64,000 nt of DNA from a virus. Under the pieces are notes generated by a model. It ran no database searches and was not told where the DNA came from. It was given only the letters and a program-made list of their open reading frames with translations. The DNA is taken from IMG/VR virus record IMGVR_UViG_3300017728_002360, one strand, 5' to 3'. This document shows, piece after piece, positions 1 through 64,000 of the stretch. Position numbers and translations under genes: made by a program. Numbering within the stretch: position 1 is the first letter of the stretch; every line of letters begins with the position of its first letter.

Positions 1-2
1 AG

Positions 3-185
3 AATCCTGCGTCAAACTTAGACGTAGAAGGTACTGCTGAATTTTCAGGAACAGTAAAATTTGCAAGTATGACAACTGTACAAAGAGACGCTTTAGGTAG
101 TGTTGCTCAAGGTATGGTAATCTACAATACTACTGCAAGTAAATTCCAAGGACGCACAGGCGTTGCTTGGGTCGACTTACACTAA
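3..185 (+). CDS. 3' end of a tail-fibre/virion structural-like protein (partial; absent from the ORF track)
   Basis: Manual translation from nt 3 gives NPASNLDVEGTAEFSGTVKFASMTTVQRDALGSVAQGMVIYNTTASKFQGRTGVAWVDLH*. The 'MTTxQRDAL..GMxIYNTT..KFQG..W' pattern is typical of phage fibre domains. Stop TAA at 183-185. Confidence 0.65.
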   Translation, partial: NPASNLDVEGTAEFSGTVKFASMTTVQRDALGSVAQGMVIYNTTASKFQGRTGVAWVDLH

Positions 186-725
186 ATTATAAGGATTTTT
201 TATAAAGCGAATGCTTAAGGCTAGCCGTGTCTTATCAGTATTGTTTATAACTTTGTGTGGTTGATTAATATCAAACAATACAGGTTTGTTTAAAGTGAAC
301 CTAGCTACTTCTTCAAACGTACTATCAGGACTAAAAACTTTATAGCTTTTACCCCCACCTGCTACAGTTTCATCTTCAATGATAATTTCTTTACCTGTTA
401 GATGCTTATACATTTCTGTATGTGTATCTTCACAGTTCTGTACAGGAAAGTTTAGTCCGTAATTTTGATCAACGGGTCTGTAATCAGTATGTGGCAATTT
501 AGTAGCAGGTTGTTCATTATGTTTATGAACCTTGATACCTACTAACCAACCCACTTCACAATCGTTCCATTTACACCATTCTAGGAACAAAGGACAATCT
601 GTTTTAAACTTATCCACGTCTAGTTTAACAACAGGATCATCAGAGGTCTGTATGTTTTCTAATCCCCACTCTTTGATCTCTTGTGAGACCCTATCATCTA
701 TGTCAATGTGCTTATAATAAAACAT
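177..725 (-). CDS. Fe(II)/2OG-dependent oxygenase (cupin, Asp/Asn beta-hydroxylase-like)
   Basis: HxD motif (PHTD), 'LNFPV', distal His in 'PVLFDINQPHKVIN', and terminal 'RLALSIRF' (2OG-binding Arg). Confidence 0.7.
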   Translation of the reverse strand: MFYYKHIDIDDRVSQEIKEWGLENIQTSDDPVVKLDVDKFKTDCPLFLEWCKWNDCEVGWLVGIKVHKHNEQPATKLPHTDYRPVDQNYGLNFPVQNCEDTHTEMYKHLTGKEIIIEDETVAGGGKSYKVFSPDSTFEEVARFTLNKPVLFDINQPHKVINNTDKTRLALSIRFIKNPYNLV

Positions 726-1281
726 GATCTTCCCACGGGTGTTTATCTAAATGTGCTAGAAACTCTTTTGGATTAAGTTTCCATACCGTTTGTTTTACAC
801 CTCTATAATCTATTTCTTTAATCTTTGTAAACAATCCTTGCTTGGTCATTATAGGCAACCATACTCTATGTACTGCTCTTTGTGACCCGCCCTCTGAATC
901 GTTTGTAGTACAATACATATTGCTATCCATACCACACCATTCAATCATCTTAGGAACGTAAAAACGTGAACTAAGATCTTCACAACGTTTCATTCTTCCC
1001 ATTGATCCTGCATTGTGTAACATACCGCCAACTGCACAGGTTCTTGTTAGTATACGATAACTGTTTTCTCCCATCTCTGGAAATGTATGTACTGCGGTTG
1101 CTCCCATGGCTTTGTCATCTTTAAACAATATAAACACTTGACTCTTTTCTTCATTGTTAAAAGCATCAATCATAATTTTTTGATTTGAGTTGTTTACGTA
1201 ACCCTGTTCGGCCGCTTCCTTGTAAAAATCTGTTAGGTCCATGTCCGGACTATGTTCTAAAAGTTTATAATATGTTTTCAT
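712..1281 (-). CDS. hypothetical protein, possible GNAT-fold acyltransferase
   Basis: Pattern 'VFILFKDDKAMGATAVH..YRILTRTC..MYCTTN..GLF' resembles GNAT beta-strand order; weak. Confidence 0.4.
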   Translation of the reverse strand: MKTYYKLLEHSPDMDLTDFYKEAAEQGYVNNSNQKIMIDAFNNEEKSQVFILFKDDKAMGATAVHTFPEMGENSYRILTRTCAVGGMLHNAGSMGRMKRCEDLSSRFYVPKMIEWCGMDSNMYCTTNDSEGGSQRAVHRVWLPIMTKQGLFTKIKEIDYRGVKQTVWKLNPKEFLAHLDKHPWEDHVLL

Positions 1282-2101
1282 AATTAAATGCTATTCTGTG
1301 AAGTATTCTATCTTCCATCTTTTCGTATGCCCAACGTTTGTGTATGCTTAACCATTGTTCACTAATTACAACATCACCATCTTCCCAATGATGATCGTAG
1401 ATGAACTGTGGTTGTGTAACGTGTTCTATAAGCCTACCCATTAGGTCTTCAAATTCGTCTTTTGTTTTTCCTGGCATACCAAGTATTTGCAAGAAAGGAA
1501 AATACATACCTGTCTTACCTGCGTCATTGGTGTGTACCAAACTAAAAGGTTTATCTTCTGCATGATGTTCTATAAAGAACTTGCTAGGACTGTATGATCC
1601 GCTTTTATATCCTAGTGTTATTAACGAGTCTTTTATTTCGTGTTTAAGCGAGTCACTCATTGCTTCGTAACTAGCAATATTATTAAGCCAACTTGTTTTG
1701 CTACCTTTAGTACCTTCAACTCCGTATAACCATATCAAAGGATCACGTTCATAGTTACTTGCCTGGTTGGCGTGCCAATCTAATGCAGATGTATGTCCAA
1801 ACAATCCTTCTTCACCCTTGTCATTCTTTTGTCCTGTAACACGAAGTATATGATTACCAACTGCTAGATGTTCTGTGCGTTGCCCTTCTTTGGGCTTCGT
1901 AGGATCTAGTATGTATTGTACGTTACCAATGTGTTTACAAAAATTAACTTCCTGCTCTGGTGTAAGAGTTTGATTCTTTACCACAACTACCATATTAGAT
2001 AAAATTAAACTTGCTATCTCTTTTGCAGTAGCAATATCAACATCTGCTAGATTTAAATCTTCTAGCTCTATGGCCCAATCATTTAAGTAATTAATCTTCA
2101 T
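1265..2101 (-). CDS. TauD/TfdA-family Fe(II)/2OG dioxygenase with atypical HxN metal motif
   Basis: 'VVVVKNQTLTPEQEVNF', 'DWHANQ', 'HHWEDGDVVISEQWLSIHKR' and 'RILHRI' match the TauD layout (WHxD ... WxxGDxxxxDN...HxR ... RxLxR). Confidence 0.8.
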   Translation of the reverse strand: MKINYLNDWAIELEDLNLADVDIATAKEIASLILSNMVVVVKNQTLTPEQEVNFCKHIGNVQYILDPTKPKEGQRTEHLAVGNHILRVTGQKNDKGEEGLFGHTSALDWHANQASNYERDPLIWLYGVEGTKGSKTSWLNNIASYEAMSDSLKHEIKDSLITLGYKSGSYSPSKFFIEHHAEDKPFSLVHTNDAGKTGMYFPFLQILGMPGKTKDEFEDLMGRLIEHVTQPQFIYDHHWEDGDVVISEQWLSIHKRWAYEKMEDRILHRIAFNYENIL

Positions 2102-2795
2102 TTACGTAACTTTCTAAATCTTCTGGTGTTCCAATACCTTGCATTGACACTACGTCAAATGCACAAACATTCGCACCTTCCTTTATAGTGTAGTTATACA
2201 CAGGGCAAGTGTAAAATTCATTGTTTACCCTATCATTGGCTTCTATCATTTGATCTATGTTTCTAAACATCTGTCCAGCATCACGCCAATAATAATATCC
2301 TACTGTAGCTCTATCTGATATTGCTTTCTTTTCTGCAACCTCTACAACTTTGTCTGCGACAGTTTTTGCAAAACTCCATTTAGGATTTCTGTCAGGACAT
2401 TCAAACGTTGCTATAAGTCCGTCAATGCCATTGTCTATAATTGTTCTAACTTTATTGCTATCCCATTCTACACTCTGATCACAGTTACTAACAAACACAC
2501 TATCGCCTTCAGCAAATAGCTCTTTGGCTTTGTATAGTGTACAAGCAGTACCTTCTGTGAGTTCGTCCAGCTCTATAACTGTTGCATTAGAATATAAATC
2601 TTTTATTGTGTCTGTGATATTATGATCCTTACGTACTATAAAAATACGTTCATCAAAATCAATACCTATCTGTTGTTCAGTATATTGAAACATAGGAATT
2701 CCTTTTACAGGAACTAAAGGCTTAGGTGTATCATATCCTTTTTCTTTAAATCTGTTTCCTTCGCCTGCCATAGGCATTATTAACTTAATACTCAT
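2091..2795 (-). CDS. sugar-phosphate nucleotidyltransferase (NTP_transferase family)
   Basis: N-terminal 'MPMAGEGNRF..GY..PKPL', 'TEGTACT', 'NCD', 'VAEK', 'NNEFY', 'GTPEDL'. Confidence 0.85.
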   Translation of the reverse strand: MSIKLIMPMAGEGNRFKEKGYDTPKPLVPVKGIPMFQYTEQQIGIDFDERIFIVRKDHNITDTIKDLYSNATVIELDELTEGTACTLYKAKELFAEGDSVFVSNCDQSVEWDSNKVRTIIDNGIDGLIATFECPDRNPKWSFAKTVADKVVEVAEKKAISDRATVGYYYWRDAGQMFRNIDQMIEANDRVNNEFYTCPVYNYTIKEGANVCAFDVVSMQGIGTPEDLESYVNED

Positions 2796-3369
2796 TTAAT
2801 AACCTCTTTAAATGTTCTACATTACTTACTTGTTTTACGGTAGCCGTAGTAGATGTTGCGGCTTGTATACCAACGGGACTATCCTCGAATATAACTGTTT
2901 GTGTAGGTGCAACTCCATAATGATACATAGCATAATAGTACATATCAACTTCAGGCTTTGCTCTGTGTTCCGTTGCAGTTAATACAGGATCAAACATATC
3001 TAACTCTTGTATCTTTAAACTTCTTTCAACAAACTTACGTGTTGCATTTGAGCAAACTGCAAGTTTATATTTTTTACTTAATCTAACAAATATATCTTTA
3101 AGTTCTTGATCAAACTTGATATACTTGCTTAAATCGTTCATTGTATATTCTTGTTTAAGATCCATTAACAAGGTTTCATCAAACTTGTAACCTTTTGCTT
3201 TGATATGTTCTATCTTACCAAAGGTAGGCATTCCTTCGACTTCTTCGTCGGTGTATTGTATTGCATTGTTGACTTTGGTACAAGCCCTTCTAAAGGCCTG
3301 TTGGTGTAATGGCTTACAGTCTGCCAACGTACCATCAAAGTCTAATATTAGTAAGTTAACAGTTTCCAT
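2785..3369 (-). CDS. HAD-superfamily phosphatase (beta-PGM/CbbY-like)
   Basis: Motif I DFDGTL, motif II CSN, motif III KP, motif IV FEDS..G. Confidence 0.88.
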   Translation of the reverse strand: METVNLLILDFDGTLADCKPLHQQAFRRACTKVNNAIQYTDEEVEGMPTFGKIEHIKAKGYKFDETLLMDLKQEYTMNDLSKYIKFDQELKDIFVRLSKKYKLAVCSNATRKFVERSLKIQELDMFDPVLTATEHRAKPEVDMYYYAMYHYGVAPTQTVIFEDSPVGIQAATSTTATVKQVSNVEHLKRLLNEY

Positions 3370-4103
3370 TCTATCTCATCTCTTAGGAAAATATTTTCTC
3401 CTGCATCACCAGTTAGTATGGCTTGCCAAATATGTGTATTCTTTACCCTGCGTTCTCCAAGTTCCATGAGCCAGGGATTTTCTTGAATTGACTCTATTGA
3501 TGTTAAAGGATCATCAGCCCACGGAAGTAAATTCTTAAACATTTCGTACGGACCTGCATAGTACCAATCCTCAGCTCTAAAGCAATCGTCATCAAAACTT
3601 ATCTCTGGACAATGTATCTTACCTTCTTGGAATTCAGGCAACGGACCTTTGCCTGCCGCATCAGATCTTCCTAGCCAAACATAATCATACTTGTTTGCAT
3701 TCTTTAAATTAAAACCAGCTATGCTTCTAAATGCTTTGGCTCTGCTAATATATTGTCCACAAGGAAAATTGTCAACATTAAAACTAGGATCGTAATCTTC
3801 TACTTCAATAAACTTAGGATTGTATATGCTATACTGATTAAGAATAGTTTCCTTGTTATTTTTTACTATCTCCCAATCGGGCGGATAGTATTTTGTTACC
3901 GCAGATGTTTCTGGGCGTGTACCGTCACCGTAGCGATACTTCTCATTGTCTTTGGTCCACTTACCAATTTGTGTCCAACTGTGTATGTATGTGTGTACCT
4001 TGTACTTCTCACATAACTGTTTATAGATTTCATCTTGCTTGTATGTTTCTGCTACTAGTCTAGCTTCACCGCCAATAACGTATGCTAGTGTTTTCTTTTT
4101 CAT
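3348..4103 (-). CDS. hypothetical protein, possible glycosyltransferase-like
   Basis: 'GEAR', 'HTYIHSW', 'YDYVWLGRSD' and 'DWYYAG' resemble the phage GT-like family with G..R / F.H.W / YD...R.D motifs. Confidence 0.4.
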   Translation of the reverse strand: MKKKTLAYVIGGEARLVAETYKQDEIYKQLCEKYKVHTYIHSWTQIGKWTKDNEKYRYGDGTRPETSAVTKYYPPDWEIVKNNKETILNQYSIYNPKFIEVEDYDPSFNVDNFPCGQYISRAKAFRSIAGFNLKNANKYDYVWLGRSDAAGKGPLPEFQEGKIHCPEISFDDDCFRAEDWYYAGPYEMFKNLLPWADDPLTSIESIQENPWLMELGERRVKNTHIWQAILTGDAGENIFLRDEIEWKLLTY

Positions 4104-5560
4104 CTGTACCTCACATGGGTATAATCATTCTTTATACTTTCGTTTAGATCCATAGCCACGTAATCATGTCCGTACAATGTAAGGTCTGGAGGAATAAGTC
4201 CTTTAAACTTTTTATACTTTAATTCTAACTGCTCCGGCTCTTCATTCCAATGTAACATTTCGCTTGACCAAATGTTTGTGGTCCATAATACTTTGTTACC
4301 CTGTTGGGCTTGTATAAGGTTAAACAAGTTTTCACTTTCGTTAACAATATCTATTTTGTAGAAGTTATGTTCAAGTTCTACATACCTATCCCACAACTGT
4401 TTAAATGCTATTGCACCACCAAATTCATTTAATTCTTGATGCCAATATGACTCGTAATTGCCTCTATACGTTGAGCTGAAGTTATACTTTAGGTCGTGTT
4501 CCAGTAGCCATAGGTGTAAATCCAAGCCATCCCACGTCTCTAATAGGTGTCTTTTGTATAGTAAACTAGCATCGCACCAATCAAAGTAGTGTACCCTTGT
4601 AAGTTCGTTGAATCCGTTTGTGTTTAATATTGCTAAAGGCTTAAAGCCTGCGGCCGCACTAAACAAGTGATCTATAGTTCCTGTGCGTTTACCTTCTGCT
4701 GATAATGTTTCTGTGTTAAACGCATATACTCTATCCTTTTCAATTTCTTCTTGATATCCTAGTTTGCGTATCCACGCCTTTTGATTATACTCTAATGTAT
4801 CTACTATAGGATCATATCGTTTGTTTAACCATACTTTTTCTAATGACTTGCTTTTATTGTATGGATATAAGAATACCTTGCACTCACGCATATCTAAAGT
4901 AAGGTTGTCTATTTGAATATTGTTTCTACAAGCTAGGTCAATCCAGTTGCTACCGTCTGATGTTATTTCCCATTTAGATTCGCCTGTATCTGATCTTACC
5001 CAAGCTGGAGTGTATTCACTGTTTACTGTATTTTTACTGAACGTTACATTTCTGTATGTAGGTTTTCTATCATGGAATATGCCTAGTTCATCAAACTCTG
5101 GCTTTCCTAGTTCTGTCCATTTGTCTAAATTAACAAATAGGTATTGTCTGTGCAATCCGGGATAAGCACCATGTGTTATATAATGGTGTTGACTTTTCTT
5201 GTCCATGATATGTCCAACTACAAAAAAGTCTGGTTTGTCTTTTGCGTATTCTAAACTTTTTGTAACTAAACTAGGTCCTCTAAATAACAAAAGACCTTGA
5301 CAAGCAATCATGCAATATTTTTTATTCTTTTGTATTGCATTTTCTAATAACTGTTTTACACTACTATCAAAGCCAACGTATGAAGCTAGTTTCATTTTTA
5401 ACATACGATTAACATAAAAGTATGTCATGTCGAATGTACGTTTACTTACAAACTCGCTTTCTATATCACGAGATATGTCAAGTATACCTATACCTACTTC
5501 GTTATTGTTTGATAAATCCTCGTAGTATCTATCTACTGATAGACTATTCCAATCCTTCAT
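4100..5560 (-). CDS. hypothetical two-domain protein (possible GT-like N-terminus plus SAM-binding-like C-terminus)
   Basis: 486-aa ORF overlapping both neighbours. C-terminal 'FSAAAGFK..VHYFDW' resembles a Rossmann/methyltransferase motif; function uncertain. Confidence 0.35.
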   Translation of the reverse strand: MKDWNSLSVDRYYEDLSNNNEVGIGILDISRDIESEFVSKRTFDMTYFYVNRMLKMKLASYVGFDSSVKQLLENAIQKNKKYCMIACQGLLLFRGPSLVTKSLEYAKDKPDFFVVGHIMDKKSQHHYITHGAYPGLHRQYLFVNLDKWTELGKPEFDELGIFHDRKPTYRNVTFSKNTVNSEYTPAWVRSDTGESKWEITSDGSNWIDLACRNNIQIDNLTLDMRECKVFLYPYNKSKSLEKVWLNKRYDPIVDTLEYNQKAWIRKLGYQEEIEKDRVYAFNTETLSAEGKRTGTIDHLFSAAAGFKPLAILNTNGFNELTRVHYFDWCDASLLYKRHLLETWDGLDLHLWLLEHDLKYNFSSTYRGNYESYWHQELNEFGGAIAFKQLWDRYVELEHNFYKIDIVNESENLFNLIQAQQGNKVLWTTNIWSSEMLHWNEEPEQLELKYKKFKGLIPPDLTLYGHDYVAMDLNESIKNDYTHVRYR

Positions 5561-6263
5561 GCAGTCTATCCTTATTCGTGTAATAACTTTTTCTTAAAAT
5601 ATAGAAGAAGTCTCTTGCACGTCTACCTATTTCAGAATGTATTATCATATGTATTCTTGGTTTGTCGCTTTGATTCCATACACTATGTACGTTGCTTATA
5701 TCCATTAAGAAAGCACTACCTTGATCTTTGAAAGGAACTATACCTTGGTCCTTCATTACAAATACACAACCTTCAGGATTATTTAAACTGATGTTGCATA
5801 CACTTAAACGTTTTTCTTCGTCCTTGCGATCTTGGTGTGGCATAATGTATCCACCTGGTTCCAATAACATAAATCTTACTCTGTTAAGATATTCTGCTGG
5901 CCATACATCTGTTAAAAACTTTTTAGTTTCGGGACAGTTATCTGCTACCCAAGTCCAATCTAATTGTTTTAAAACTTCGTCACGTTCTAGTCCGTAACTG
6001 TTTAGCGATTGCGTATCTTCATTAAGTCCGTGTAGTGTAAGGCTCTTCCAACCATGTCCGTAATCATCCCTATGACTGTGAAACTTATCAATTAAGTTTT
6101 CTGCTTCTACATACATACCATTAAAAGGTTGTTTGTCTAATGCACTTAAATGAAAGTAAGGCCACTGTGATTCTTCAAGTAACCATTGTACGTCAAATAG
6201 ATCTGGGTATTGTTTGTTAATGATTTTACCGTTTTCTTTGTGGAATGACATGAGATGTTTCAT
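5544..6263 (-). CDS. Asp/Asn beta-hydroxylase-like Fe(II)/2OG oxygenase
   Basis: 'GWKSLTLHG', 'RVRFMLLEPGGYIMPHQD', 'DISNVHSVWN', 'RIHMIIH'. Confidence 0.82.
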   Translation of the reverse strand: MKHLMSFHKENGKIINKQYPDLFDVQWLLEESQWPYFHLSALDKQPFNGMYVEAENLIDKFHSHRDDYGHGWKSLTLHGLNEDTQSLNSYGLERDEVLKQLDWTWVADNCPETKKFLTDVWPAEYLNRVRFMLLEPGGYIMPHQDRKDEEKRLSVCNISLNNPEGCVFVMKDQGIVPFKDQGSAFLMDISNVHSVWNQSDKPRIHMIIHSEIGRRARDFFYILRKSYYTNKDRLHEGLE

Positions 6264-6268
6264 AGTAA

Positions 6269-6274
6269 TATTTA
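6269..6274 (-). promoter_or_regulatory. T4-late-like promoter TAAATA, 5 nt upstream of the ATG at 6263
   Basis: Minus strand reads TAAATA-ttact-ATG; no Shine-Dalgarno sequence. Confidence 0.6.
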
Positions 6275-6309
6275 CCGCCAGGTCCCAGTTAAATGCTCAG
6301 TTTTGAGCT

Positions 6310-6315
6310 TAAATA
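6310..6315 (+). promoter_or_regulatory. T4-late-like promoter TAAATA, 5 nt upstream of the ATG at 6321
   Basis: Plus strand reads TAAATA-gtagt-ATG; divergent partner of the 6269-6274 motif. Confidence 0.6.
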
Positions 6316-6320
6316 GTAGT

Positions 6321-7316
6321 ATGCCATATTTAAATCCAAAGGACATAGATACAATAACTGTTGACTTTACGAGCTATTGTAATGCTATGTGTGGGAATTG
6401 CAGTCGTAATATAGGTGGTACAGAAGTTAATCCACAGATGCCTCTCGAACACATGAAGCCTAATACATGGAAGAAATTGTTTACAGAGGAGATATGTGAA
6501 AATATAAACAAGATTGTTTTAAATGGTGCGTATGGAGATCCACTACGTAACCCTTATATATTTGAGTGCTTAAATTATTTGCGTAATTATAAGATGCCTG
6601 AAATACATATACATACTAACGGTGGAATGAATGGTCCTCAATTTTTTGCAGAGTTGGCAGAATGTTTGAAACCCTTTCCATTTCCAACCCATGTTGTTTT
6701 TAGCATAGACGGATTGGAAGATACTAATCATCTGTATAGACGTAATGTACAATGGCACAAGGTTATGGAAAATGCAAAAGCATTCATAGACGCAGGTGGA
6801 CTTGCACGTTGGCGTATGCTAGTGTTCAAGCATAATGCACACCAACTAGAAGAAGCAGAACAGTTAAGCAAAGACATGGGCTTTGGTGCGTTTGATATAA
6901 ATGGCGGTTATACGTTTAGTGCTATAGATAGTGTAGTAAATACAGCTATGGAGCAGTTTAAGGCTAGTAAGAAGGATACTGCACGTACTATTACATATGA
7001 AAAGAAACATTTAGATAACGTAAAACGTGTTGAAGGATTATTAGAAAAAGGATTTGATAAAGGTTGTATTACTTGTAAGTGGCAGAAAAAAGGCAAGATA
7101 CAAATAAGCCATATGGGCGAAGTGTTTCCATGTTGCTATACACTAGCAGATAGATATCCTAAAGACCTAAACAGTCCGTATGGTAAAGACATAAACACTA
7201 TTAAATGGTTAAACGTAAACGATATGCCACTAACAGATATATTAGAAAGTAATACATTAACAGATCCTATGAACAAGAGATTTAAAATTTGTGAGGTAAC
7301 TTGCGGTGAAGTGTAA
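6321..7316 (+). CDS. radical SAM protein with C-terminal twitch/SPASM-like cluster (type B)
   Basis: CxxxCxxC = CNAMCGNC, 'GAYGDP', 'HTNGG', 'FSIDG', C-terminal C..FPCC..CEVTC. Start moved from 6255 to ATG 6321, which avoids overlap with the divergent gene and follows TAAATA. Confidence 0.88.
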   Translation: MPYLNPKDIDTITVDFTSYCNAMCGNCSRNIGGTEVNPQMPLEHMKPNTWKKLFTEEICENINKIVLNGAYGDPLRNPYIFECLNYLRNYKMPEIHIHTNGGMNGPQFFAELAECLKPFPFPTHVVFSIDGLEDTNHLYRRNVQWHKVMENAKAFIDAGGLARWRMLVFKHNAHQLEEAEQLSKDMGFGAFDINGGYTFSAIDSVVNTAMEQFKASKKDTARTITYEKKHLDNVKRVEGLLEKGFDKGCITCKWQKKGKIQISHMGEVFPCCYTLADRYPKDLNSPYGKDINTIKWLNVNDMPLTDILESNTLTDPMNKRFKICEVTCGEV

Positions 7317-8343
7317 ATATTTAGAACATCAGGCAATGATACGTCCTGACGGAGAGTTCCGTATGTGTTGTATTAGTACAGAAAAGACTAATAAAGAAAA
7401 CATAAACGATATGTCTCCTGAAGAATGGTTAGCTAGTGAAACTCCTACAAAGGCTAGAGAACAATTAGCAAACAATCAGTTTCCAAAGGCTTGTCAAAAA
7501 TGTGAGCTTATGGAACTAGCAGGTAAACCAAGTATGCGTCAAAGACCAAGAGAGTATGGTCCAGGCATAAGCCATTTAGACATACGGTTTGGTAATCAAT
7601 GTAACCTACGTTGTACTATGTGCTATCCTGGTAGTTCAAGTAGCTTGTATGAAGAACACAACGAGCTAAAAGCTAAAGGTCAAGAAAGCCCATGGGGTTG
7701 GTTTGATTACGGATTGTATAATTGGTATACTGATGAACAAGGCGAAACACTTGCACGTAATCCTAATCTAAGAGAAGTATACCTAACAGGTGGTGAACCT
7801 ATGATGGTCAAGGGCTTAAACAAGTTCTTAGGAAAACTAGACCCTTCAGTGGAAGTAAGATTTAACACTAACGGTACACTATTCAATCCTAAGGTGTTTA
7901 ACGAATTAAAAAGATTTGATCGTGTTAACATGAACTTTAGCATTGACGGTATAGGTAAAACAAACGATTACATACGTTGGGGCAGTGATTGGGATACTAT
8001 CGAATACAACTTAAACAAGTTTAGAGAAGTAGCTGATGTAAGTTTAGGACCAACAGTACAAATAATGAATGTACTAGATCACGACACTTACATAGAATAC
8101 GCACAGGCTAACGACCTAGAAATATTTGATAACTTATTAATGACACCTGATAGCTTACATATTAAAAATGCACCTCAGGCTATGAAGGATAACATAAAGC
8201 ATTTTGATTATTGGATGTCACAACCAACAAGCATAGAAAAGCAAGACGAATTTAGAAAGTGGATAGGAGTGTTAGATAAACACAGAGGCGTAAACATAAA
8301 AGATTACTTACCAGAAGTAGCAGGGTATTATGGAATTAATTAA
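7306..8343 (+). CDS. radical SAM protein with N-terminal twitch/SPASM-like cluster (type A)
   Basis: N-terminal C..MCC..CQKC, then CNLRCTMC, 'TGGEP', 'NTNGT', 'SIDG'. GTG start overlaps the upstream stop. Confidence 0.88.
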   Translation: MKCKYLEHQAMIRPDGEFRMCCISTEKTNKENINDMSPEEWLASETPTKAREQLANNQFPKACQKCELMELAGKPSMRQRPREYGPGISHLDIRFGNQCNLRCTMCYPGSSSSLYEEHNELKAKGQESPWGWFDYGLYNWYTDEQGETLARNPNLREVYLTGGEPMMVKGLNKFLGKLDPSVEVRFNTNGTLFNPKVFNELKRFDRVNMNFSIDGIGKTNDYIRWGSDWDTIEYNLNKFREVADVSLGPTVQIMNVLDHDTYIEYAQANDLEIFDNLLMTPDSLHIKNAPQAMKDNIKHFDYWMSQPTSIEKQDEFRKWIGVLDKHRGVNIKDYLPEVAGYYGIN

Positions 8344-8794
8344 AGAGAACAAAGAAAAGCAACGTAAGGTCTATAAGCTAGAAGATAGATATAGAAAAGT
8401 CTGGGAAGGCGTACATCAAGAAATGATGGAAGAACACGTTGCGGTATTGAATACAGTAATGGAGGGTTGGGTAATTGATTGTGGAGTAACTACAAACTCA
8501 ACATGGATTGATTACCATATAGTTCCAGGTGTACCTGCAAATACATTTGAACATACCCCGGAGTTTGTTAGAAAGATATATGACTTCTGTATAGACAGCA
8601 TTAAACAAACGTCACCTTATGTGCATTATGATTGGGTGTTGAGTAACATCTTAATTGACGGAGATAATATGTATCTTATAGATTGGGATAACGTAGGATT
8701 GCACGAACCGTTAGATATACACAAGAAATTGGATAGTGATCTAAGGAGTGCTTTTGGAGAGAAATATGATGAAATGCTTGGCACCTTGGCATAG
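8330..8794 (+). CDS. minimal protein-kinase-like/APH-like phosphotransferase
   Basis: Catalytic loop 'HYDWVLSNIL' (HxDxxxxN) and metal-binding 'LIDWD'. Confidence 0.7.
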   Translation: MELIKENKEKQRKVYKLEDRYRKVWEGVHQEMMEEHVAVLNTVMEGWVIDCGVTTNSTWIDYHIVPGVPANTFEHTPEFVRKIYDFCIDSIKQTSPYVHYDWVLSNILIDGDNMYLIDWDNVGLHEPLDIHKKLDSDLRSAFGEKYDEMLGTLA

Positions 8795-9893
8795 TATTTT
8801 GGTACGTTTTAACGGTGATATAGTACCGGACGGAGTGTACTTAAAACGTTACGGAAACGTGCTACAAACACCTTTAAATGACCTTTTAAACAGCTATACA
8901 GCGTCATACACACGTGATTCTATCCGTAGTGGAGTGTTACCGCCCGAGTGCGAACAATGTGCTTTAAAAGAAGCTTCTGTGGGTCATAGCAGGCGTAAAT
9001 TTTTTGAAGATATTTTGAATCCTATGGTTAAGGACAAGGGATATGATTACTCAAAAGACTTCACAGATATCTACTTTTTGGAGTTTAATATGAGTAATAT
9101 ATGTAACCTAAAATGTCGTATGTGTGACGGTATCAATTCTAGTGCTTGGGTCAAGGACGATCTTAAACTTGCACAAAATGGTAACCCGTATTTTAGAAGA
9201 ACTGACGATCCAGAATTTGGTTACACTAATAAAAGCGATCAGATCATAGAAAAATTATTCGAGGATCCCACACCATTTATGAACTTACGTTATCTAAGTA
9301 TCAAGGGTGGAGAACCTTACATGGAGCCTGCAAACAAAAAGATATTGCAGAAGTTTATAGACTTAGGAGTTGCAAAAAATGTTACACTTGACTGGACAAC
9401 GAATGGTACGATCGTTGATGAAGAAATACAGGAACTTGCTAGACACTTTGGCGAAACTAAATGGACAGTAAGTTTAGAAGGAACAGGTAAGCTGTATGAA
9501 TACATTAGAGGTGGAAAGAACTTTACGTTTGATCAACTAAATGAAAACCTAAAGCAGTACGACTTTGATAGAATTATTATTGCTGTAACTGTTATGGCAT
9601 ATAATATTGCACACCTAGATAAGATATGGTGGTGGTTTGAAGAAAATAAAAAAGACAACTGGGAAATATATTTTAATAATGTAGTTGCTAAACCGCCTTA
9701 CTTGAATCCTAGAATATTACCTAACGAGATACTAGATAAGATTGATTTTAGATTTCCTAAGATTACATATGAACAAGATAAGGAACTAGGTAAACATATA
9801 GACTTGTTTGTAAACTATACTAAAGATCTAGATAAGATTAGAAATACAAGTGTGTTAGATTATTGTCCTGAACTTAAAGATCTGTTTGTATAG
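8766..9893 (+). CDS. radical SAM protein with degenerate N-terminal twitch-like cluster (type A)
   Basis: 'KCLAPW..GDIVPDG..CEQC', CNLKCRMC, 'KGGEP', 'TTNGT'. GGAGA RBS at 8756-8760 supports a start at 8766/8769. Confidence 0.87.
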   Translation: MMKCLAPWHSILVRFNGDIVPDGVYLKRYGNVLQTPLNDLLNSYTASYTRDSIRSGVLPPECEQCALKEASVGHSRRKFFEDILNPMVKDKGYDYSKDFTDIYFLEFNMSNICNLKCRMCDGINSSAWVKDDLKLAQNGNPYFRRTDDPEFGYTNKSDQIIEKLFEDPTPFMNLRYLSIKGGEPYMEPANKKILQKFIDLGVAKNVTLDWTTNGTIVDEEIQELARHFGETKWTVSLEGTGKLYEYIRGGKNFTFDQLNENLKQYDFDRIIIAVTVMAYNIAHLDKIWWWFEENKKDNWEIYFNNVVAKPPYLNPRILPNEILDKIDFRFPKITYEQDKELGKHIDLFVNYTKDLDKIRNTSVLDYCPELKDLFV

Positions 9894-10425
9894 GATCAAG
9901 TGCTATATAGTGAACGTTGGTGTAAGTAGGACTATCAATTACCCACTTAACAAGTTGCCCTGCTTGTTGTAAACTAATTTTGTGTTTATCGTCTTTTAAT
10001 TTTTGTGTTTTAGAATTTAGTTGACCAAAAGCAATATTGCTCATACGTATTTTACTATTACCCCAACATACATTCTTACAAAGTTCTTTGCTTCTTTTAT
10101 CAAGTGCAGTTTTGTTTTCAAGATACCCTTCCGGACTATAACCGTCACCCCAGAAACTTGTTGTACTGCTGATATTAATTATATGTCCTCTTTCAAACTT
10201 ATCGTATACAGCATTTAATATATCTACCTGTTCTCCATCAGGACCATACTGACTGTTTACAAATACATCAAAGTCTTTTGCATAGTTGGCGACTTTTTCA
10301 AAGTCTCCTAGATCCCAGTCATTCCATCTGCCAATGAACTCTACCCTATTATGATTATATGCTTCATAGATACCTTTGCATAAACCTTCGTAGTTAGGAT
10401 TTCCTGTTACTAATATTTTGCTCAT
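9874..10425 (-). CDS. short SDR-family NAD(P)-dependent oxidoreductase
   Basis: 'ILVTG', 'DVFVNS', 'IINISS', YxxxK (YLENK). Confidence 0.72.
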   Translation of the reverse strand: MSKILVTGNPNYEGLCKGIYEAYNHNRVEFIGRWNDWDLGDFEKVANYAKDFDVFVNSQYGPDGEQVDILNAVYDKFERGHIINISSTTSFWGDGYSPEGYLENKTALDKRSKELCKNVCWGNSKIRMSNIAFGQLNSKTQKLKDDKHKISLQQAGQLVKWVIDSPTYTNVHYIALDPIQTDL

Positions 10426-11354
10426 AGTTCTGCTACTTGTTCTTTCTTAATGTATATGTCGCTTAGACAACTGCAAATGCTTTTACCACATACTATAGGT
10501 TCTGTTGGCAACTTGTATCTTTCTAAATTACCTATTGCTCCACCGAACTGACAGTCTGCTCTATACATATTGCCCCACATATCTATATTTACTCCGTCAA
10601 CACCTGCCCAACATTTCCAACCTACAAATTTGTTCTTACCTTCTAGTATTAGTTGATTAGCGTCTACGTCTTTGCTATCCTTGAACCAGTCATTGTATTG
10701 TAATTGCATTTCGCCTCTGTGTACATCTCCGAAATGTATATCTCTACTAAAGGGCCAATTCTTAATTGTATCCTTTTGTTGCTGTGTATATGTAACAACT
10801 TCATTTGTAATACTTTCACTAGATGTTTTATCTACAATAACTTTAGGCTCAATACTTGCTATATCTGTATTGCTATAAATTAGTTCTGATATCTTAAATG
10901 CTTCTTCAAAGTCTGTTGGCAATAACATCATATTTACAACTGTATTGATTCCGCTTTCATTTATTACTTTTATAAAATGTTCTGGATCTGCGTATGCTTT
11001 ATGATAGCTTAACATCATAGCATCTGTATAGGGTGCAATACGTTTGAAGTACTCTGGCTTTTGACTTCCATTACTTACAAATGTAAACTTATGTCCTTGC
11101 TCCTTGGCACACTTTGCCATGTCTATAAAGTGTTTCCAATACGTAGGTTCACCACCACTTATTCTAAAACAGATATCCTTGTTTACTTTTAAATTTTTTA
11201 TAAAACGTTCTACAGTTTCCCAACGTGGTTGTCCTGTGCTACCATTGTGTAGTATGTCGGGGCAGTACTCACAACGATAGTTACACTTATTAGATAGTGT
11301 CCAACTAACTAAGAACCAATCGTTTTTTGTAATGTCCTTGTATACTAGTTTCAT
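10422..11354 (-). CDS. radical SAM protein with C-terminal Cys cluster (type C)
   Basis: CNYRCEYC, 'SGGEPT', 'SNGS'; C-terminal 'NKFVGWKCWAG..C..CGKSICSCLSD'. Confidence 0.88.
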   Translation of the reverse strand: MKLVYKDITKNDWFLVSWTLSNKCNYRCEYCPDILHNGSTGQPRWETVERFIKNLKVNKDICFRISGGEPTYWKHFIDMAKCAKEQGHKFTFVSNGSQKPEYFKRIAPYTDAMMLSYHKAYADPEHFIKVINESGINTVVNMMLLPTDFEEAFKISELIYSNTDIASIEPKVIVDKTSSESITNEVVTYTQQQKDTIKNWPFSRDIHFGDVHRGEMQLQYNDWFKDSKDVDANQLILEGKNKFVGWKCWAGVDGVNIDMWGNMYRADCQFGGAIGNLERYKLPTEPIVCGKSICSCLSDIYIKKEQVAEL

Positions 11355-11879
11355 TTAGTAATCCCACTTTTGCCATGGACCTTCTATTGTTATTGATGTT
11401 ATATCTTTATCATTCATTACATCTATAATCTTTGTGGCTACACCATCAACGGGCAATTTAGCTGTATCAAATCCTTCTGTCATAGGCGTGTCCATCCAAC
11501 CTATTTTAATATTTACTACTCTACACTTTTTCTCTATGTGTTGTAATCTCATGCAGGCTTCGTCTAGTGCTTTTTTATGTATAGGATAAAATCCCATTTG
11601 ATAATTTATATGTTTTATTTCAGAAGCAGTACTGCTAATGTTTATAATTGTTTTATCCTCATTCATCCACTTTAAAAAAACTTTTTCTAACATAATAGCT
11701 TGATGAAATCCATCATACGCATTGTTAATAAAAACGTCACAACTTAATAAGGCGTCAATCCAAGGATCAGGATTTTTTATGTCATGATGACTGCCTAAGT
11801 CAAATCCTATACTATCTGGTATGCGTGTATAAAGTTCTTTACCTAGTCCTGACAAATGTCCTGTGATTCCTACTCTCAT
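11355..11879 (-). CDS. short SDR-family NAD(P)-dependent oxidoreductase
   Basis: TGxxxGxG (TGHLSGLG), 'DVFINNA', 'IINISS', YxxxK (YPIHK), 'GWMDTPM'. Confidence 0.8.
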   Translation of the reverse strand: MRVGITGHLSGLGKELYTRIPDSIGFDLGSHHDIKNPDPWIDALLSCDVFINNAYDGFHQAIMLEKVFLKWMNEDKTIINISSTASEIKHINYQMGFYPIHKKALDEACMRLQHIEKKCRVVNIKIGWMDTPMTEGFDTAKLPVDGVATKIIDVMNDKDITSITIEGPWQKWDY

Positions 11880-12997
11880 AATCCGTGTACCTTTTCCATT
11901 TCTTTTAACGTATCTGGTATTGCATCAAAGTATTCTTGGTCTGCATTAATAGGTACAATAAACCTAAAATGCTTATCACTTTTGTTTATCATAAAAGTAG
12001 TGCCAAAGTTTCCGCTGATGTTCCAACCATCGATTGATAAATTCTGTCTTGCAAGTTCTATAACATTATTAACGTTATCCATATACTTGTAATTTTCTAA
12101 AACGTTTAAGTATTCGTCCATACACAATACACCTGACAGGGTCATACTGTATGTGTGTCCATGTAACCACTTTCCGTCTTTTATTTTTTCATGTACTTTC
12201 TCATTAAACATAGCCATTGATAACGGAAAGAAGCCTCCTGTAATTGCCTTGCCCATTACAAATAGATCAGGCTTAACAGGTTGTTTACTCCAACCAAAGA
12301 AGTCTCCTGTTTTACCGCCACCCATAAACACATCATCTATGATTACGAGTACATCATGTTTGGCTTGTATCTCATTTACTTTATTCCAAACGTCATACCC
12401 ATAAGGTGATATATCTTGATCATGTGGACAAGTTTCTACAACGATACAAGCAACATCGTCCCAATCAACTTCCTGTTCTAAATTATTGCGTGATAATTTA
12501 ATTACGTTTTGATATGGATCCATTCCGTAGTATGCACTTTGAAAGTGTACATCTCCAACACTCATTGACAGTAAAGTTGATCCATGATACGCATCGTCAA
12601 ATGATACTATTTTCTTTCTAGTATTTCCACATCTTTGATGATATGCAAAGGCTAACTTGATAGCAACTTCTACTCCGTCACTTCCTGATAATGCAAACAC
12701 AGGTCTGTATCCATCGGTCATGTTATACAATCTATTTGCTAAATCAATGTGTGGTGAATTTACAGCTGGTCCTGAATGACCAAAAAACAAACTGTCACCT
12801 GTCTCGTGTTTGAATCCTTTCATTCTAGTACATACTTTATCAATGATACCATGGTCGTCATATCCTAGACTAAACGCACTATAATATAAAAGGTTGTCAA
12901 TTAACTTGACTCCGTCTTTAATTGTGCCAAACTTCCAGTGTTCAGTGTCTACACTTACGTCAGTCTGTTGTCCTAGTATTAGTCCTTTATATTCCAT
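11876..12997 (-). CDS. class III PLP-dependent aminotransferase (BioA-like motifs)
   Basis: 'SGSDGVEVAIKLA', 'YHGST', 'IDDVFMGGGKTG', PLP-binding Lys in 'PDLFVMGKAITGG', 'HGHTY'. Confidence 0.85.
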   Translation of the reverse strand: MEYKGLILGQQTDVSVDTEHWKFGTIKDGVKLIDNLLYYSAFSLGYDDHGIIDKVCTRMKGFKHETGDSLFFGHSGPAVNSPHIDLANRLYNMTDGYRPVFALSGSDGVEVAIKLAFAYHQRCGNTRKKIVSFDDAYHGSTLLSMSVGDVHFQSAYYGMDPYQNVIKLSRNNLEQEVDWDDVACIVVETCPHDQDISPYGYDVWNKVNEIQAKHDVLVIIDDVFMGGGKTGDFFGWSKQPVKPDLFVMGKAITGGFFPLSMAMFNEKVHEKIKDGKWLHGHTYSMTLSGVLCMDEYLNVLENYKYMDNVNNVIELARQNLSIDGWNISGNFGTTFMINKSDKHFRFIVPINADQEYFDAIPDTLKEMEKVHGL

Positions 12998-14301
12998 TAC
13001 ATATATCTCCCAAGCTCTGGAAATGTTTTTCTAAAGTCTGTTTCACGTCTTTCATCTGTTATCTTTAAGTATTCTTGTAGTGCAGGAAGTTTGTTTCCCC
13101 AATCATCTTGCATCATGTATTTAATTAGTCCTCTCCAACGTTGAGCACCGTATGGGTGTTGATTAAATTCTAAATTAAACTTCTGTCTGTCAATAAAATT
13201 TTCAATCTTTTGTTTAGCCCATAGTTTTGCTTCTTGTGGTAGTACTTGTACATTTAGGTACGATGGCAAATAAACCAAATGCGTTCCTATGATTCCGCCG
13301 CCAAACATTGATGGATTAATCTTGCTAAAGCCTTGATCCATTTTCCATTCAGCTAATTCATCTATGTAACCTACGTTTAATAATTGTATTGCACAGGCAA
13401 TATTGATAACCGTATTATCCTTTGTATTTTGATCTAATCTCTTTAAGTTGGTTTCAACGTCCGACCACTTGCTTGGGTAACGTATATAATCATTACGTTC
13501 ACCATATGCGTCAATGCTAAAATTAAAACGTACTTCCTTAAAATGATCCCATAGTTTAAATAACTTGTCTGGTAATTCTAATCCATTTGAATTATATCGT
13601 AGGTTGCAATTTTTTGCATATCCTTCGTCGACCATAAACTCTAATATTTTATAATGTTCAGGTATTAGTAACGGTTCTCCGCCTGCAAAGTACAGTTCTT
13701 GTATATGCTGTGCCTGGTCTTTCATTGAATCTATAAACGATCCTTTTTTATACCAGGTATAATCATATTGATCGTCCCAACCTTGGTCAGCAACTAGGTC
13801 CTTGTTCTTATACTGCGGATACTGTAGTTTCCATTCTTTAATCCAACTTGAACTATCATGTGGACTACACATAACGCATTTCAATTGGCATAGGTTACCT
13901 AAACGTAAATCAAAGTAAGGAATGTTTACAGGTGCAGTACCATCTTCCTTTGTACTTGCAATAAGTTTATCAAAGTCTAAACGTTCTTTCCATTCTGCAC
14001 TTTCCCATTGGCGTTTACTTGAAATACCTTTTGCTTCTTCATTAAAGCATTTAGTACAACTGGCAGGTATTTCGCCATTGAGCATTTGAAGTCTTGTTCT
14101 TCTCATGTGTTCGCTGTTCCATACTTCTTCTATTGTATGGTCACGTAGGTTCATAGCAATACCATCTTTCTTAACAAGTCCTGCTGTCTTTTCATCTTGT
14201 TTACCCGCACCACTGGCATTGGCAGTACAGCAAACTCTAACATCTCCGTTAGGTCGTGTCGCTAAATGTATCCAGGGTAGTGGGCAAAATGTTTTACTCA
14301 T
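12997..14301 (-). CDS. radical SAM protein with N-terminal twitch/SPASM-like cluster (type A)
   Basis: 'FCPLPW..VCC..CTKC', CQLKCVMC, 'AGGEP', 'NSNG', 'SIDA'. Confidence 0.88.
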   Translation of the reverse strand: MSKTFCPLPWIHLATRPNGDVRVCCTANASGAGKQDEKTAGLVKKDGIAMNLRDHTIEEVWNSEHMRRTRLQMLNGEIPASCTKCFNEEAKGISSKRQWESAEWKERLDFDKLIASTKEDGTAPVNIPYFDLRLGNLCQLKCVMCSPHDSSSWIKEWKLQYPQYKNKDLVADQGWDDQYDYTWYKKGSFIDSMKDQAQHIQELYFAGGEPLLIPEHYKILEFMVDEGYAKNCNLRYNSNGLELPDKLFKLWDHFKEVRFNFSIDAYGERNDYIRYPSKWSDVETNLKRLDQNTKDNTVINIACAIQLLNVGYIDELAEWKMDQGFSKINPSMFGGGIIGTHLVYLPSYLNVQVLPQEAKLWAKQKIENFIDRQKFNLEFNQHPYGAQRWRGLIKYMMQDDWGNKLPALQEYLKITDERRETDFRKTFPELGRYM

Positions 14302-15137
14302 TTTATTGCTAATCCTACTTGTTCACCTATTTGTTTATATTCCAATATCTTTCCTGTAACTGTAGACTGTTTCATGTTTTCGTAGTTGATTCCTTTTAGT
14401 GTAATACAATCTCCTACTACCTGTGCAAGTACTCCTACTGCACTATGACAATCACCGTCTAAGAACTTCAATGCTGTACGTTCTGCTAATACACTATAAA
14501 ATGTATCCAAGTGGTTTATTTGCCTTACTAGAGCTGTGTAAGGGCTCATAGTACGTGTCTGTACAGCAATAACACCTTGTCCAACCGCTGGTAACATTTT
14601 ATCAAAGTCAAATGTATGTGTTATATATTTTTCTAATCCTAGTATTTCAAGTCCTGCTCTTGCCAAAATAATGGCATCATAATCACCGTCATTTAATTTC
14701 TTAATGCGTGTTGCAATATTTCCTCTGATATGTTTTATCTCAAAGTCTACCTTAAAGTTATTTTTAAGTTGTGCTATTCTTCTTGGACTACCTGTTCCTA
14801 CTCTTGCACCTGGAAAGAATTTACCCAAGTAACAATCTCTTGGATCGTTACGTTTTAATACTGCCGCAAGTATTAACTCTTTTGGCATTACAGTTGGTAA
14901 GTCCTTTGTGCTGTGTACAGCTACATCAACAGCACCATTGTACAATTCATCTTCTATGCGTTTACAAAACACTCCTTTGCCACCTATATCAGCAATAACT
15001 TTATCTTCGTGGATATCTCCATCTGATTTGATTGGAACAATTTCTACAGTACAGTTTAGTTGTTCTAATTTTCTAGTTACTATTTCTGCCATTGACAATG
15101 CTAGTTCACTACCTCTAACTCCTACCCTTACTTTCAT
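14298..15137 (-). CDS. hemC: hydroxymethylbilane synthase (porphobilinogen deaminase)
   Basis: 'GVRGSELA', 'GGKGVF', 'DVAVHSTKDLP', 'GTGSPRR', 'RGNIATR', 'PAVGQG', and the cofactor-binding Cys in 'LDGDC'. Confidence 0.95.
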   Translation of the reverse strand: MKVRVGVRGSELALSMAEIVTRKLEQLNCTVEIVPIKSDGDIHEDKVIADIGGKGVFCKRIEDELYNGAVDVAVHSTKDLPTVMPKELILAAVLKRNDPRDCYLGKFFPGARVGTGSPRRIAQLKNNFKVDFEIKHIRGNIATRIKKLNDGDYDAIILARAGLEILGLEKYITHTFDFDKMLPAVGQGVIAVQTRTMSPYTALVRQINHLDTFYSVLAERTALKFLDGDCHSAVGVLAQVVGDCITLKGINYENMKQSTVTGKILEYKQIGEQVGLAIK

Positions 15138-15742
15138 TTGTTTTTCCTTCCAACTAACATATACCTTGTATACTTAGGCAGTTCAAGTTCTGCTTTTTCA
15201 GATACATTTAATTTACTTTTCCATTCAAACTCTTTAAGGTCCTTGCTACAGTTTACGTGTTCATCTAATTCAAAGTAATTGTTACTTTGTAAAATAATTT
15301 GTGCTCCATCTGGTACTTTGTCTAACCAAGTGTTGTATTGTTCTTGTGTGATGTGTTCACAGCTTGTATTGATAACAAAGTAAGGCTCTCTAGTATATTC
15401 ATATTCACACATATCAGCAGTTACACTTTCAAACTTACCTTCCATCTCATAACGTTTGTTCATTGTACTTGCTATTTCTTTACACTTAGGATCTATGTCA
15501 ATGCTTGTTATGTGTTTGCAACCTAGTTCACTATTGAACATCATACAAGCTAGTACTCCGTTCCAACCGCCATGTATTACAAACTCTGCATTTCTAATAG
15601 ACTTGTGTTTTTCAAGTGCTTCAATTAGCCAGAGCTTACTTTTAATCTGACCGTCCCAGAAACTCTCAAGTGTACGTTCTTTATCTTCGCTGTTACGTAT
15701 TGCGTCCATCCAGAACTTTATATCGTGTATATCTATTTTCAT
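15134..15742 (-). CDS. class I SAM-dependent methyltransferase-like protein
   Basis: 'VIHGGWNG' motif I, 'SIDID' acidic motif II, 'TADM', 'INTSCEH'. Confidence 0.65.
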   Translation of the reverse strand: MKIDIHDIKFWMDAIRNSEDKERTLESFWDGQIKSKLWLIEALEKHKSIRNAEFVIHGGWNGVLACMMFNSELGCKHITSIDIDPKCKEIASTMNKRYEMEGKFESVTADMCEYEYTREPYFVINTSCEHITQEQYNTWLDKVPDGAQIILQSNNYFELDEHVNCSKDLKEFEWKSKLNVSEKAELELPKYTRYMLVGRKNK

Positions 15743-16131
15743 TAAAAGCCTATTCTTATTCCTATACTGTGATTATCTCTAATAACATCATAATTATAAA
15801 CAACATTATACGTATGCCATATGGATCTATATTTCTCAGGTATCATCTTTGTTGCTTCATAGTGTGCAAATCCTCTAGCAATAAAATAAGTTATAACTTG
15901 AAACTCATTTGGGTGCTTACCTAATATTTTATTCTTTTCATAATAGTTGTCATTGTTTGCTATTTCTAAAGTCTGTAACATATCTATTGTTTGTAATATA
16001 TTAAAAGCAATGATACCTGCCTTATCAGTTTCTGTTAAAGGTTCTTTGTAAAACTGTTTTAAATCTAATGCTTTACTGTCTCCTACCGAAACTATAATAC
16101 ACATAAAAATTGCTACTAATAATAATCTCAT
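15742..16131 (-). CDS. hypothetical exported/membrane protein
   Basis: Signal-peptide-like N-terminus (MRLLLVAIFMCIIVSVG..SKA), 'DMLQT..EKNKILGKHP' motif, C-terminal IGIRIGF. Confidence 0.55.
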   Translation of the reverse strand: MRLLLVAIFMCIIVSVGDSKALDLKQFYKEPLTETDKAGIIAFNILQTIDMLQTLEIANNDNYYEKNKILGKHPNEFQVITYFIARGFAHYEATKMIPEKYRSIWHTYNVVYNYDVIRDNHSIGIRIGF

Positions 16132-16874
16132 TTTCTAACTTTCTTATTATACTCCAATGCTTCTTGTAACAAAGTTAAGTCAACGCCGTTTTGTTTTGCA
16201 GTATAAATTATTGCTTGTATGTCTTTAGGAAAACAATGACCACCAAAGCCTCTTTCCTCTGTAACTTCTGTGTGGCTTGAACCTATTCGTCTATCTTTTC
16301 CTACACCTTCAGCAACCTTATCATAGTCTACACCTGTAGCTTTACACAGATCATAAACTTGATTAAAGAAAGCAACCTTGTTTGCTAGAAAACTGTTGCG
16401 GAAATATTTAACAAGTATTAATTCTTCTGCTTTATTGTAAAGGTTAATTGTTGGCGTACCAAACATAGTTACTAATATTGTACTCCAAAACTGTGTGTTA
16501 CCTTCTGCTAACATAAAATATTCTGAATTAGCTAAATCTTCTGTTGCTGTTTTGTTTCTTAAAAACTCCGGACTAAATGTAATATCATGTTTGGGGAAGT
16601 CTTGTTTTATTGCCTTCCAACCTTCTAAACTTATTGTGCTTTTAATTATTATAGGCACGTTAGGTACTCTGCTTATTACATCATACACAGAGTTTACTAT
16701 ACAAGCACCATTTTCAAATGATGGTGTTGCTGTACATATGATTACTCCGTCTATGTCCTTGCTTATATCGTTATAGCCCTTCATTGGATCGTATATCTCA
16801 ACATCAAAGGAAGGTCTTAGATATGTTTCATGTGCTTTTCCTACTGTTCCATATCCTGCTACTAATATTTTCAT
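16128..16874 (-). CDS. UDP-glucose/GDP-mannose dehydrogenase-family protein lacking the C-terminal domain
   Basis: GxGxxG (GYGTVG), 'IKST', 'SPEFLR', 'KYFRNSF', catalytic 'GFGGHCFPKD'; ends at 248 aa. Confidence 0.85.
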   Translation of the reverse strand: MKILVAGYGTVGKAHETYLRPSFDVEIYDPMKGYNDISKDIDGVIICTATPSFENGACIVNSVYDVISRVPNVPIIIKSTISLEGWKAIKQDFPKHDITFSPEFLRNKTATEDLANSEYFMLAEGNTQFWSTILVTMFGTPTINLYNKAEELILVKYFRNSFLANKVAFFNQVYDLCKATGVDYDKVAEGVGKDRRIGSSHTEVTEERGFGGHCFPKDIQAIIYTAKQNGVDLTLLQEALEYNKKVRK

Positions 16875-17863
16875 GATCTCTCCACGAACTGTTCGTTTAA
16901 TTTGTCAAAACTACCACATTGTTTTGAACACTCTTTAAGTCCTGTACTGTTCCAACACCCTGCAATAAGATCAAAGTACCCACTTGCAAAGATACTTTTC
17001 AAGCTAGTGTCGTTTAAGTTTGGCCATATCTTAATTTTATTCAAATAGTCTATACGATTCTCGTGTGACGGTGGATAAAATTGTTGATCTAACCAACAAC
17101 AAGGAGTAACTGTACCTAATGCACTTACGTATAACATACTGTCCTTAACTGCTTTACAGTTTATGGTTGGTAATGTTTCTGCAGATGCTTGTTTTACTTT
17201 GCTGGTCATCTCTTTACTCTTTTGTGATGGATACAAAGTATCTATTTGTTGTCCTTGTTCATTTAACACAGCAAACTTTCCGTCTTTGAAACGTGTAGTG
17301 TGCTTGACAGAGAAGTTTTCCATACCTAAACGTTTAGATAGTTCTCTACATTCATCTATCTGATGTTGATTATGTTCAAACACCAGCATATCCCATCTTG
17401 CTTTTCCACCTGCGTCTACAAAGGTCATAACATTGTGTATGATCTTCTTCCAGTCTGTGTTAATTCTATATTTTGCGTGTGTGTCTGCCAGACCATCTAT
17501 GCCAAACACAACATTTACTTTTAATTTTGCTAATTCTTTCCACCATTTGTCTGTACGACCACTGCCGTTGGTGTGCATTTGTAATCCCATGTGAGGATTT
17601 GACTCACGTAGGTATTCATATATCTGTAGTGTGTCCTTTGCAACTATAGGATCACCCAAGTTACCACACATTCCTAAATGATTTAACTGTTTAATAAAAT
17701 CTACATCAAACCATTCCATAAATTTGTCAATGTTTATTTCATCTAAGCCCATGAAAGGATTTAACGGACCGCCATTCATTCTTCTAGCACACATAGGGCA
17801 CTTTGCCTGACAGCGACTAGTCACTTCTAAATGAATTGCTCTTATATCCGTTAGGTTATACAT
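16871..17863 (-). CDS. radical SAM protein with C-terminal twitch/SPASM-like cluster (type B)
   Basis: CQAKCPMC, 'GNLGDP', 'HTNG', 'FGIDG', C-terminal 'NCKA..TPCC..CSKQC'. Paralogue of 6321-7316. Confidence 0.88.
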   Translation of the reverse strand: MYNLTDIRAIHLEVTSRCQAKCPMCARRMNGGPLNPFMGLDEINIDKFMEWFDVDFIKQLNHLGMCGNLGDPIVAKDTLQIYEYLRESNPHMGLQMHTNGSGRTDKWWKELAKLKVNVVFGIDGLADTHAKYRINTDWKKIIHNVMTFVDAGGKARWDMLVFEHNQHQIDECRELSKRLGMENFSVKHTTRFKDGKFAVLNEQGQQIDTLYPSQKSKEMTSKVKQASAETLPTINCKAVKDSMLYVSALGTVTPCCWLDQQFYPPSHENRIDYLNKIKIWPNLNDTSLKSIFASGYFDLIAGCWNSTGLKECSKQCGSFDKLNEQFVERS

Positions 17864-18480
17864 TACTTTTGATTGAACCTTCGCATTGTTGCTTCTATTG
17901 TTTCGTCATTGGCGGCAACATTTACTATTAGCCAGTAACTATCTGTAAAACTACTGTTGAACAAGTAGTGCATTTTCAAAGTATCTATGAAATACATTCT
18001 ACCTACTTCCCAATGTAACTGTTGTCCTTCTAATATAAAATTAAACTGTGGAGGATTTACATTACGTAATGGCATTATTAATCTAAACGTATCAATGGCC
18101 TCTCCGCTGTAATCCCAATCCCTGTGTGGAGGAAAGAATCCACCTGGACCAAATTTTAAAAAGTGTGTTCTGTAATAATGTCCTTCCCATGGTAATAACA
18201 AATCGTGTATCTGTTTGTTTAGTACAGGAGTTGCTTTGTTAAAGTCCTTTTCTCCGTACTCTGTACCATGCTCCTTGTTGTATTCATACAAGCTATCTAA
18301 ATCAATACCATTAAAAGTACCGTCTGAACTTGTAACACTCAGTCCCCAACGATTAACATCTTTACGTGGGTTGTATTTTTGCCAGTCAAAGTCATTAGCC
18401 CAAGCAACCAGCATTTCTGCATCTGTTGTTGTTTCTAATTCTACTTGATTTCCGAATTGGCTTAAATCTCTATAGTCCAT
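17863..18480 (-). CDS. Asp/Asn beta-hydroxylase-like Fe(II)/2OG oxygenase
   Basis: 'RTHFLKFGPGGFFPPHRD', 'YFIDTLKMHYLFN'. Confidence 0.75.
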   Translation of the reverse strand: MDYRDLSQFGNQVELETTTDAEMLVAWANDFDWQKYNPRKDVNRWGLSVTSSDGTFNGIDLDSLYEYNKEHGTEYGEKDFNKATPVLNKQIHDLLLPWEGHYYRTHFLKFGPGGFFPPHRDWDYSGEAIDTFRLIMPLRNVNPPQFNFILEGQQLHWEVGRMYFIDTLKMHYLFNSSFTDSYWLIVNVAANDETIEATMRRFNQK

Positions 18481-19447
18481 TACTATTACTTATCGTCCTT
18501 TCTTTTGGTATTTTGCTATCTGCACTACTAACACAGGTTGGAGTTATGCACGGCATTGGTGCTTTAAACAGCTCAAATCCGTCGTCTAACGTGCCTAGAG
18601 GCTCATCATGGCAACTATATGCACGTTTTACTTCTCCGCCTGGTTCTCGTATAATACAGCTTTGATAACCAGCCCAACAGTTCCAACCTTTGAACTTGTT
18701 GAAGCCAAAAGCATTTAATCTTTCTGCTTGGTCAACCCAATACTCTACTCCATTAACATCTTGTAACCGCATTTGTTTTTCATCTTGCTGACTGTCTTCT
18801 TGTAATATTTTCTTTTGGGCATCAGTATAACCACTAACGACAAAACTAGCGGTAGGATCAGACTGAGGCTTAAGAGTAACGTGAAGACCACGTTCAATGA
18901 ATCGATTGCTTCTATCATAATATTCCTCCCAATGTTCAGGTACCATTACCTGATTAATAGTGACACCAACATCATTATCCTGTAAGAATAATAACTTGTC
19001 ACCAAATTCTTCTTCATTTGAAAACTCAGCATGGTAACTTGCAGTAATGGTTCTTCTGTCCATAATGTGCGTTGCGTCGAGCCAGCGTTGCCACCAGCGT
19101 TTTGCAGGACTGCAATTACTTGTCATGTGTATGCTTAAATATTTGCTTTCATAATCCTCATAGTGTTTTACTAGATCTATAAATTTTTTATATGCTGTAG
19201 GTTCTCCGCCACTGAAACTAAAATGAAACTTGTCAAATCCATTTGCTCTTGCTTGACGTTTTATTTCATCTATTGCTCTAGTGTACACTTCAAATGGTCT
19301 GTGGTCAACTGTACTGCTTCTAGCATACGGCCAACAATAGCTACAATTATAGTTACAAAAACGTCCAAGGATCCAGCTTACGTTAAACACACCTTTGTCT
19401 AACATATTCTTATGTCCTAGTTTTGTAATATCCTTAAATGGTATCAT
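18470..19447 (-). CDS. radical SAM protein with C-terminal Cys cluster (type C)
   Basis: CNYNCSYC, 'SGGEPT', 'TSN'; 'NKFKGWNCWAG..SC..PCITPTCVSSAD'. Paralogue of 10422-11354. Confidence 0.88.
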   Translation of the reverse strand: MIPFKDITKLGHKNMLDKGVFNVSWILGRFCNYNCSYCWPYARSSTVDHRPFEVYTRAIDEIKRQARANGFDKFHFSFSGGEPTAYKKFIDLVKHYEDYESKYLSIHMTSNCSPAKRWWQRWLDATHIMDRRTITASYHAEFSNEEEFGDKLLFLQDNDVGVTINQVMVPEHWEEYYDRSNRFIERGLHVTLKPQSDPTASFVVSGYTDAQKKILQEDSQQDEKQMRLQDVNGVEYWVDQAERLNAFGFNKFKGWNCWAGYQSCIIREPGGEVKRAYSCHDEPLGTLDDGFELFKAPMPCITPTCVSSADSKIPKERTISNSNGL

Positions 19448-20129
19448 TCATCTCGTCCATATGGAAACGTTCTTGTAACCAATCAAAATCATTTATTTTT
19501 GCTAGTAAGCTAGGTGCAGTCCTATTAGTATGACCAAAGTCACGACCGCTCCTAGCACCTCGTATACAAAATAGTCCGAACTCTTTTTCTTCTCCTTTTG
19601 TACACCATGCGTTGAGTCGTTGTTCTGTTTCTTCATTTTCTTGTCCTTGTATTACTTTGCTAGATAACTTAACACATTCTCTAAAAGCACTTTTCCAAGT
19701 ACTAAACTCATCTGTGTTAAAACTAGTGATGTTACTCACGATTGGCATAGCCTTGAATCTATCACTTATACTGGTAGTCATATCAGTACTGCTAACGTCT
19801 ACGTTCATGGTGAGTCGTCTTGGTAGGAGTTTAACACCCCCATACCCGTAAACTAAATTGTTGATAGGATTCTGGCTACGCCAAACATGGACACAATCTA
19901 AATCATAATCACTTACTTTATGATCTAAATTGAATTCTGGTAATAAGTCTGCATCACCGTCAATGACCCAAAACATCTTTGTATGACATTTCTTTGCGGC
20001 CTTGATGTGTGCTTGGTGTATTCCTTTTACACCGTGAACTCTCTTTGTATTAGGATAACGTTCTAGTAAACGTTTATATCTTTCATCTGCGTCAGGTTCA
20101 TTATAACTTATAAAAACTGCATCATACAT
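19434..20129 (-). CDS. GT-A-fold glycosyltransferase-like protein
   Basis: 'FISYNEP', 'RVHGVKG..AH', DxD in 'WVIDGD', 'YGYGGVKL', 'WKSAFRE'. Paralogue of 27793-28674. Confidence 0.62.
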   Translation of the reverse strand: MYDAVFISYNEPDADERYKRLLERYPNTKRVHGVKGIHQAHIKAAKKCHTKMFWVIDGDADLLPEFNLDHKVSDYDLDCVHVWRSQNPINNLVYGYGGVKLLPRRLTMNVDVSSTDMTTSISDRFKAMPIVSNITSFNTDEFSTWKSAFRECVKLSSKVIQGQENEETEQRLNAWCTKGEEKEFGLFCIRGARSGRDFGHTNRTAPSLLAKINDFDWLQERFHMDEMNDTI

Positions 20130-21021
20130 AAAGTTCTAGCTCGTACGCCAGTTGCTCCTGTAAAGTTCTATCTGGGTGACAGTTATCAGGAAACAACGGA
20201 CTTTCATTCATAATCTTAATTACTTCTTCGTAATCATCAACTATTCTTTTAAATTCATTGTCAGGGCCTTCTGGTATATCTGGAATACCTAGCTCTGGTT
20301 TTTGTCGTTGAAATAAACGTAAACTTTCTGACGCACTTTCAGTTAGGTCAGGTCTACGCCTTCTAATATTATCTATAGTCTGCCAACTACTAAACATTGG
20401 TACAGGTCTATTAATAAGTTTGGCCATCCAGTCTTTGTGAATATGTTTCACAAATGTGTGGTGTTCTTTTAATTCTACTTTGGTCCAACCTTCTATTATT
20501 ACCCAAGGTATGTTGGTTTCTTCATATATTTTTTGTGCACCATCTAGTGCGTGTTGCAATAATCCGTCATTTATTTCTTTAATTGTTTTTGCATTTTGTA
20601 CAAGATCATCTGATGCTTTGTAGTACTTGTCTAGGTCATATAACCCTGCTTCATCTGATAGCTGTTTTAAATCTCTACAAGGTTCTGAAATCATCCATAC
20701 AATACAATCAGGATTGTAAAATACAGGACTTGTAAAGCAAGGTGCTAGTCCTAGTGCTTCTTCTACTTTATATAATGCTTGAAAGTTACCACAGCCGCCA
20801 AACGCATAGTTAACTGTTGCGTGTCCTTTTTGATCTAAGTAATATCCAAAGCCTGGCCAAACAACCTGAAAGGGTTTAGCATGATCGCCTTCTAAATATT
20901 TTTCTTTATTCCATGGACGAAATACTTCTGGGTGATTAGGATTCGCACAGGCAGGTCCTGGAACAATAGTTCCCCATTCTCCTAGTGCGTTGCTATCACC
21001 TGCTATTAGTATTTTACTCAC
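20122..21021 (-). CDS. SGNH/GDSL hydrolase-fold protein
   Basis: Block I 'ILIAGDS', block II 'NYAFGGCGN', block V 'DNCHP'. Confidence 0.65.
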   Translation of the reverse strand: MSKILIAGDSNALGEWGTIVPGPACANPNHPEVFRPWNKEKYLEGDHAKPFQVVWPGFGYYLDQKGHATVNYAFGGCGNFQALYKVEEALGLAPCFTSPVFYNPDCIVWMISEPCRDLKQLSDEAGLYDLDKYYKASDDLVQNAKTIKEINDGLLQHALDGAQKIYEETNIPWVIIEGWTKVELKEHHTFVKHIHKDWMAKLINRPVPMFSSWQTIDNIRRRRPDLTESASESLRLFQRQKPELGIPDIPEGPDNEFKRIVDDYEEVIKIMNESPLFPDNCHPDRTLQEQLAYELELYV

Positions 21022-22156
21022 AAATTATACCTTTGTTTTTCCTTGTGTTTCCATAATAAACTACGTTGGTTCCTTTGTATGTTCTCCAAGGATCGAACAC
21101 AGGTACGTTATCAGGAACTGTATCTCCTTCATGTACCAACACATAGATCATTGGCTTTTCTTTTACAACATAACCGCCATGTTTTTTTATGTAGTGTTGT
21201 ACTAGTAAACTGTAGCTACCGTCAACATAATCAACACCTGGCTTATAACTATCGCTACTAAACTGAACCTTGTTTCCGTATTTTAATATTTCAATAGCCA
21301 TGTTTTCTGCTTGTTTCTCTCTTGCATTCATTACACTATCAAATAAATCGTAACCTAGTCCAAGTTCTTGTGCCATGTAACGTAGAGCAATATTATCACG
21401 TGGGTGACAAGCACCGCCATCGCCCATACCTGCTTTCATATATGCTTTACTAATGATACGCATTGTTGACTTTGAAAGAGCTCTTGTTACAACATCAACA
21501 TTAATGTTGCCTTGCTTCTGTGCTACGTCCTGCATCATATTGACTAGTCCAATCTTTGTACTAATAAATGTGTTGTAGAAAACTTTTATACATTCACATT
21601 CGTCCCAAGTACCTATTTCGTAACGTGGATTGTTTTCCATAATGCTTTGATAAAATTTTACTAACTCTCTAGCATCAGTTGTAGCACTTCCATCTTCGGT
21701 TCCAATCATAATCATTTCAGGATTAATCATATCCCAAGCAACTGTACCCATAGCAATAAGATATGGATTGTAAACAAATCTTGTGTTGTTTACTAACGGT
21801 ACAAATTCTCTACGTGTTGTGCCAGGTAATACTGTACTAATAAGAACAAGCAGTTGATTCTTTGTCATAAACTTGTTGGCTTCTTCTAAACACTCTTTTA
21901 CAATGTCATATGAAAAGTCTTTGGGTTCTAAATGAGCCGTAGGAGCTCTGCCATCATAGGCTGGGTCGTGTGGTGTTGGTACAGCAACAAACACTATGTC
22001 TTGACCTGCTACTGCTTCTGCTATGCTATCTTTTACGTTAATTGTGTCGCTAGTTACGTTTACTATGTCGTAACCGCTTACTGTATGTCCTTTTTGTGCT
22101 ACTGCTTCTGCACAAGGTAAACCAAGTTTACCCAATCCGATAAAACTAATCTTCAC
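21014..22156 (-). CDS. UDP-glucose/GDP-mannose dehydrogenase-family protein (divergent)
   Basis: 'GLGKLG', 'VAVPTP', 'STVLPGTT', 'IKVFYNTF', catalytic 'GDGGACHPRD'. GTG start with an AGGAG RBS. Confidence 0.87.
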   Translation of the reverse strand: MKISFIGLGKLGLPCAEAVAQKGHTVSGYDIVNVTSDTINVKDSIAEAVAGQDIVFVAVPTPHDPAYDGRAPTAHLEPKDFSYDIVKECLEEANKFMTKNQLLVLISTVLPGTTRREFVPLVNNTRFVYNPYLIAMGTVAWDMINPEMIMIGTEDGSATTDARELVKFYQSIMENNPRYEIGTWDECECIKVFYNTFISTKIGLVNMMQDVAQKQGNINVDVVTRALSKSTMRIISKAYMKAGMGDGGACHPRDNIALRYMAQELGLGYDLFDSVMNAREKQAENMAIEILKYGNKVQFSSDSYKPGVDYVDGSYSLLVQHYIKKHGGYVVKEKPMIYVLVHEGDTVPDNVPVFDPWRTYKGTNVVYYGNTRKNKGIICE

Positions 22157-22182
22157 ACTAATCTCCTACCATTAAATGCGTA

Positions 22183-22190
22183 TATAAATA
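22183..22190 (+). promoter_or_regulatory. T4 late promoter consensus TATAAATA, upstream of the 22218 operon
   Basis: Exact TATAAATA in the 61-nt divergent intergenic gap. Confidence 0.65.
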
Positions 22191-22196
22191 TAGTAA

Positions 22197-22203
22197 TATT
22201 TAT
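22197..22203 (-). promoter_or_regulatory. late-promoter-like ATAAATA, upstream of the 22156-9874 operon
   Basis: Minus strand reads ATAAATA ... AGGAG ... GTG. Confidence 0.55.
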
Positions 22204-22217
22204 GGAAGATTATTAAT

Positions 22218-23486
22218 ATGAAACGTATACGTGGCTTCTTAAGATTCAACTCTTTTGTACAAGATCCCGAGTTTACTCAGACTACAGTAGAATTGGAGAA
22301 GGCTTTTAGAACGAATGAAATAGTACATGACGATATCACTGTTATTACTGTGCTAATTGGCTATCCAAAATGGTACCCTGATACTGACTTTTTTACCTAT
22401 GTTAAGAAAAAAGTCCAAAATCAAATGAAGGAAGATAAGAAATGTTTCTTTCTTTTTGATGCAAGTACTGAAGGATTTAGCACTATCTACGGAGAACCGT
22501 ATTTTGATATTCTATATAAGATGGCTAAAAAGTATGACATAGATCCACGCAGGATATTTTTTACCAGTAGTAACATGAAAGACAATGATAACATCATGCG
22601 TTATAACATGGAACATAACATAAAAACAAGTATCAACGTGTTTACATATCTAAACTTTGAACAGATGATATTTGGCACAGCTGGACAAACAGAAGTCGAT
22701 TTGAGTGGGAACATAGACGTCGATGCTATTGTAGATAAAAGAATTAATACCGCAGTAAAAAGAACAAAGTTAAAATACCATCACCCTCAATTCAATAAAC
22801 TAGGATTAAGTTTAAGTAGGGTAAACAGACCACACAGAACTTTTAGTGCTATGGAAATATTCAACAGCAAACATTTTAAAGATATGTATGTTAGTCATGG
22901 AAGTTTAAAAGGTATGAACTTAGATTATTATCTTACTGAGATACCTTTTCCAAACAGTGGTGTAAATTTTCAGCAATTAAAAAATTTTAAGAAACATCTA
23001 CCTTTGATTGTAGACACGGAAGATTTTAAAACTAATCATGCAACTGCATTACACAGTGATCTAAATGATCAATCATTGTTTCAAATAGTAAACGAAACGT
23101 TTGTAAATGATTGGCATGGAACTAGTTTGTTCTGGAGTGAAAAAACTTTTAGAAGCATATATCATATGCAACCTTTTGTTATATGGGGACAACCTGGCAT
23201 TAACAAACGCATGGTAGATTACGGATATAAATTATATGACGATTGGTTTGATTTAAGTTTTGATGATATCCATGACCCTGTAAAACGTTGGAGAGCTTTG
23301 TGGAAAGAAGTATGCAAACAAATAGATTACATTAGAACATTACCAACTGTAAAACAACACATACGATGGAAGTTTAAAAACGAACAGGTATTGGTGCATA
23401 ACTTTAAAACACTTTTAGAAGGTAAGTATACTAAAGAAAAGTTTAAAAATGTGGCACTTAAAATGAGAGATCTAGCAGATGAGTAA
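22218..23486 (+). CDS. hypothetical protein, GT10-like/GT-B glycosyltransferase-like C-terminus
   Basis: 'RVNRPHR', 'IVNET', 'WSEKTFRSIYHMQPFVIWG', 'SFD' resemble the 'ET..(S/T)EK..P..G' nucleotide-sugar-binding motif. Confidence 0.5.
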   Translation: MKRIRGFLRFNSFVQDPEFTQTTVELEKAFRTNEIVHDDITVITVLIGYPKWYPDTDFFTYVKKKVQNQMKEDKKCFFLFDASTEGFSTIYGEPYFDILYKMAKKYDIDPRRIFFTSSNMKDNDNIMRYNMEHNIKTSINVFTYLNFEQMIFGTAGQTEVDLSGNIDVDAIVDKRINTAVKRTKLKYHHPQFNKLGLSLSRVNRPHRTFSAMEIFNSKHFKDMYVSHGSLKGMNLDYYLTEIPFPNSGVNFQQLKNFKKHLPLIVDTEDFKTNHATALHSDLNDQSLFQIVNETFVNDWHGTSLFWSEKTFRSIYHMQPFVIWGQPGINKRMVDYGYKLYDDWFDLSFDDIHDPVKRWRALWKEVCKQIDYIRTLPTVKQHIRWKFKNEQVLVHNFKTLLEGKYTKEKFKNVALKMRDLADE

Positions 23487-24357
23487 GAAAGTATTATATC
23501 ATAACAAACCAAAAAGACTGTTTACGTTTGGTTGTAGCTTTACTCACTATATGTGGGGAACCTGGGCAAACGCACTAGGGCAAGAACTAGACTGTACTTT
23601 TGTAAACTTTGGTAGAAGTGGTGCAGGTAATCACTTTATATTCAATATGCTTATGCAGGCCGATGCTGTTTATGACTTTACGCATGAAGATTTAGTTATT
23701 GTACAATGGACCAATGTTTGTAGAGAAGATAGATATGTTCCGCAGGATCCAAACGGACCTTGGATGACTCCAGGTAATATTTACTCACAAAAACAATACA
23801 GAGAAGAATTTGTAAGAGATTACTTTAGTGAGTATGGTGCATACGTAAGAGATTTAGCATTTATAAAAGCAGGACATGAAATGCTAAAACATAAAACACA
23901 ATATCACTTTCTACAAATGTGTGATATACTAGAGCAAACAGATCAGTGGTCTGGTGCAACACGGGATAAGAATCATAGAATAGATGACATGATGAAATAC
24001 TATGCTCCTAGTCTAGGAGAAATATTGCCTAGCTTTTATCAAACATTATATAACAATAATATTGAAAGTAAATTTAAAAGAGATAGAAAAACAGTTCATA
24101 AAAACTTTCAAGACGGACATCCTAGTCCTATGGAACACTATGTATTTCTAAAGGATACATTTAAACACGACTGGAAGGACACTACTGATAGAGCAGTAGA
24201 AGAAGCACAAAACAAATGGATCAAACTATTGCGAGATGCAAGTAATGATAAAAAGGATTTTCATTTGTTTAATATGCAACAACGTTGGTTGGATATGTTT
24301 TATTACGAAACTAATATAAAGCCTGATGAAAAACCAGATCCTATAATACACTTTTAA
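23479..24357 (+). CDS. SGNH-fold protein (GCS variant)
   Basis: 'LFTFGCSFT', 'NFGRSGAGN', 'VQWT..RED', 'DGHPSP'. Confidence 0.6.
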   Translation: MSKKVLYHNKPKRLFTFGCSFTHYMWGTWANALGQELDCTFVNFGRSGAGNHFIFNMLMQADAVYDFTHEDLVIVQWTNVCREDRYVPQDPNGPWMTPGNIYSQKQYREEFVRDYFSEYGAYVRDLAFIKAGHEMLKHKTQYHFLQMCDILEQTDQWSGATRDKNHRIDDMMKYYAPSLGEILPSFYQTLYNNNIESKFKRDRKTVHKNFQDGHPSPMEHYVFLKDTFKHDWKDTTDRAVEEAQNKWIKLLRDASNDKKDFHLFNMQQRWLDMFYYETNIKPDEKPDPIIHF

Positions 24358-25516
24358 GTTCAGGAAACGTTTCAATAAATTTTTGATTTCTAATAAAGTC
24401 ATAGTGTTGAGTCTTTGCTCTAAACTGCTTTAACGCACTTTCATCAAACTTACTATTTTCAATATAACGTACAACACCTTCTAGTTGCCACTTATATTTT
24501 CCTGGATTACTATTCATATATTTTTGTATCTTTTCTAACGCAATAGTCTTGTATTCTTCAGGTAATGCGTTTACACTATAATAATGTGGATCAACAATGT
24601 TATACATACTAGCACTATTAGGATCTACGTTTTGTATTTCATTTAAGAAGTCTGTTAGTGTACACAGATTAAAAATACTTACTACTGTGTTAAAACTTAT
24701 TTTTACATGAGGTGCTTGTTCACGTATTACTTTTAAATTAGTCGTAATTAGATCCCAATCAGTTCCTGCTCTAATATATTCTGCTCTTGGTCCGTAACTA
24801 TCTAAACTAGCACTTACTTGAACGTCTTCGAACTGATTCCATAAATCTATAATGCTTTTCTTTTTATATTTTAATTTACTTACGTTTGAGTTGTATTCTA
24901 ATCTTACTTTAGTATTTCCTGTTTCAATTAAATGTTCTAGTATATCATAGTGCTTATCAGTAAGCAACGGCTCGCCACCTGCAAAGTAAAATACTTTTAT
25001 GTTTTTAAAATGAGGTTTGAATTGTTGATACAGGTTATCATTGTTATTACCTCCTGCAAATATATAAACAGGTTTTTCAGGTGCAAACTTTGTTGAGTTA
25101 TCTTCTTGAGCCCAGCTAGAACTATATGTTGAACTACACGTTCTACATTTAAAATTACAAATGTTACTCCAACGCACATCAAAGTAACGTAGATTCATTT
25201 CATCTAAGCTACCATCTTCGTTAGTTGTTTCTATAAATTTTAATTCTTCTTTGAAACGTTTATTGTTACTCATGCGTGAGCTAGTGTTACCTGCTTCTTC
25301 ATGTTTCCAACATTGATTACATATACTAGGCTTTTCTCCATTAAGTAATTGCTTTCTTAATGTTTTATATTCGTGACTATTCCAAATATCTTCTATGCTA
25401 CGATTGTGTGTATTTCCTAAAGGCTGTTTGTAATCACCTATGCAACAAGGTAACACACTTCCGTCAGCATTGACGTACATATGAATCCAGGGTAGTATGC
25501 AAAGTGTCTTACTCAT
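24341..25516 (-). CDS. radical SAM protein with N-terminal twitch/SPASM-like cluster (type A)
   Basis: 'LCILPW..PCC..CNQC', CNFKCRTC, 'AGGEP', 'NSN', 'SLDS'. Confidence 0.88.
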   Translation of the reverse strand: MSKTLCILPWIHMYVNADGSVLPCCIGDYKQPLGNTHNRSIEDIWNSHEYKTLRKQLLNGEKPSICNQCWKHEEAGNTSSRMSNNKRFKEELKFIETTNEDGSLDEMNLRYFDVRWSNICNFKCRTCSSTYSSSWAQEDNSTKFAPEKPVYIFAGGNNNDNLYQQFKPHFKNIKVFYFAGGEPLLTDKHYDILEHLIETGNTKVRLEYNSNVSKLKYKKKSIIDLWNQFEDVQVSASLDSYGPRAEYIRAGTDWDLITTNLKVIREQAPHVKISFNTVVSIFNLCTLTDFLNEIQNVDPNSASMYNIVDPHYYSVNALPEEYKTIALEKIQKYMNSNPGKYKWQLEGVVRYIENSKFDESALKQFRAKTQHYDFIRNQKFIETFPELKSVL

Positions 25517-26436
25517 TACTTGTCCATCAGTGTATAGACATTATATCCCCAAACCTTGTGTGCGGCCGCTACAGGGTGAGGACAATGATCTTGGCTTTGT
25601 TTTAAAAAGTTATTTGACGCTTCAATCTTGTCTAATTGCTTATTGAAATATTTATTTTCTTGAACTACAGGATAATCACTTACAAAGTTCTTTAACCAAG
25701 CCGCAACATAAAAATCAGGACTTTGTAATTTAAAGCCAGACATCCTAGCACTAAATTCCATCCATGTTTCTTTAATCATAGTAAATCCCCAATAGTTTTC
25801 ATTTTGTTGCGTACAAAAGTTTTTCCAGGCAGTGGCTTTTACGTTATTAAACTTTGCAATAGTATCGTTTAATTGTGTGTAAAAAATGTGTTCGTTTTCA
25901 ACACACCAGTCTTTAACACTCATGCCACTTACATAATTTATATCATATAACCTAGCAATAGGATGATCACCTAATTCGTTGATAACAATATCTTCTCTAC
26001 TTGGCTCTGTCATTTGTACTAACAAATATATTTTATCGTATTGAGGTGATAGATATTTTAGTAATCTTTCTACGTTGCCAAAGATATAAAAATTGTTGTT
26101 TCCTGGTATAGCATACTGATAGTAATCTGTGTCCAGTAGTGTAGCAACCTGTGTACCCCAACAGTATCTTATCTGTGTATCTAAGTCCCATTTCATTAAT
26201 GCTGATTGTACACGGCCTTCAAGGCTTTCACCATATGTCCAGCTTTCACCCAATACTAGTGTGCATTCTCTCTTGCCACGTTTGACCCAGAACTCTGTAT
26301 TCTTTACATTTTGATTAATATGCAGAGGCTTTTTATTGTTGTCATTTACTAATACTTCTTGTAAATCCTTAAACAACCTATCTTGATCATTTGCTCCAGG
26401 TGTGTATTTGTAGTACTTAGGTTTTAGAACATTCAT
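25516..26436 (-). CDS. SGNH-fold protein (GES variant)
   Basis: 'LVLGESWTYG', 'AIPGNNN', 'QMTEPSRE', C-terminal 'CPHP..H..W'. Confidence 0.55.
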   Translation of the reverse strand: MNVLKPKYYKYTPGANDQDRLFKDLQEVLVNDNNKKPLHINQNVKNTEFWVKRGKRECTLVLGESWTYGESLEGRVQSALMKWDLDTQIRYCWGTQVATLLDTDYYQYAIPGNNNFYIFGNVERLLKYLSPQYDKIYLLVQMTEPSREDIVINELGDHPIARLYDINYVSGMSVKDWCVENEHIFYTQLNDTIAKFNNVKATAWKNFCTQQNENYWGFTMIKETWMEFSARMSGFKLQSPDFYVAAWLKNFVSDYPVVQENKYFNKQLDKIEASNNFLKQSQDHCPHPVAAAHKVWGYNVYTLMDK

Positions 26437-27793
26437 TATAGAACCCTTTTAATTCAGGAAACGTTTCAGTTAAGTTACAGTCTCTACGTTTATCGAACTC
26501 TGTAAACCAACGATAAAAATCTCTACGTCCTTGATCTAATTTAGCAGGTTCAATGTTTGTTGTACGCATATAGTCAACCACACGTCTAAATTTTTCTACT
26601 TCTAATGAACTAAACTTTGTTCTGTCTTGATCATCTTGATAGTCGTGCATATATTTTAAGTGACTTTCCATATACGGCATAAATTCTTCCTTGGGTAATA
26701 TGTTCATGTCATATATGATTGGCTCTTTCAAATGCGGAGTATCAAATCTAACACGTTGCCATTGTGTGGCATTGTCATCACTATTATATTTGTGTCGCCA
26801 TTCTAGTATTTTTTCTAATAATAAATTAAAACTAGTTACACCAAATATATTAAATGTAATCATAAACGTTACAGGCCATCCTGTGTTACTTAGATAGTGA
26901 TCTAAGTTCTGTTCCCATAACTTTATATCTAGTCCTGTACGAGCATATTCGGCCCTAGGTCCCCAAGTGTCAATGCTTGTATACAGTTTAAAACTTTTAA
27001 TACAATTCTTTTCTTTTAATCTTTTAACAGTAGAAGTTAACTTTTCTACTAGCTTGGGCTTAACACCCATGTTACTGTTGACTTCTATTTGTATGTGTGG
27101 TTTTGGATCTGCTTCTAGCTTATCAAACAATTCCCATAAGCTCTTGTGCATTAGAGGTTCGCCACCTGTTATACGCAATATGTTTAGTGTCTTACTTACT
27201 TCAGGCCACCATCTCCACCATGCGTCTACGTATGGATTCTCTTCTTCCTTCTTGTAAATCTTAAACCAATCAATATCTTGTCTATGTGAAGTAGACATAC
27301 TGTATGGTCCGTGTTGTTTTATTTCATTATAGTATCTGCTAGATGCTTTAGGGTGACAATATCCGCATTTAAAATTACATTCATTACTAAAACTTATTTC
27401 AATGTATTCCGGATTTACATTAAAATCCGCCCCTTTTTGTTTTATTTCCGCTAATCTTTCTTCATTATAAATGCTTGTTGTTTTAATATGTCTATCACTT
27501 ACATAGTCTTTACCCATAGCTTCAATCTTCCAACAGTAATTACAACCGTCTGGCTTTTCGCCACATAACATTTTCTTACGTTGGTCTTTCTTTTCTATGG
27601 TGTTATGTAATGCACTTGGATTATCTTTTAGTTCTTCTAATGGTATAGGGTGCGGAGCAGGGTGATAACAACTATGCGTTTCACCTGTTGCTAGATATAT
27701 TGTGGTGTGATGCCATTTGGCCAAGCAGAATGTAGGAGATGTTTGCTCCTCAATCACAGGCATTAATTTTTTAATTTTTTCTAGTTCGCTCAT
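26417..27793 (-). CDS. radical SAM protein with N-terminal twitch-like cluster (type A)
   Basis: 'FCLAKW..SCYHP..CNYC', CNFKCGYC, 'TGGEP', 'NSN', 'SIDT'. Confidence 0.88.
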   Translation of the reverse strand: MSELEKIKKLMPVIEEQTSPTFCLAKWHHTTIYLATGETHSCYHPAPHPIPLEELKDNPSALHNTIEKKDQRKKMLCGEKPDGCNYCWKIEAMGKDYVSDRHIKTTSIYNEERLAEIKQKGADFNVNPEYIEISFSNECNFKCGYCHPKASSRYYNEIKQHGPYSMSTSHRQDIDWFKIYKKEEENPYVDAWWRWWPEVSKTLNILRITGGEPLMHKSLWELFDKLEADPKPHIQIEVNSNMGVKPKLVEKLTSTVKRLKEKNCIKSFKLYTSIDTWGPRAEYARTGLDIKLWEQNLDHYLSNTGWPVTFMITFNIFGVTSFNLLLEKILEWRHKYNSDDNATQWQRVRFDTPHLKEPIIYDMNILPKEEFMPYMESHLKYMHDYQDDQDRTKFSSLEVEKFRRVVDYMRTTNIEPAKLDQGRRDFYRWFTEFDKRRDCNLTETFPELKGFYNECSKT

Positions 27794-28674
27794 TACCTAC
27801 CTAGTACTCTATCACTGTTTACATAAACAGTTTTAAAGAATTTACTTTGCTCCTCATCTAGTGCAACTTTACTTATAGGTAATCCTTGCTCTTGTAATAC
27901 TTCGCCATACTCGGCAATCATTTGTTCTACAGGATAGTCTTTAATCTCGTTCCAATATTCATTAAGCCATTTAAAATCTCTTGTTACAGAATGATCCCAA
28001 TCGGTTGCTAATATCTTTTGACAACCATCTCTAGCACCCATGATAGCATATAGTCCGTTGTCAACATCTGCACCAACATTTAACCAAACAAGTAATCTAT
28101 GATAATTTTGCCACCAAGTATTGTTTGCAAGATCCTGTACCTTTGCACCTCTGTTTAGTGACATCTTAACACCTTCTCTGAAACCTGCTCTCCAAGCCTG
28201 ATGTGGTGTTGAACTAATAATGCTTGTTGAATAGTTTTGATTAAGCTGATAGTAGTTGTCAAAGTAACAAAACTCTATCTGTGTATCGTCTGACCCGTCT
28301 GTGTTTTCGTGTGTTTTCATATTTCTAACAAAGTCTTTAGTCCACATCTTTAGACTTCCGTTGCCGTATTTTAATCCGTTGATGTCAATGTTACCACACC
28401 AACTAAACTGATAGTCATCATCTACACCTAGTTCGTCTAGATCAAGTACTACGTCTAAAAACTTTTGATCAATTATTGTGTCGCCGTCTACAGTAACAAA
28501 GTGTTTAGTTTCTGATTGCTCTGCACAGACTTTGTGTGCCGCATCTGAACCGTCTACACCGTGTACACGTTTTGCCCAGGGCACCTTCTTACACAGATCA
28601 ACATAATTTTTTTCTGCATTAGGTTCATCATAACTTAAGAATATGATATCTTGTTCAGCAATATTAATTTTCAT
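27793..28674 (-). CDS. GT-A-fold glycosyltransferase-like protein
   Basis: 'FLSYDEP', 'RVHGVDG..AH', DxD 'TVDGD', 'YGNGSLK', 'WRAGFREG'. Paralogue of 19434-20129. Confidence 0.62.
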   Translation of the reverse strand: MKINIAEQDIIFLSYDEPNAEKNYVDLCKKVPWAKRVHGVDGSDAAHKVCAEQSETKHFVTVDGDTIIDQKFLDVVLDLDELGVDDDYQFSWCGNIDINGLKYGNGSLKMWTKDFVRNMKTHENTDGSDDTQIEFCYFDNYYQLNQNYSTSIISSTPHQAWRAGFREGVKMSLNRGAKVQDLANNTWWQNYHRLLVWLNVGADVDNGLYAIMGARDGCQKILATDWDHSVTRDFKWLNEYWNEIKDYPVEQMIAEYGEVLQEQGLPISKVALDEEQSKFFKTVYVNSDRVLGR

Positions 28675-29305
28675 TCTTTATCCTTAGTTCAACCCTACGC
28701 AAATCACTCACTGGATTACAAGCAGGAATACGACCATAGTATCTATAATAGTTAATTAGCATCTGCATTTCAGCTTCTTTTACAAGACTGTTGTGCATTG
28801 GCAAGTATGCTTGATATACGTTATCAATGTATTCCTTACCTATCTTTTCCTTAAATGCAGTACCACAACCATATGGTGATAACCTATCGTTACGTACTGT
28901 ACCTTTAAAATCTGTGCGTCTACCTAGCATACAGTTTCTAGTTGTTGCTCTGCTTTCGCCAATGTATATTACACCTGGTTGTAAAATGTCTGCTACTTCG
29001 GGAGCTGAATCCTTAAACATTCCATACATATAACAGCCGGCATCTTTTTTATCAAACCCCCAACTAGCGTCATACTTCTCATCAATATGATGCCATGTTG
29101 TAAACTTGTCAAACTTTGGCATACCTAGTTTGTAAGATTGTGTTGTAAGATATTCTTTTCCACCATGCTCTAACACCTTTTTCATAGTGTATGCAAAGTC
29201 TTCCAAGTTATCTATTTTATCAAATATCTTTACAAGCTGATCCTGTTTAAGACCATGCCCACCAGAACCTTTTACAATGTTTTCTGCTAATATTTTTGAC
29301 TTCAT
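28664..29305 (-). CDS. GIY-YIG nuclease-domain protein
   Basis: 'GCY..(spacer)..VIYIGES..GR..EAE..PACN' reproduces the GIY / YIG / R / E / N catalytic set. Confidence 0.6.
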   Translation of the reverse strand: MKSKILAENIVKGSGGHGLKQDQLVKIFDKIDNLEDFAYTMKKVLEHGGKEYLTTQSYKLGMPKFDKFTTWHHIDEKYDASWGFDKKDAGCYMYGMFKDSAPEVADILQPGVIYIGESRATTRNCMLGRRTDFKGTVRNDRLSPYGCGTAFKEKIGKEYIDNVYQAYLPMHNSLVKEAEMQMLINYYRYYGRIPACNPVSDLRRVELRIKNEN

Positions 29306-29889
29306 TCTATAACCTCATATTTGTAACTGTCGAACTTCTTTATAGTATACACTGAAATCGGCTTGTTGTCAAACTCAAATTGTTCGCTAAATGGTAAAAC
29401 AATGTATTTTCCACCTATAAGTTTGTCAAACGTAAATTGTAGTGTTTTATAAAGAATGTTTGGATCGTCTTTCTTGGTTATACTAAATGATAAATGTCCA
29501 TTTGTCAAGCTAATTTTTTGTGCTAAAATGTTCATTTCTAAATCGCCACCTATTGTTATCTTCCAGCAGGTATCTTTTACATTTTTAGTAACTGTTATAT
29601 CCGCATTGTTTCCTGTTGTTGGTAGCTCGTATATTAAGTCGTCAACAAAGTAACTGTCTATGTCATGATTGCTACGTTGCCTTAGTTCGTATGTATTAGC
29701 TCTTTTAATATAGTGTACATAATAGAAGTGCATACTTTCTCTGCCTTCGATTATACCCTTTACTTCCTCGTCTGCTACAGGAATAAAACTTCCTTCAGTG
29801 GGTTTGATGTTTGGCAATGACAGTAGTTCTCCTGTTGTAGGATCAAATACTGCATAACGTTCATTGACTACTGTAATACCTAGTTGCAT
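29302..29889 (-). CDS. hypothetical protein
   Basis: 195-aa ORF overlapping both neighbours; no recognisable motif. Confidence 0.6.
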   Translation of the reverse strand: MQLGITVVNERYAVFDPTTGELLSLPNIKPTEGSFIPVADEEVKGIIEGRESMHFYYVHYIKRANTYELRQRSNHDIDSYFVDDLIYELPTTGNNADITVTKNVKDTCWKITIGGDLEMNILAQKISLTNGHLSFSITKKDDPNILYKTLQFTFDKLIGGKYIVLPFSEQFEFDNKPISVYTIKKFDSYKYEVIE

Positions 29890-30821
29890 CTAAAGTCCTT
29901 TACAGTTTGTACAAAGTTTCTAACATTTTCTACAGGAGTTTCTTTGTTAACTCCGTGTGCTAGATTAACTATGTAAGGTTTGTCTTTCATTTTTTCTAAC
30001 ATTGATGTAGGATTAGCATCAGCAAGTAATTCACTAATGGGTATGCCTCCTTGTAAAACAACGTTAGTAGATACTTCTTCTACAGGTATGTCATCACTTA
30101 AATTGATGCAGTCAGGATTTACTATTTTTGCAAAGTCATTTATATTTTTACCTATCAGCCTTGGAAAAGCAATTATGCTAACTTCAGGGTATATCTTTCT
30201 TATAGCTTCTACTATTTTTGCTGTTGGAGAATAACATAGTTTATCTAGTTCTTGTTCTGTTAGATCTCCTGCCCAACTATCAAATATCTGTACTGTGTCG
30301 CACCCTGCTTCTATTTGGTGTACTAGGTGTTCAATTATGTAAGGAACTAATCCTTCTATAACTTTTTGATCTTTGTTACCACACATATACTTACAAAGTG
30401 TATAAGGTGCTCCAACAAATCCTATCAAGCTCTTGTTACTATCTAGTTCTTGCCTAGTTTGTTTGATTGCATCATACACAGGTTGACATCTTTCTATAAA
30501 AAGAAACCTATCCGTGTTTAGCATATCTTCATTATAAGGTCCTAGCTTTGGTGCAGGATTATAATCTAGTTCTTGTCCGAGTGCATAAGGAATAACAAGT
30601 ATGTCAGAAAAAATTATTGCCGCATCCATATCAAATGCTTTGATGGGTTGCATTGTTATCTCTGTTGCCTTGCTTGGTGTAAGTGCCATATCCAAGAATC
30701 CGTTACTAGCTTCTTTGATTGCCATGTACTCAGGCATATATCTTCCAGCCTGACGCATTAACCACACAGGGTATAAGTTTGTTTCCTTATCTTTAATAGT
30801 TCTTTGTAATATAGTTTTCAT
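29880..30821 (-). CDS. hemE: uroporphyrinogen decarboxylase
   Basis: Signature 'PVWLMRQAGRYMPEY', 'DAAIIFSDIL', 'GFVGAPYTL', 'QIFDSW', 'NLAHG'. Confidence 0.95.
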   Translation of the reverse strand: MKTILQRTIKDKETNLYPVWLMRQAGRYMPEYMAIKEASNGFLDMALTPSKATEITMQPIKAFDMDAAIIFSDILVIPYALGQELDYNPAPKLGPYNEDMLNTDRFLFIERCQPVYDAIKQTRQELDSNKSLIGFVGAPYTLCKYMCGNKDQKVIEGLVPYIIEHLVHQIEAGCDTVQIFDSWAGDLTEQELDKLCYSPTAKIVEAIRKIYPEVSIIAFPRLIGKNINDFAKIVNPDCINLSDDIPVEEVSTNVVLQGGIPISELLADANPTSMLEKMKDKPYIVNLAHGVNKETPVENVRNFVQTVKDFRCN

Positions 30822-31635
30822 ATTTTTTAATTTTCTCTTCGGTTAAGAACTCTTTTTCTGTGTAATGAAAGATTCCTGATTGTAAATGATTACCTATCTT
30901 TAGTGTTAGGTCATCTGTAAGATATGATCCTACTCTGCTACGCCAAGTAGCACTACCGTTTCTCCAACCTTGTATGTGTGGCTTCATGTGTGTAAACGTA
31001 GGAAACTTAACACGTTTATTTGTAATCTTATCTTCACAGTCTAGTATCTTTGTTACTATAGCTGTGCTTGTATCCACACTTAAAAACTTTTGATATTGTT
31101 CCTTTGCATACTTTCCGTAAAACATCTGCCAGTTATTCATTACAATTTCTAGCAACGTATAAAATTCTTTTGCAAAATTACATTTTTTAAAGTAATGGAA
31201 TCCTGCATATACATTAGGAAGGTTATTTGCTTTGTATGTTTTTCTATAATGGTTGTCTATTACCTTTTCACCTCTATATGTATAAACATTTGAGGTATAG
31301 AACACTTCATAGTTTTCTAAAAACTTCCACCATGTGTCTATGTTCTGCAATACTAACATATCGGTATCCAACACAATAGTTCTATCATAAGGACTTGCAT
31401 GGTATAACTTCCAACGGTTGTCTACCTTCCAATCATTGTCCTTTGCATCATCTAACCAAGGTATGGGTTTGATAACATCAAACAATTTTTCATACCTAGA
31501 TGGCACTTTATCGTTGGTTATTAAACAAATGTTGGCGTCATTAGTAGCTTTAATACTCATAGCTAACACACACGCCTGCTGTACGTAATCGTATTCGCTG
31601 TTTTGTGCTATTAATACGAATCCTTTACTAGGCAC
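30793..31635 (-). CDS. GT-A glycosyltransferase (GT8/mannosyltransferase-like)
   Basis: 'YVQQACVLAMSIK', 'SPYDRTIVLDTDML' (DxD), 'HMK', 'FHY'. Confidence 0.68.
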   Translation of the reverse strand: MPSKGFVLIAQNSEYDYVQQACVLAMSIKATNDANICLITNDKVPSRYEKLFDVIKPIPWLDDAKDNDWKVDNRWKLYHASPYDRTIVLDTDMLVLQNIDTWWKFLENYEVFYTSNVYTYRGEKVIDNHYRKTYKANNLPNVYAGFHYFKKCNFAKEFYTLLEIVMNNWQMFYGKYAKEQYQKFLSVDTSTAIVTKILDCEDKITNKRVKFPTFTHMKPHIQGWRNGSATWRSRVGSYLTDDLTLKIGNHLQSGIFHYTEKEFLTEEKIKKYENYITKNY

Positions 31636-31816
31636 TTTTGCTCCCTACTGGTTTACACACATATTCTACTGTGTCCCATTCACCATCTTGTGGTATTTCT
31701 TTGTATAATATAAGCATTGTATTACATTCTTTTTCATCTTTGAACCACTGTACGTCTTGTGTTTTGCAATCACTACCTAAACATACAGTAAGTAGTATAT
31801 GCCAAATGAATTCCAT
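31628..31816 (-). CDS. small exported Cys-containing protein
   Basis: 62 aa, hydrophobic N-terminus, four Cys. It fills the gap exactly, with start/stop overlaps on both sides. Confidence 0.6.
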   Translation of the reverse strand: MEFIWHILLTVCLGSDCKTQDVQWFKDEKECNTMLILYKEIPQDGEWDTVEYVCKPVGSKSA

Positions 31817-32589
31817 TACAGTACTCCTCTTATTTTTACAATGTCGCCTATAATTTTTTCAAAGTCTTCAATCCTAACCATGTTAGGTCCGTCACTAGGT
31901 GCATTGTCTGGATCATTATGAACCTCCATAAAGAAACTATCTATTCCTAATGCCGCTCCGGCTCTTGATAAACCTGGAACGTATGCTCTGTTACCCCCAC
32001 TACTGTCTCCTTTGCCTCCTGGCTTTTGAACAGAGTGCGTAACATCATATACTATTGGTACATCAAAATTATCTAACATATATTGTAGTCCTGTAAAGTC
32101 AGACACTAATGTATTATAACCAAAACTAGTTCCTCTTTCAGTTATCCATACTTCGTTTGCACCGTTTGTTTTACTTAATATGCCCTTGACATCCCATGGT
32201 GCTAGGAATTGTCCTTTCTTGATGTTAACAATCTTTCCTGTTTTACAAGCCGCCTTGATTAAATCTGTTTGCCTACACAAGAAAGCAGGTATTTGTAAAA
32301 CGTCTACAGCTTCGTTGTAGTATGCCGCAATTTTTAATACTTCGTTTTGGGTATGCACGTCAGTTAAAGTTTTTATACCAAGGTCATTTTTAAGAACTAT
32401 AAAGTCTTCCATGGTAGTTGCAAGGCCAACACCCCTTGTACCATCAGCTGAAGTCCTATTTGCTTTGTCAAAACTTGCTTTGAAGTAATATTCTATCTCG
32501 TGTTTATCACATACACGTTTACATTCTTTTGCAATCATCAAACTGTCAGTAAGTGTTTCATGTTGACAAGGACCTGCAATTATTCTCAT
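31816..32589 (-). CDS. kdsA: 3-deoxy-D-manno-octulosonate 8-phosphate (KDO8P) synthase, metal-dependent type
   Basis: 'IAGPC', 'KASFDKANRTS', 'QIPAFLCRQTDL', 'NIKKGQF', 'ERGTSFGY', 'DVTHSVQ', 'FMEVH', 'PSDG'. Confidence 0.96.
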   Translation of the reverse strand: MRIIAGPCQHETLTDSLMIAKECKRVCDKHEIEYYFKASFDKANRTSADGTRGVGLATTMEDFIVLKNDLGIKTLTDVHTQNEVLKIAAYYNEAVDVLQIPAFLCRQTDLIKAACKTGKIVNIKKGQFLAPWDVKGILSKTNGANEVWITERGTSFGYNTLVSDFTGLQYMLDNFDVPIVYDVTHSVQKPGGKGDSSGGNRAYVPGLSRAGAALGIDSFFMEVHNDPDNAPSDGPNMVRIEDFEKIIGDIVKIRGVL

Positions 32590-33449
32590 TACACTACTCC
32601 TCTATCTATAATTCTGTTAAGGCTAAACTTGTTCATAACGTGAATGTTACTGCCTTTGATACGCAATGGTGTATATTCTCCTAGGTGATTCTCTTTTTCT
32701 AGTAAGAATAAAAAATTATCCTGGTCAAGTTCCCACAAAATATCTCTATCTGCTGTGTAATACTTTGTACCTGGTAACTTATGTGCAAAGTCTCCTTCTT
32801 GGTAACCATTCATTATGTGTATTGCTACACTAAACACATGGTCGTTACGGAAAAGACCTCTGTTTACTTGAAAGATGCTGTTATAGTGGTCCCAGTTTTC
32901 TTGTATGTGCTTTGTTAGTTCAAAGAATACCTTGTTCTCTTCTGACTTTCTAAAGAATATAACAGTAGCCCAATAAAAGTCTATGCTACTATCACTAATC
33001 TTTTCAAACTCAGCAGTATCTCTCCAGGCTGTTAGGTCTTTTGCATTTTTAAATATTAGAAAATTGTGATCTTGTTCAAAGCAATTTTTAAATAAGCTAT
33101 TTGCTATAATATAATCACTGTCTAGTAGTATTGTTTCGTCATATGGTGTTAGTTCATATGACTGTGTGCGTAGGTCATTCTTAAATTGTAAGTGCTTTGC
33201 TACTCCCGACCCATCAAAATATCTTTTAGTAGTCGAATTGTTTGTGAAAGGCACTTCAATGACTTTATCAAAAACTTCTTCATAGTCCTTGTACGTTTCC
33301 TTTAGGTAATCTACACTATCCGTAACTATGCTAGTTGGTATATCTAAATATTTTCTTATTCTTTTAGCTGAATAGTGAGCTTGTTTTATGTAATCAATCT
33401 GTGCATTGTTACGTGCAAAGATTAATGCACCTTTAGTCTTCTTTGTCAT
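32589..33449 (-). CDS. GT-A glycosyltransferase (GT8/mannosyltransferase-like)
   Basis: 'TPYDETILLDSDY' (DxD), 'WATVIFF', 'RND', 'HVMNK'. Distant paralogue of 30793-31635. Confidence 0.65.
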   Translation of the reverse strand: MTKKTKGALIFARNNAQIDYIKQAHYSAKRIRKYLDIPTSIVTDSVDYLKETYKDYEEVFDKVIEVPFTNNSTTKRYFDGSGVAKHLQFKNDLRTQSYELTPYDETILLDSDYIIANSLFKNCFEQDHNFLIFKNAKDLTAWRDTAEFEKISDSSIDFYWATVIFFRKSEENKVFFELTKHIQENWDHYNSIFQVNRGLFRNDHVFSVAIHIMNGYQEGDFAHKLPGTKYYTADRDILWELDQDNFLFLLEKENHLGEYTPLRIKGSNIHVMNKFSLNRIIDRGVV

Positions 33450-33792
33450 AATCTACTAATCCCGAAACCTTGCGTTTAGCTCTTAGCTTTTGGTATTCTG
33501 TTTCGTATTCGTTAGTAGATGTAAAATAAACGTCACTAATATTATCGTAGAATTCATGAAGCTGTTCTATTCTTATTGGAGTGTCATTATCGTCTACAAT
33601 AACAACGTTTGAGTCATCGTTATCACACAGAATTTTTACAAAAGTCAATAGTTCTTGTGTAACAGAAAATTGTCCACCATTAAAATAGTAAATTCTGCTT
33701 TCAAGAAACTTCTCTTTTAACACTCTTTTTTGGTTATTAAGAGTCACCATATAATTAGAAAAGTCTAAGGCTTTTTTTAATCTTTCATCCAT
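33433..33792 (-). CDS. hypothetical protein (first gene of the GT/KdsA/HemE operon)
   Basis: 119-aa ORF downstream of a TAAATA motif; function unknown. Confidence 0.6.
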   Translation of the reverse strand: MDERLKKALDFSNYMVTLNNQKRVLKEKFLESRIYYFNGGQFSVTQELLTFVKILCDNDDSNVVIVDDNDTPIRIEQLHEFYDNISDVYFTSTNEYETEYQKLRAKRKVSGLVDYDKED

Positions 33793-33816
33793 AATAGTAA
33801 TCCGTAGTTGTACTAC

Positions 33817-33822
33817 TATTTA
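33817..33822 (-). promoter_or_regulatory. late-promoter-like TAAATA
   Basis: Lies in the 47-nt gap between the structural block and the enzyme block, 24 nt upstream of ATG 33792. Confidence 0.55.
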
Positions 33823-33839
33823 GATAAATTTTTAGTGGA

Positions 33840-34730
33840 CTATGTTAAGTTTGAACCAGCGTCTGTGCTGTGTGTTGGTGTAGGAAGCTCAACGTATGTC
33901 CCTGTAGGACGTAATTGAGTAATTGTGCTGTTTAAAGTACCTAGTACATCTTCATCGTAGTTTGGATTACCAGTGTTTGCGTCATTCCATTCTGCTTGGA
34001 ATTGGACTTGAGTAGTACCAACCAATTTAGCTTTTAATGTATAGTTGTTGGCCGCATATAAACCAGTACCTGATTTAGTAAACAATGTCTGGAAAGCTGT
34101 TGTAAGATCATGAAATCCTACTGTTGAACCTGATCCTGATCCTGTTGAGCTAGTTGATGTGTACCCCATCTTAATAGTTCCCATGTTAACAAGCATACCC
34201 ATCCAGTCAATAGTTTTTGCACTAGAGCCTAAGTATGTAATGTTACTTGCAAAACGGATTTCTCCACCTGCATTAAAAAACTGTCTTCTATGATCAGATG
34301 TGCTAAACGTTACGTTTAGTAAATGTATTAATGTACCATTCCAGTTTGATGTATAAGTTGCGGAAGTTGTTGCTTCTGCTGTTGCCTGAGAGGCGTGTAT
34401 TTGAAACTTTTCGTTCTCTAAGGTAGTTGTTAAATTTTCAAACTGTGCAACACCCTTCTTATTAATAGTGTCGCTGTCTAAAATAGTATCTGTTGAACTG
34501 ATAACTGCTATTTGACTTGGTGCTGTACCTGTTTGGTGTACTCTACCATTAGCAATATCTGTGTAAAGTGTTGACATATGAGTTGCATTGATTACATCTG
34601 ATGCACCTACTTGGCTTGAATTCAGCGACTGTCCGTATCCGTCATCGCCGGAACCTGTTCCCATAATAGTTGCTACTCTTGATTGCAAGTTGTTATACCT
34701 TGCCGCTGTAATAATATCGCCGATTGCCAT
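33840..34730 (-). CDS. virion structural protein (tail/baseplate-associated)
   Basis: Thr/Ser/Gly-rich, beta-strand-rich composition; 'GYGQ' and 'FFNAGGEIRF' motifs; downstream of the fibre genes. Confidence 0.6.
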   Translation of the reverse strand: MAIGDIITAARYNNLQSRVATIMGTGSGDDGYGQSLNSSQVGASDVINATHMSTLYTDIANGRVHQTGTAPSQIAVISSTDTILDSDTINKKGVAQFENLTTTLENEKFQIHASQATAEATTSATYTSNWNGTLIHLLNVTFSTSDHRRQFFNAGGEIRFASNITYLGSSAKTIDWMGMLVNMGTIKMGYTSTSSTGSGSGSTVGFHDLTTAFQTLFTKSGTGLYAANNYTLKAKLVGTTQVQFQAEWNDANTGNPNYDEDVLGTLNSTITQLRPTGTYVELPTPTHSTDAGSNLT

Positions 34731-34735
34731 TTAAT

Positions 34736-36223
34736 TTATACCTTTAAAAATACTTCTACTAGTTTTTCGCCGTCTTTGTCATCATTTTCTAGTGCAATAC
34801 CAATCATTGTACCGTGTCTATTATCTTGATTACCTATTCCGTCCATTGCTGTGTAAATAGGCTCACCTTTAACAATAAGTCCTTCAACTCTAACTGGCAC
34901 TCTACCTTTAAGTGCAACTGCTTGACCGTCTGCTTCTGCATTCATCAAGTAAGCTGGTTTCTCAGATATAACTCCGCATGGTATTTCACCTTCACCGCAA
35001 GCCTCCATCTCAGCATCAATGCTTTCTTCTTGATCAGCTTTGACTACTGTCATAATAGTACCTACTGGATACTCTTCTTTAGTTGTGTATTTCTCTGCCA
35101 AGTCAGCGTATTGTGCCTGTGTAGCTGTACCTGTAAATAAGTTTGCTACCAAGTTACCTGAACCATCTCTAACTGCTACTGTATCATTAGTTGCCGCTGT
35201 TGATCCTGAACGGTAATTTGATCCAACTGCTAATGTTGAAGCCTGTGTTGCCAGTCCTGCAAATGAAGTTGCGTAAACTGTTGCAAATTTATTACCAGAC
35301 TTACCTATGTTATAGGTATTATCTGCACCTGGGTGCATACCAGTTGATTCAATCGCTAACGGTTGTGCAACTGTTCCTACTGAATCATCAACTTTAATTT
35401 TAATTACTGTACCTACGTCGTTTTGTATAACACCTTCGTTATCATTTTCAACGTAAATTTTAAGATCGTTGGAATCACCAATTGAAATACCAGCATCTGC
35501 AAAGTTAACAAGTGAAGTAAATGATCCTGATCCTGCTAATGCAAAATCTGAAGCAGTATATCCACCAAGTTTTAATGAGTTACTTGCTGTACCCCAGTAG
35601 TAATCTGTAGTACTTGTAACACCGCCTGTTGCGTTTTGTGTATTTCTTAGGGTTATTCCTTTTTTAACAACGTCAAATCCTGTAACTGCGTTAGTTGGAT
35701 CTGTACTATCAATAGTAAATGAAACTGCACTAATCATATAAATGACTTCGTCGTTAACAATGGCTTGAATGACTAGTCTATTTGTGCTTGTTGTATCTCT
35801 TATAGTTACAGTTTTCATCTGTGTTACACTAGTACCTGAACCTTGTGGTCCAACTAATACGTAACCAGTTCCGTTGTATGCGTATAATTGTTCGTTTGTG
35901 CTATCCCACCATAAATCACCAGTAGCTAAACCAGCCGGTTGTGTTGCACTTACTTCTGCTCCACCTGTTGTTCTAAACTTAGAACCATCATAAAATTTAA
36001 GTTTAGATGCTGTAGCATCAAACCAAACTTGTCCTGAAATCGCTTTAGGTGGTTGTGAAGTTCCGCTAAAGTTTTCTAGCAGATGTAAAAAATTCTCGTT
36101 TTGTATTTCACCGTATCCAGCGTAGTTTTTACCTACTAACTTAATATCGGTAGTTTGGTCAACAGTTCCGTCTTCGACTGTTGTCAAAGTAACGCCACTG
36201 TATCTATCTATAGTATATGCCAT
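34736..36223 (-). CDS. tail fibre/spike with C-terminal intramolecular-chaperone-like domain
   Basis: Shared N-terminus 'LVGKNYAGYGE..NENFLHLLENF..GQVWFD'. C-terminal 'AQYADLAEKY..VALKGRVPV' resembles the peptidase_G2/IMC autocleavage chaperone. Confidence 0.7.
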   Translation of the reverse strand: MAYTIDRYSGVTLTTVEDGTVDQTTDIKLVGKNYAGYGEIQNENFLHLLENFSGTSQPPKAISGQVWFDATASKLKFYDGSKFRTTGGAEVSATQPAGLATGDLWWDSTNEQLYAYNGTGYVLVGPQGSGTSVTQMKTVTIRDTTSTNRLVIQAIVNDEVIYMISAVSFTIDSTDPTNAVTGFDVVKKGITLRNTQNATGGVTSTTDYYWGTASNSLKLGGYTASDFALAGSGSFTSLVNFADAGISIGDSNDLKIYVENDNEGVIQNDVGTVIKIKVDDSVGTVAQPLAIESTGMHPGADNTYNIGKSGNKFATVYATSFAGLATQASTLAVGSNYRSGSTAATNDTVAVRDGSGNLVANLFTGTATQAQYADLAEKYTTKEEYPVGTIMTVVKADQEESIDAEMEACGEGEIPCGVISEKPAYLMNAEADGQAVALKGRVPVRVEGLIVKGEPIYTAMDGIGNQDNRHGTMIGIALENDDKDGEKLVEVFLKV

Positions 36224-36244
36224 TGTTATAAACCCCTATAATGT

Positions 36245-36250
36245 TATTTA
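36245..36250 (-). promoter_or_regulatory. late-promoter-like TAAATA
   Basis: TAAATA..AGGGG..ATG upstream of 36223. Confidence 0.55.
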
Positions 36251-36254
36251 TCTT

Positions 36255-38072
36255 TTACCATAGTCCGCCACTGCTACCTAGATCAGTGTCAAACACCCAA
36301 GATCCAGCTTGAACCTTGAATCTTTTTAAACCTCTAGCCACTGAAGCATTAACAGTACCTGAAGCATTACTAAACGCAATATCCTGTAAAACACTTTCAT
36401 TCTGTACACCATTTGAGTCTACAGCAATGAATGATTTACTTGCAACCGTGTTTACATCAATTCCACTAACTGTTGCTCCAGTTAATGTGCTTGTTGGAAC
36501 ATACGCATATGATCCTGTCTTTTTAGTTGCCGCCGGATAAATGTCCTCAATAATTGTAGCAATATTGGCATTACTTAACCCTGTAATATCCAATGGTACA
36601 ATAACTGGCTCATTATCTAGTGAATCATCTACATAAAATTTAGTTGCGGCATCAGTATTAGTTGTAGGTTCAGCTAATCCTGTAATTTTTTGGTTATTAG
36701 TAATAGTAATTGAACCATCACTTGTTATTTGCAAACCGCTACCTGATGTAGATATTGCATAGTTATTAATTGTTACGTTGTCAACTGATAGTGTAGATAA
36801 TGTACCTACCTGTGTCAAGCCTAATGCTGATGTTACAGTTGATCCTAATGCTGTTTCGTTTAATACTTCGTTTCCATTAACCTTGTAACCTTTAGTTACT
36901 GCCAAGTCAATGTTTTCACTTGATGTCCAAGCCTGTTCAGTATTACGCCATAAAAATTCTTTATCTAAGTCTGAAGATTTAAGAATAATACCACCACCGT
37001 CTACCGCGGCATTGTTACCTGTTGAACTATCTGATTGTATAGCAAGTTCAATGTTCTTGTCTTCAACTCTTAAAACTGTTGTTTCTACTGCTAAACTTGT
37101 ACCACCAATAATTAAGTCGCCATCAATTTTAGCATCTCCGCCCACGTGTAAAGTGTACTGTGGAGAAGTTTTAAACAATCCTACGTGTGATTCTGATGTA
37201 TCAACTACGATAGCATCAAGGTATCCAGTTGGTTGTCTAACTCTAACTTTCCAGTCATGATTGGATAATTGGTTTTCAGTTACAAATGAAGTACCAATAA
37301 TTTTCATAATATTGTTTTGTGCAGGTCCTATTGTAACCCCGCCACTGTTACTAACTGTTAATGCACCTGTTGTGGTACCGTTTGAGTCAGCTGGTAAAAA
37401 CTGTGATGCACTCTTTTCAACACCTGCGGCGTTAATTAAGTTTAGTGCGGCATTTGATACGCCTCTGAAAACAGTTCCCGTTGATGATGCATCAATTGGA
37501 GTAAATCCTTTTTTGATTGTTCCAGTCAATCCTGCAATAGTATAACCTACTGCTGGAGTAAATTCTTCATTTGACCATACACCGTTAAGTGCTCCGCCTA
37601 TGAATAATTTTGCAACCACCTTGCTGTTGTTTTGTGTATCTAATGCTGTAAATGTTTCAAACCCTGTCTTGCCTTGTTGTGCAGAGTATATAGGTCCAGC
37701 TAATTCTAAGTCTGTACCATCATAAAAATATAATTGATTCTTTAAACTGTCTAACCAAAGGTCACCACTTACAAGTGTTGCCGGTTGTGCCGTAGCAACA
37801 ATAGGTCCGCCACTTTCTCTAAATGATGTTCCGTCATAAACTTTTATTCTACCTTGTGTTTTATCATACCATAACTGTCCAATTAACGGAACTGTTGGTG
37901 CTGATGTAGAAGCAAAGTTTTCTAACATCTTGATTTGATTTTCGTTTAGTGTTTCACCAAATCCTGAATAGTTTTTTCCAATAAGACCAATGCTTGACGT
38001 TGTAGTATCTAATTGTCCATCAACTAGATCTACGAGTAACGTGCCGTCAGTTTTGTTTAGTTTATAACTCAT
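36255..38072 (-). CDS. tail fibre/baseplate-attached fibre paralogue
   Basis: Same N-terminal module 'GKNYSGFGE..NEN..LENFA..GQLWYD', 'GDLWLD'; 'KITGLAEPT..DAATKFYVD' fibre repeat. Confidence 0.7.
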   Translation of the reverse strand: MSYKLNKTDGTLLVDLVDGQLDTTTSSIGLIGKNYSGFGETLNENQIKMLENFASTSAPTVPLIGQLWYDKTQGRIKVYDGTSFRESGGPIVATAQPATLVSGDLWLDSLKNQLYFYDGTDLELAGPIYSAQQGKTGFETFTALDTQNNSKVVAKLFIGGALNGVWSNEEFTPAVGYTIAGLTGTIKKGFTPIDASSTGTVFRGVSNAALNLINAAGVEKSASQFLPADSNGTTTGALTVSNSGGVTIGPAQNNIMKIIGTSFVTENQLSNHDWKVRVRQPTGYLDAIVVDTSESHVGLFKTSPQYTLHVGGDAKIDGDLIIGGTSLAVETTVLRVEDKNIELAIQSDSSTGNNAAVDGGGIILKSSDLDKEFLWRNTEQAWTSSENIDLAVTKGYKVNGNEVLNETALGSTVTSALGLTQVGTLSTLSVDNVTINNYAISTSGSGLQITSDGSITITNNQKITGLAEPTTNTDAATKFYVDDSLDNEPVIVPLDITGLSNANIATIIEDIYPAATKKTGSYAYVPTSTLTGATVSGIDVNTVASKSFIAVDSNGVQNESVLQDIAFSNASGTVNASVARGLKRFKVQAGSWVFDTDLGSSGGLW

Positions 38073-40096
38073 ATCGCTGTATTCTCCCCGGCATAGATAA
38101 TATAGTTAACAGTCATGTATGGGTTCATAACATCTATAGCTGTTCCCAATGCGTTGTTTGTTAACACACCACCTGAAGTAGGATATGCCTGACCTGCACC
38201 TGTGCCTGTCGGAGCATCGTATTGAATACCCTGTGCATCGTTTGGAGTACCTGTTACATCTCTTAAAGTATAGTACTGATCTCCACTTGGTCCTCTTAAA
38301 TCGTGTTCGTGTTCTGGTAAATTATTAATTGCAATAGTTTGGTTCTGTTGTCCTTCAACACTTCCCATTGTGTCGGCCGCCGCTGATGTTACAACGTTTG
38401 CTGATCCGCCACCCATGTTATCTTTACCTAGTGGGAATCTACCTCTTAAATCAGGTAATGCAAATTTACCTGCCGCTACCAATGATTGATCTTTAAAGTT
38501 GTAGCCAATCACGTTAAACAAGTTTTGATATGTTGCAATAGTTACTTCTTGTCCGTAACATAATACCCAATCAACTGGAGCAGTATCGCCACCAAATGGT
38601 GATATCATTCCAATCGGTAATGTAGGAATTGCTTTAAACAAATTAGTTCTTGAAACTTTATAAACACCAGTATCGCCTGTTACTCTGTTTAATAATATTT
38701 CGTCTGTTGATAATGAACTAGAAACTTCTGTTTTATTAGCAACAAATGTATTTGAAATCGTTGTTGTAAATGTTTTGCTACTTGCATCTTGTCCGTCAAA
38801 TGTAAATGACGGTGCAGTTACATCACCATTCATTTGGAATGTTGTTGAACTTGCAAGTTTGTCTGTTGATCCAGAACGTCCTGAAACTGTTCCTGTAACG
38901 TTACCTGTTAAGTTACCTATAAGGTTCTGTGCATAAACGTTTAACCATTGTTCGTTAGCTGTACCTAAGTTACGTGATGTATTTGCGTTTGGTACAATGT
39001 TTGCTGTAGTTGTAAGTCCTGAAAGGTTTGTATCACTGCCAACAAATAGTTTCTTAGCAATACCAACACCACCTTTAGTAATAATACTTCCTGTTGATAT
39101 AGTAGAAGCATCTGTAGTACCGTCAACCAATAATGAGTTTGAAAGTTGTATGTTTCCTGTAACGTCTAATGCTTGATCCGGACTTAAATTATTAATACCA
39201 ACTTTAGCAGTTGAGTCAATTCTCATTACAGTCGTTGCTGAACCGTTGTTGTTTACTCTTACGTCAATGTTTGATCCTGAAGTTTGGTGACTAATAATAC
39301 CCGCTTGTCCTTCAACTCCCATTGTAAAGAAACTTGAAGCACCAACTGTAATACCACCATTGTTTTTAACTGTTATCGGATATAAACTTTGTGAAGTACT
39401 GTCGTTACGCATAAAGTTTGTTGCAGGTATGCTTTCGTTATTAATAACTAATGCTTCTGCCTTTTCCGCAGTTCCGTAATATTTTCCTGCACCTGCACCT
39501 GTAATATCTGCTGAACTTAAATTAAAGCCAGGATTGATTGTTGTAAATCCTGCAATGGTTGTCTTAGGTGTAAATGCCGCTGTTGAATAAATTGCTAATG
39601 TCTTGGCACTAATTTCTATAACCAAACAAGTATAACTTACATTGTTTGTTCCAACTATTGATTCAGGCTTAACACCTGTTGACAGTCCATCACTAAATGT
39701 TGGACCTACTAATACCCAACCTGAACCTGTGTACAAGTATAGTTGTTGGTTATCAGTATCAACCCAAAGGTCGCCTGTAACTGATTGTGCCGCACCTGGT
39801 GCCGTTGTAGCTTTCTTTAATCCTGATGCACTAATCCAAGTAGTACCATCATATAATTTTAATTGATCAACACCTGCTGTATTATCATACCATAACTGTC
39901 CTTCTGTAGGATTGTTTGGTGCAGTTGTGTTTGCAAAATTTTCTAATAGGTGTAAAAAGTTTTCAGCAATAGCAGTACCATAAGCAGTTGTATTTCTGCC
40001 TGGCAGTGACAACGACGTCTGTTGGTTGATTGTATTATCTTCAACCGTTATGCTACCCTTGTTAGCAACGTCTGTATGGTTAACTGTATATGCCAT
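38069..40096 (-). CDS. tail fibre with phage tail-collar domain
   Basis: Shared N-terminal module; collar motif 'PIGMISPFGG..AP..WVLC.GQ..LF.VIG..FALPDLRGRF'; tip 'LPEHEH' and 'NPYMTVNYII'. Confidence 0.8.
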   Translation of the reverse strand: MAYTVNHTDVANKGSITVEDNTINQQTSLSLPGRNTTAYGTAIAENFLHLLENFANTTAPNNPTEGQLWYDNTAGVDQLKLYDGTTWISASGLKKATTAPGAAQSVTGDLWVDTDNQQLYLYTGSGWVLVGPTFSDGLSTGVKPESIVGTNNVSYTCLVIEISAKTLAIYSTAAFTPKTTIAGFTTINPGFNLSSADITGAGAGKYYGTAEKAEALVINNESIPATNFMRNDSTSQSLYPITVKNNGGITVGASSFFTMGVEGQAGIISHQTSGSNIDVRVNNNGSATTVMRIDSTAKVGINNLSPDQALDVTGNIQLSNSLLVDGTTDASTISTGSIITKGGVGIAKKLFVGSDTNLSGLTTTANIVPNANTSRNLGTANEQWLNVYAQNLIGNLTGNVTGTVSGRSGSTDKLASSTTFQMNGDVTAPSFTFDGQDASSKTFTTTISNTFVANKTEVSSSLSTDEILLNRVTGDTGVYKVSRTNLFKAIPTLPIGMISPFGGDTAPVDWVLCYGQEVTIATYQNLFNVIGYNFKDQSLVAAGKFALPDLRGRFPLGKDNMGGGSANVVTSAAADTMGSVEGQQNQTIAINNLPEHEHDLRGPSGDQYYTLRDVTGTPNDAQGIQYDAPTGTGAGQAYPTSGGVLTNNALGTAIDVMNPYMTVNYIIYAGENTAI

Positions 40097-40099
40097 CTA

Positions 40100-40714
40100 T
40101 TACGCCTCGTTAAAACCAGTTAATGATTGTACTCTAACTGTATAATCAATCTGGATTAGTCTGTTTAAACTTTTTTGTACTGGGTGGAATATTACGTGTG
40201 TTAATAATCTACCTGTACCACTTGTTGCATAACTTACTAGTCCTAGCTCATCAAATACATATAAGCTGTCTGAACTTGTTGCGTTATCCAATGCATCTTG
40301 TCCTGAAGGTTCACCGTAGTCTAGTAAACAAGTTGCAATAATATCTGTGTAATTTGTACCACTAACATGACGAGTTTCAATCTTATTTCTTGTAGGATCT
40401 GTGTTGTTGATTGAATTGTCATCAATTACTTTAGTGTATGTTTGGTTGTACAAACTAGCATTTGTTCCTGTGCTATTTGGTGAAAGGTATGTAATAATAC
40501 CAGTTGGATCAACTGATGTTCCACCATTACCAAAGTTCATGGAATATATCATTCCTTGCCCTTGGTTAGCTAAACTTTCTGCTAGTGAAATACTCATATT
40601 CTCATAGTGGATAGCATTTCGCTTATCCACAAAGATTTCACCGCTTTCTGGGTTATGTATCTTTATGTGTCCTTGCAAAAGAACTCCTGAATTGTCTTTA
40701 AAATTGTCTGTCAT
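40100..40714 (-). CDS. virion structural protein (baseplate/fibre-associated)
   Basis: 'GHIKI..N.I..FGNGG..FDELGL..LLTHVIF.PVQKS..IDY' pattern; lies between the giant protein and the fibres. Confidence 0.6.
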   Translation of the reverse strand: MTDNFKDNSGVLLQGHIKIHNPESGEIFVDKRNAIHYENMSISLAESLANQGQGMIYSMNFGNGGTSVDPTGIITYLSPNSTGTNASLYNQTYTKVIDDNSINNTDPTRNKIETRHVSGTNYTDIIATCLLDYGEPSGQDALDNATSSDSLYVFDELGLVSYATSGTGRLLTHVIFHPVQKSLNRLIQIDYTVRVQSLTGFNEA

Positions 40715-40732
40715 GTTTATATCCTACAAGTG

Positions 40733-40738
40733 TATTTA
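40733..40738 (-). promoter_or_regulatory. late-promoter-like TAAATA (tandem TAAATAAATA)
   Basis: Overlaps the stop codon of the giant gene; AGGA RBS and ATG 40714 lie downstream. Confidence 0.5.
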
Positions 40739-43700
40739 TTTAGGTAACGCCACCTCTTTGTTTCTTAAGAACCTTCCGATGTTATTTTCTTGCAATCTTA
40801 GTGGAGTTCCGTTATCAGTCCATTTTTTACCTATGCGTCTAACCACCATTATCTTGGTGTTAATCGCTGGTGTGTCTGTTAGTGTTACTACTGGATTGAC
40901 TCCATCAACACTAAATTCTGCTGGTAGTGTAATATCTCCCTCTGGACTGTCCAAATCATTGCTTGGATTGAAGGAACTTATCGCATTCTTGCGTAATCTA
41001 CGTCCACCTACAAAAATCTCAAATTCGTTTACGTTGTTTGGTATAAAGTCTACAGTTACAGCTCTAGTTGAGCCATCTGCTGTAAATGTCTGTGTTCTCA
41101 TCTCATCTTTATACGGTACAGTCTGGTACACACTCTGATCTAGCACCTGTGCTCCAGCTGTGTGTAGTGTTTTAATACCTGTACCTAGTGTACCTCTGCG
41201 TAACTGTCTAATAGCACCTTCTTCTTTTAGATAGTATTCAATACGTTCTCCGCCAATGAATATGATGCCTGGAATACCTTTATCTCTGTTTGGCTGTGGT
41301 AATCCGTCTGCGTTAGTTACAAATATTTTAGTATCATACCAGTTTAAGTTCTGTGCTAGTGTGTATTCAACATCATCACCCAAACGTTTGAAGTGTGTTC
41401 TATTAAGCATATCTTTAAACTGTCTAAATCCAAACTTGCCAACTATTGTGCTGTTTGAGAAGTGTATCAACTCAATTACATCATTTGCATTAAGATCTAC
41501 TACAACTCTAATAGTTTGTTTATCATCTTGTAAGTAATAATCAACACTTGGAGTTAACAAGGCGCCATTTACTACTAACCAAACATATTCAGCATCGATG
41601 GCCGCTTTACGCAACTTGATGATACCGTTTGTAAGTTGATGATATTCTGTGTAATTATCTGTACCAACTGTAATTGGGTTACGTGTAACTATGTCTAAGT
41701 TTTCTCTTTCAATTTGTCTTACATCATGATTTGTTAACTGATATACAGTTACACTTTCATTGTTTGCAGGAGCAGTATCAAGATAAACTTTACCTGGAGT
41801 TTCAACCCATAAGCCGTTACCGTCTAAGAAACCAAATGCGTATTCGCCACCGTCAATTACATAAACATCTAATACATCACCGTCAACACCTATGTCAGAG
41901 AACAGTTCTACTGAAGCATTAAACGTATTCCAGTTCCAAGCAGTTGAAAGTGTAAGTTCTGTTCCGTTTAAGAAAACTCTAACTTGGTTTGCACCAACAC
42001 CAGCTTGAGTAATTTGATAATCTCTTAATTGATATTCTCTTACTCCTGTTGTTACTTTAAACTGTTGATTGTATCCTGCATTTAATACTTTGTTTCCAAC
42101 TTTAACAATTACATTATGTTCTAATGGTTTTTGATTTAGTGGAGTTTGTGCAAGAGCAAATTCTTTGTTTGTTCCGTCACCTGTAAATGTATCTGTTGCA
42201 ATCTGTGAGAATGATTTACTTGCACTATCAAATATTGCATATTGTATTACAGTACTGTTAAGAGGTGCAGTACCTAGTTTAAACACACACATTCCTTTTT
42301 GTGCATAAGTGCCATCTGTTTCTGCCATGTCAACGTTTGTTGTTACACCGTCAACTGTTAAGAAGAAACTTAATGTTGATTTAAATGGAATGCTTGTAAC
42401 AAACTGTGCAGTTGAACCGTCACCTATAAACTGATCAACATCAAGTATTTTCTCACCATTGTTACTCATTGTAATAATGTGTACCTGTTGTTTGTCACCT
42501 GGTGCAGTTGTTAATTTAAGTTTTTTGTTTTGATAGTCAACTGTAAACTCTGAGTGTGATAAAATAGTGCCATGTACTTTTACCCAAACGTCCTTTTGAC
42601 TTAATGGTACGTAATTAATATCAAAGTCTTTATTAGTTCCGTCACCTAAATAGTTGTAACTATGTAACACACTTGAACCGTCTCCAGTTCTTTCATAAAC
42701 CTTAATATCTAGTGTATCTAAAACTTGTCCTGGAACAAGCTCTTCAGGTCCTTTTGAAGTTAGTGGAGTAACAAATCCGTCACCGTCAATAACAATTTCT
42801 TCTGCACTAATACCTTTGGCAGTAGCATAAGCTAGGTCACCACCTTGTACTAATGTATCATATCCATCTGGATCTGGAATAAACGAACCGTCACTTGATG
42901 CTTTTCTAATTACAATAACATCATTTGCTACTGTTGGAATTTTTTCTTCGTCTAACTGTACTGTAGTTTGTCCTGTTCCTGTAATACTTTGCATTACAGC
43001 ATTTACATTTGTAGGAACTGTTGAACCATCGTATTGCGGATCATCTACTCTAATACCATTTTTGTATACGTTATATACTACGCCATTCGCTAATGGTTTA
43101 GCAAGTGCAAATACATTTGTACTTCCGTCTAATACAAAAACTTCATCTTCGTATGTGTTATCATAAGTGTCCCAAGTTGTTGTGTAGTAAGGATCACTAG
43201 CCCAACCTGTACCTGCTCCAAATGTGAAACTCTTAACTTCAATTCCTCCGTAATCAATACCGTCCATTAACTGCGATACGTCATTTCCTAACATACCTGT
43301 TGATGGAGTATAGAACAAGTTAATTCTATCCTGTGCTTGTAGCATAGTAATTTCTTTAGAATACTTAACAACAATCACAGCATTATTTGCCGGAGGTTCA
43401 GCAAACATGATTTGTCCTTTGGTTCTAACATAGGACTTATCTGAGTATTCAACGTTGCTGTATGTGTATTCACTTTGTAATGATTCAACACCATCTACAG
43501 TAACTTCTATTTGAGTCTTTCTTAAATCCATTGGCCATGTTAGGTTAAATGTTGTTTTACTTCCTGTACCTGTAAAGTTTTCTGTCTGCGATAGTGTAGT
43601 AATTAAGAACGTTCCTGTTACTCTATCAAACTTAGATACGTGATGTAATGCTCTAACCTTGCTGTTACCTAACTGTGCTGAAACAACTGCCGCAACCGAA

Positions 43701-46700
43701 CCTGTTGACTGTGTTCCATTAATGCTAACTGTAGGAGCACTTAGATATCCACTTCCTGGATTTGTAACTGTAATATATTTTATTGCTCCGCCTGTACCAA
43801 GTGTTGCTGTTGCAGTTGCACCTGATCCGCCGCCGCCTGTAAATTTAATTACTGGTACATCTAAATAACCTGTTCCGCCATTCTTGATGTTTACCGTTAA
43901 TACTTCAAAGCCAACATTTTCAGCCCAATACTTGTTAGGGTAATCAACTATGTTTGCATCTTGTCCATATATTAAATCATCTTTAACTTTTAAACTTGAA
44001 GGAACAATCTTACCATCATCAATGCTGTAAGCTGGTGGTATATCAAAGTCCGTTACACCTGTTGCAGTTGGATCTGTTTTTGTGTAAGAACTAATGTATT
44101 CTCTAATTTTTGTTTTGTATGGTTTAGCTTCTTCAACAAAATCTTCATAACTAGGTAAGCTATCATTTTGGAAAGTAATTTTCTGTGTTAAATCACCTGC
44201 GTTATGTTTAGCTTTCAAGAATGAAGTTTTAAATGCCCAATCAACCATTGGTTGTTCGCTAAACGCATATCTTAAACTTGCAAAGAACAGTTCGTTATAG
44301 TGTACAGCAAGATCATTTATAAAGATATCATCTCTTAATGCTGTTAAGATTTTTCTTAACTCTAGTGTTGGTTGATCGTCATAGAATGAAGTATCATAAC
44401 TTAATCCGTCGTAACCAATATTACTACTTGCTGGATCGTATAATGCTCTTGATAAAGCTATTGTTCCGTTCTGTCTACCAACAGTTTTATATTTTGTTGT
44501 GTAGTCTGTACCGATATCGCTGATCTTTTCTAACAGTAACCAACCACCTGATCCTATTGTACTAATTTTTACAATATCACCAACTGTGTCAGTTAAACTT
44601 TCTAATTCATATGAATAATCAACTAGGAAATTAATATCTGTAAATTCGCTGTAACCTATGTCATACCAGTCTGTGTAACTCCACCATTTAGTTGTGTCGT
44701 AACTTGAACTTGATGTTCTTTCCCATAATTTAGTTGTGTTGTTGTAGGCATATATTGCCCACTTGTTACTAACTGTTTCATCAACAGCAACAAGTACACT
44801 ATATTTTCTTACTGACAATGTTGTTGTGCTAGGATATCCTGAACCTGCATTCTTAACAGCAACATTTGTAATGGTACCTGCTGTATTCATTGTAATTGTA
44901 ATTTCTGCACCGCTACCGTTACCTACTAATCCAAACTCGTATGTTGGAACTGTAACGTAACCTTTACCACCATTTGCAATATCAACTCTTTCAAGTTTGC
45001 CGTTTACAAACACAGGTGTTAGTACTGCTGGAATAACATTTGATACTCCAACAAACTGTAGTTCTGCATTTGTTGTAACTGACTTGTCAAACTGTTTGCT
45101 TAACAATGTTGGTGTAGGATCTTTGCTTAAGAAAGCACTTAGATTTAATTCGTCAACAATTAGGTTTGCTTTTAATGTAGTGTTAGCTCTTTCAACAACT
45201 TGTTTAAGTGCTTCAACTCTATTTTTAAACATACCTTGTCTTGGTCTGTCTAGTATACCATATTTTTGTTTTTCACTTAAGATAGTGTCTGGCACCGGTC
45301 TTTCGTTTGTATCAACACCAATTAAACTGTCATACCATTTACGTTCAATATCTGCATTTGGTTTACTTGTACCTAAACCTTCTGACATTAACTGATACTG
45401 ATTGTGTATGTTAATTTCTTTATTATCAATAGTCCAATAACGGAAGTTGATTGCATTGTCTGGTCCACTTACAAGTGATTCACAGTTGTATAAACCAAAT
45501 TTATTGTTGCTGTAAAGTGCAACAAATTTTTGTCCCATTGCCATTGGATCCGTAATTAATTGTGCTACGTCATAAGCAGAAGTTTTTCTCCACTCTAAGT
45601 CTGGAATAACTTTTGTATTCTTAACCCAATAGTAATATTTGTTACTAAATCCTTTTGATATTTCATTGTAAACTTGTACTTGTACAAAGGTGTTTACATC
45701 TTTAGCTGTACCACTTATACCTTTTACAAGACCTTCTTCTGTGTCTGCTGTTTCGTTCCATTGTGTTGGAGTAAGTGTAGATTCAACCCATTCATAAACA
45801 TCAATACTTGCTCCAGTAAATAATTTATTCCAGTTAGCTGTATTGTAAATTATGTTTCCTTGGTATGGGTTTACAAATTTAGCTGTGCTAATATCCCACC
45901 ATAGTCTGCCTACGTTTGCATTATTCCAATAATTTTCTGGATCAATTACAGTATTAGGTGTGTTAGTTCCGTTAGTATAAACTGCTGGATCATAATGTGT
46001 TTTGAAAGTTAATTCTTCCTCAGCCGCTCCGGCAATTTTTCCTTGTATAGGATCAATGTAATCTATTTTTTGTGCAATAGGATTAGGTCCCATTGTGTAA
46101 ATGAATACGCCTTTAAATTTAGTTAAGTCAACTTGGTCAGTTGGTGTGTGCAAAGTTTGCCAAGGTAGAGCTTCTCTATCTCTCTTGTAATCTAGTAACG
46201 TACCTATGTAGTTGTTCCAAGTAGATGAATCTTCCATATCTCTAACTGAAAGCTCTGGCATCGGAACGTAAACGTGATTCTCATTAAACAATAAGTATTC
46301 GCCAAATCTTTCTACTGAAGCATTTTTGTAATTAAACTTCTCTGCGTATAATAATTTGTTTTGTACCTTCTGATACATAAACACTTGTCCGCTATCTGTG
46401 TTTACACTTTCAAATTGTGTTAAGTTATTATCAAATGTAGTTGACAACACATCAAACGTTGTGCTTGTTACAAGGTCTCCGCCTTTAGAACTTACAATTA
46501 AATCATTGCCTTCAAAGTCTATCGCGGCTCCAAATCTTTCAGCTACATCATTTTCAGGACTGTATAAAGTTTGTGTTTGACTAAACACACCGCCTACACT
46601 AGTGTATACAAATACCTTACCGTTATTGTCTGAACGTGTATCGTCTTCTGGTGCACCTACGGCTAACATATCTCCTGTGTCGTTTAGACTAATTGCACTT

Positions 46701-49700
46701 CCATATTTTATTCCAACTGTCGGAGCAGGAAGCATCTGTGAAAATTCATAGTGGCCGTTGTTAATTCTGTAAATTATAATCTTAGGATCACTGTTGTTAA
46801 AGTCTGCCACAGTTGCAAGTACATCTCCGTATTTGCTAATTGAGAATGGGTGTGCATACTGTATTAAGTTGCCTTTATCAAATGTGCTATCATCACTTAC
46901 ACTTAATCCTGTATCATTAGGAACATAACCAATGTAGTCAATGTTGTTTGCTAACAATGTCCAATACGTTAAAACAAACGCACCTGGTGTTAAATTAGTT
47001 TTTGCTTGATAGAAACTTCCTTGATATAAAACTATATCGTCTGTGTAATAAGTTTGTGCGACATCATACTCGCCTCTAAAGAATAGATTCTTACTTCTAC
47101 CCCATTCGTAAACTGTACCGTCTGCATCTGTACCGTGATTAACAAAGTGTATTCTACCACTGTTGCTAACATCTAAGTTTCCTGGAGCACTTACATATAA
47201 TCTATAAAAATCTGTTATTGTATTTGACTTACATAATTCTATCTGAGTACCTAGATTACGGTTACTTGCTCTTTGAGGATTTGTGTAACCATGCTGGTAA
47301 CTATAAAGTCCTGTACCCATTTTTTCATAAACAAAATATACACCTTCGTTTGTAAATGAACTTGCTGAACCAGTACTGTCTGTTTTAAGTGCTGAAACTT
47401 GTTTCCAATCCTTGTTAAGTGGATTAGGATAGTTAGGTGTTCTTGCTACACCATTTACGGTCCTATCGTTATAAACTTGTATTTCAACTTCATTTCTAAA
47501 TGTAGGTGTTGTTACAGGTAATTGTGTTGAGTCTGTAAATCTTACAACTACTAACTTACCAGTTAACGAACTAGACATATCCATATTGTCTAATCTACCT
47601 GATAGTCTGTCAATGCCTGCACTTACTCCATCTTTAATTGCAATGGTGCTTGTTGCGGAGTGTAAATTACCAAAGCTAAATGTACCGCTTCTATTTTTAA
47701 CGTATACTCTACAATCCAATAATTGTTCTTGTACATAAACAACTTCACCAGTTGCGTTTGTATTTTGATCAATAATCGTTTGTCCTATCTGAGGAATAAA
47801 AGCATTACCTTGGTTATCAAAGTTTGTAAATGTAACATCTACATAACCGTCCCATAGATCATAAACTTCGTGTCCTAGTGCTTGGTTAATGTAGTTTGTG
47901 TTTATTCCTAGTGTTGCAGGATCAAATACAGTATTCAAACTATTTCTAACCTTATTGACATACATCTTAAATGTATCGCCTGTGTTTAGTGTATCTGTCC
48001 AAGCCTTGTTTGCTCTAAAGAACCAGTATGGACTTAGGTCTGGCATACCTTGTTTGTTGTAGAAACTTAAATGTCCTAACTTACCGCCCTTGGTTGGATC
48101 ACTAACTTGATTCAACGCATACACATCGTCCATTGTGTTATAGTATACTTCAGGTGATTTACTTTCTGATTGTGTAATAATATCCTGTACTACAAACTGT
48201 GGAGTTGTTACACTCTTAACTGAACTTGTAAAACTTGTTAAGCCAGTTACTTTCCACCAGCCGCCAAACGTTGCTCCAGAATTTAAAGGATTCAATGCAA
48301 CATAAGTTCCCATGTTTTGCGTACCAAGTGTTGCACTACCACTATCAGTGAACTCACCGTTCATATCTTTGATATAGATAGTTGCTTGGTTTACGTTTTC
48401 AACATGGATGTAATCAACTGTACCTATTGCAGTTGTTGTACTAATAGTATCACCAACGTTAGGTGTTCTTAACATATTATCAAAGTATAGTATTGCATCT
48501 ACTTTACTTGCAATAGTTTTACTTCCTTCGAATTGTGCTACGCCCGGGCCGTTGCTACCAAAAGGTAAAATACCCGCTGGATAATTTTGTGAATATTGAT
48601 CCCAGTTTAATACAATAGTGTCGCCAGCCGCTGTTGCTTCGTATTGAGACAACGGAGCTCTAATTAACATATGATCCGTTGGAACATTAAAGTGATAATT
48701 ACCCCTTACAGCATAAACAACTTCTGGATAGTTTGACCCGTTCCATGAAGCTTCTGCTACTGTGGCAGTATCATAAAAACTGTTAAATGTTAATGTACCT
48801 TGTGCCTGTGCAATAGGAAATTGTGCTTCCCAGAAGTTTTCCTGATAGTTTACAATGTCGTTCTTAACATAAGACTGAGCACCTGTGAAGCTTCCTGCAA
48901 ATTTTGTTTTAACGTTACTTGCCTGCGGTGCACCTACCACTAACCATTTGCTATCTCTTGATAACGCAAGTCCTGTACCAAACTTACCGTCACCTGTGTA
49001 AATACCTGTTGGTGCGTCTAATGTTTGTGCGTGTATATATTGTCCGCCATCGTTTGTTCTATTGTATATGTAAACCTTGTTGGATTCACTTGCACCTACA
49101 ACTAGTGTTGAGTTTCTTTCATCACAAGCAATTACTTTACCAAAGTTTGTGGTAATATCACTTGTTTCTACATTAGAAATAACTTGGTGTTGGCTATGTA
49201 CAGGATTGTTTTTAATTACTACCCATTTGCTAGAACTATCATCGTCAACCCAAATAGTTTCACCTACTTTTATTTCACTGTTTATAAGTTTTGTATTTGC
49301 CGCTTCTAGGTCTGCAACTCTAACAGAAGTAAAGTTAGTAACAAATCCTGTTGCAGGATCTACATCTGTTGTTTTTCCATTTTCAGTACAAAATACAGTA
49401 TCTAATTCTGAACGTAATACTTTGTAAAATCTTTCATTGTCAGTAACATCAACTAAACCAATGATATCGTCTTTGACATATCTTGCTTGATTGTTTAGTT
49501 TTACTTCAACTTCATCAGTTGTACTATTTTTTGTTAGCTTAATTACTTTGTCTTCTGTACGTAGATATTTAAATACGTCCCAGTCGTTAGTTTTGTTTGT
49601 ACCTGTCCAAATATAATCACCAACGTTAAGAGTTGTAATTGCAATATTTAAAATTGCATCATAGTTTGCAACCTGTGTTTTAACATCTGAAGGATTAACG

Positions 49701-52700
49701 TATCCTGCTGTTTGAATGTAATCAACATCTTTATATTTTGTAGGGAATGGTTTATGATTATATCCATCTGGTTTTAAATAAGTTTCAAACGGTCTTTGTC
49801 TGTAAATTAAATCAGTTTCTGTTCCTGTGACACTATCTACAAGTGCAACAGGTTGCGGAGATAATCTAAACTTCGCTTCGTCAAGTTTATATTCTACTTC
49901 GTCAAAGGATTGTGCCGCACCTATTTGTCCTAAACGTAAAGCCCATTCTTCATGAAACTCTACACTATCAGCATCTGTGTTTGATAAAGCATCAAACAGT
50001 TTAGTTAAACTATTCTTTGTACTTTTGTCTTGAATAAATCCTTGATAGAATTTATACTGTGAAACATCATCATTAATAATGTTTTCCAAATACTTACGTT
50101 TCTGATAACCAATTAAATGCTGTGCAACTCTTTGTTGTGAAGTATCAAAGTTATCTGTATCTAAATCATAGAAATCTTCAAACTGTTTTGCTTTGTAATC
50201 AAAGTTTGCCATTAGTCCTGGCTCTGGTCGTTTATCTAAACGTTCCCATTGTTTAGCATCAAAGTTTAATTGTCCTGGAATTTTTACTTTTGCAACATAA
50301 TAAAATTCTTTGTGTTTTACTGTATCGCCAACTGCGTAATCTGTCCACTCTGCCCATTCTGTAACCTTGGCATTGTCATATATAAATCCTGGAATGTTAA
50401 AGCCACCAGTCCATTTGTCTGTTCTGTAGCCCATAACTTTTATTCTTGACTGACGGTAGCCTGGTTCTAGATCGTAAATGTAATCTTTAAACACAGTTGT
50501 ATTGTCTAATAATACAACGTGTTCAGTTTGTACTAATGGTAACTTAACACTAAAGATTCCGTCCGGTGTATTTTTAGTAGTGATCTCAATCCTGTTATCA
50601 TTGTCTCTATAAACACTTGCATAAGCAGGAATTAATTTTTTACCATCTGCTTTGAATAAGTTATAACCGTAAAAGTTATCAAAGATATCATCAGCTACGT
50701 GATATTTTTTATAGTAGCAAATCTTGTTTGCACCAGCACTTAAAGTAATAACACTTTTTTCTGCCCAGTTCTGTGTAGTCCAGAACATATATTCTTTTGC
50801 ACTTAAACGCCAATCCTCAACTTCGTTTATATCTGTATTGTAATTCTCAAAAACAAATCCTTGAACTTTTAAATATCTTTCATAACCTAGCAAGAAGTCT
50901 ACTACTTGTTGAATAGTTTGTAATTGTGTTCCGTAAGCAAGTTCTAATGGTTCGTCATTTATTCCTTCATTCCACTGTCTATGGAATACTGCTGTTCTGC
51001 CACCCTCTACAGGAAGTTCTGGCATAGCAACAAATTTTGTTTGATCAAAACTTTCAGCGGCAATGTGTTGGCTTTCTGTCATAAAGTAACGTCCACCAAA
51101 CTCTACAATTAGTCCTGGGCTGTAACTTTGTCCTTCTGTCCAAGTTACAAAGTCTGCACTTACTCCGCCCACTCTCACTACAGGATCGTCTGCTAATGAT
51201 ATTGGTGAGTAATATTTAAAGTAAGGATTATTATAGTTGTAACCTCTAATAACAAATCCGCCTTGGACCTTTTCAATGATTACACCACTGTATGGAACAA
51301 GGTCAATTACACTTGACTTGTTTAAAAATATTTGATAGTTTTCTTCAGGAACAAACACGTTACCTTCGTTGAACGGTGTTCTTGAATCTAGTATAAGTTT
51401 AAATTTACTCTTGTCAGTAAATCCGCCAATCTTTAATCCTAATTGGTTAGTAACATTTTTAAGATCTGTTTGATAATTTTTGTAATACTTAACTGTTCTA
51501 CTATTCATGTAATCATGAACATAGTTTACTAGTCCTGCTGTTTGTACTCTAATAGTATCTGAAGTTGTATTAGGAAAAACAACATCTTCAAGTCTTAATC
51601 TTTTATTTGTTTCACTGTAAATAACTTCTTTAGCAGGGTTACGTTTAATTCTTGATCTATCATAACCTAGTCCTAAGATTTTAGTTGGCTGATTTAACAA
51701 CCAAGCAATCATTAGTGCAAATGGATACTCTGAACTTCTACGCCAAGCTGTTTCTGTAGGTGCTTGATCTCCAAACACAAACGTCTGTTGTGTTCTATTA
51801 CTAATATAATCTTTTGCATAGTTTGAATCCAATGGACTTAACAGTTCGCCGCCATCATCTACAGGAATATGTTTTGTTATATTTGCTCTAGCATACTTGC
51901 TGTTATAAGTTACAGGTTCATTAGGTATTCTATATGCACCCTTCTCTATGTCTTGCCATAGTATTTTATTTTCACTTGTATAAGGTGCCGCACCATAAAC
52001 AGTCTGCCACCAAGTTGGCTCTTCGCTGTATCCTAATATTTCCCAAGGGTGTGTATGAGGACGATCAGTATCATATGCTTCTTTGTATATTGCTCTCCAA
52101 TACCCTGCGTTTTGTTTTCCGCTTGGACTATTGGTGTTGCTGTAATTAAATGTAAAGCTGTTAGTTCTTGACCAAAAGCTGTTATCTGCATAGTCCGGAG
52201 AACCTACTGCATTATTCCATTCAATAAATTCTGGTAACAATGACTTGTCTCTAGCTGATCTTGTAAATGTTGTATCCCTACTTTCACCGCCGATGAATTC
52301 AAATATGTTTATCATAGTAGCATCATATTCTACTTTGATATTATTATAAATTCTTTTTTCTAGTTCTAATAATAAATCATCTCTAAAGTCTTCGTACGCA
52401 ACAAAAATACTTCCGTCGTGTCCTTGAATAACTTTAGTTGGAACTTGATATGTTGTATCAGTAAATATCTCTGGTTTAAACTTTGGATACAAACCTAGTT
52501 TAGTAGGAGTTGCAGGAATGTAACTTCCGTCAGTTGTATTGTATTCGTAAATATCAATAACATCATTAATAACTTTTGTTTTAGTAATAGTTACAAAGCC
52601 ACTAAAGTCTGATTCAAATTTGTAATCAGTGCCTTCTATAAGTTGAACCCCATTTATATAAACGTTTACGGACTTATTAGAAAGTGTTGTAAGATCAAAT

Positions 52701-55456
52701 GCTGTATTCAATGCGTAATATTGTGTGCTTGGATTCTCTACAACGTGTGTTGACCTCTTAGCACTTGTATAGCCAAGCATATCACTGAAGTAGAACGGCA
52801 TATCATTTGACTTATCTTTATTAAGTTTTTCCATCACTAAATCAAAGTGAATCTTATTCTGTCCGTCAAATCCTAGCTTGTCTGCTGTTTGTAAGAACAG
52901 CTTTCTAAACTTGCCGTATTCTCTTTTTGCAAATTGTAACGATTTAATAATGTTAGCATCTTTGCTTGTGATATGATAGTTTGCTAAATTAAATGGTCCA
53001 CTGTGTTGTACAAATCTGTTACCATATGCAGATAAATTTCCTAAATCTCTTAAATTACCTGTACCTGGAAAGTCTCCTACAAAATCATCACGCATCTCGC
53101 AGATGCTTAACACATGATCGTTAACTTCACCTAGTGTAAAAGAATCTATGTTATTGTTAAGTGGATTGTGTTCTAAGTTTGATGCTATTTCATAAACACC
53201 GTTAGCATTTTTCTTTGTAGCACTTTTTGTTTTAATAACAAGTATGTCATCTACTTTAAGATCTGTAACAAATGTTACAAATGCAGTTCTATTAATTCTG
53301 TTGATGGTATAATCTATACCATTCATTTTTCTTTTGTTGTTTACGTATACTCTTACAAACAAGTCGTTTAGATCGCCACTGTTATCGTAAACATCAATTC
53401 CAAAGTCATTGTATTGTGTATCTACAATATATTGACGTTCTACTAACTGTTTGCTATCTTCATAGCCTTTAGTCCAACCTGATGTATATGTAAATGTAGT
53501 TCTATCTGAATATCTTCTTAAAAGACCTACATCTGTGTTAGCTGTTACGTTTGCATTGTCTTCGTCTTGGTATGTAAATGAATCTTGTAATAAGTTAAAG
53601 TCAAATACAATATCACCTGTGTTTTCTAATGCTCTATAAGTTAAAGGGAATCCTAATACAACATCATTAGTTCCTGTTCCTTTTTTATATGAAAATACTT
53701 TAGTTCCACTAAACGTTGAATTGTTATAAATTGTTGCACTATTGAAACTGTTACCGCTTTGATCAAATAAGTCAAACGTAGGAGATTGGTTAATTGCAGT
53801 TTTATCCTGTCCAGCTAACCACTTGGTACCATTGAAGTACCACATCTTACCTTTATAGTCTGTACCATCATTAATCAATACTGTTTCATTCTCTAATGGA
53901 TCAGTATCTGTTTCTTCAATTAAACTAATTTGTCTAATAAAGTTATGTGTGATAAATTTTACTTTAAAAATTTTACCTGCAACTCTTGTATCAGGATCAG
54001 CAGTAAACAGAAGTCTCATTCCGTCCGCTACGTCTACTCCGTCAATGTTGTAACCTAATGCTCCTTCAATAGTTGAAAATACATCAGTTGTAAAAGTATC
54101 TAATAAGTCAACATTATCTTTTGCAGATGTACCAAAGTTCCAAAGTTTAAGATCGCTATCAAATTCAATAATAGGTCTTGCCGCTCTACCTGTTTGGTTA
54201 ACATCACTAGGTTGCTTGTTAATTAATGCTATAGTTTCTAAAACATCTTTGTGAAACCATCTGTTATATCTTGACCATTGTGATTTACTTGGACTTGCTC
54301 TGTTTTGTATAATGTAATCTTTGTCTTTTGCCCAAGCATTGGCATTACTGAAAGGTGCTCTATCAAAACTTTCGCTATCAAAAGGAATAGATTTGTTTGT
54401 GCTTACAGTACCTGGTACTTCTATTTCTTGTTCGTTGATTAATCTAATCTCATCACCAACGCCTTCAACATACCAATTACCTTCTGCATACTTGGCAGGT
54501 GTTACTGTACCTTGGAAGTCTAGCTTCATACCATTTGACAACTCGTAACCGTTTGTCATTTTGTAAGTTTTCTTACCAACAATCTCTTTTTCTACATCAA
54601 TTTCAGTATTTTCTAAAATATCATAAACTTGTATTAATCCACTTGCATTAATATCATTGCCATTTACATAATATAATGTGTCTGGTGCAAGTAAGTCTAC
54701 TTCAAACTCAATGATACCAACGTCTGTGCTGTGTGTACTATCGCTAATACCTACACTATAATTGTATTGTGAATCTAATGTTCTAGCTGTCTTGATTGAC
54801 AACGGCATACCAGGAGTATTAATATCAAACTTATATGTTTGTCCTCTGTATAATTTAAGTGTTGGATTAGATGTATTTCCGTCCGTGGAAAATATGTATG
54901 CTTTGTTATCCAAGTTGTCTTGGCTTGTAACCGTGTATGTGCTTACTAGTCCTCTTACTTGTCCAACAACAGGAATAGACAATGGTCCGTTCTCTAACCA
55001 ATAGTAATCTCTAAAGTTTGTAAACTTATCCCAATCAATGTTAGGATTCCAAGCATAATATTCTTGGCTAAACAATTTACTGTCGTTGTCTACAGTACCG
55101 TTAAATGCTTTGATTTGATTTTTTAAATCGTTATAGTCTTTGTAAAAAGTAACGTTGTTTAATTCGTCCTTGATTACTGTTGCAGGCTCTAACTGATAAT
55201 TTTCTCTTTGAGTACTTACATCACCAACATAGTTGTCAGCCGCCTTACGTGCTTTAGAAATTCTTCTACCATAGTAAGCACTAATCTTTTCAGCAACACC
55301 TGGTTGTGTAAGTTGATCTAGTGTACCTTGTAAAAACTTTTTGTTGTGTGAAGTACGAAAGTATCTTGGCAGATGTTCTGCACTAGTTCTAGTACGTTTG
55401 TCTTCTTGTCCTGGAACTGGTAACGGATATTCGTTTTGGTTATCATCATATGACAT
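40736..55456 (-). CDS. giant (4906 aa) multidomain virion/baseplate protein
   Basis: Uninterrupted 14.7-kb ORF directly after the gp6-like gene. It carries FG-GAP-like propeller blades, four CBM5/12-like 'W/Y..Y..(G/D)D.V.Y..Y.A' repeats, two 'NGGxGY..P..GSGA..NxGSGY' repeats and several 'F.GDG(S/T)' beta-sandwich repeats. Confidence 0.75.
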   Translation of the reverse strand: MSYDDNQNEYPLPVPGQEDKRTRTSAEHLPRYFRTSHNKKFLQGTLDQLTQPGVAEKISAYYGRRISKARKAADNYVGDVSTQRENYQLEPATVIKDELNNVTFYKDYNDLKNQIKAFNGTVDNDSKLFSQEYYAWNPNIDWDKFTNFRDYYWLENGPLSIPVVGQVRGLVSTYTVTSQDNLDNKAYIFSTDGNTSNPTLKLYRGQTYKFDINTPGMPLSIKTARTLDSQYNYSVGISDSTHSTDVGIIEFEVDLLAPDTLYYVNGNDINASGLIQVYDILENTEIDVEKEIVGKKTYKMTNGYELSNGMKLDFQGTVTPAKYAEGNWYVEGVGDEIRLINEQEIEVPGTVSTNKSIPFDSESFDRAPFSNANAWAKDKDYIIQNRASPSKSQWSRYNRWFHKDVLETIALINKQPSDVNQTGRAARPIIEFDSDLKLWNFGTSAKDNVDLLDTFTTDVFSTIEGALGYNIDGVDVADGMRLLFTADPDTRVAGKIFKVKFITHNFIRQISLIEETDTDPLENETVLINDGTDYKGKMWYFNGTKWLAGQDKTAINQSPTFDLFDQSGNSFNSATIYNNSTFSGTKVFSYKKGTGTNDVVLGFPLTYRALENTGDIVFDFNLLQDSFTYQDEDNANVTANTDVGLLRRYSDRTTFTYTSGWTKGYEDSKQLVERQYIVDTQYNDFGIDVYDNSGDLNDLFVRVYVNNKRKMNGIDYTINRINRTAFVTFVTDLKVDDILVIKTKSATKKNANGVYEIASNLEHNPLNNNIDSFTLGEVNDHVLSICEMRDDFVGDFPGTGNLRDLGNLSAYGNRFVQHSGPFNLANYHITSKDANIIKSLQFAKREYGKFRKLFLQTADKLGFDGQNKIHFDLVMEKLNKDKSNDMPFYFSDMLGYTSAKRSTHVVENPSTQYYALNTAFDLTTLSNKSVNVYINGVQLIEGTDYKFESDFSGFVTITKTKVINDVIDIYEYNTTDGSYIPATPTKLGLYPKFKPEIFTDTTYQVPTKVIQGHDGSIFVAYEDFRDDLLLELEKRIYNNIKVEYDATMINIFEFIGGESRDTTFTRSARDKSLLPEFIEWNNAVGSPDYADNSFWSRTNSFTFNYSNTNSPSGKQNAGYWRAIYKEAYDTDRPHTHPWEILGYSEEPTWWQTVYGAAPYTSENKILWQDIEKGAYRIPNEPVTYNSKYARANITKHIPVDDGGELLSPLDSNYAKDYISNRTQQTFVFGDQAPTETAWRRSSEYPFALMIAWLLNQPTKILGLGYDRSRIKRNPAKEVIYSETNKRLRLEDVVFPNTTSDTIRVQTAGLVNYVHDYMNSRTVKYYKNYQTDLKNVTNQLGLKIGGFTDKSKFKLILDSRTPFNEGNVFVPEENYQIFLNKSSVIDLVPYSGVIIEKVQGGFVIRGYNYNNPYFKYYSPISLADDPVVRVGGVSADFVTWTEGQSYSPGLIVEFGGRYFMTESQHIAAESFDQTKFVAMPELPVEGGRTAVFHRQWNEGINDEPLELAYGTQLQTIQQVVDFLLGYERYLKVQGFVFENYNTDINEVEDWRLSAKEYMFWTTQNWAEKSVITLSAGANKICYYKKYHVADDIFDNFYGYNLFKADGKKLIPAYASVYRDNDNRIEITTKNTPDGIFSVKLPLVQTEHVVLLDNTTVFKDYIYDLEPGYRQSRIKVMGYRTDKWTGGFNIPGFIYDNAKVTEWAEWTDYAVGDTVKHKEFYYVAKVKIPGQLNFDAKQWERLDKRPEPGLMANFDYKAKQFEDFYDLDTDNFDTSQQRVAQHLIGYQKRKYLENIINDDVSQYKFYQGFIQDKSTKNSLTKLFDALSNTDADSVEFHEEWALRLGQIGAAQSFDEVEYKLDEAKFRLSPQPVALVDSVTGTETDLIYRQRPFETYLKPDGYNHKPFPTKYKDVDYIQTAGYVNPSDVKTQVANYDAILNIAITTLNVGDYIWTGTNKTNDWDVFKYLRTEDKVIKLTKNSTTDEVEVKLNNQARYVKDDIIGLVDVTDNERFYKVLRSELDTVFCTENGKTTDVDPATGFVTNFTSVRVADLEAANTKLINSEIKVGETIWVDDDSSSKWVVIKNNPVHSQHQVISNVETSDITTNFGKVIACDERNSTLVVGASESNKVYIYNRTNDGGQYIHAQTLDAPTGIYTGDGKFGTGLALSRDSKWLVVGAPQASNVKTKFAGSFTGAQSYVKNDIVNYQENFWEAQFPIAQAQGTLTFNSFYDTATVAEASWNGSNYPEVVYAVRGNYHFNVPTDHMLIRAPLSQYEATAAGDTIVLNWDQYSQNYPAGILPFGSNGPGVAQFEGSKTIASKVDAILYFDNMLRTPNVGDTISTTTAIGTVDYIHVENVNQATIYIKDMNGEFTDSGSATLGTQNMGTYVALNPLNSGATFGGWWKVTGLTSFTSSVKSVTTPQFVVQDIITQSESKSPEVYYNTMDDVYALNQVSDPTKGGKLGHLSFYNKQGMPDLSPYWFFRANKAWTDTLNTGDTFKMYVNKVRNSLNTVFDPATLGINTNYINQALGHEVYDLWDGYVDVTFTNFDNQGNAFIPQIGQTIIDQNTNATGEVVYVQEQLLDCRVYVKNRSGTFSFGNLHSATSTIAIKDGVSAGIDRLSGRLDNMDMSSSLTGKLVVVRFTDSTQLPVTTPTFRNEVEIQVYNDRTVNGVARTPNYPNPLNKDWKQVSALKTDSTGSASSFTNEGVYFVYEKMGTGLYSYQHGYTNPQRASNRNLGTQIELCKSNTITDFYRLYVSAPGNLDVSNSGRIHFVNHGTDADGTVYEWGRSKNLFFRGEYDVAQTYYTDDIVLYQGSFYQAKTNLTPGAFVLTYWTLLANNIDYIGYVPNDTGLSVSDDSTFDKGNLIQYAHPFSISKYGDVLATVADFNNSDPKIIIYRINNGHYEFSQMLPAPTVGIKYGSAISLNDTGDMLAVGAPEDDTRSDNNGKVFVYTSVGGVFSQTQTLYSPENDVAERFGAAIDFEGNDLIVSSKGGDLVTSTTFDVLSTTFDNNLTQFESVNTDSGQVFMYQKVQNKLLYAEKFNYKNASVERFGEYLLFNENHVYVPMPELSVRDMEDSSTWNNYIGTLLDYKRDREALPWQTLHTPTDQVDLTKFKGVFIYTMGPNPIAQKIDYIDPIQGKIAGAAEEELTFKTHYDPAVYTNGTNTPNTVIDPENYWNNANVGRLWWDISTAKFVNPYQGNIIYNTANWNKLFTGASIDVYEWVESTLTPTQWNETADTEEGLVKGISGTAKDVNTFVQVQVYNEISKGFSNKYYYWVKNTKVIPDLEWRKTSAYDVAQLITDPMAMGQKFVALYSNNKFGLYNCESLVSGPDNAINFRYWTIDNKEINIHNQYQLMSEGLGTSKPNADIERKWYDSLIGVDTNERPVPDTILSEKQKYGILDRPRQGMFKNRVEALKQVVERANTTLKANLIVDELNLSAFLSKDPTPTLLSKQFDKSVTTNAELQFVGVSNVIPAVLTPVFVNGKLERVDIANGGKGYVTVPTYEFGLVGNGSGAEITITMNTAGTITNVAVKNAGSGYPSTTTLSVRKYSVLVAVDETVSNKWAIYAYNNTTKLWERTSSSSYDTTKWWSYTDWYDIGYSEFTDINFLVDYSYELESLTDTVGDIVKISTIGSGGWLLLEKISDIGTDYTTKYKTVGRQNGTIALSRALYDPASSNIGYDGLSYDTSFYDDQPTLELRKILTALRDDIFINDLAVHYNELFFASLRYAFSEQPMVDWAFKTSFLKAKHNAGDLTQKITFQNDSLPSYEDFVEEAKPYKTKIREYISSYTKTDPTATGVTDFDIPPAYSIDDGKIVPSSLKVKDDLIYGQDANIVDYPNKYWAENVGFEVLTVNIKNGGTGYLDVPVIKFTGGGGSGATATATLGTGGAIKYITVTNPGSGYLSAPTVSINGTQSTGSVAAVVSAQLGNSKVRALHHVSKFDRVTGTFLITTLSQTENFTGTGSKTTFNLTWPMDLRKTQIEVTVDGVESLQSEYTYSNVEYSDKSYVRTKGQIMFAEPPANNAVIVVKYSKEITMLQAQDRINLFYTPSTGMLGNDVSQLMDGIDYGGIEVKSFTFGAGTGWASDPYYTTTWDTYDNTYEDEVFVLDGSTNVFALAKPLANGVVYNVYKNGIRVDDPQYDGSTVPTNVNAVMQSITGTGQTTVQLDEEKIPTVANDVIVIRKASSDGSFIPDPDGYDTLVQGGDLAYATAKGISAEEIVIDGDGFVTPLTSKGPEELVPGQVLDTLDIKVYERTGDGSSVLHSYNYLGDGTNKDFDINYVPLSQKDVWVKVHGTILSHSEFTVDYQNKKLKLTTAPGDKQQVHIITMSNNGEKILDVDQFIGDGSTAQFVTSIPFKSTLSFFLTVDGVTTNVDMAETDGTYAQKGMCVFKLGTAPLNSTVIQYAIFDSASKSFSQIATDTFTGDGTNKEFALAQTPLNQKPLEHNVIVKVGNKVLNAGYNQQFKVTTGVREYQLRDYQITQAGVGANQVRVFLNGTELTLSTAWNWNTFNASVELFSDIGVDGDVLDVYVIDGGEYAFGFLDGNGLWVETPGKVYLDTAPANNESVTVYQLTNHDVRQIERENLDIVTRNPITVGTDNYTEYHQLTNGIIKLRKAAIDAEYVWLVVNGALLTPSVDYYLQDDKQTIRVVVDLNANDVIELIHFSNSTIVGKFGFRQFKDMLNRTHFKRLGDDVEYTLAQNLNWYDTKIFVTNADGLPQPNRDKGIPGIIFIGGERIEYYLKEEGAIRQLRRGTLGTGIKTLHTAGAQVLDQSVYQTVPYKDEMRTQTFTADGSTRAVTVDFIPNNVNEFEIFVGGRRLRKNAISSFNPSNDLDSPEGDITLPAEFSVDGVNPVVTLTDTPAINTKIMVVRRIGKKWTDNGTPLRLQENNIGRFLRNKEVALPK

Positions 55457-58400
55457 TAATATCCACTCCCAGACGATCCGCTACTGCTTGAACTAGAACT
55501 GCTTGAACTTGAACTGCTTGAACTAGAACTGCTTGAACTTGTTGTATTTCCTGAAGTATAACTTGATCCGCTTGTAACACCGCTTGTTGTAGCTGTTGTT
55601 CCTGTAATAACTGTACCTGATGCTTTTAACTTACTTGCCGTAATTGCATCGATAATTGTTACGTCATCAACTGTTGCTCCACTTATGAAAACTTCATCTG
55701 ATTCAGACTTAATTTCATAAAGACTTCCAAATCCTTGTGAGTCTTGCTTAGGAACAATTACAATGTTAACTAGATCAGGTGCAACTTGATTCATTACATA
55801 AGTAGCCATCTCTGAGAAATGAAAACTGTCACCGAAGTCCCAGTTTTCTAAAGCAAAGTATTCATTTATTGCAGAAATCACTCTTGCTTTAATATCGTTA
55901 TCATTAACAACTTGATCTGGGTTCTTTACAATTTTAATATTAGCTTGAACCTGAGCGTCAGCTTTTGCTCCAAATAAAACTTTATATTTTACTGGATGGT
56001 AAATTACGTCATCACTGATAGATTTAATTTTATTAATTTCTCCACCATAGTTGTTAAACAGATTATCGCTACTTGGCGGTAATGGTTTAGCTGTAAGTGT
56101 GCCATCTAAGTATTGTCTAAAGTTTGTATCATAAGTTCTAGTTAACAAATAAGTGTCAATGATGTTACTTGAACTTGGATCGATTCTACTGTCATCGTCT
56201 GCAGAGTGAATATAATGGAATTTAATTCCATCTCTACCTACGTATGCTTTGTAGTCTGTTGTTAATGCTAGTGTGCCTGCTGTTGAACTGTAAATTTTAA
56301 ACACACCTTCAGTAACTAGATAAAACACTTGCCCGTCTGTGTAAGAGCTTAATGCACCTACTACACTTTCGCTTTGTTTTATTTGTACTGCATTAGAACT
56401 ATTGTCCATATATTTGTAATCTTCAATACCATCTGACGTTGTATATTTCTTTTGGAAGATATATTTTGTCAATGGATTTGTAGCTTCATCAACAACTGTT
56501 ACAAAAGTTTCTGGATCATCAACTACACCGTCACTGTCTGAATCAAAGAAAGAAATTTCTACCTTCTTACTATCAATATATCCGTCACCGTCTCTGTATT
56601 CCTTAGATACTTCCCAAGGATAATCAACAGTAAACGCACTTGTACTGTCTGGTCGTGTGTTAATGCTTAATATGTTAATCTTGTCTTTAATAATTTGTCC
56701 TGTTCTATTATCAAATATCTTGCTTGTACTATCATAATAGAATCTAATCTCTTCATTACTTTCAAAAATGTATCTTTGTCCTCTAGAAGTAATTGTGTAC
56801 TTTTCACCATCTGTTTCAAATAGCAATAACCAAGAACTGTCTAACTGTTGATCAGTAACATCTCCTGTTTTACCTGTACTAAAGTCACTTGTAATATCTA
56901 AATTGTTTTGCGTAATCATACGCCATTGTCTTAGGTTTACATCATAACGTAATCCAAATGTTTTGAATGCAAATACTTGGTCAACTATCTGTGACTGTAC
57001 ATCTGATAATAATGTTTTACCAAACTTAGGTCTTAGTTCTGAAAGAATAGCACCTGTAGGAATAATATCATTTAGTATGATAGGTCCTGTACCGTCATCA
57101 TTGTCAGTTCTACCATCTCCAGTAACACTTACAACTTTTACCCATTTGTAAGTTATTGCATTAGGATGATCTGCATTGCCTTGCATAAGTGCATGGCTGT
57201 TGTTTGACATAAAGTGAAAACCTGTTGGAGCAACAAACTTTAATAGTGTTCCTGCTTCAATAAATTTTAACGCACTACTTGTAAACGTTCCTACTTGTAA
57301 CGTAGAATCTGTTACATCAACAAATGATCCTGTTGCTTGATTTGTTATAGCTGTTTTCTGTGACCATTTAGCACCTAAGTCAGCAACTAGTGTCTTAGGA
57401 AAGTTAGTCAAATAATAATTTAACATTTGCTTTTGACTTAGAATAGGTGTTATGGTATTTGCAATAACTCCTTGTACGTCTGTTTTAGTACTAAAAGTAA
57501 ATGTTTTCTTTTCTGTAAACTTATCTTTGTATATGATTCCGTCAGCACCATATAAATTAGTTGAACTATATTTTCCTGTGCTATCTAACAAATCGTAGTA
57601 TCTTGAAATACCTGAACTTGTTCTATTAACACTTTTAGTTTTAATAATTTCTTGGCTGATTCCTAATGGACTAACTTGATAGTCCTCACCAGTAACCATT
57701 CTATTCTGTGTATAATAAGTGCTTGGTGCATTTTCTCTAATACTTGCATTGGTTTCAGAAACCGTAGCATTGTCTACAGTATATTTTAGTTCCAAACTTA
57801 ATGTTATATTTTCTGGATTACCTGTTTTAGAAGTGTAAGGAATTGTAACACTAATTGCAACTAAATCTGAAGGTACAATATTATACTGATCATTAATACT
57901 TGTTCTGTAATAAACCCTAAACTGTCCTTTTGGTAAGTTACCAAACGTACCATCACTAAAAATTAAATCTACTTTATCCTGTGTCTTACTTAAAGTTCCA
58001 TAAATGTTTCTTATGCTTTTACGTAAACTGTTGTAAACAATATTGTTACCTTCAATTGAATCAACTTTAGTCCATGATTCCGATTCAGCACCAATTGAAT
58101 CTAATTTGTATAACCAGATATCTGTGTTATTGACGTTTGTTGCTTCAAGACTAATAGTTTGATTAGTGCTTGGTGAATCAACATTAAACGTACCTTGGTC
58201 TAATATACCTTGTCTAAAATGTGCAAAGTATCCTGTGTTAGAACTTCCTGGGCCACGTCCATCATCTCTGTATAAAAATGCTAGGTTGTTTCCTGGTAGT
58301 GGTGCTTCTTCTTCAATAACTCCACCAGTAACATTAGTTGATACAACTTGAAACTGCATATTCTTACCGTCAACGTTTTTACTAAAAGTATAAACAGGAA

Positions 58401-58986
58401 CGTCTGAGTTGCTTGAATCAAATCTATATTGGTCTGTTGGTACACCTTCAACTGTATCTTTCTTGATAGGTTTTCCAACTGTGCTGTTTACCGGTAATGC
58501 CGCATTAAGAACTTTTTCAAATTGTTCTCTCCAATTGATGTTTGACGGATCGTTCCATAGGATAGTTTGACTAGCTAGGTTAGTTCCGTTGCTGTCTACA
58601 ATATCTTCTGTTGTAGCAATACTTTCAAACTTTAATAAGCCGTTAGCACATTGGTTACGTTTTGGACTGTATGATAAGAGTCTAGCTAAACGTAAAATTG
58701 ATTCTCTACGTTCAGCTAACTCTAAAAAGTTTTCTCTTGCATTTAAATCTACGCGGAAAGCTAGGTTTTGACCTAGGAAAGCAATTAGGTCAATAAGTGC
58801 AAGATATTCACTTGATTCAATATAGTCGTTAAAATCTTCTGGATAGTTCTGTCTTAAATAGTTGATCATTGTTCTGCGTAAGTTATCAAAGTCATATGAC
58901 TTGAACTCCGCATTTCTAAATGACTGATAGACCTTCTTCCAATCTTCAGCTAACAATAATCTATTTTGTCTATTTGTTGACGACAT
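55456..58986 (-). CDS. gp6: baseplate wedge subunit, T4 gp6-like
   Basis: 'YDFDNLR..YL..DFNDY.ESS..LID..A..DLNARENFL..A..RES..LA..L.Y.P', 'FSDGTFG.LP', 'IRENAP..Y.TQNRMVT.EDY'; follows the gp25-like gene. Confidence 0.8.
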   Translation of the reverse strand: MSSTNRQNRLLLAEDWKKVYQSFRNAEFKSYDFDNLRRTMINYLRQNYPEDFNDYIESSEYLALIDLIAFLGQNLAFRVDLNARENFLELAERRESILRLARLLSYSPKRNQCANGLLKFESIATTEDIVDSNGTNLASQTILWNDPSNINWREQFEKVLNAALPVNSTVGKPIKKDTVEGVPTDQYRFDSSNSDVPVYTFSKNVDGKNMQFQVVSTNVTGGVIEEEAPLPGNNLAFLYRDDGRGPGSSNTGYFAHFRQGILDQGTFNVDSPSTNQTISLEATNVNNTDIWLYKLDSIGAESESWTKVDSIEGNNIVYNSLRKSIRNIYGTLSKTQDKVDLIFSDGTFGNLPKGQFRVYYRTSINDQYNIVPSDLVAISVTIPYTSKTGNPENITLSLELKYTVDNATVSETNASIRENAPSTYYTQNRMVTGEDYQVSPLGISQEIIKTKSVNRTSSGISRYYDLLDSTGKYSSTNLYGADGIIYKDKFTEKKTFTFSTKTDVQGVIANTITPILSQKQMLNYYLTNFPKTLVADLGAKWSQKTAITNQATGSFVDVTDSTLQVGTFTSSALKFIEAGTLLKFVAPTGFHFMSNNSHALMQGNADHPNAITYKWVKVVSVTGDGRTDNDDGTGPIILNDIIPTGAILSELRPKFGKTLLSDVQSQIVDQVFAFKTFGLRYDVNLRQWRMITQNNLDITSDFSTGKTGDVTDQQLDSSWLLLFETDGEKYTITSRGQRYIFESNEEIRFYYDSTSKIFDNRTGQIIKDKINILSINTRPDSTSAFTVDYPWEVSKEYRDGDGYIDSKKVEISFFDSDSDGVVDDPETFVTVVDEATNPLTKYIFQKKYTTSDGIEDYKYMDNSSNAVQIKQSESVVGALSSYTDGQVFYLVTEGVFKIYSSTAGTLALTTDYKAYVGRDGIKFHYIHSADDDSRIDPSSSNIIDTYLLTRTYDTNFRQYLDGTLTAKPLPPSSDNLFNNYGGEINKIKSISDDVIYHPVKYKVLFGAKADAQVQANIKIVKNPDQVVNDNDIKARVISAINEYFALENWDFGDSFHFSEMATYVMNQVAPDLVNIVIVPKQDSQGFGSLYEIKSESDEVFISGATVDDVTIIDAITASKLKASGTVITGTTATTSGVTSGSSYTSGNTTSSSSSSSSSSSSSSSSSSSSGSSGSGY
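55481..55541 (-). repeat. tandem 15/30-nt repeat encoding a 20-residue poly-Ser tail
   Basis: ACTGCTTGAACTAGAACTGCTTGAACTTG occurs at 55483 and 55513; the protein ends TT-S20-GSSGSGY. Confidence 0.85.
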
Positions 58987-59008
58987 TTTGCTTTCCTTAA
59001 TATAATAC

Positions 59009-59014
59009 TATTTA
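59009..59014 (-). promoter_or_regulatory. late-promoter-like TAAATA
   Basis: TAAATA..AAGGA..ATG upstream of the gp6-like start at 58986. Confidence 0.55.
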
Positions 59015-59036
59015 TTTGACTTCATAATCTGCGTAC

Positions 59037-59468
59037 TTAATACGGTGCGTTATTTTCATCAAATTTTAGTCTTAAACTTTCTGAAATATTATATGGCAAA
59101 TACATCAAGTCTACGTCTACTTGAAGTCCGCTTTCATATGAATCTATGTTAATTTTACTTGCTACCACACGTGGGTCGCTGTTTACAATACTTGTAACGT
59201 TCTTTGCTATGGCTTCTTTCATTGGTTCTGTTAGCGGTTCGTGTATTGCGTCCCATATAACTGTTCCAAAAGTAGGATTCATCAGCTTTTCACCCTGTCT
59301 TATATGAAAATGATTCAGTATATCTTGTTTGATCAATGCTATGTCAAACAGGGATTTGCTGTTGTTATTTGGATTGACCGTGCTTAACCCTTTGTATGCA
59401 CGATTAGTGACTACGGGTTTGCCTCTGTCTGCTGTTGGAACTGTGATTTTTTTATATAAGTCTGCCAT
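59037..59468 (-). CDS. gp25: baseplate wedge subunit, T4 gp25/GpW-like
   Basis: 'IKQDILNHFHIRQGEKLMNPTFGT.IWD.IHEP', 'DPRV'. Confidence 0.88.
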   Translation of the reverse strand: MADLYKKITVPTADRGKPVVTNRAYKGLSTVNPNNNSKSLFDIALIKQDILNHFHIRQGEKLMNPTFGTVIWDAIHEPLTEPMKEAIAKNVTSIVNSDPRVVASKINIDSYESGLQVDVDLMYLPYNISESLRLKFDENNAPY

Positions 59469-59473
59469 AACAA

Positions 59474-59479
59474 TATTTA
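59474..59479 (-). promoter_or_regulatory. late-promoter-like TAAATA, 5 nt upstream of the gp25 ATG
   Basis: TAAATA-ttgtt-ATG. Confidence 0.6.
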
Positions 59480-59480
59480 C

Positions 59481-61040
59481 CTATCCTTTAAACTCCTTCT
59501 TGAACACATCTGGCGTAGTTGGGTTTGGTAGTGGATTAGTTACTGTAGTAATAGAATCCCTATCCGTAAGCACTATTTTAAATGCCAATGGGTTTAAGTT
59601 TTCATGGTGTGTCCATGGTTCTTCCTGTGGTGAACGTTGTGAAAGAATGCCTTCGATTGTGTGACCAGGTACGCGATGTACAGACAGAGCGGACGCGGTA
59701 GCGGCCGTAGCCGCCTGCGGTCCATTCATATGGATTTCGGAAGCGGTTTCTATATGGTTTCCTGAGCTGAGTATTTCTGTTGTTGAACCTGCTGTAAGTT
59801 TGTTACTAAAGCCACTATTAATATCAAGGTCCATTTCTGTTGTGATCTTTGTGCTACCACCTACAAGTATGTTTGTGTCCTTGTCTGATTCTACCTGTAC
59901 CCTGCCTACAGAAAGTTTTTCACCCTTGTAATCACCTGATGCTTTTAGGCTTAGATTAGCACCTGCTTCTATTGTGACGTTTCTGTCTGCTGTAAGGTTA
60001 AAGTCGTTTTTTGTGTGCATACTGATTGAGTCTTCAGCAAATATATCAATCTTACCATCTGAAGTTAATTCAAGCCAAGCTGTACCTCTGCTGTTACCTA
60101 TGTAGATTAAATCTTCCGTGTTGTGTAATAATATTTGATGTCCTGTACGTGTACGCAGTCTTACTAATTCGTTGTGTAATAGGTCTGACTTACCGTCGGT
60201 CTCTCCAAGGTTTACGTTTGCATATTCTGGTGCTCCGTCACCTGCAGATTTTTTTCTTAGGTACTTGTCATTACCGTCGTCAAATACCAAACTGGTTCCG
60301 CCGAGTCTTGCCTTAAATACCGTTGTAAAGTCTTCCTTTGATCCTATCTTTGCTTTAGGCGATCCTATACTCTTGTCAATGGGTCCTGGTGTGCTTATTC
60401 CAAATACCGCACTAGGTACTTCACGTCTTGCACTTGAACTTGTTATACCACGTGTTTCGTCGTCCAACAATCCTTGTGCCATAAGGCTATCAGTAAATTC
60501 TTTCTGATATGGCTTTTTAAATTTTGTAGGATCCTGGTGTACCGCTGTTTCAATTTTTTTATTGTATTCACCCGTTGGTAATTTCTTACCTTTTAAATAA
60601 CTAGGCGTTCCGTCCGTTGTATATGTGGTTGCGGCGTTGCCAGGTACTGCAAAGTTTTGATACTGGTCATTTACACAACCTATCCAGTAACACATATTTG
60701 GATTACCTTCTGCAAATATAACAAGTACCTTTGTTCCTACGTCTGGTGGAACAAACCACATACCGTAACTCTGTTGTGATTCCTTGTAGCTGTCATTCTT
60801 TGTGTTTGCAAACGCAGGTGTGTTACCTGCAAACGGTGAAAGATATTTTGCAGTATAAAGTTCGCCATCTGCAAACGCTTCGTTTGATGCTGTGTTTGTT
60901 TTTAATAAGTTTACAGTAAGGGCACCATGATATGTTGGATCCAAGTTATTGATAACGATAGCCTCATACGGGCCTGGCTCCATGGTTACTATTTCATGCT
61001 TACTAGTTCTGTCTATGTTTTGATTTCTTTGTACTGCCAT
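59481..61040 (-). CDS. baseplate central spike, gp5/VgrG-like (OB fold plus beta-helix, no lysozyme domain)
   Basis: 'DPT..G.L.V', 'SYGMWFVPPDVGTKVLVIFAEG', 'RLRTRTGHQIL', short beta-repeats, 'EPWTHHEN'. Confidence 0.75.
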   Translation of the reverse strand: MAVQRNQNIDRTSKHEIVTMEPGPYEAIVINNLDPTYHGALTVNLLKTNTASNEAFADGELYTAKYLSPFAGNTPAFANTKNDSYKESQQSYGMWFVPPDVGTKVLVIFAEGNPNMCYWIGCVNDQYQNFAVPGNAATTYTTDGTPSYLKGKKLPTGEYNKKIETAVHQDPTKFKKPYQKEFTDSLMAQGLLDDETRGITSSSARREVPSAVFGISTPGPIDKSIGSPKAKIGSKEDFTTVFKARLGGTSLVFDDGNDKYLRKKSAGDGAPEYANVNLGETDGKSDLLHNELVRLRTRTGHQILLHNTEDLIYIGNSRGTAWLELTSDGKIDIFAEDSISMHTKNDFNLTADRNVTIEAGANLSLKASGDYKGEKLSVGRVQVESDKDTNILVGGSTKITTEMDLDINSGFSNKLTAGSTTEILSSGNHIETASEIHMNGPQAATAATASALSVHRVPGHTIEGILSQRSPQEEPWTHHENLNPLAFKIVLTDRDSITTVTNPLPNPTTPDVFKKEFKG

Positions 61041-61042
61041 GT

Positions 61043-63424
61043 CTATCCTGGTCCGTTAGGTTTTGCTTGTTCAACTTCTAAGTTTGCTGTTTTTGATTCT
61101 GGTGCATCTTCTGTTACACTTTGATTTGGCATACGTAACATCTCTAGCGTCTGACTGAATTGTCCTTGGCTAAATTCACTTGTTACTCTTGTTATTCTGT
61201 AAAGTCCACTAAACGTATCAACTTTTTCAACAAAGCCTTTTCCGTCCAACAAAGAATTATTATCCATCGATCCGTTTCTAACACGACGCTGGTCAAGTTC
61301 GTCTGGATAATCAAAAGGTGTTCTGAAGTTTAATAAAATAAAAACCTGTTGTCTTATGTAATCCATCTGTGGTGGTTTTTGATCTGTGTCAAACATTATT
61401 GGTCCTGCATCAGCTTGATAGTTTCCTATACCGCTGTCGCTTAGGTACCAAGGATCCCCCATTATTTGTAAGTTACACTTGACCAAGTCAACGTTACTGT
61501 TGATCAGTGCATTATGGAATTCTCTTGCTATCTTATCTTTCTCGTCTCCACCAACTGCACTCATACCTGAAACAATTGGTTGTACATCTGACGCACCAAC
61601 CTGTTTTACAGGAAACTTATGATCGGTGTAACTGGAACTTCCATTACCTTCAACAAGTTTCTTACCGTCTTCTGTTTTGTCTCTTGACGATTCTCCTGCA
61701 AAGTTGTGTTCTGCTACAGCACCTTTGTCTTTAGGTACTGGTGTAAAAAATCTATAGTCGTACTTGATATCAAAATTTATGATATCTTTGTTTTTACCTG
61801 TATAGATATAATTGTATTCTTTTCTTACTTCACGTATCATTTCCTTTACACCTGGTGGATTATCACTAGGCTTCATCCATAAACTTGCATGAACCTTGTA
61901 AGGTATAATCTTGAAAAGATAAATCTTAGGCATACGTGCTTTTTTTTCTTGCACTTGTTTTACAGGAACACTAAACACCATGTGTTGTATCGTAAACCAT
62001 TCTCTAAAACCCTTGTCATCTGGTTCTTTATCTAATAGTTCTTTACCAAAGGAACTTCCAACAACTAATTCCTCAATTATGTTATTAACCTTGGTTCCCT
62101 TTGTAAATTTAAATGCTCTTAGGTTAGGTGGTATTGAAATATTACCTTGTTCATAAACATTTTTTTCTTTGTCATAACTTGCGTAATAGTTTGCTGGTCT
62201 TACTCCACCCTTGTCTAGCTTATCTTCAAGTAGCTTACCTTTTCCTATTTCGTTCATGGTTTCAATTTCTACACTTTGGGCCTTGAGTGCATCTGAGGTC
62301 TTAGATCTCTTAACACTAAATCCCGTAACATTCTTAAACCATTCCTCATAGTTGACATCTTGCTTACCGCCTGTGTCACCGTATCTTGTTCTGTATTCCT
62401 CTTGAGGATCATACGTTGCAGATTCGCCACTATCGTTCTGTTCCGATTGTGAGTTACTACTTGCAAGATTTTCTGCCTTAGGAAATACAATAATGTATTC
62501 ATCAGCAAACGCCTGTGTTTCAGTGGGTTCTCTTTCAAGTAATGTTGAATTCATTACCCTTGTTAAACTTTGGCTTCCGCTTTGTAATGCTTGTTCAACT
62601 GTGCCGCCGATAACTGTTATATCAGTTTGTAGTCTTTGTACTGAATCTCTATTTGCCATTCCACTAGTTGCAATAGCTTCACACTCATACTTTGTTCCAC
62701 CTGCATCAACTGTCATGTTAGCCCCTGACATTTGAATTGGAAAGAATCTTCTTGCTACTCTTTTTGTTTGTCCATCATCTGTGTGTCCTATAAAGTCACA
62801 CATCAAACACATAGGAGCATCAATGTAACTGTTATATCCAGATGTTTGTGCCGCGATTTGTAATGCTTCTAAAAACATTCCCATACTGTAAGGTTCTGTT
62901 ACTTCAAATCTAAATTGATGTACTGGGGGCATTCTACTTGGACCACCTTGACCTAGTACACTTTCTATTACTACATTGTCAATATAGTATTCAACCCTGG
63001 CTCCTAAATTCTCTTCTTGTGCAGTTGTTACTCTGCGACCTTTTATATTTTGATTACCACCAGCACCGCTGATAATATTAATCACAGGTTCGCTTTTCAT
63101 GTAGGTATCGTCTGGAAATTGCATTTCGTTTGGACTTAAACAATACATACTCCAAACTTGGTTGTGTGTAATAAACTGATCTAAGATGTTTTCTTTTATA
63201 TTAGAAGTTGTTGTGTATACAATTTTTGTAGGTTCTTTTTTGACAGGGACTTTAGCGGCATCCTGATAGCTCCCTCCGTCTATACCTTCTTCTCTATTAG
63301 TTGCTTTGCCGTCTAAAACTTCTTTTTCGTCTTTAGGGTCTACTTTATCTGGTCCTTTGGAAAAGTCTTCAGTGTAGTCTGCACCTGAATTTACAATTGA
63401 TTGATCTTCTTTAGAAAGAGCCAT
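61043..63424 (-). CDS. baseplate hub/tail protein (gp27/GpD-like)
   Basis: Lies between gp53-like and gp5-like genes; 'EPYS', 'K.Y.YIYTGKN.DI', 'IMGDPW', 'FSGLYRITRV.S.F..GQF.QTL'. Confidence 0.6.
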   Translation of the reverse strand: MALSKEDQSIVNSGADYTEDFSKGPDKVDPKDEKEVLDGKATNREEGIDGGSYQDAAKVPVKKEPTKIVYTTTSNIKENILDQFITHNQVWSMYCLSPNEMQFPDDTYMKSEPVINIISGAGGNQNIKGRRVTTAQEENLGARVEYYIDNVVIESVLGQGGPSRMPPVHQFRFEVTEPYSMGMFLEALQIAAQTSGYNSYIDAPMCLMCDFIGHTDDGQTKRVARRFFPIQMSGANMTVDAGGTKYECEAIATSGMANRDSVQRLQTDITVIGGTVEQALQSGSQSLTRVMNSTLLEREPTETQAFADEYIIVFPKAENLASSNSQSEQNDSGESATYDPQEEYRTRYGDTGGKQDVNYEEWFKNVTGFSVKRSKTSDALKAQSVEIETMNEIGKGKLLEDKLDKGGVRPANYYASYDKEKNVYEQGNISIPPNLRAFKFTKGTKVNNIIEELVVGSSFGKELLDKEPDDKGFREWFTIQHMVFSVPVKQVQEKKARMPKIYLFKIIPYKVHASLWMKPSDNPPGVKEMIREVRKEYNYIYTGKNKDIINFDIKYDYRFFTPVPKDKGAVAEHNFAGESSRDKTEDGKKLVEGNGSSSYTDHKFPVKQVGASDVQPIVSGMSAVGGDEKDKIAREFHNALINSNVDLVKCNLQIMGDPWYLSDSGIGNYQADAGPIMFDTDQKPPQMDYIRQQVFILLNFRTPFDYPDELDQRRVRNGSMDNNSLLDGKGFVEKVDTFSGLYRITRVTSEFSQGQFSQTLEMLRMPNQSVTEDAPESKTANLEVEQAKPNGPG

Positions 63425-63428
63425 ATTA

Positions 63429-63734
63429 TTATTCTCCTCCTAATGCACTTTTTAATGGTCCGCCCTTTGGAATTTTTATTGTTGTTCCGGATTTGAAATC
63501 ATATATGGGATCCTCAATTATGTCCATATTTCTTTGTGCAAAAACCCACCATAGCCTTGCATTATCATAAATGTCGTGTGCTAACAGGTCTGGTCTTTGA
63601 TTGTATTGTGGAGCAATGGTATATTCAACATCATCACTACTTGCAGGTATGGCTCTAATTCTAAAGAAGTCCATATACTCTTTAGTAGCTTTGTTGAGAG
63701 GTGTATTCTTCCAAGGACTAGTTGTGTCTGACAT
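63429..63734 (-). CDS. baseplate wedge protein, gp53/LysM-like
   Basis: 'RPDLLAHDIY..ARLWWVFAQRN..DPIYDF..G..I.IP'. Confidence 0.75.
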   Translation of the reverse strand: MSDTTSPWKNTPLNKATKEYMDFFRIRAIPASSDDVEYTIAPQYNQRPDLLAHDIYDNARLWWVFAQRNMDIIEDPIYDFKSGTTIKIPKGGPLKSALGGE

Positions 63735-64000
63735 TAAATAAATCCTCCGTCGCCAACATATCCACCGTTAACATATTTCTTTAAACTAAATTTAGCAATA
63801 TCACGTCTGCTGTAAACTGGTTGTACTGTAACTGTGATTAAACTTTGTGAAGGTGCCCAGCCTACGAAGTTACGTTTATCTTGTACCGTGCTATTACCTT
63901 GATTAGCAGGGTGTCCTGGACTGTTAGTTTGACCTGCTGTTGATGATCCTGGTAGTCCCATTGCGATATAATCAACGTCTTGTGGTAAGTCGATTGTAAA
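63734..64000 (-). CDS. C-terminal part of a tail-tube-initiator/baseplate (gp48/gp54-like) protein, truncated by the window edge
   Basis: The frame stays open to the window end (FTIDLPQDVDYIAM...WAPSQSLITVTVQPVYSR...GGFI); lies upstream of the gp53-like gene. Confidence 0.55.
   Translation of the reverse strand, partial: FTIDLPQDVDYIAMGLPGSSTAGQTNSPGHPANQGNSTVQDKRNFVGWAPSQSLITVTVQPVYSRRDIAKFSLKKYVNGGYVGDGGFI

What the first reader, a model, noticed from the sequence alone, without database searches (positions are those of the whole stretch)
177..33792. 33.6-kb phage biosynthetic supercluster (9 radical SAM, 4 Fe/2OG oxygenases, glycosyltransferases) between virion genes: candidate virion glycan-decoration system
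Seen: about 38 contiguous, mostly overlapping genes, nearly all enzymes. They cover sugar supply (KdsA, nucleotidyltransferase, HAD, kinase, two NDP-sugar dehydrogenases), tailoring (9 rSAM, 4 oxygenases, 2 SDRs, aminotransferase, methyltransferase, GNAT, 3 SGNH) and transfer (5-6 GT-like). A fibre-like gene bounds the left end (3-185) and fibre/baseplate genes bound the right. No polysaccharide export genes (Wzx/Wzy/ABC) or replication genes are present. Established: twitch-domain rSAMs such as BtrN, NeoN and HygY oxidise or epimerise sugars and aminocyclitols together with aminotransferases and reductases. Inference: this is a cytoplasmic pathway building a heavily modified glycan on virion proteins or another cytoplasmic acceptor. 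It could affect antibody/grazer/receptor interactions or help evade host sensing.
Basis: partly seen in the sequence, partly recalled or inferred. Interest (0 to 1): 0.92.

Follow-up and report, generated by a model that had tools for sequence, protein, structure and literature searches.

The report
Radical-SAM and glycosyltransferase island beside phage fibres
An uncultured marine giant phage carries, between its tail-fibre genes, a real 33-kb block of soluble sugar-handling enzymes and nine iron-sulfur radical SAM enzymes that most likely builds an unusual sugar decoration, probably for the virus particle, though no chemistry has been shown.

Summary
Positions 177-33792 carry 40 tightly packed genes plus one 62-aa ORF. 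There are nine intact radical SAM (rSAM) genes, five of them in the uncharacterised N-terminal-twitch family NF033640. There are three solid Fe/2OG oxygenases and one weak one, two NDP-sugar dehydrogenases, a nucleotidyltransferase, a HAD enzyme, KdsA and a class III aminotransferase. Two glycosyltransferase folds were confirmed (a GT-B protein and a GT-A domain), and a GT8-like pair matches glycogenin. The SGNH, GNAT, methyltransferase and one GT-A-like pair rest on motifs only.

The core is syntenic in more than 80 marine viral contigs and always follows the fibre/baseplate genes. A fibre gene also bounds the far side. Operon starts carry the same TAAATA box as the structural genes. All products but one look soluble, and no export genes were found. 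A mini-version sits behind virion genes in the cultured Ralstonia phage RsoM2USA. A five-gene core sits with GT2 genes in Bdellovibrionota chromosomes.

Sugar tailoring is well supported. A virion acceptor is plausible but unproven. This scan has already reported the same island type on other DNA.

The parts
1..185 (+). 3' end of a 459-aa fibre-like gene with an Mtd_N domain, convergent on the island; this is the left boundary
   Evidence: A 64%-identical gene directly follows the g07 orthologue in relatives L005, L006, L008 and L010.
177..725 (-). g01: weak Asp/Arg-hydroxylase-like cupin; accessory
   Evidence: E 0.004, below the cut-off.
712..1281 (-). g02: unknown; the GNAT claim is not confirmed
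   Evidence: found in 6 related loci.
1265..2101 (-). g03: TauD-family Fe/2OG dioxygenase
   Evidence: 92 bits.
2091..2795 (-). g04: sugar-1-phosphate nucleotidylyltransferase-like; accessory cassette
   Evidence: In L005 and L008 it sits elsewhere in the island.
2785..3369 (-). g05: HAD-IA phosphatase / beta-phosphoglucomutase-like
3348..4103 (-). g06: unknown (phrog_13607)
4100..5560 (-). g07: N-terminal GT-A fold plus a C-terminal Rossmann / methyltransferase-like domain; core gene
   Evidence: AF2 pLDDT 89. VIA Z about 10 to Mimivirus R699, PBCV-1 A64R and the LH3 GT domain. Relatives are fused to Asp_Arg_Hydrox, rSAM or GNAT domains.
5544..6263 (-). g08: Asp/Asn beta-hydroxylase-family Fe/2OG oxygenase; core; preceded by a TAAATA box at 6269
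6255..7316 (+). g09: radical SAM with a C-terminal SPASM domain; likely true start at 6321, behind a TAAATA box at 6310
7306..8343 (+). g10: N-terminal-twitch radical SAM (NF033640)
   Evidence: 245 bits.
8330..8794 (+). g11: 154-aa APH-like mini-kinase (weak)
   Evidence: E 4.5e-4.
8748..9893 (+). g12: N-terminal-twitch radical SAM
   Evidence: 230 bits; found in 80 of 80 loci.
9874..10425 (-). g13: short SDR-like protein (TG..G and YxxxK motifs by eye)
10422..11354 (-). g14: radical SAM without a SPASM hit
11355..11879 (-). g15: short SDR (sub-threshold); accessory
   Evidence: found in 17 of 80 loci.
11876..12997 (-). g16: class III (BioA-like) aminotransferase; accessory
   Evidence: found in 11 of 80 loci.
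12997..14301 (-). g17: N-terminal-twitch radical SAM; the best-conserved core gene
   Evidence: 431 bits. It is 72-94% identical in 80 viral loci and 45-50% identical in Bdellovibrionota.
14298..15137 (-). g18: hydroxymethylbilane synthase (HemC); accessory cargo
   Evidence: found in 13 of 80 loci.
15134..15742 (-). g19: class I methyltransferase-like (motif only); deep core
   Evidence: Found in 79 of 80 viral loci and 32 of 70 bacterial loci.
15742..16131 (-). g20: small protein with a hydrophobic N-terminus; accessory
16128..16874 (-). g21: truncated NDP-sugar dehydrogenase (248 aa)
16871..17863 (-). g22: radical SAM with a C-terminal SPASM domain; deep core
17863..18480 (-). g23: Asp/Asn beta-hydroxylase-family oxygenase
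18470..19447 (-). g24: radical SAM; deep core
19434..20129 (-). g25: GT-A-like by motif (DGD); paralogue of g33; deep core
   Evidence: There is no significant PDB or profile support.
20122..21021 (-). g26: SGNH-like (GDS ... DxxH motifs by eye)
   Evidence: no PDB support.
21014..22156 (-). g27: NDP-sugar dehydrogenase; a TAAATA box lies upstream at 22197
22183..22190 (+). The only TATAAATA in the window, 28 nt before g28, in the divergent promoter gap
   Evidence: 1 copy found against 9.7 expected.
22218..23486 (+). g28: GT-B fold glycosyltransferase, closest to GT10
23479..24357 (+). g29: SGNH-like by motif
   Evidence: Lipase_GDSL_3, E 0.3.
24341..25516 (-). g30: N-terminal-twitch radical SAM
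   Evidence: 397 bits.
25516..26436 (-). g31: SGNH-like by motif
26417..27793 (-). g32: N-terminal-twitch radical SAM; 36% identical to RsoM2USA ORF349
27793..28674 (-). g33: paralogue of g25 (GT-A-like by motif); junction core
28664..29305 (-). g34: unknown; present only sporadically in relatives
29302..29889 (-). g35: unknown; conserved junction gene
29880..30821 (-). g36: HemE-like URO-D family protein; accessory
   Evidence: found in 3 of 25 loci.
30793..31635 (-). g37: GT8-like (glycogenin-like) glycosyltransferase; junction core
31628..31816 (-). Conserved 62-aa Cys-containing ORF with a hydrophobic N-terminus
31816..32589 (-). g38: KdsA; accessory insertion
   Evidence: Absent from 25 of 25 junction loci and located elsewhere in G001.
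32589..33449 (-). g39: GT8-like; paralogue of g37; junction core
33433..33792 (-). g40: small conserved gene directly after the fibre gene (possibly a fibre chaperone; inference); TAAATA box at 33817
33840..40096 (-). g41-g44: fibre-like genes including a tail-collar / gp10_C protein; this is the right boundary
40736..55456 (-). 4906-aa fibre/adhesin-like protein with CBM_5_12, FG-GAP and T7 tail-fibre N domains
   Evidence: The RsoM2USA counterpart ORF361 is a virion protein confirmed by mass spectrometry (PMC8504454).

Best explanation
The island is a late-expressed module of soluble enzymes embedded in the tail-fibre/baseplate block of an uncultured marine jumbo myovirus.

Proposed working, with shown and inferred steps marked:
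1. Supply. Nucleotide-sugar enzymes provide activated sugars. The families are shown: a nucleotidyltransferase, a HAD enzyme, two NDP-sugar dehydrogenases and, in this genome, KdsA.
2. Tailoring. Nine radical SAM enzymes (five of the unstudied N-terminal-twitch type), mini-SDRs, an aminotransferase, a methyltransferase-like protein and Fe/2OG oxygenases remodel the sugar or its attachment site. The chemistry is inferred.
3. Transfer. Soluble glycosyltransferases transfer the product in the cytoplasm. These are a GT-B protein, a GT-A-fold protein, a GT8-like pair and a GT-A-like pair. The folds are shown; the activity is inferred.
4. Acceptor. The most likely acceptor is a virion fibre or baseplate protein (inferred). 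Asp/Asn-hydroxylase-type oxygenases may create hydroxyl attachment sites, as in LH3 and Mimivirus collagen modification. That idea comes from gene fusions in relatives.

KdsA, HemC, HemE, the aminotransferase and the nucleotidyltransferase cassette are accessory cargo, not core.
For: - Families and folds.
- All nine rSAM genes have an intact CxxxCxxC, and all but one island protein lack hydrophobic segments.
- The core g07-g32 is syntenic in 80 viral loci.
- The order g46...g41-g40-g39-g37-g35-g33-g32 is kept in 25 of 25 relatives, down to 30% identity.
- In four long relatives the hub gene lies 40-44 kb from g17, against 46 kb here.
- A fibre gene also bounds the left end, here and in four relatives.
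- TAAATA boxes precede g08, g09, g27, g28 and g40 and the structural genes g42, g45, g47 and g48. About 0.01 is expected per gene. None precedes the deazaguanine-region genes of the left flank, apart from one copy 7 nt before L001:11529-12416 that overlaps the upstream stop codon.
- The cultured phage RsoM2USA has ORF347-354, matching g19, g25, g32, g33, g35, g37, g39 and g40, directly after virion proteins confirmed by mass spectrometry.
- In Bdellovibrionota the g17/g22/g24/g19/g25 core sits among GT2 glycosyltransferases.
- Relatives of g07 are fused to Asp_Arg_Hydrox domains.
Against: - No glycan, glycoprotein or enzyme activity has been measured anywhere for this gene set.
- The link to virion proteins is positional and regulatory only.
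- The GT-B model ties with the DNA-modifying T4 beta-glucosyltransferase (Z 10.8, against 11.0 for the GT10 fucosyltransferase).
- g07 lacks a canonical DxD motif.
- Radical SAM/SPASM enzymes most often act on peptides.
- In Bdellovibrionota a fibre-like neighbour was seen in only 3 of 70 loci, which is about chance level.
- HemC and HemE do not fit a glycan pathway.
- The published view of comparable islands favours modification of the host O-chain (PMC7029224).
Confidence: 0.5

Rival explanations
1. Host-directed auxiliary metabolism. The enzymes change the host's nucleotide-sugar pool or surface glycans (LPS or capsule) during infection, for example to block superinfection. The host's own membrane machinery would do the export.
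For: Zaragoza-Solas et al. 2020 (PMC7029224) read the GT8, UDP-glucose dehydrogenase and rSAM cassettes in the fibre-region islands of pelagimyophages this way. KdsA and the NDP-sugar dehydrogenases make precursors used in envelope glycans. The accessory cassettes shuffle as AMG cargo does.
Against: No lipid-carrier priming transferase, flippase, polymerase or Gtr-type membrane protein was found, and the products look soluble. The boxes are of the late type, shared with structural genes. The core rSAM set has no counterpart in known LPS pathways. The order behind the fibre genes is conserved from marine phages to a soil Ralstonia phage.
Confidence: 0.18
2. The radical SAM enzymes and hydroxylases act directly on virion or other proteins or peptides (epimerisation, cross-links, C-methylation, beta-hydroxylation). 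Glycosylation would be only one of several post-translational steps, or a separate function.
For: SPASM/twitch rSAM enzymes are best known as peptide maturases, and the weak secondary hits are to such families. Asp_Arg_Hydrox enzymes hydroxylate protein residues. g07 relatives are fused to hydroxylase, rSAM and GNAT domains. A conserved 62-aa Cys-containing ORF lies in the island.
Against: No RRE/PqqD domain or leader-type precursor was found. The small ORF is absent from the core loci and from the bacterial loci. The deep core always travels with GT-like genes, and with GT2 genes in bacteria.
Confidence: 0.14
3. A diffusible small molecule, such as an aminoglycoside-like or nucleoside-sugar natural product, is made during infection.
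For: Kinase-like and methyltransferase-like genes are present.
Against: The aminotransferase and one SDR are accessory, found in 11 and 17 of 80 loci. No export, resistance or cyclitol/scaffold synthase gene was found. Multiple GTs and the location in the fibre module are not explained.
Confidence: 0.08
4. DNA hypermodification. The glycosyltransferases and tailoring enzymes decorate a modified base.
For: The GT-B model aligns as well with T4 beta- and alpha-glucosyltransferases as with GT10. Earlier notes place a DpdA / 7-deazaguanine cluster 9-22 kb to the left (not verified here beyond 2OG oxygenase hits).
Against: The island holds no base-activating enzyme: no hydroxymethylase, TET/JBP or transglycosylase. 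Its oxygenases are of the AspH and TauD types. The deazaguanine cluster is separate, is said to carry its own GT, and lacks TAAATA boxes. The core also occurs in bacterial chromosomes next to GT2 genes.
Confidence: 0.07

Closest known systems
Host recognition cluster (HRC) of pelagimyophages and cyanomyophages (Zaragoza-Solas et al. 2020, PMC7029224)
   Same: It is a large variable island inside the structural module. It holds tail-fibre genes together with GT8-type glycosyltransferases, UDP-sugar dehydrogenase, Asp/Asn beta-hydroxylase and radical SAM cassettes, and its function is untested.
   Different: The phage lineage differs: the hub protein is closest, at about 35% identity, to the PA5oct and Rak2-type jumbo phages. 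Here the enzyme core is strongly syntenic rather than non-syntenic. It holds nine rSAM genes and is bounded by fibre genes on both sides.
NCBIfam NF033640, N_Twi_rSAM (twitch domain-containing radical SAM protein)
   Same: Five island proteins score 230-431 bits against a cut-off of 170 and have the N-terminal Cys-rich domain followed by CxxxCxxC.
   Different: The family has no characterised member and no close solved structure, so membership says nothing about substrate.
Virus-encoded virion glycosylation: mycobacteriophage capsid and tail-tube glycosylation (Freeman et al. 2023, as cited in PMC12619734), PBCV-1 A64R, and Mimivirus R699/L230 collagen modification (PMC9546862, PMC12279948)
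   Same: Soluble viral glycosyltransferases are encoded beside structural genes. The g07 N-domain is structurally nearest to R699, A64R and the LH3 GT domain. The hydroxylase-plus-GT logic is seen as fusions in g07 relatives.
   Different: None of those systems uses radical SAM enzymes. The hydroxylase here is of the AspH type, not the lysyl-hydroxylase type. No glycan has been shown on these virions.
Ralstonia phage RsoM2USA ORF347-354 (PMC8504454; all annotated as hypothetical)
   Same: The genes follow the fibre genes in the same order: g40-, g39-, g37-, g35-, g33-, g32-, g25- and g19-like, at 27-44% identity. The adjacent ORF356, ORF359 and ORF361 are virion proteins confirmed by mass spectrometry.
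   Different: It has only one radical SAM gene and no oxygenases, dehydrogenases or SGNH-like genes. It is a soil phage of a plant pathogen.
Twitch radical SAM sugar enzymes such as BtrN (recalled from knowledge, not tested)
   Same: A radical SAM enzyme with one auxiliary cluster, acting in a sugar or aminocyclitol pathway beside an aminotransferase and reductases.
   Different: The twitch domain is C-terminal in BtrN and N-terminal here. No significant sequence match to any solved rSAM was found.

Membership tests
Radical SAM superfamily (PF04055) | Score above the gathering threshold and an intact CxxxCxxC cluster motif | tested here: met
   Nine proteins score 33-52 bits against the threshold of 29.5. 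Each has one CxxxCxxC.
NF033640 N_Twi_rSAM | Whole-protein score above the curated cut-off of 170 bits | tested here: met
   g10 245, g12 230, g17 431, g30 397 and g32 318 bits.
NF033640 N_Twi_rSAM | Cys-rich SPASM/twitch-like domain on the N-terminal side of the radical SAM core | tested here: met
   A Pfam SPASM hit lies at residues about 3-85, ahead of the Radical_SAM hit, in four of the five. Cys6, Cys82 and Cys85 are conserved.
GT-B glycosyltransferases (GT10-like) | Two-Rossmann-domain GT-B fold | tested here: met
   g28 model pLDDT 92. All top Foldseek hits are GT-B enzymes. VIA Z 11.0 to H. pylori alpha1,3-fucosyltransferase.
GT-B glycosyltransferases (GT10-like) | Assignment to family GT10 rather than to another GT-B family | tested here: inconclusive
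   There is no Pfam hit. The atlas lead is only 0.78-0.79. T4 BGT ties at Z 10.8.
GT8 (glycogenin/LgtC-type GT-A) | Sequence-profile match across the nucleotide-binding region, including the DxD motif | tested here: met
   The g37/g39 profile matches glycogenin-1 at E 4.3e-7 over residues 4-113. LDTD and LDSD motifs are present.
GT8 (glycogenin/LgtC-type GT-A) | Pfam Glyco_transf_8 above its gathering score | tested here: not met
   No Pfam hit even at E up to 5.
GT-A fold for g25/g33 | Fold-level or profile-level match to a GT-A enzyme | tested here: inconclusive
   Only a DGD motif and a weak hit to DPM synthase at E 0.81. A deeper profile and hhalign gave nothing.
LH3 / Mimivirus L230-type hydroxylase-glycosyltransferase | Fe/2OG hydroxylase and a GT-A domain in one polypeptide or operon | tested here: met
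   g08 and g07 are adjacent. Five of ten long g07 relatives carry Asp_Arg_Hydrox in the same chain. The g07 N-domain aligns to the LH3 GT domain at Z 9.8.
LH3 / Mimivirus L230-type hydroxylase-glycosyltransferase | Lysyl-hydroxylase-type oxygenase and a collagen-like substrate | tested here: not met
   The oxygenase is of the Asp_Arg_Hydrox type. No collagen-like gene was seen in the window.
Viral virion-glycosylation systems | Glycan demonstrated on virion proteins | not testable with these tools
   This needs glycoproteomics or staining of virions.
Viral virion-glycosylation systems | Virus-encoded soluble GTs adjacent to structural genes | tested here: met
HRC of pelagimyophages/cyanomyophages | Island with fibres and GTs inside the structural module | tested here: met
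   paper read.
HRC of pelagimyophages/cyanomyophages | Belongs to the T4-like PMP/CMP lineage, between VrlC and gp14 | tested here: inconclusive
   The best hub relatives are PA5oct and Rak2-type jumbo phages. No Pelagibacter or cyanophage is among the ten commonest hit organisms. The neck region is not on the contig.
KdsA (NF003543) | Score above the equivalog cut-off | tested here: met
   338.5 bits against 242.
HemC (TIGR00212) | Score above the equivalog cut-off | tested here: met
   270.3 bits against 164.
HemE (TIGR01464) | Score above the equivalog cut-off | tested here: not met
   257.4 bits against 302.95. Pfam URO-D is passed at 240 bits, so it is a URO-D family member of uncertain specificity.
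RiPP radical SAM/SPASM maturase systems | Precursor peptide and RRE/PqqD recognition domain | tested here: inconclusive
   No RRE or PqqD hit. The single small ORF is not part of the conserved core.
Phage DNA glycosylation systems | A base-activating enzyme (hydroxymethylase, TET/JBP or transglycosylase) encoded with the GTs | tested here: not met
   No such family was hit in 177-33792.

The most novel reading that the evidence does not exclude
Abundant marine jumbo phages use a conserved battery of oxygen-independent radical SAM enzymes of an unstudied family, together with Fe/2OG hydroxylases and several glycosyltransferases, to install a hypermodified glycan on their tail-fibre or baseplate proteins. 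This would be a type of virion decoration chemistry not described for any virus. Its five-gene core (three rSAM genes, a methyltransferase-like gene and a GT-like gene) is shared with predatory Bdellovibrionota.
Probability: 0.3. Interest if true: 0.85.

Novelty: new variant of a known kind. Interest (0 to 1): 0.64.

Why it matters
If the product sits on fibres or the baseplate, it would bear on host recognition, enzyme resistance and grazing or immune evasion in a phage lineage that is common in ocean metagenomes. The g17 search found 4,820 homologous proteins at E <= 1e-5, with the closest on contigs of up to 315 kb. It would also give a first substrate context for radical SAM family NF033640, which has no characterised member. 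The mini-island in the cultured phage RsoM2USA makes the question testable at the bench. If the island instead remodels host glycans, it is a large and unusual auxiliary metabolic module.

Tried and rejected
- Megablast of 25 kb against 50,697 phage records found no match.
- PHROGs on ten unknown proteins gave one family of unknown function.
- Pfam at E up to 5 on the unknown proteins gave nothing useful.
- Sequence-profile searches of the PDB gave no meaningful hits for g28, g25, g07, g26, g19, g29, g34 and the g25/g33 family. The SGNH, methyltransferase, GIY-YIG and g25/g33 GT-A labels therefore stay at motif level.
- hhalign of the g25/g33 profile against the g07 and GT8-like profiles was not significant.
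- g17 against the PDB gave no solved relative.
- Genome search with the five-paralogue alignment failed for lack of conserved stretches. A single-protein scan found nothing. Relatives cannot be drawn for a virus record.
- A tetrapyrrole-product hypothesis, prompted by HemC and HemE, was rejected. Both genes are accessory (13 of 80 and 3 of 25 loci), they lie in different slots, and no HemB, HemD or HemL was seen.
- A link between fibres and the module in Bdellovibrionota was rejected as unsupported. An S74 fibre-like neighbour was found in 3 of 70 loci, about what chance would give.
- Literature searches for phage HemE auxiliary genes and for the N-terminal-twitch family found nothing relevant.
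- The atlas structure search of g07 returned only unnamed viral clusters.

Full report
**Source.** The window is the reverse complement of an 83-kb viral contig, which the virus-record completeness estimates place at roughly a quarter of a jumbo-phage genome of about 350 kb. The right third of the window encodes a gp10_C/tail-collar fibre protein, a 4906-aa protein with CBM_5_12, FG-GAP and T7 tail-fibre N domains, gp25, a gp5-type hub and gp53. The hub is closest, at about 35% identity, to the PA5oct, Rak2 and related jumbo myoviruses. No phage record matches at the DNA level.

**Observation.** Between 177 and 33792 lie 40 ORFs of 80 aa or more with almost no intergenic DNA, plus a conserved 62-aa ORF.

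Family searches gave the following:
- Nine radical SAM proteins, each with one intact CxxxCxxC. Five exceed the cut-off of NCBIfam NF033640, which has the auxiliary-cluster domain in front of the radical SAM core (alignment). Two carry a C-terminal SPASM domain and two have none.
- A TauD-family dioxygenase, two Asp/Asn beta-hydroxylase-family oxygenases, and a third that is sub-threshold.
- KdsA, one complete and one truncated NDP-sugar dehydrogenase, a sugar-1-phosphate nucleotidylyltransferase-like protein, a HAD-IA enzyme and a BioA-like class III aminotransferase.

No transporter, flippase, polymerase or replication family was hit. Only the 129-aa g20 has a clearly hydrophobic segment.

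**The unknown proteins.** Thirteen proteins had no Pfam or PHROG function.
- g28 (22218-23486). I folded it from a 35-sequence alignment (pLDDT 92). It has a GT-B fold: every leading Foldseek match is a GT-B glycosyltransferase. By VIA the best match is the H. pylori GT10 fucosyltransferase (Z 11.0), tied with T4 beta-glucosyltransferase (Z 10.8). The language-model search also pointed weakly to GT10.
- g07 (4100-5560). It belongs to a family with 624 representative clusters. Folded from 55 sequences (pLDDT 89), it has an N-terminal GT-A fold. That domain is nearest to Mimivirus R699 collagen glucosyltransferase, PBCV-1 A64R and the GT domain of human LH3 (Z 9.8-10.0). It also has a C-terminal Rossmann or methyltransferase-like domain.
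- Long relatives of g07. Five of ten carry an Asp_Arg_Hydrox domain in the same chain, and others carry radical SAM, B12-radical SAM, GNAT or RibD_C domains. Because g08, next door, is an Asp_Arg_Hydrox protein, the pair reproduces the hydroxylase-plus-transferase logic of LH3.
- g37 and g39. They are paralogues, and their joint profile matches glycogenin (GT8) at E 4e-7 across the DxD region.
- g25 and g33. They are paralogues (E 9e-24) with a GT-A-like DGD motif, but nothing significant supports the fold.
- The SGNH-like trio (g26, g29, g31), the methyltransferase-like g19, the mini-SDRs g13 and g15 and the mini-kinase g11 rest on motifs or sub-threshold hits. No GNAT was found.

**Conservation.**
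- g17 has 141 relatives in IMG/VR, the best 80 at 72-94% identity. It has 4,820 homologues at E <= 1e-5 in the large protein collection, and the closest lie on contigs of up to 315 kb, many labelled Tara.
- Mapping all window proteins onto the 80 loci shows a syntenic core from g07 to g32.
- A second scan with g37 shows the order g46-g45-g44-g43-g42-g41-g40-g39-g37-g35-g33-g32 in 25 of 25 relatives, including ones at only 30% identity.
- In four long relatives the hub gene lies 40-44 kb from g17, against 46 kb here.
- On the other side the island ends at a convergent 459-aa fibre-like gene with an Mtd_N domain. In four relatives this gene directly follows g07.
- The following are accessory: KdsA (0 of 25 junction loci, and elsewhere in one genome), HemE (3 of 25), HemC (13 of 80), the aminotransferase (11 of 80), g15, g20, g34 and the g04-g06 cassette, which sits at another place in L005 and L008.

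**Regulation.** TATAAATA occurs once in 64 kb against 9.7 expected, 28 nt before g28. The shorter TAAATA, usually as TAAATAnTAnTA, precedes every start of a transcription unit in the island: g08, g27, g28, g40, and an in-frame alternative start of g09 at 6321. It also precedes the structural genes g42, g45, g47 and g48. About 0.01 is expected per gene. In the left flank it precedes the fibre gene and a few others. It does not precede the genes of the region that earlier notes describe as a 7-deazaguanine cluster, apart from one copy 7 nt before L001:11529-12416 that overlaps the upstream stop codon. The timing itself is inferred.

**Relatives outside the lineage.**
- Among 50,697 phage records, only Ralstonia phage RsoM2USA has homologues of g33 and g32.
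- Its ORF347-354 are, in order, g19-, g25-, g32-, g33-, g35-, g37-, g39- and g40-like, directly after a g41/g44-like fibre gene. The neighbouring ORF356, ORF359 and ORF361 were found in virions by mass spectrometry (PMC8504454).
- A scan of one genome per prokaryote species found full-length g17 homologues at 45-50% identity in about 55 Bdellovibrionota genomes, including an isolate and closed chromosomes. They co-locate with g22 (55 of 70), g24 (51 of 70), g19 (32 of 70) and g25/g33 (23 and 12 of 70).
- The precomputed Pfam context there shows up to ten radical SAM genes beside GT2 glycosyltransferases, a GNAT and, once, a weak PMT_2 hit.
- In Bdellovibrio sp. HCB2-146 the module abuts a 1959-aa Peptidase_S74 protein of the phage-fibre-like MAT type (PMC10769870). 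Similar neighbours appear in only 3 of 70 loci, which is about chance, so I do not count this as evidence.

**Interpretation.** Sugar chemistry is the best-supported theme. Nucleotide-sugar enzymes, two confirmed GT folds and a GT8-like pair are present. The deep core travels with GT-like genes in phages and with GT2 genes in bacteria.

A cytoplasmic acceptor follows from the soluble, export-free gene set. The virion is the favoured acceptor for four reasons: the island is fixed inside the fibre/baseplate block across wide divergence, it shares promoter-like boxes with structural genes, it has a miniature counterpart behind proven virion genes, and the g08/g07 pair resembles protein hydroxylase-glycosyltransferase enzymes. 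None of this shows a glycan on a protein.

The rivals are host-glycan remodelling (the published view for comparable islands, PMC7029224), direct protein modification by the radical SAM enzymes, a small-molecule product, and DNA hypermodification. None is excluded, and each is weighed in its own section of this report.

HemC and HemE remain unexplained cargo.

**Novelty.** Multiple radical SAM genes in marine T4-like genomes have been noted in print (PMC5332604), and so have fibre-region islands with GTs and rSAM cassettes (PMC7029224), but without function. Virus-encoded virion glycosylation is known in other systems. A radical-SAM-rich version is not. Earlier follow-ups in this scan reported the same island type, the NF033640 assignment and the Bdellovibrionota link on other genomes, and I re-derived these independently here. 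I rate the island a new variant of a known kind.

Noticed in passing
window 14298-15137 (-) and 29880-30821 (-): A true HemC and a HemE-like URO-D gene lie inside the island as accessory cargo (13 of 80 and 3 of 25 related loci). No HemB, HemD or HemL was seen on the contig. I found no report of phage-borne hemC or hemE in the paper library.
   Followed up: partly
window 31628-31816 (-): A 62-aa ORF with a hydrophobic N-terminus and four Cys lies between KdsA and g37, translationally coupled to both. It is 40-80% identical in ten relatives.
   Followed up: partly
window 6269-6274, 6310-6315, 59474-59479: TAAATAnTAnTA boxes end only 6 nt before the ATG of g08, g09 (alternative start 6321) and gp25. 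If these are late promoters, the mRNAs would be leaderless or nearly so.
   Followed up: no
window 40736-55456 (-): A 4906-aa protein carries CBM_5_12, FG-GAP and T7 tail-fibre N-terminal domains. Its RsoM2USA counterpart, ORF361, is a confirmed virion protein.
   Followed up: partly
L181 (Ralstonia phage RsoM2USA 215949-222310): ORF347-354, all annotated as hypothetical, form a mini-version of the island in a cultured phage. This gives a bench model.
   Followed up: partly
L001 2821-5335 (left flank) and L179 5813-8121: A MoxR-type AAA ATPase with a VWA/DUF2201 or DUF58 partner lies near the module both in this phage and in one Bdellovibrionia MAG. This may be chance.
   Followed up: no
window 28664-29305 (-): g34 is present only sporadically among close relatives, as a mobile gene would be. 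A GIY-YIG-like motif was seen by eye only, with no database support.
   Followed up: partly
window 63254-64000: The last 747 bases of the window are not in the held 83-kb assembly, so the window comes from a slightly longer version of the contig.
   Followed up: no
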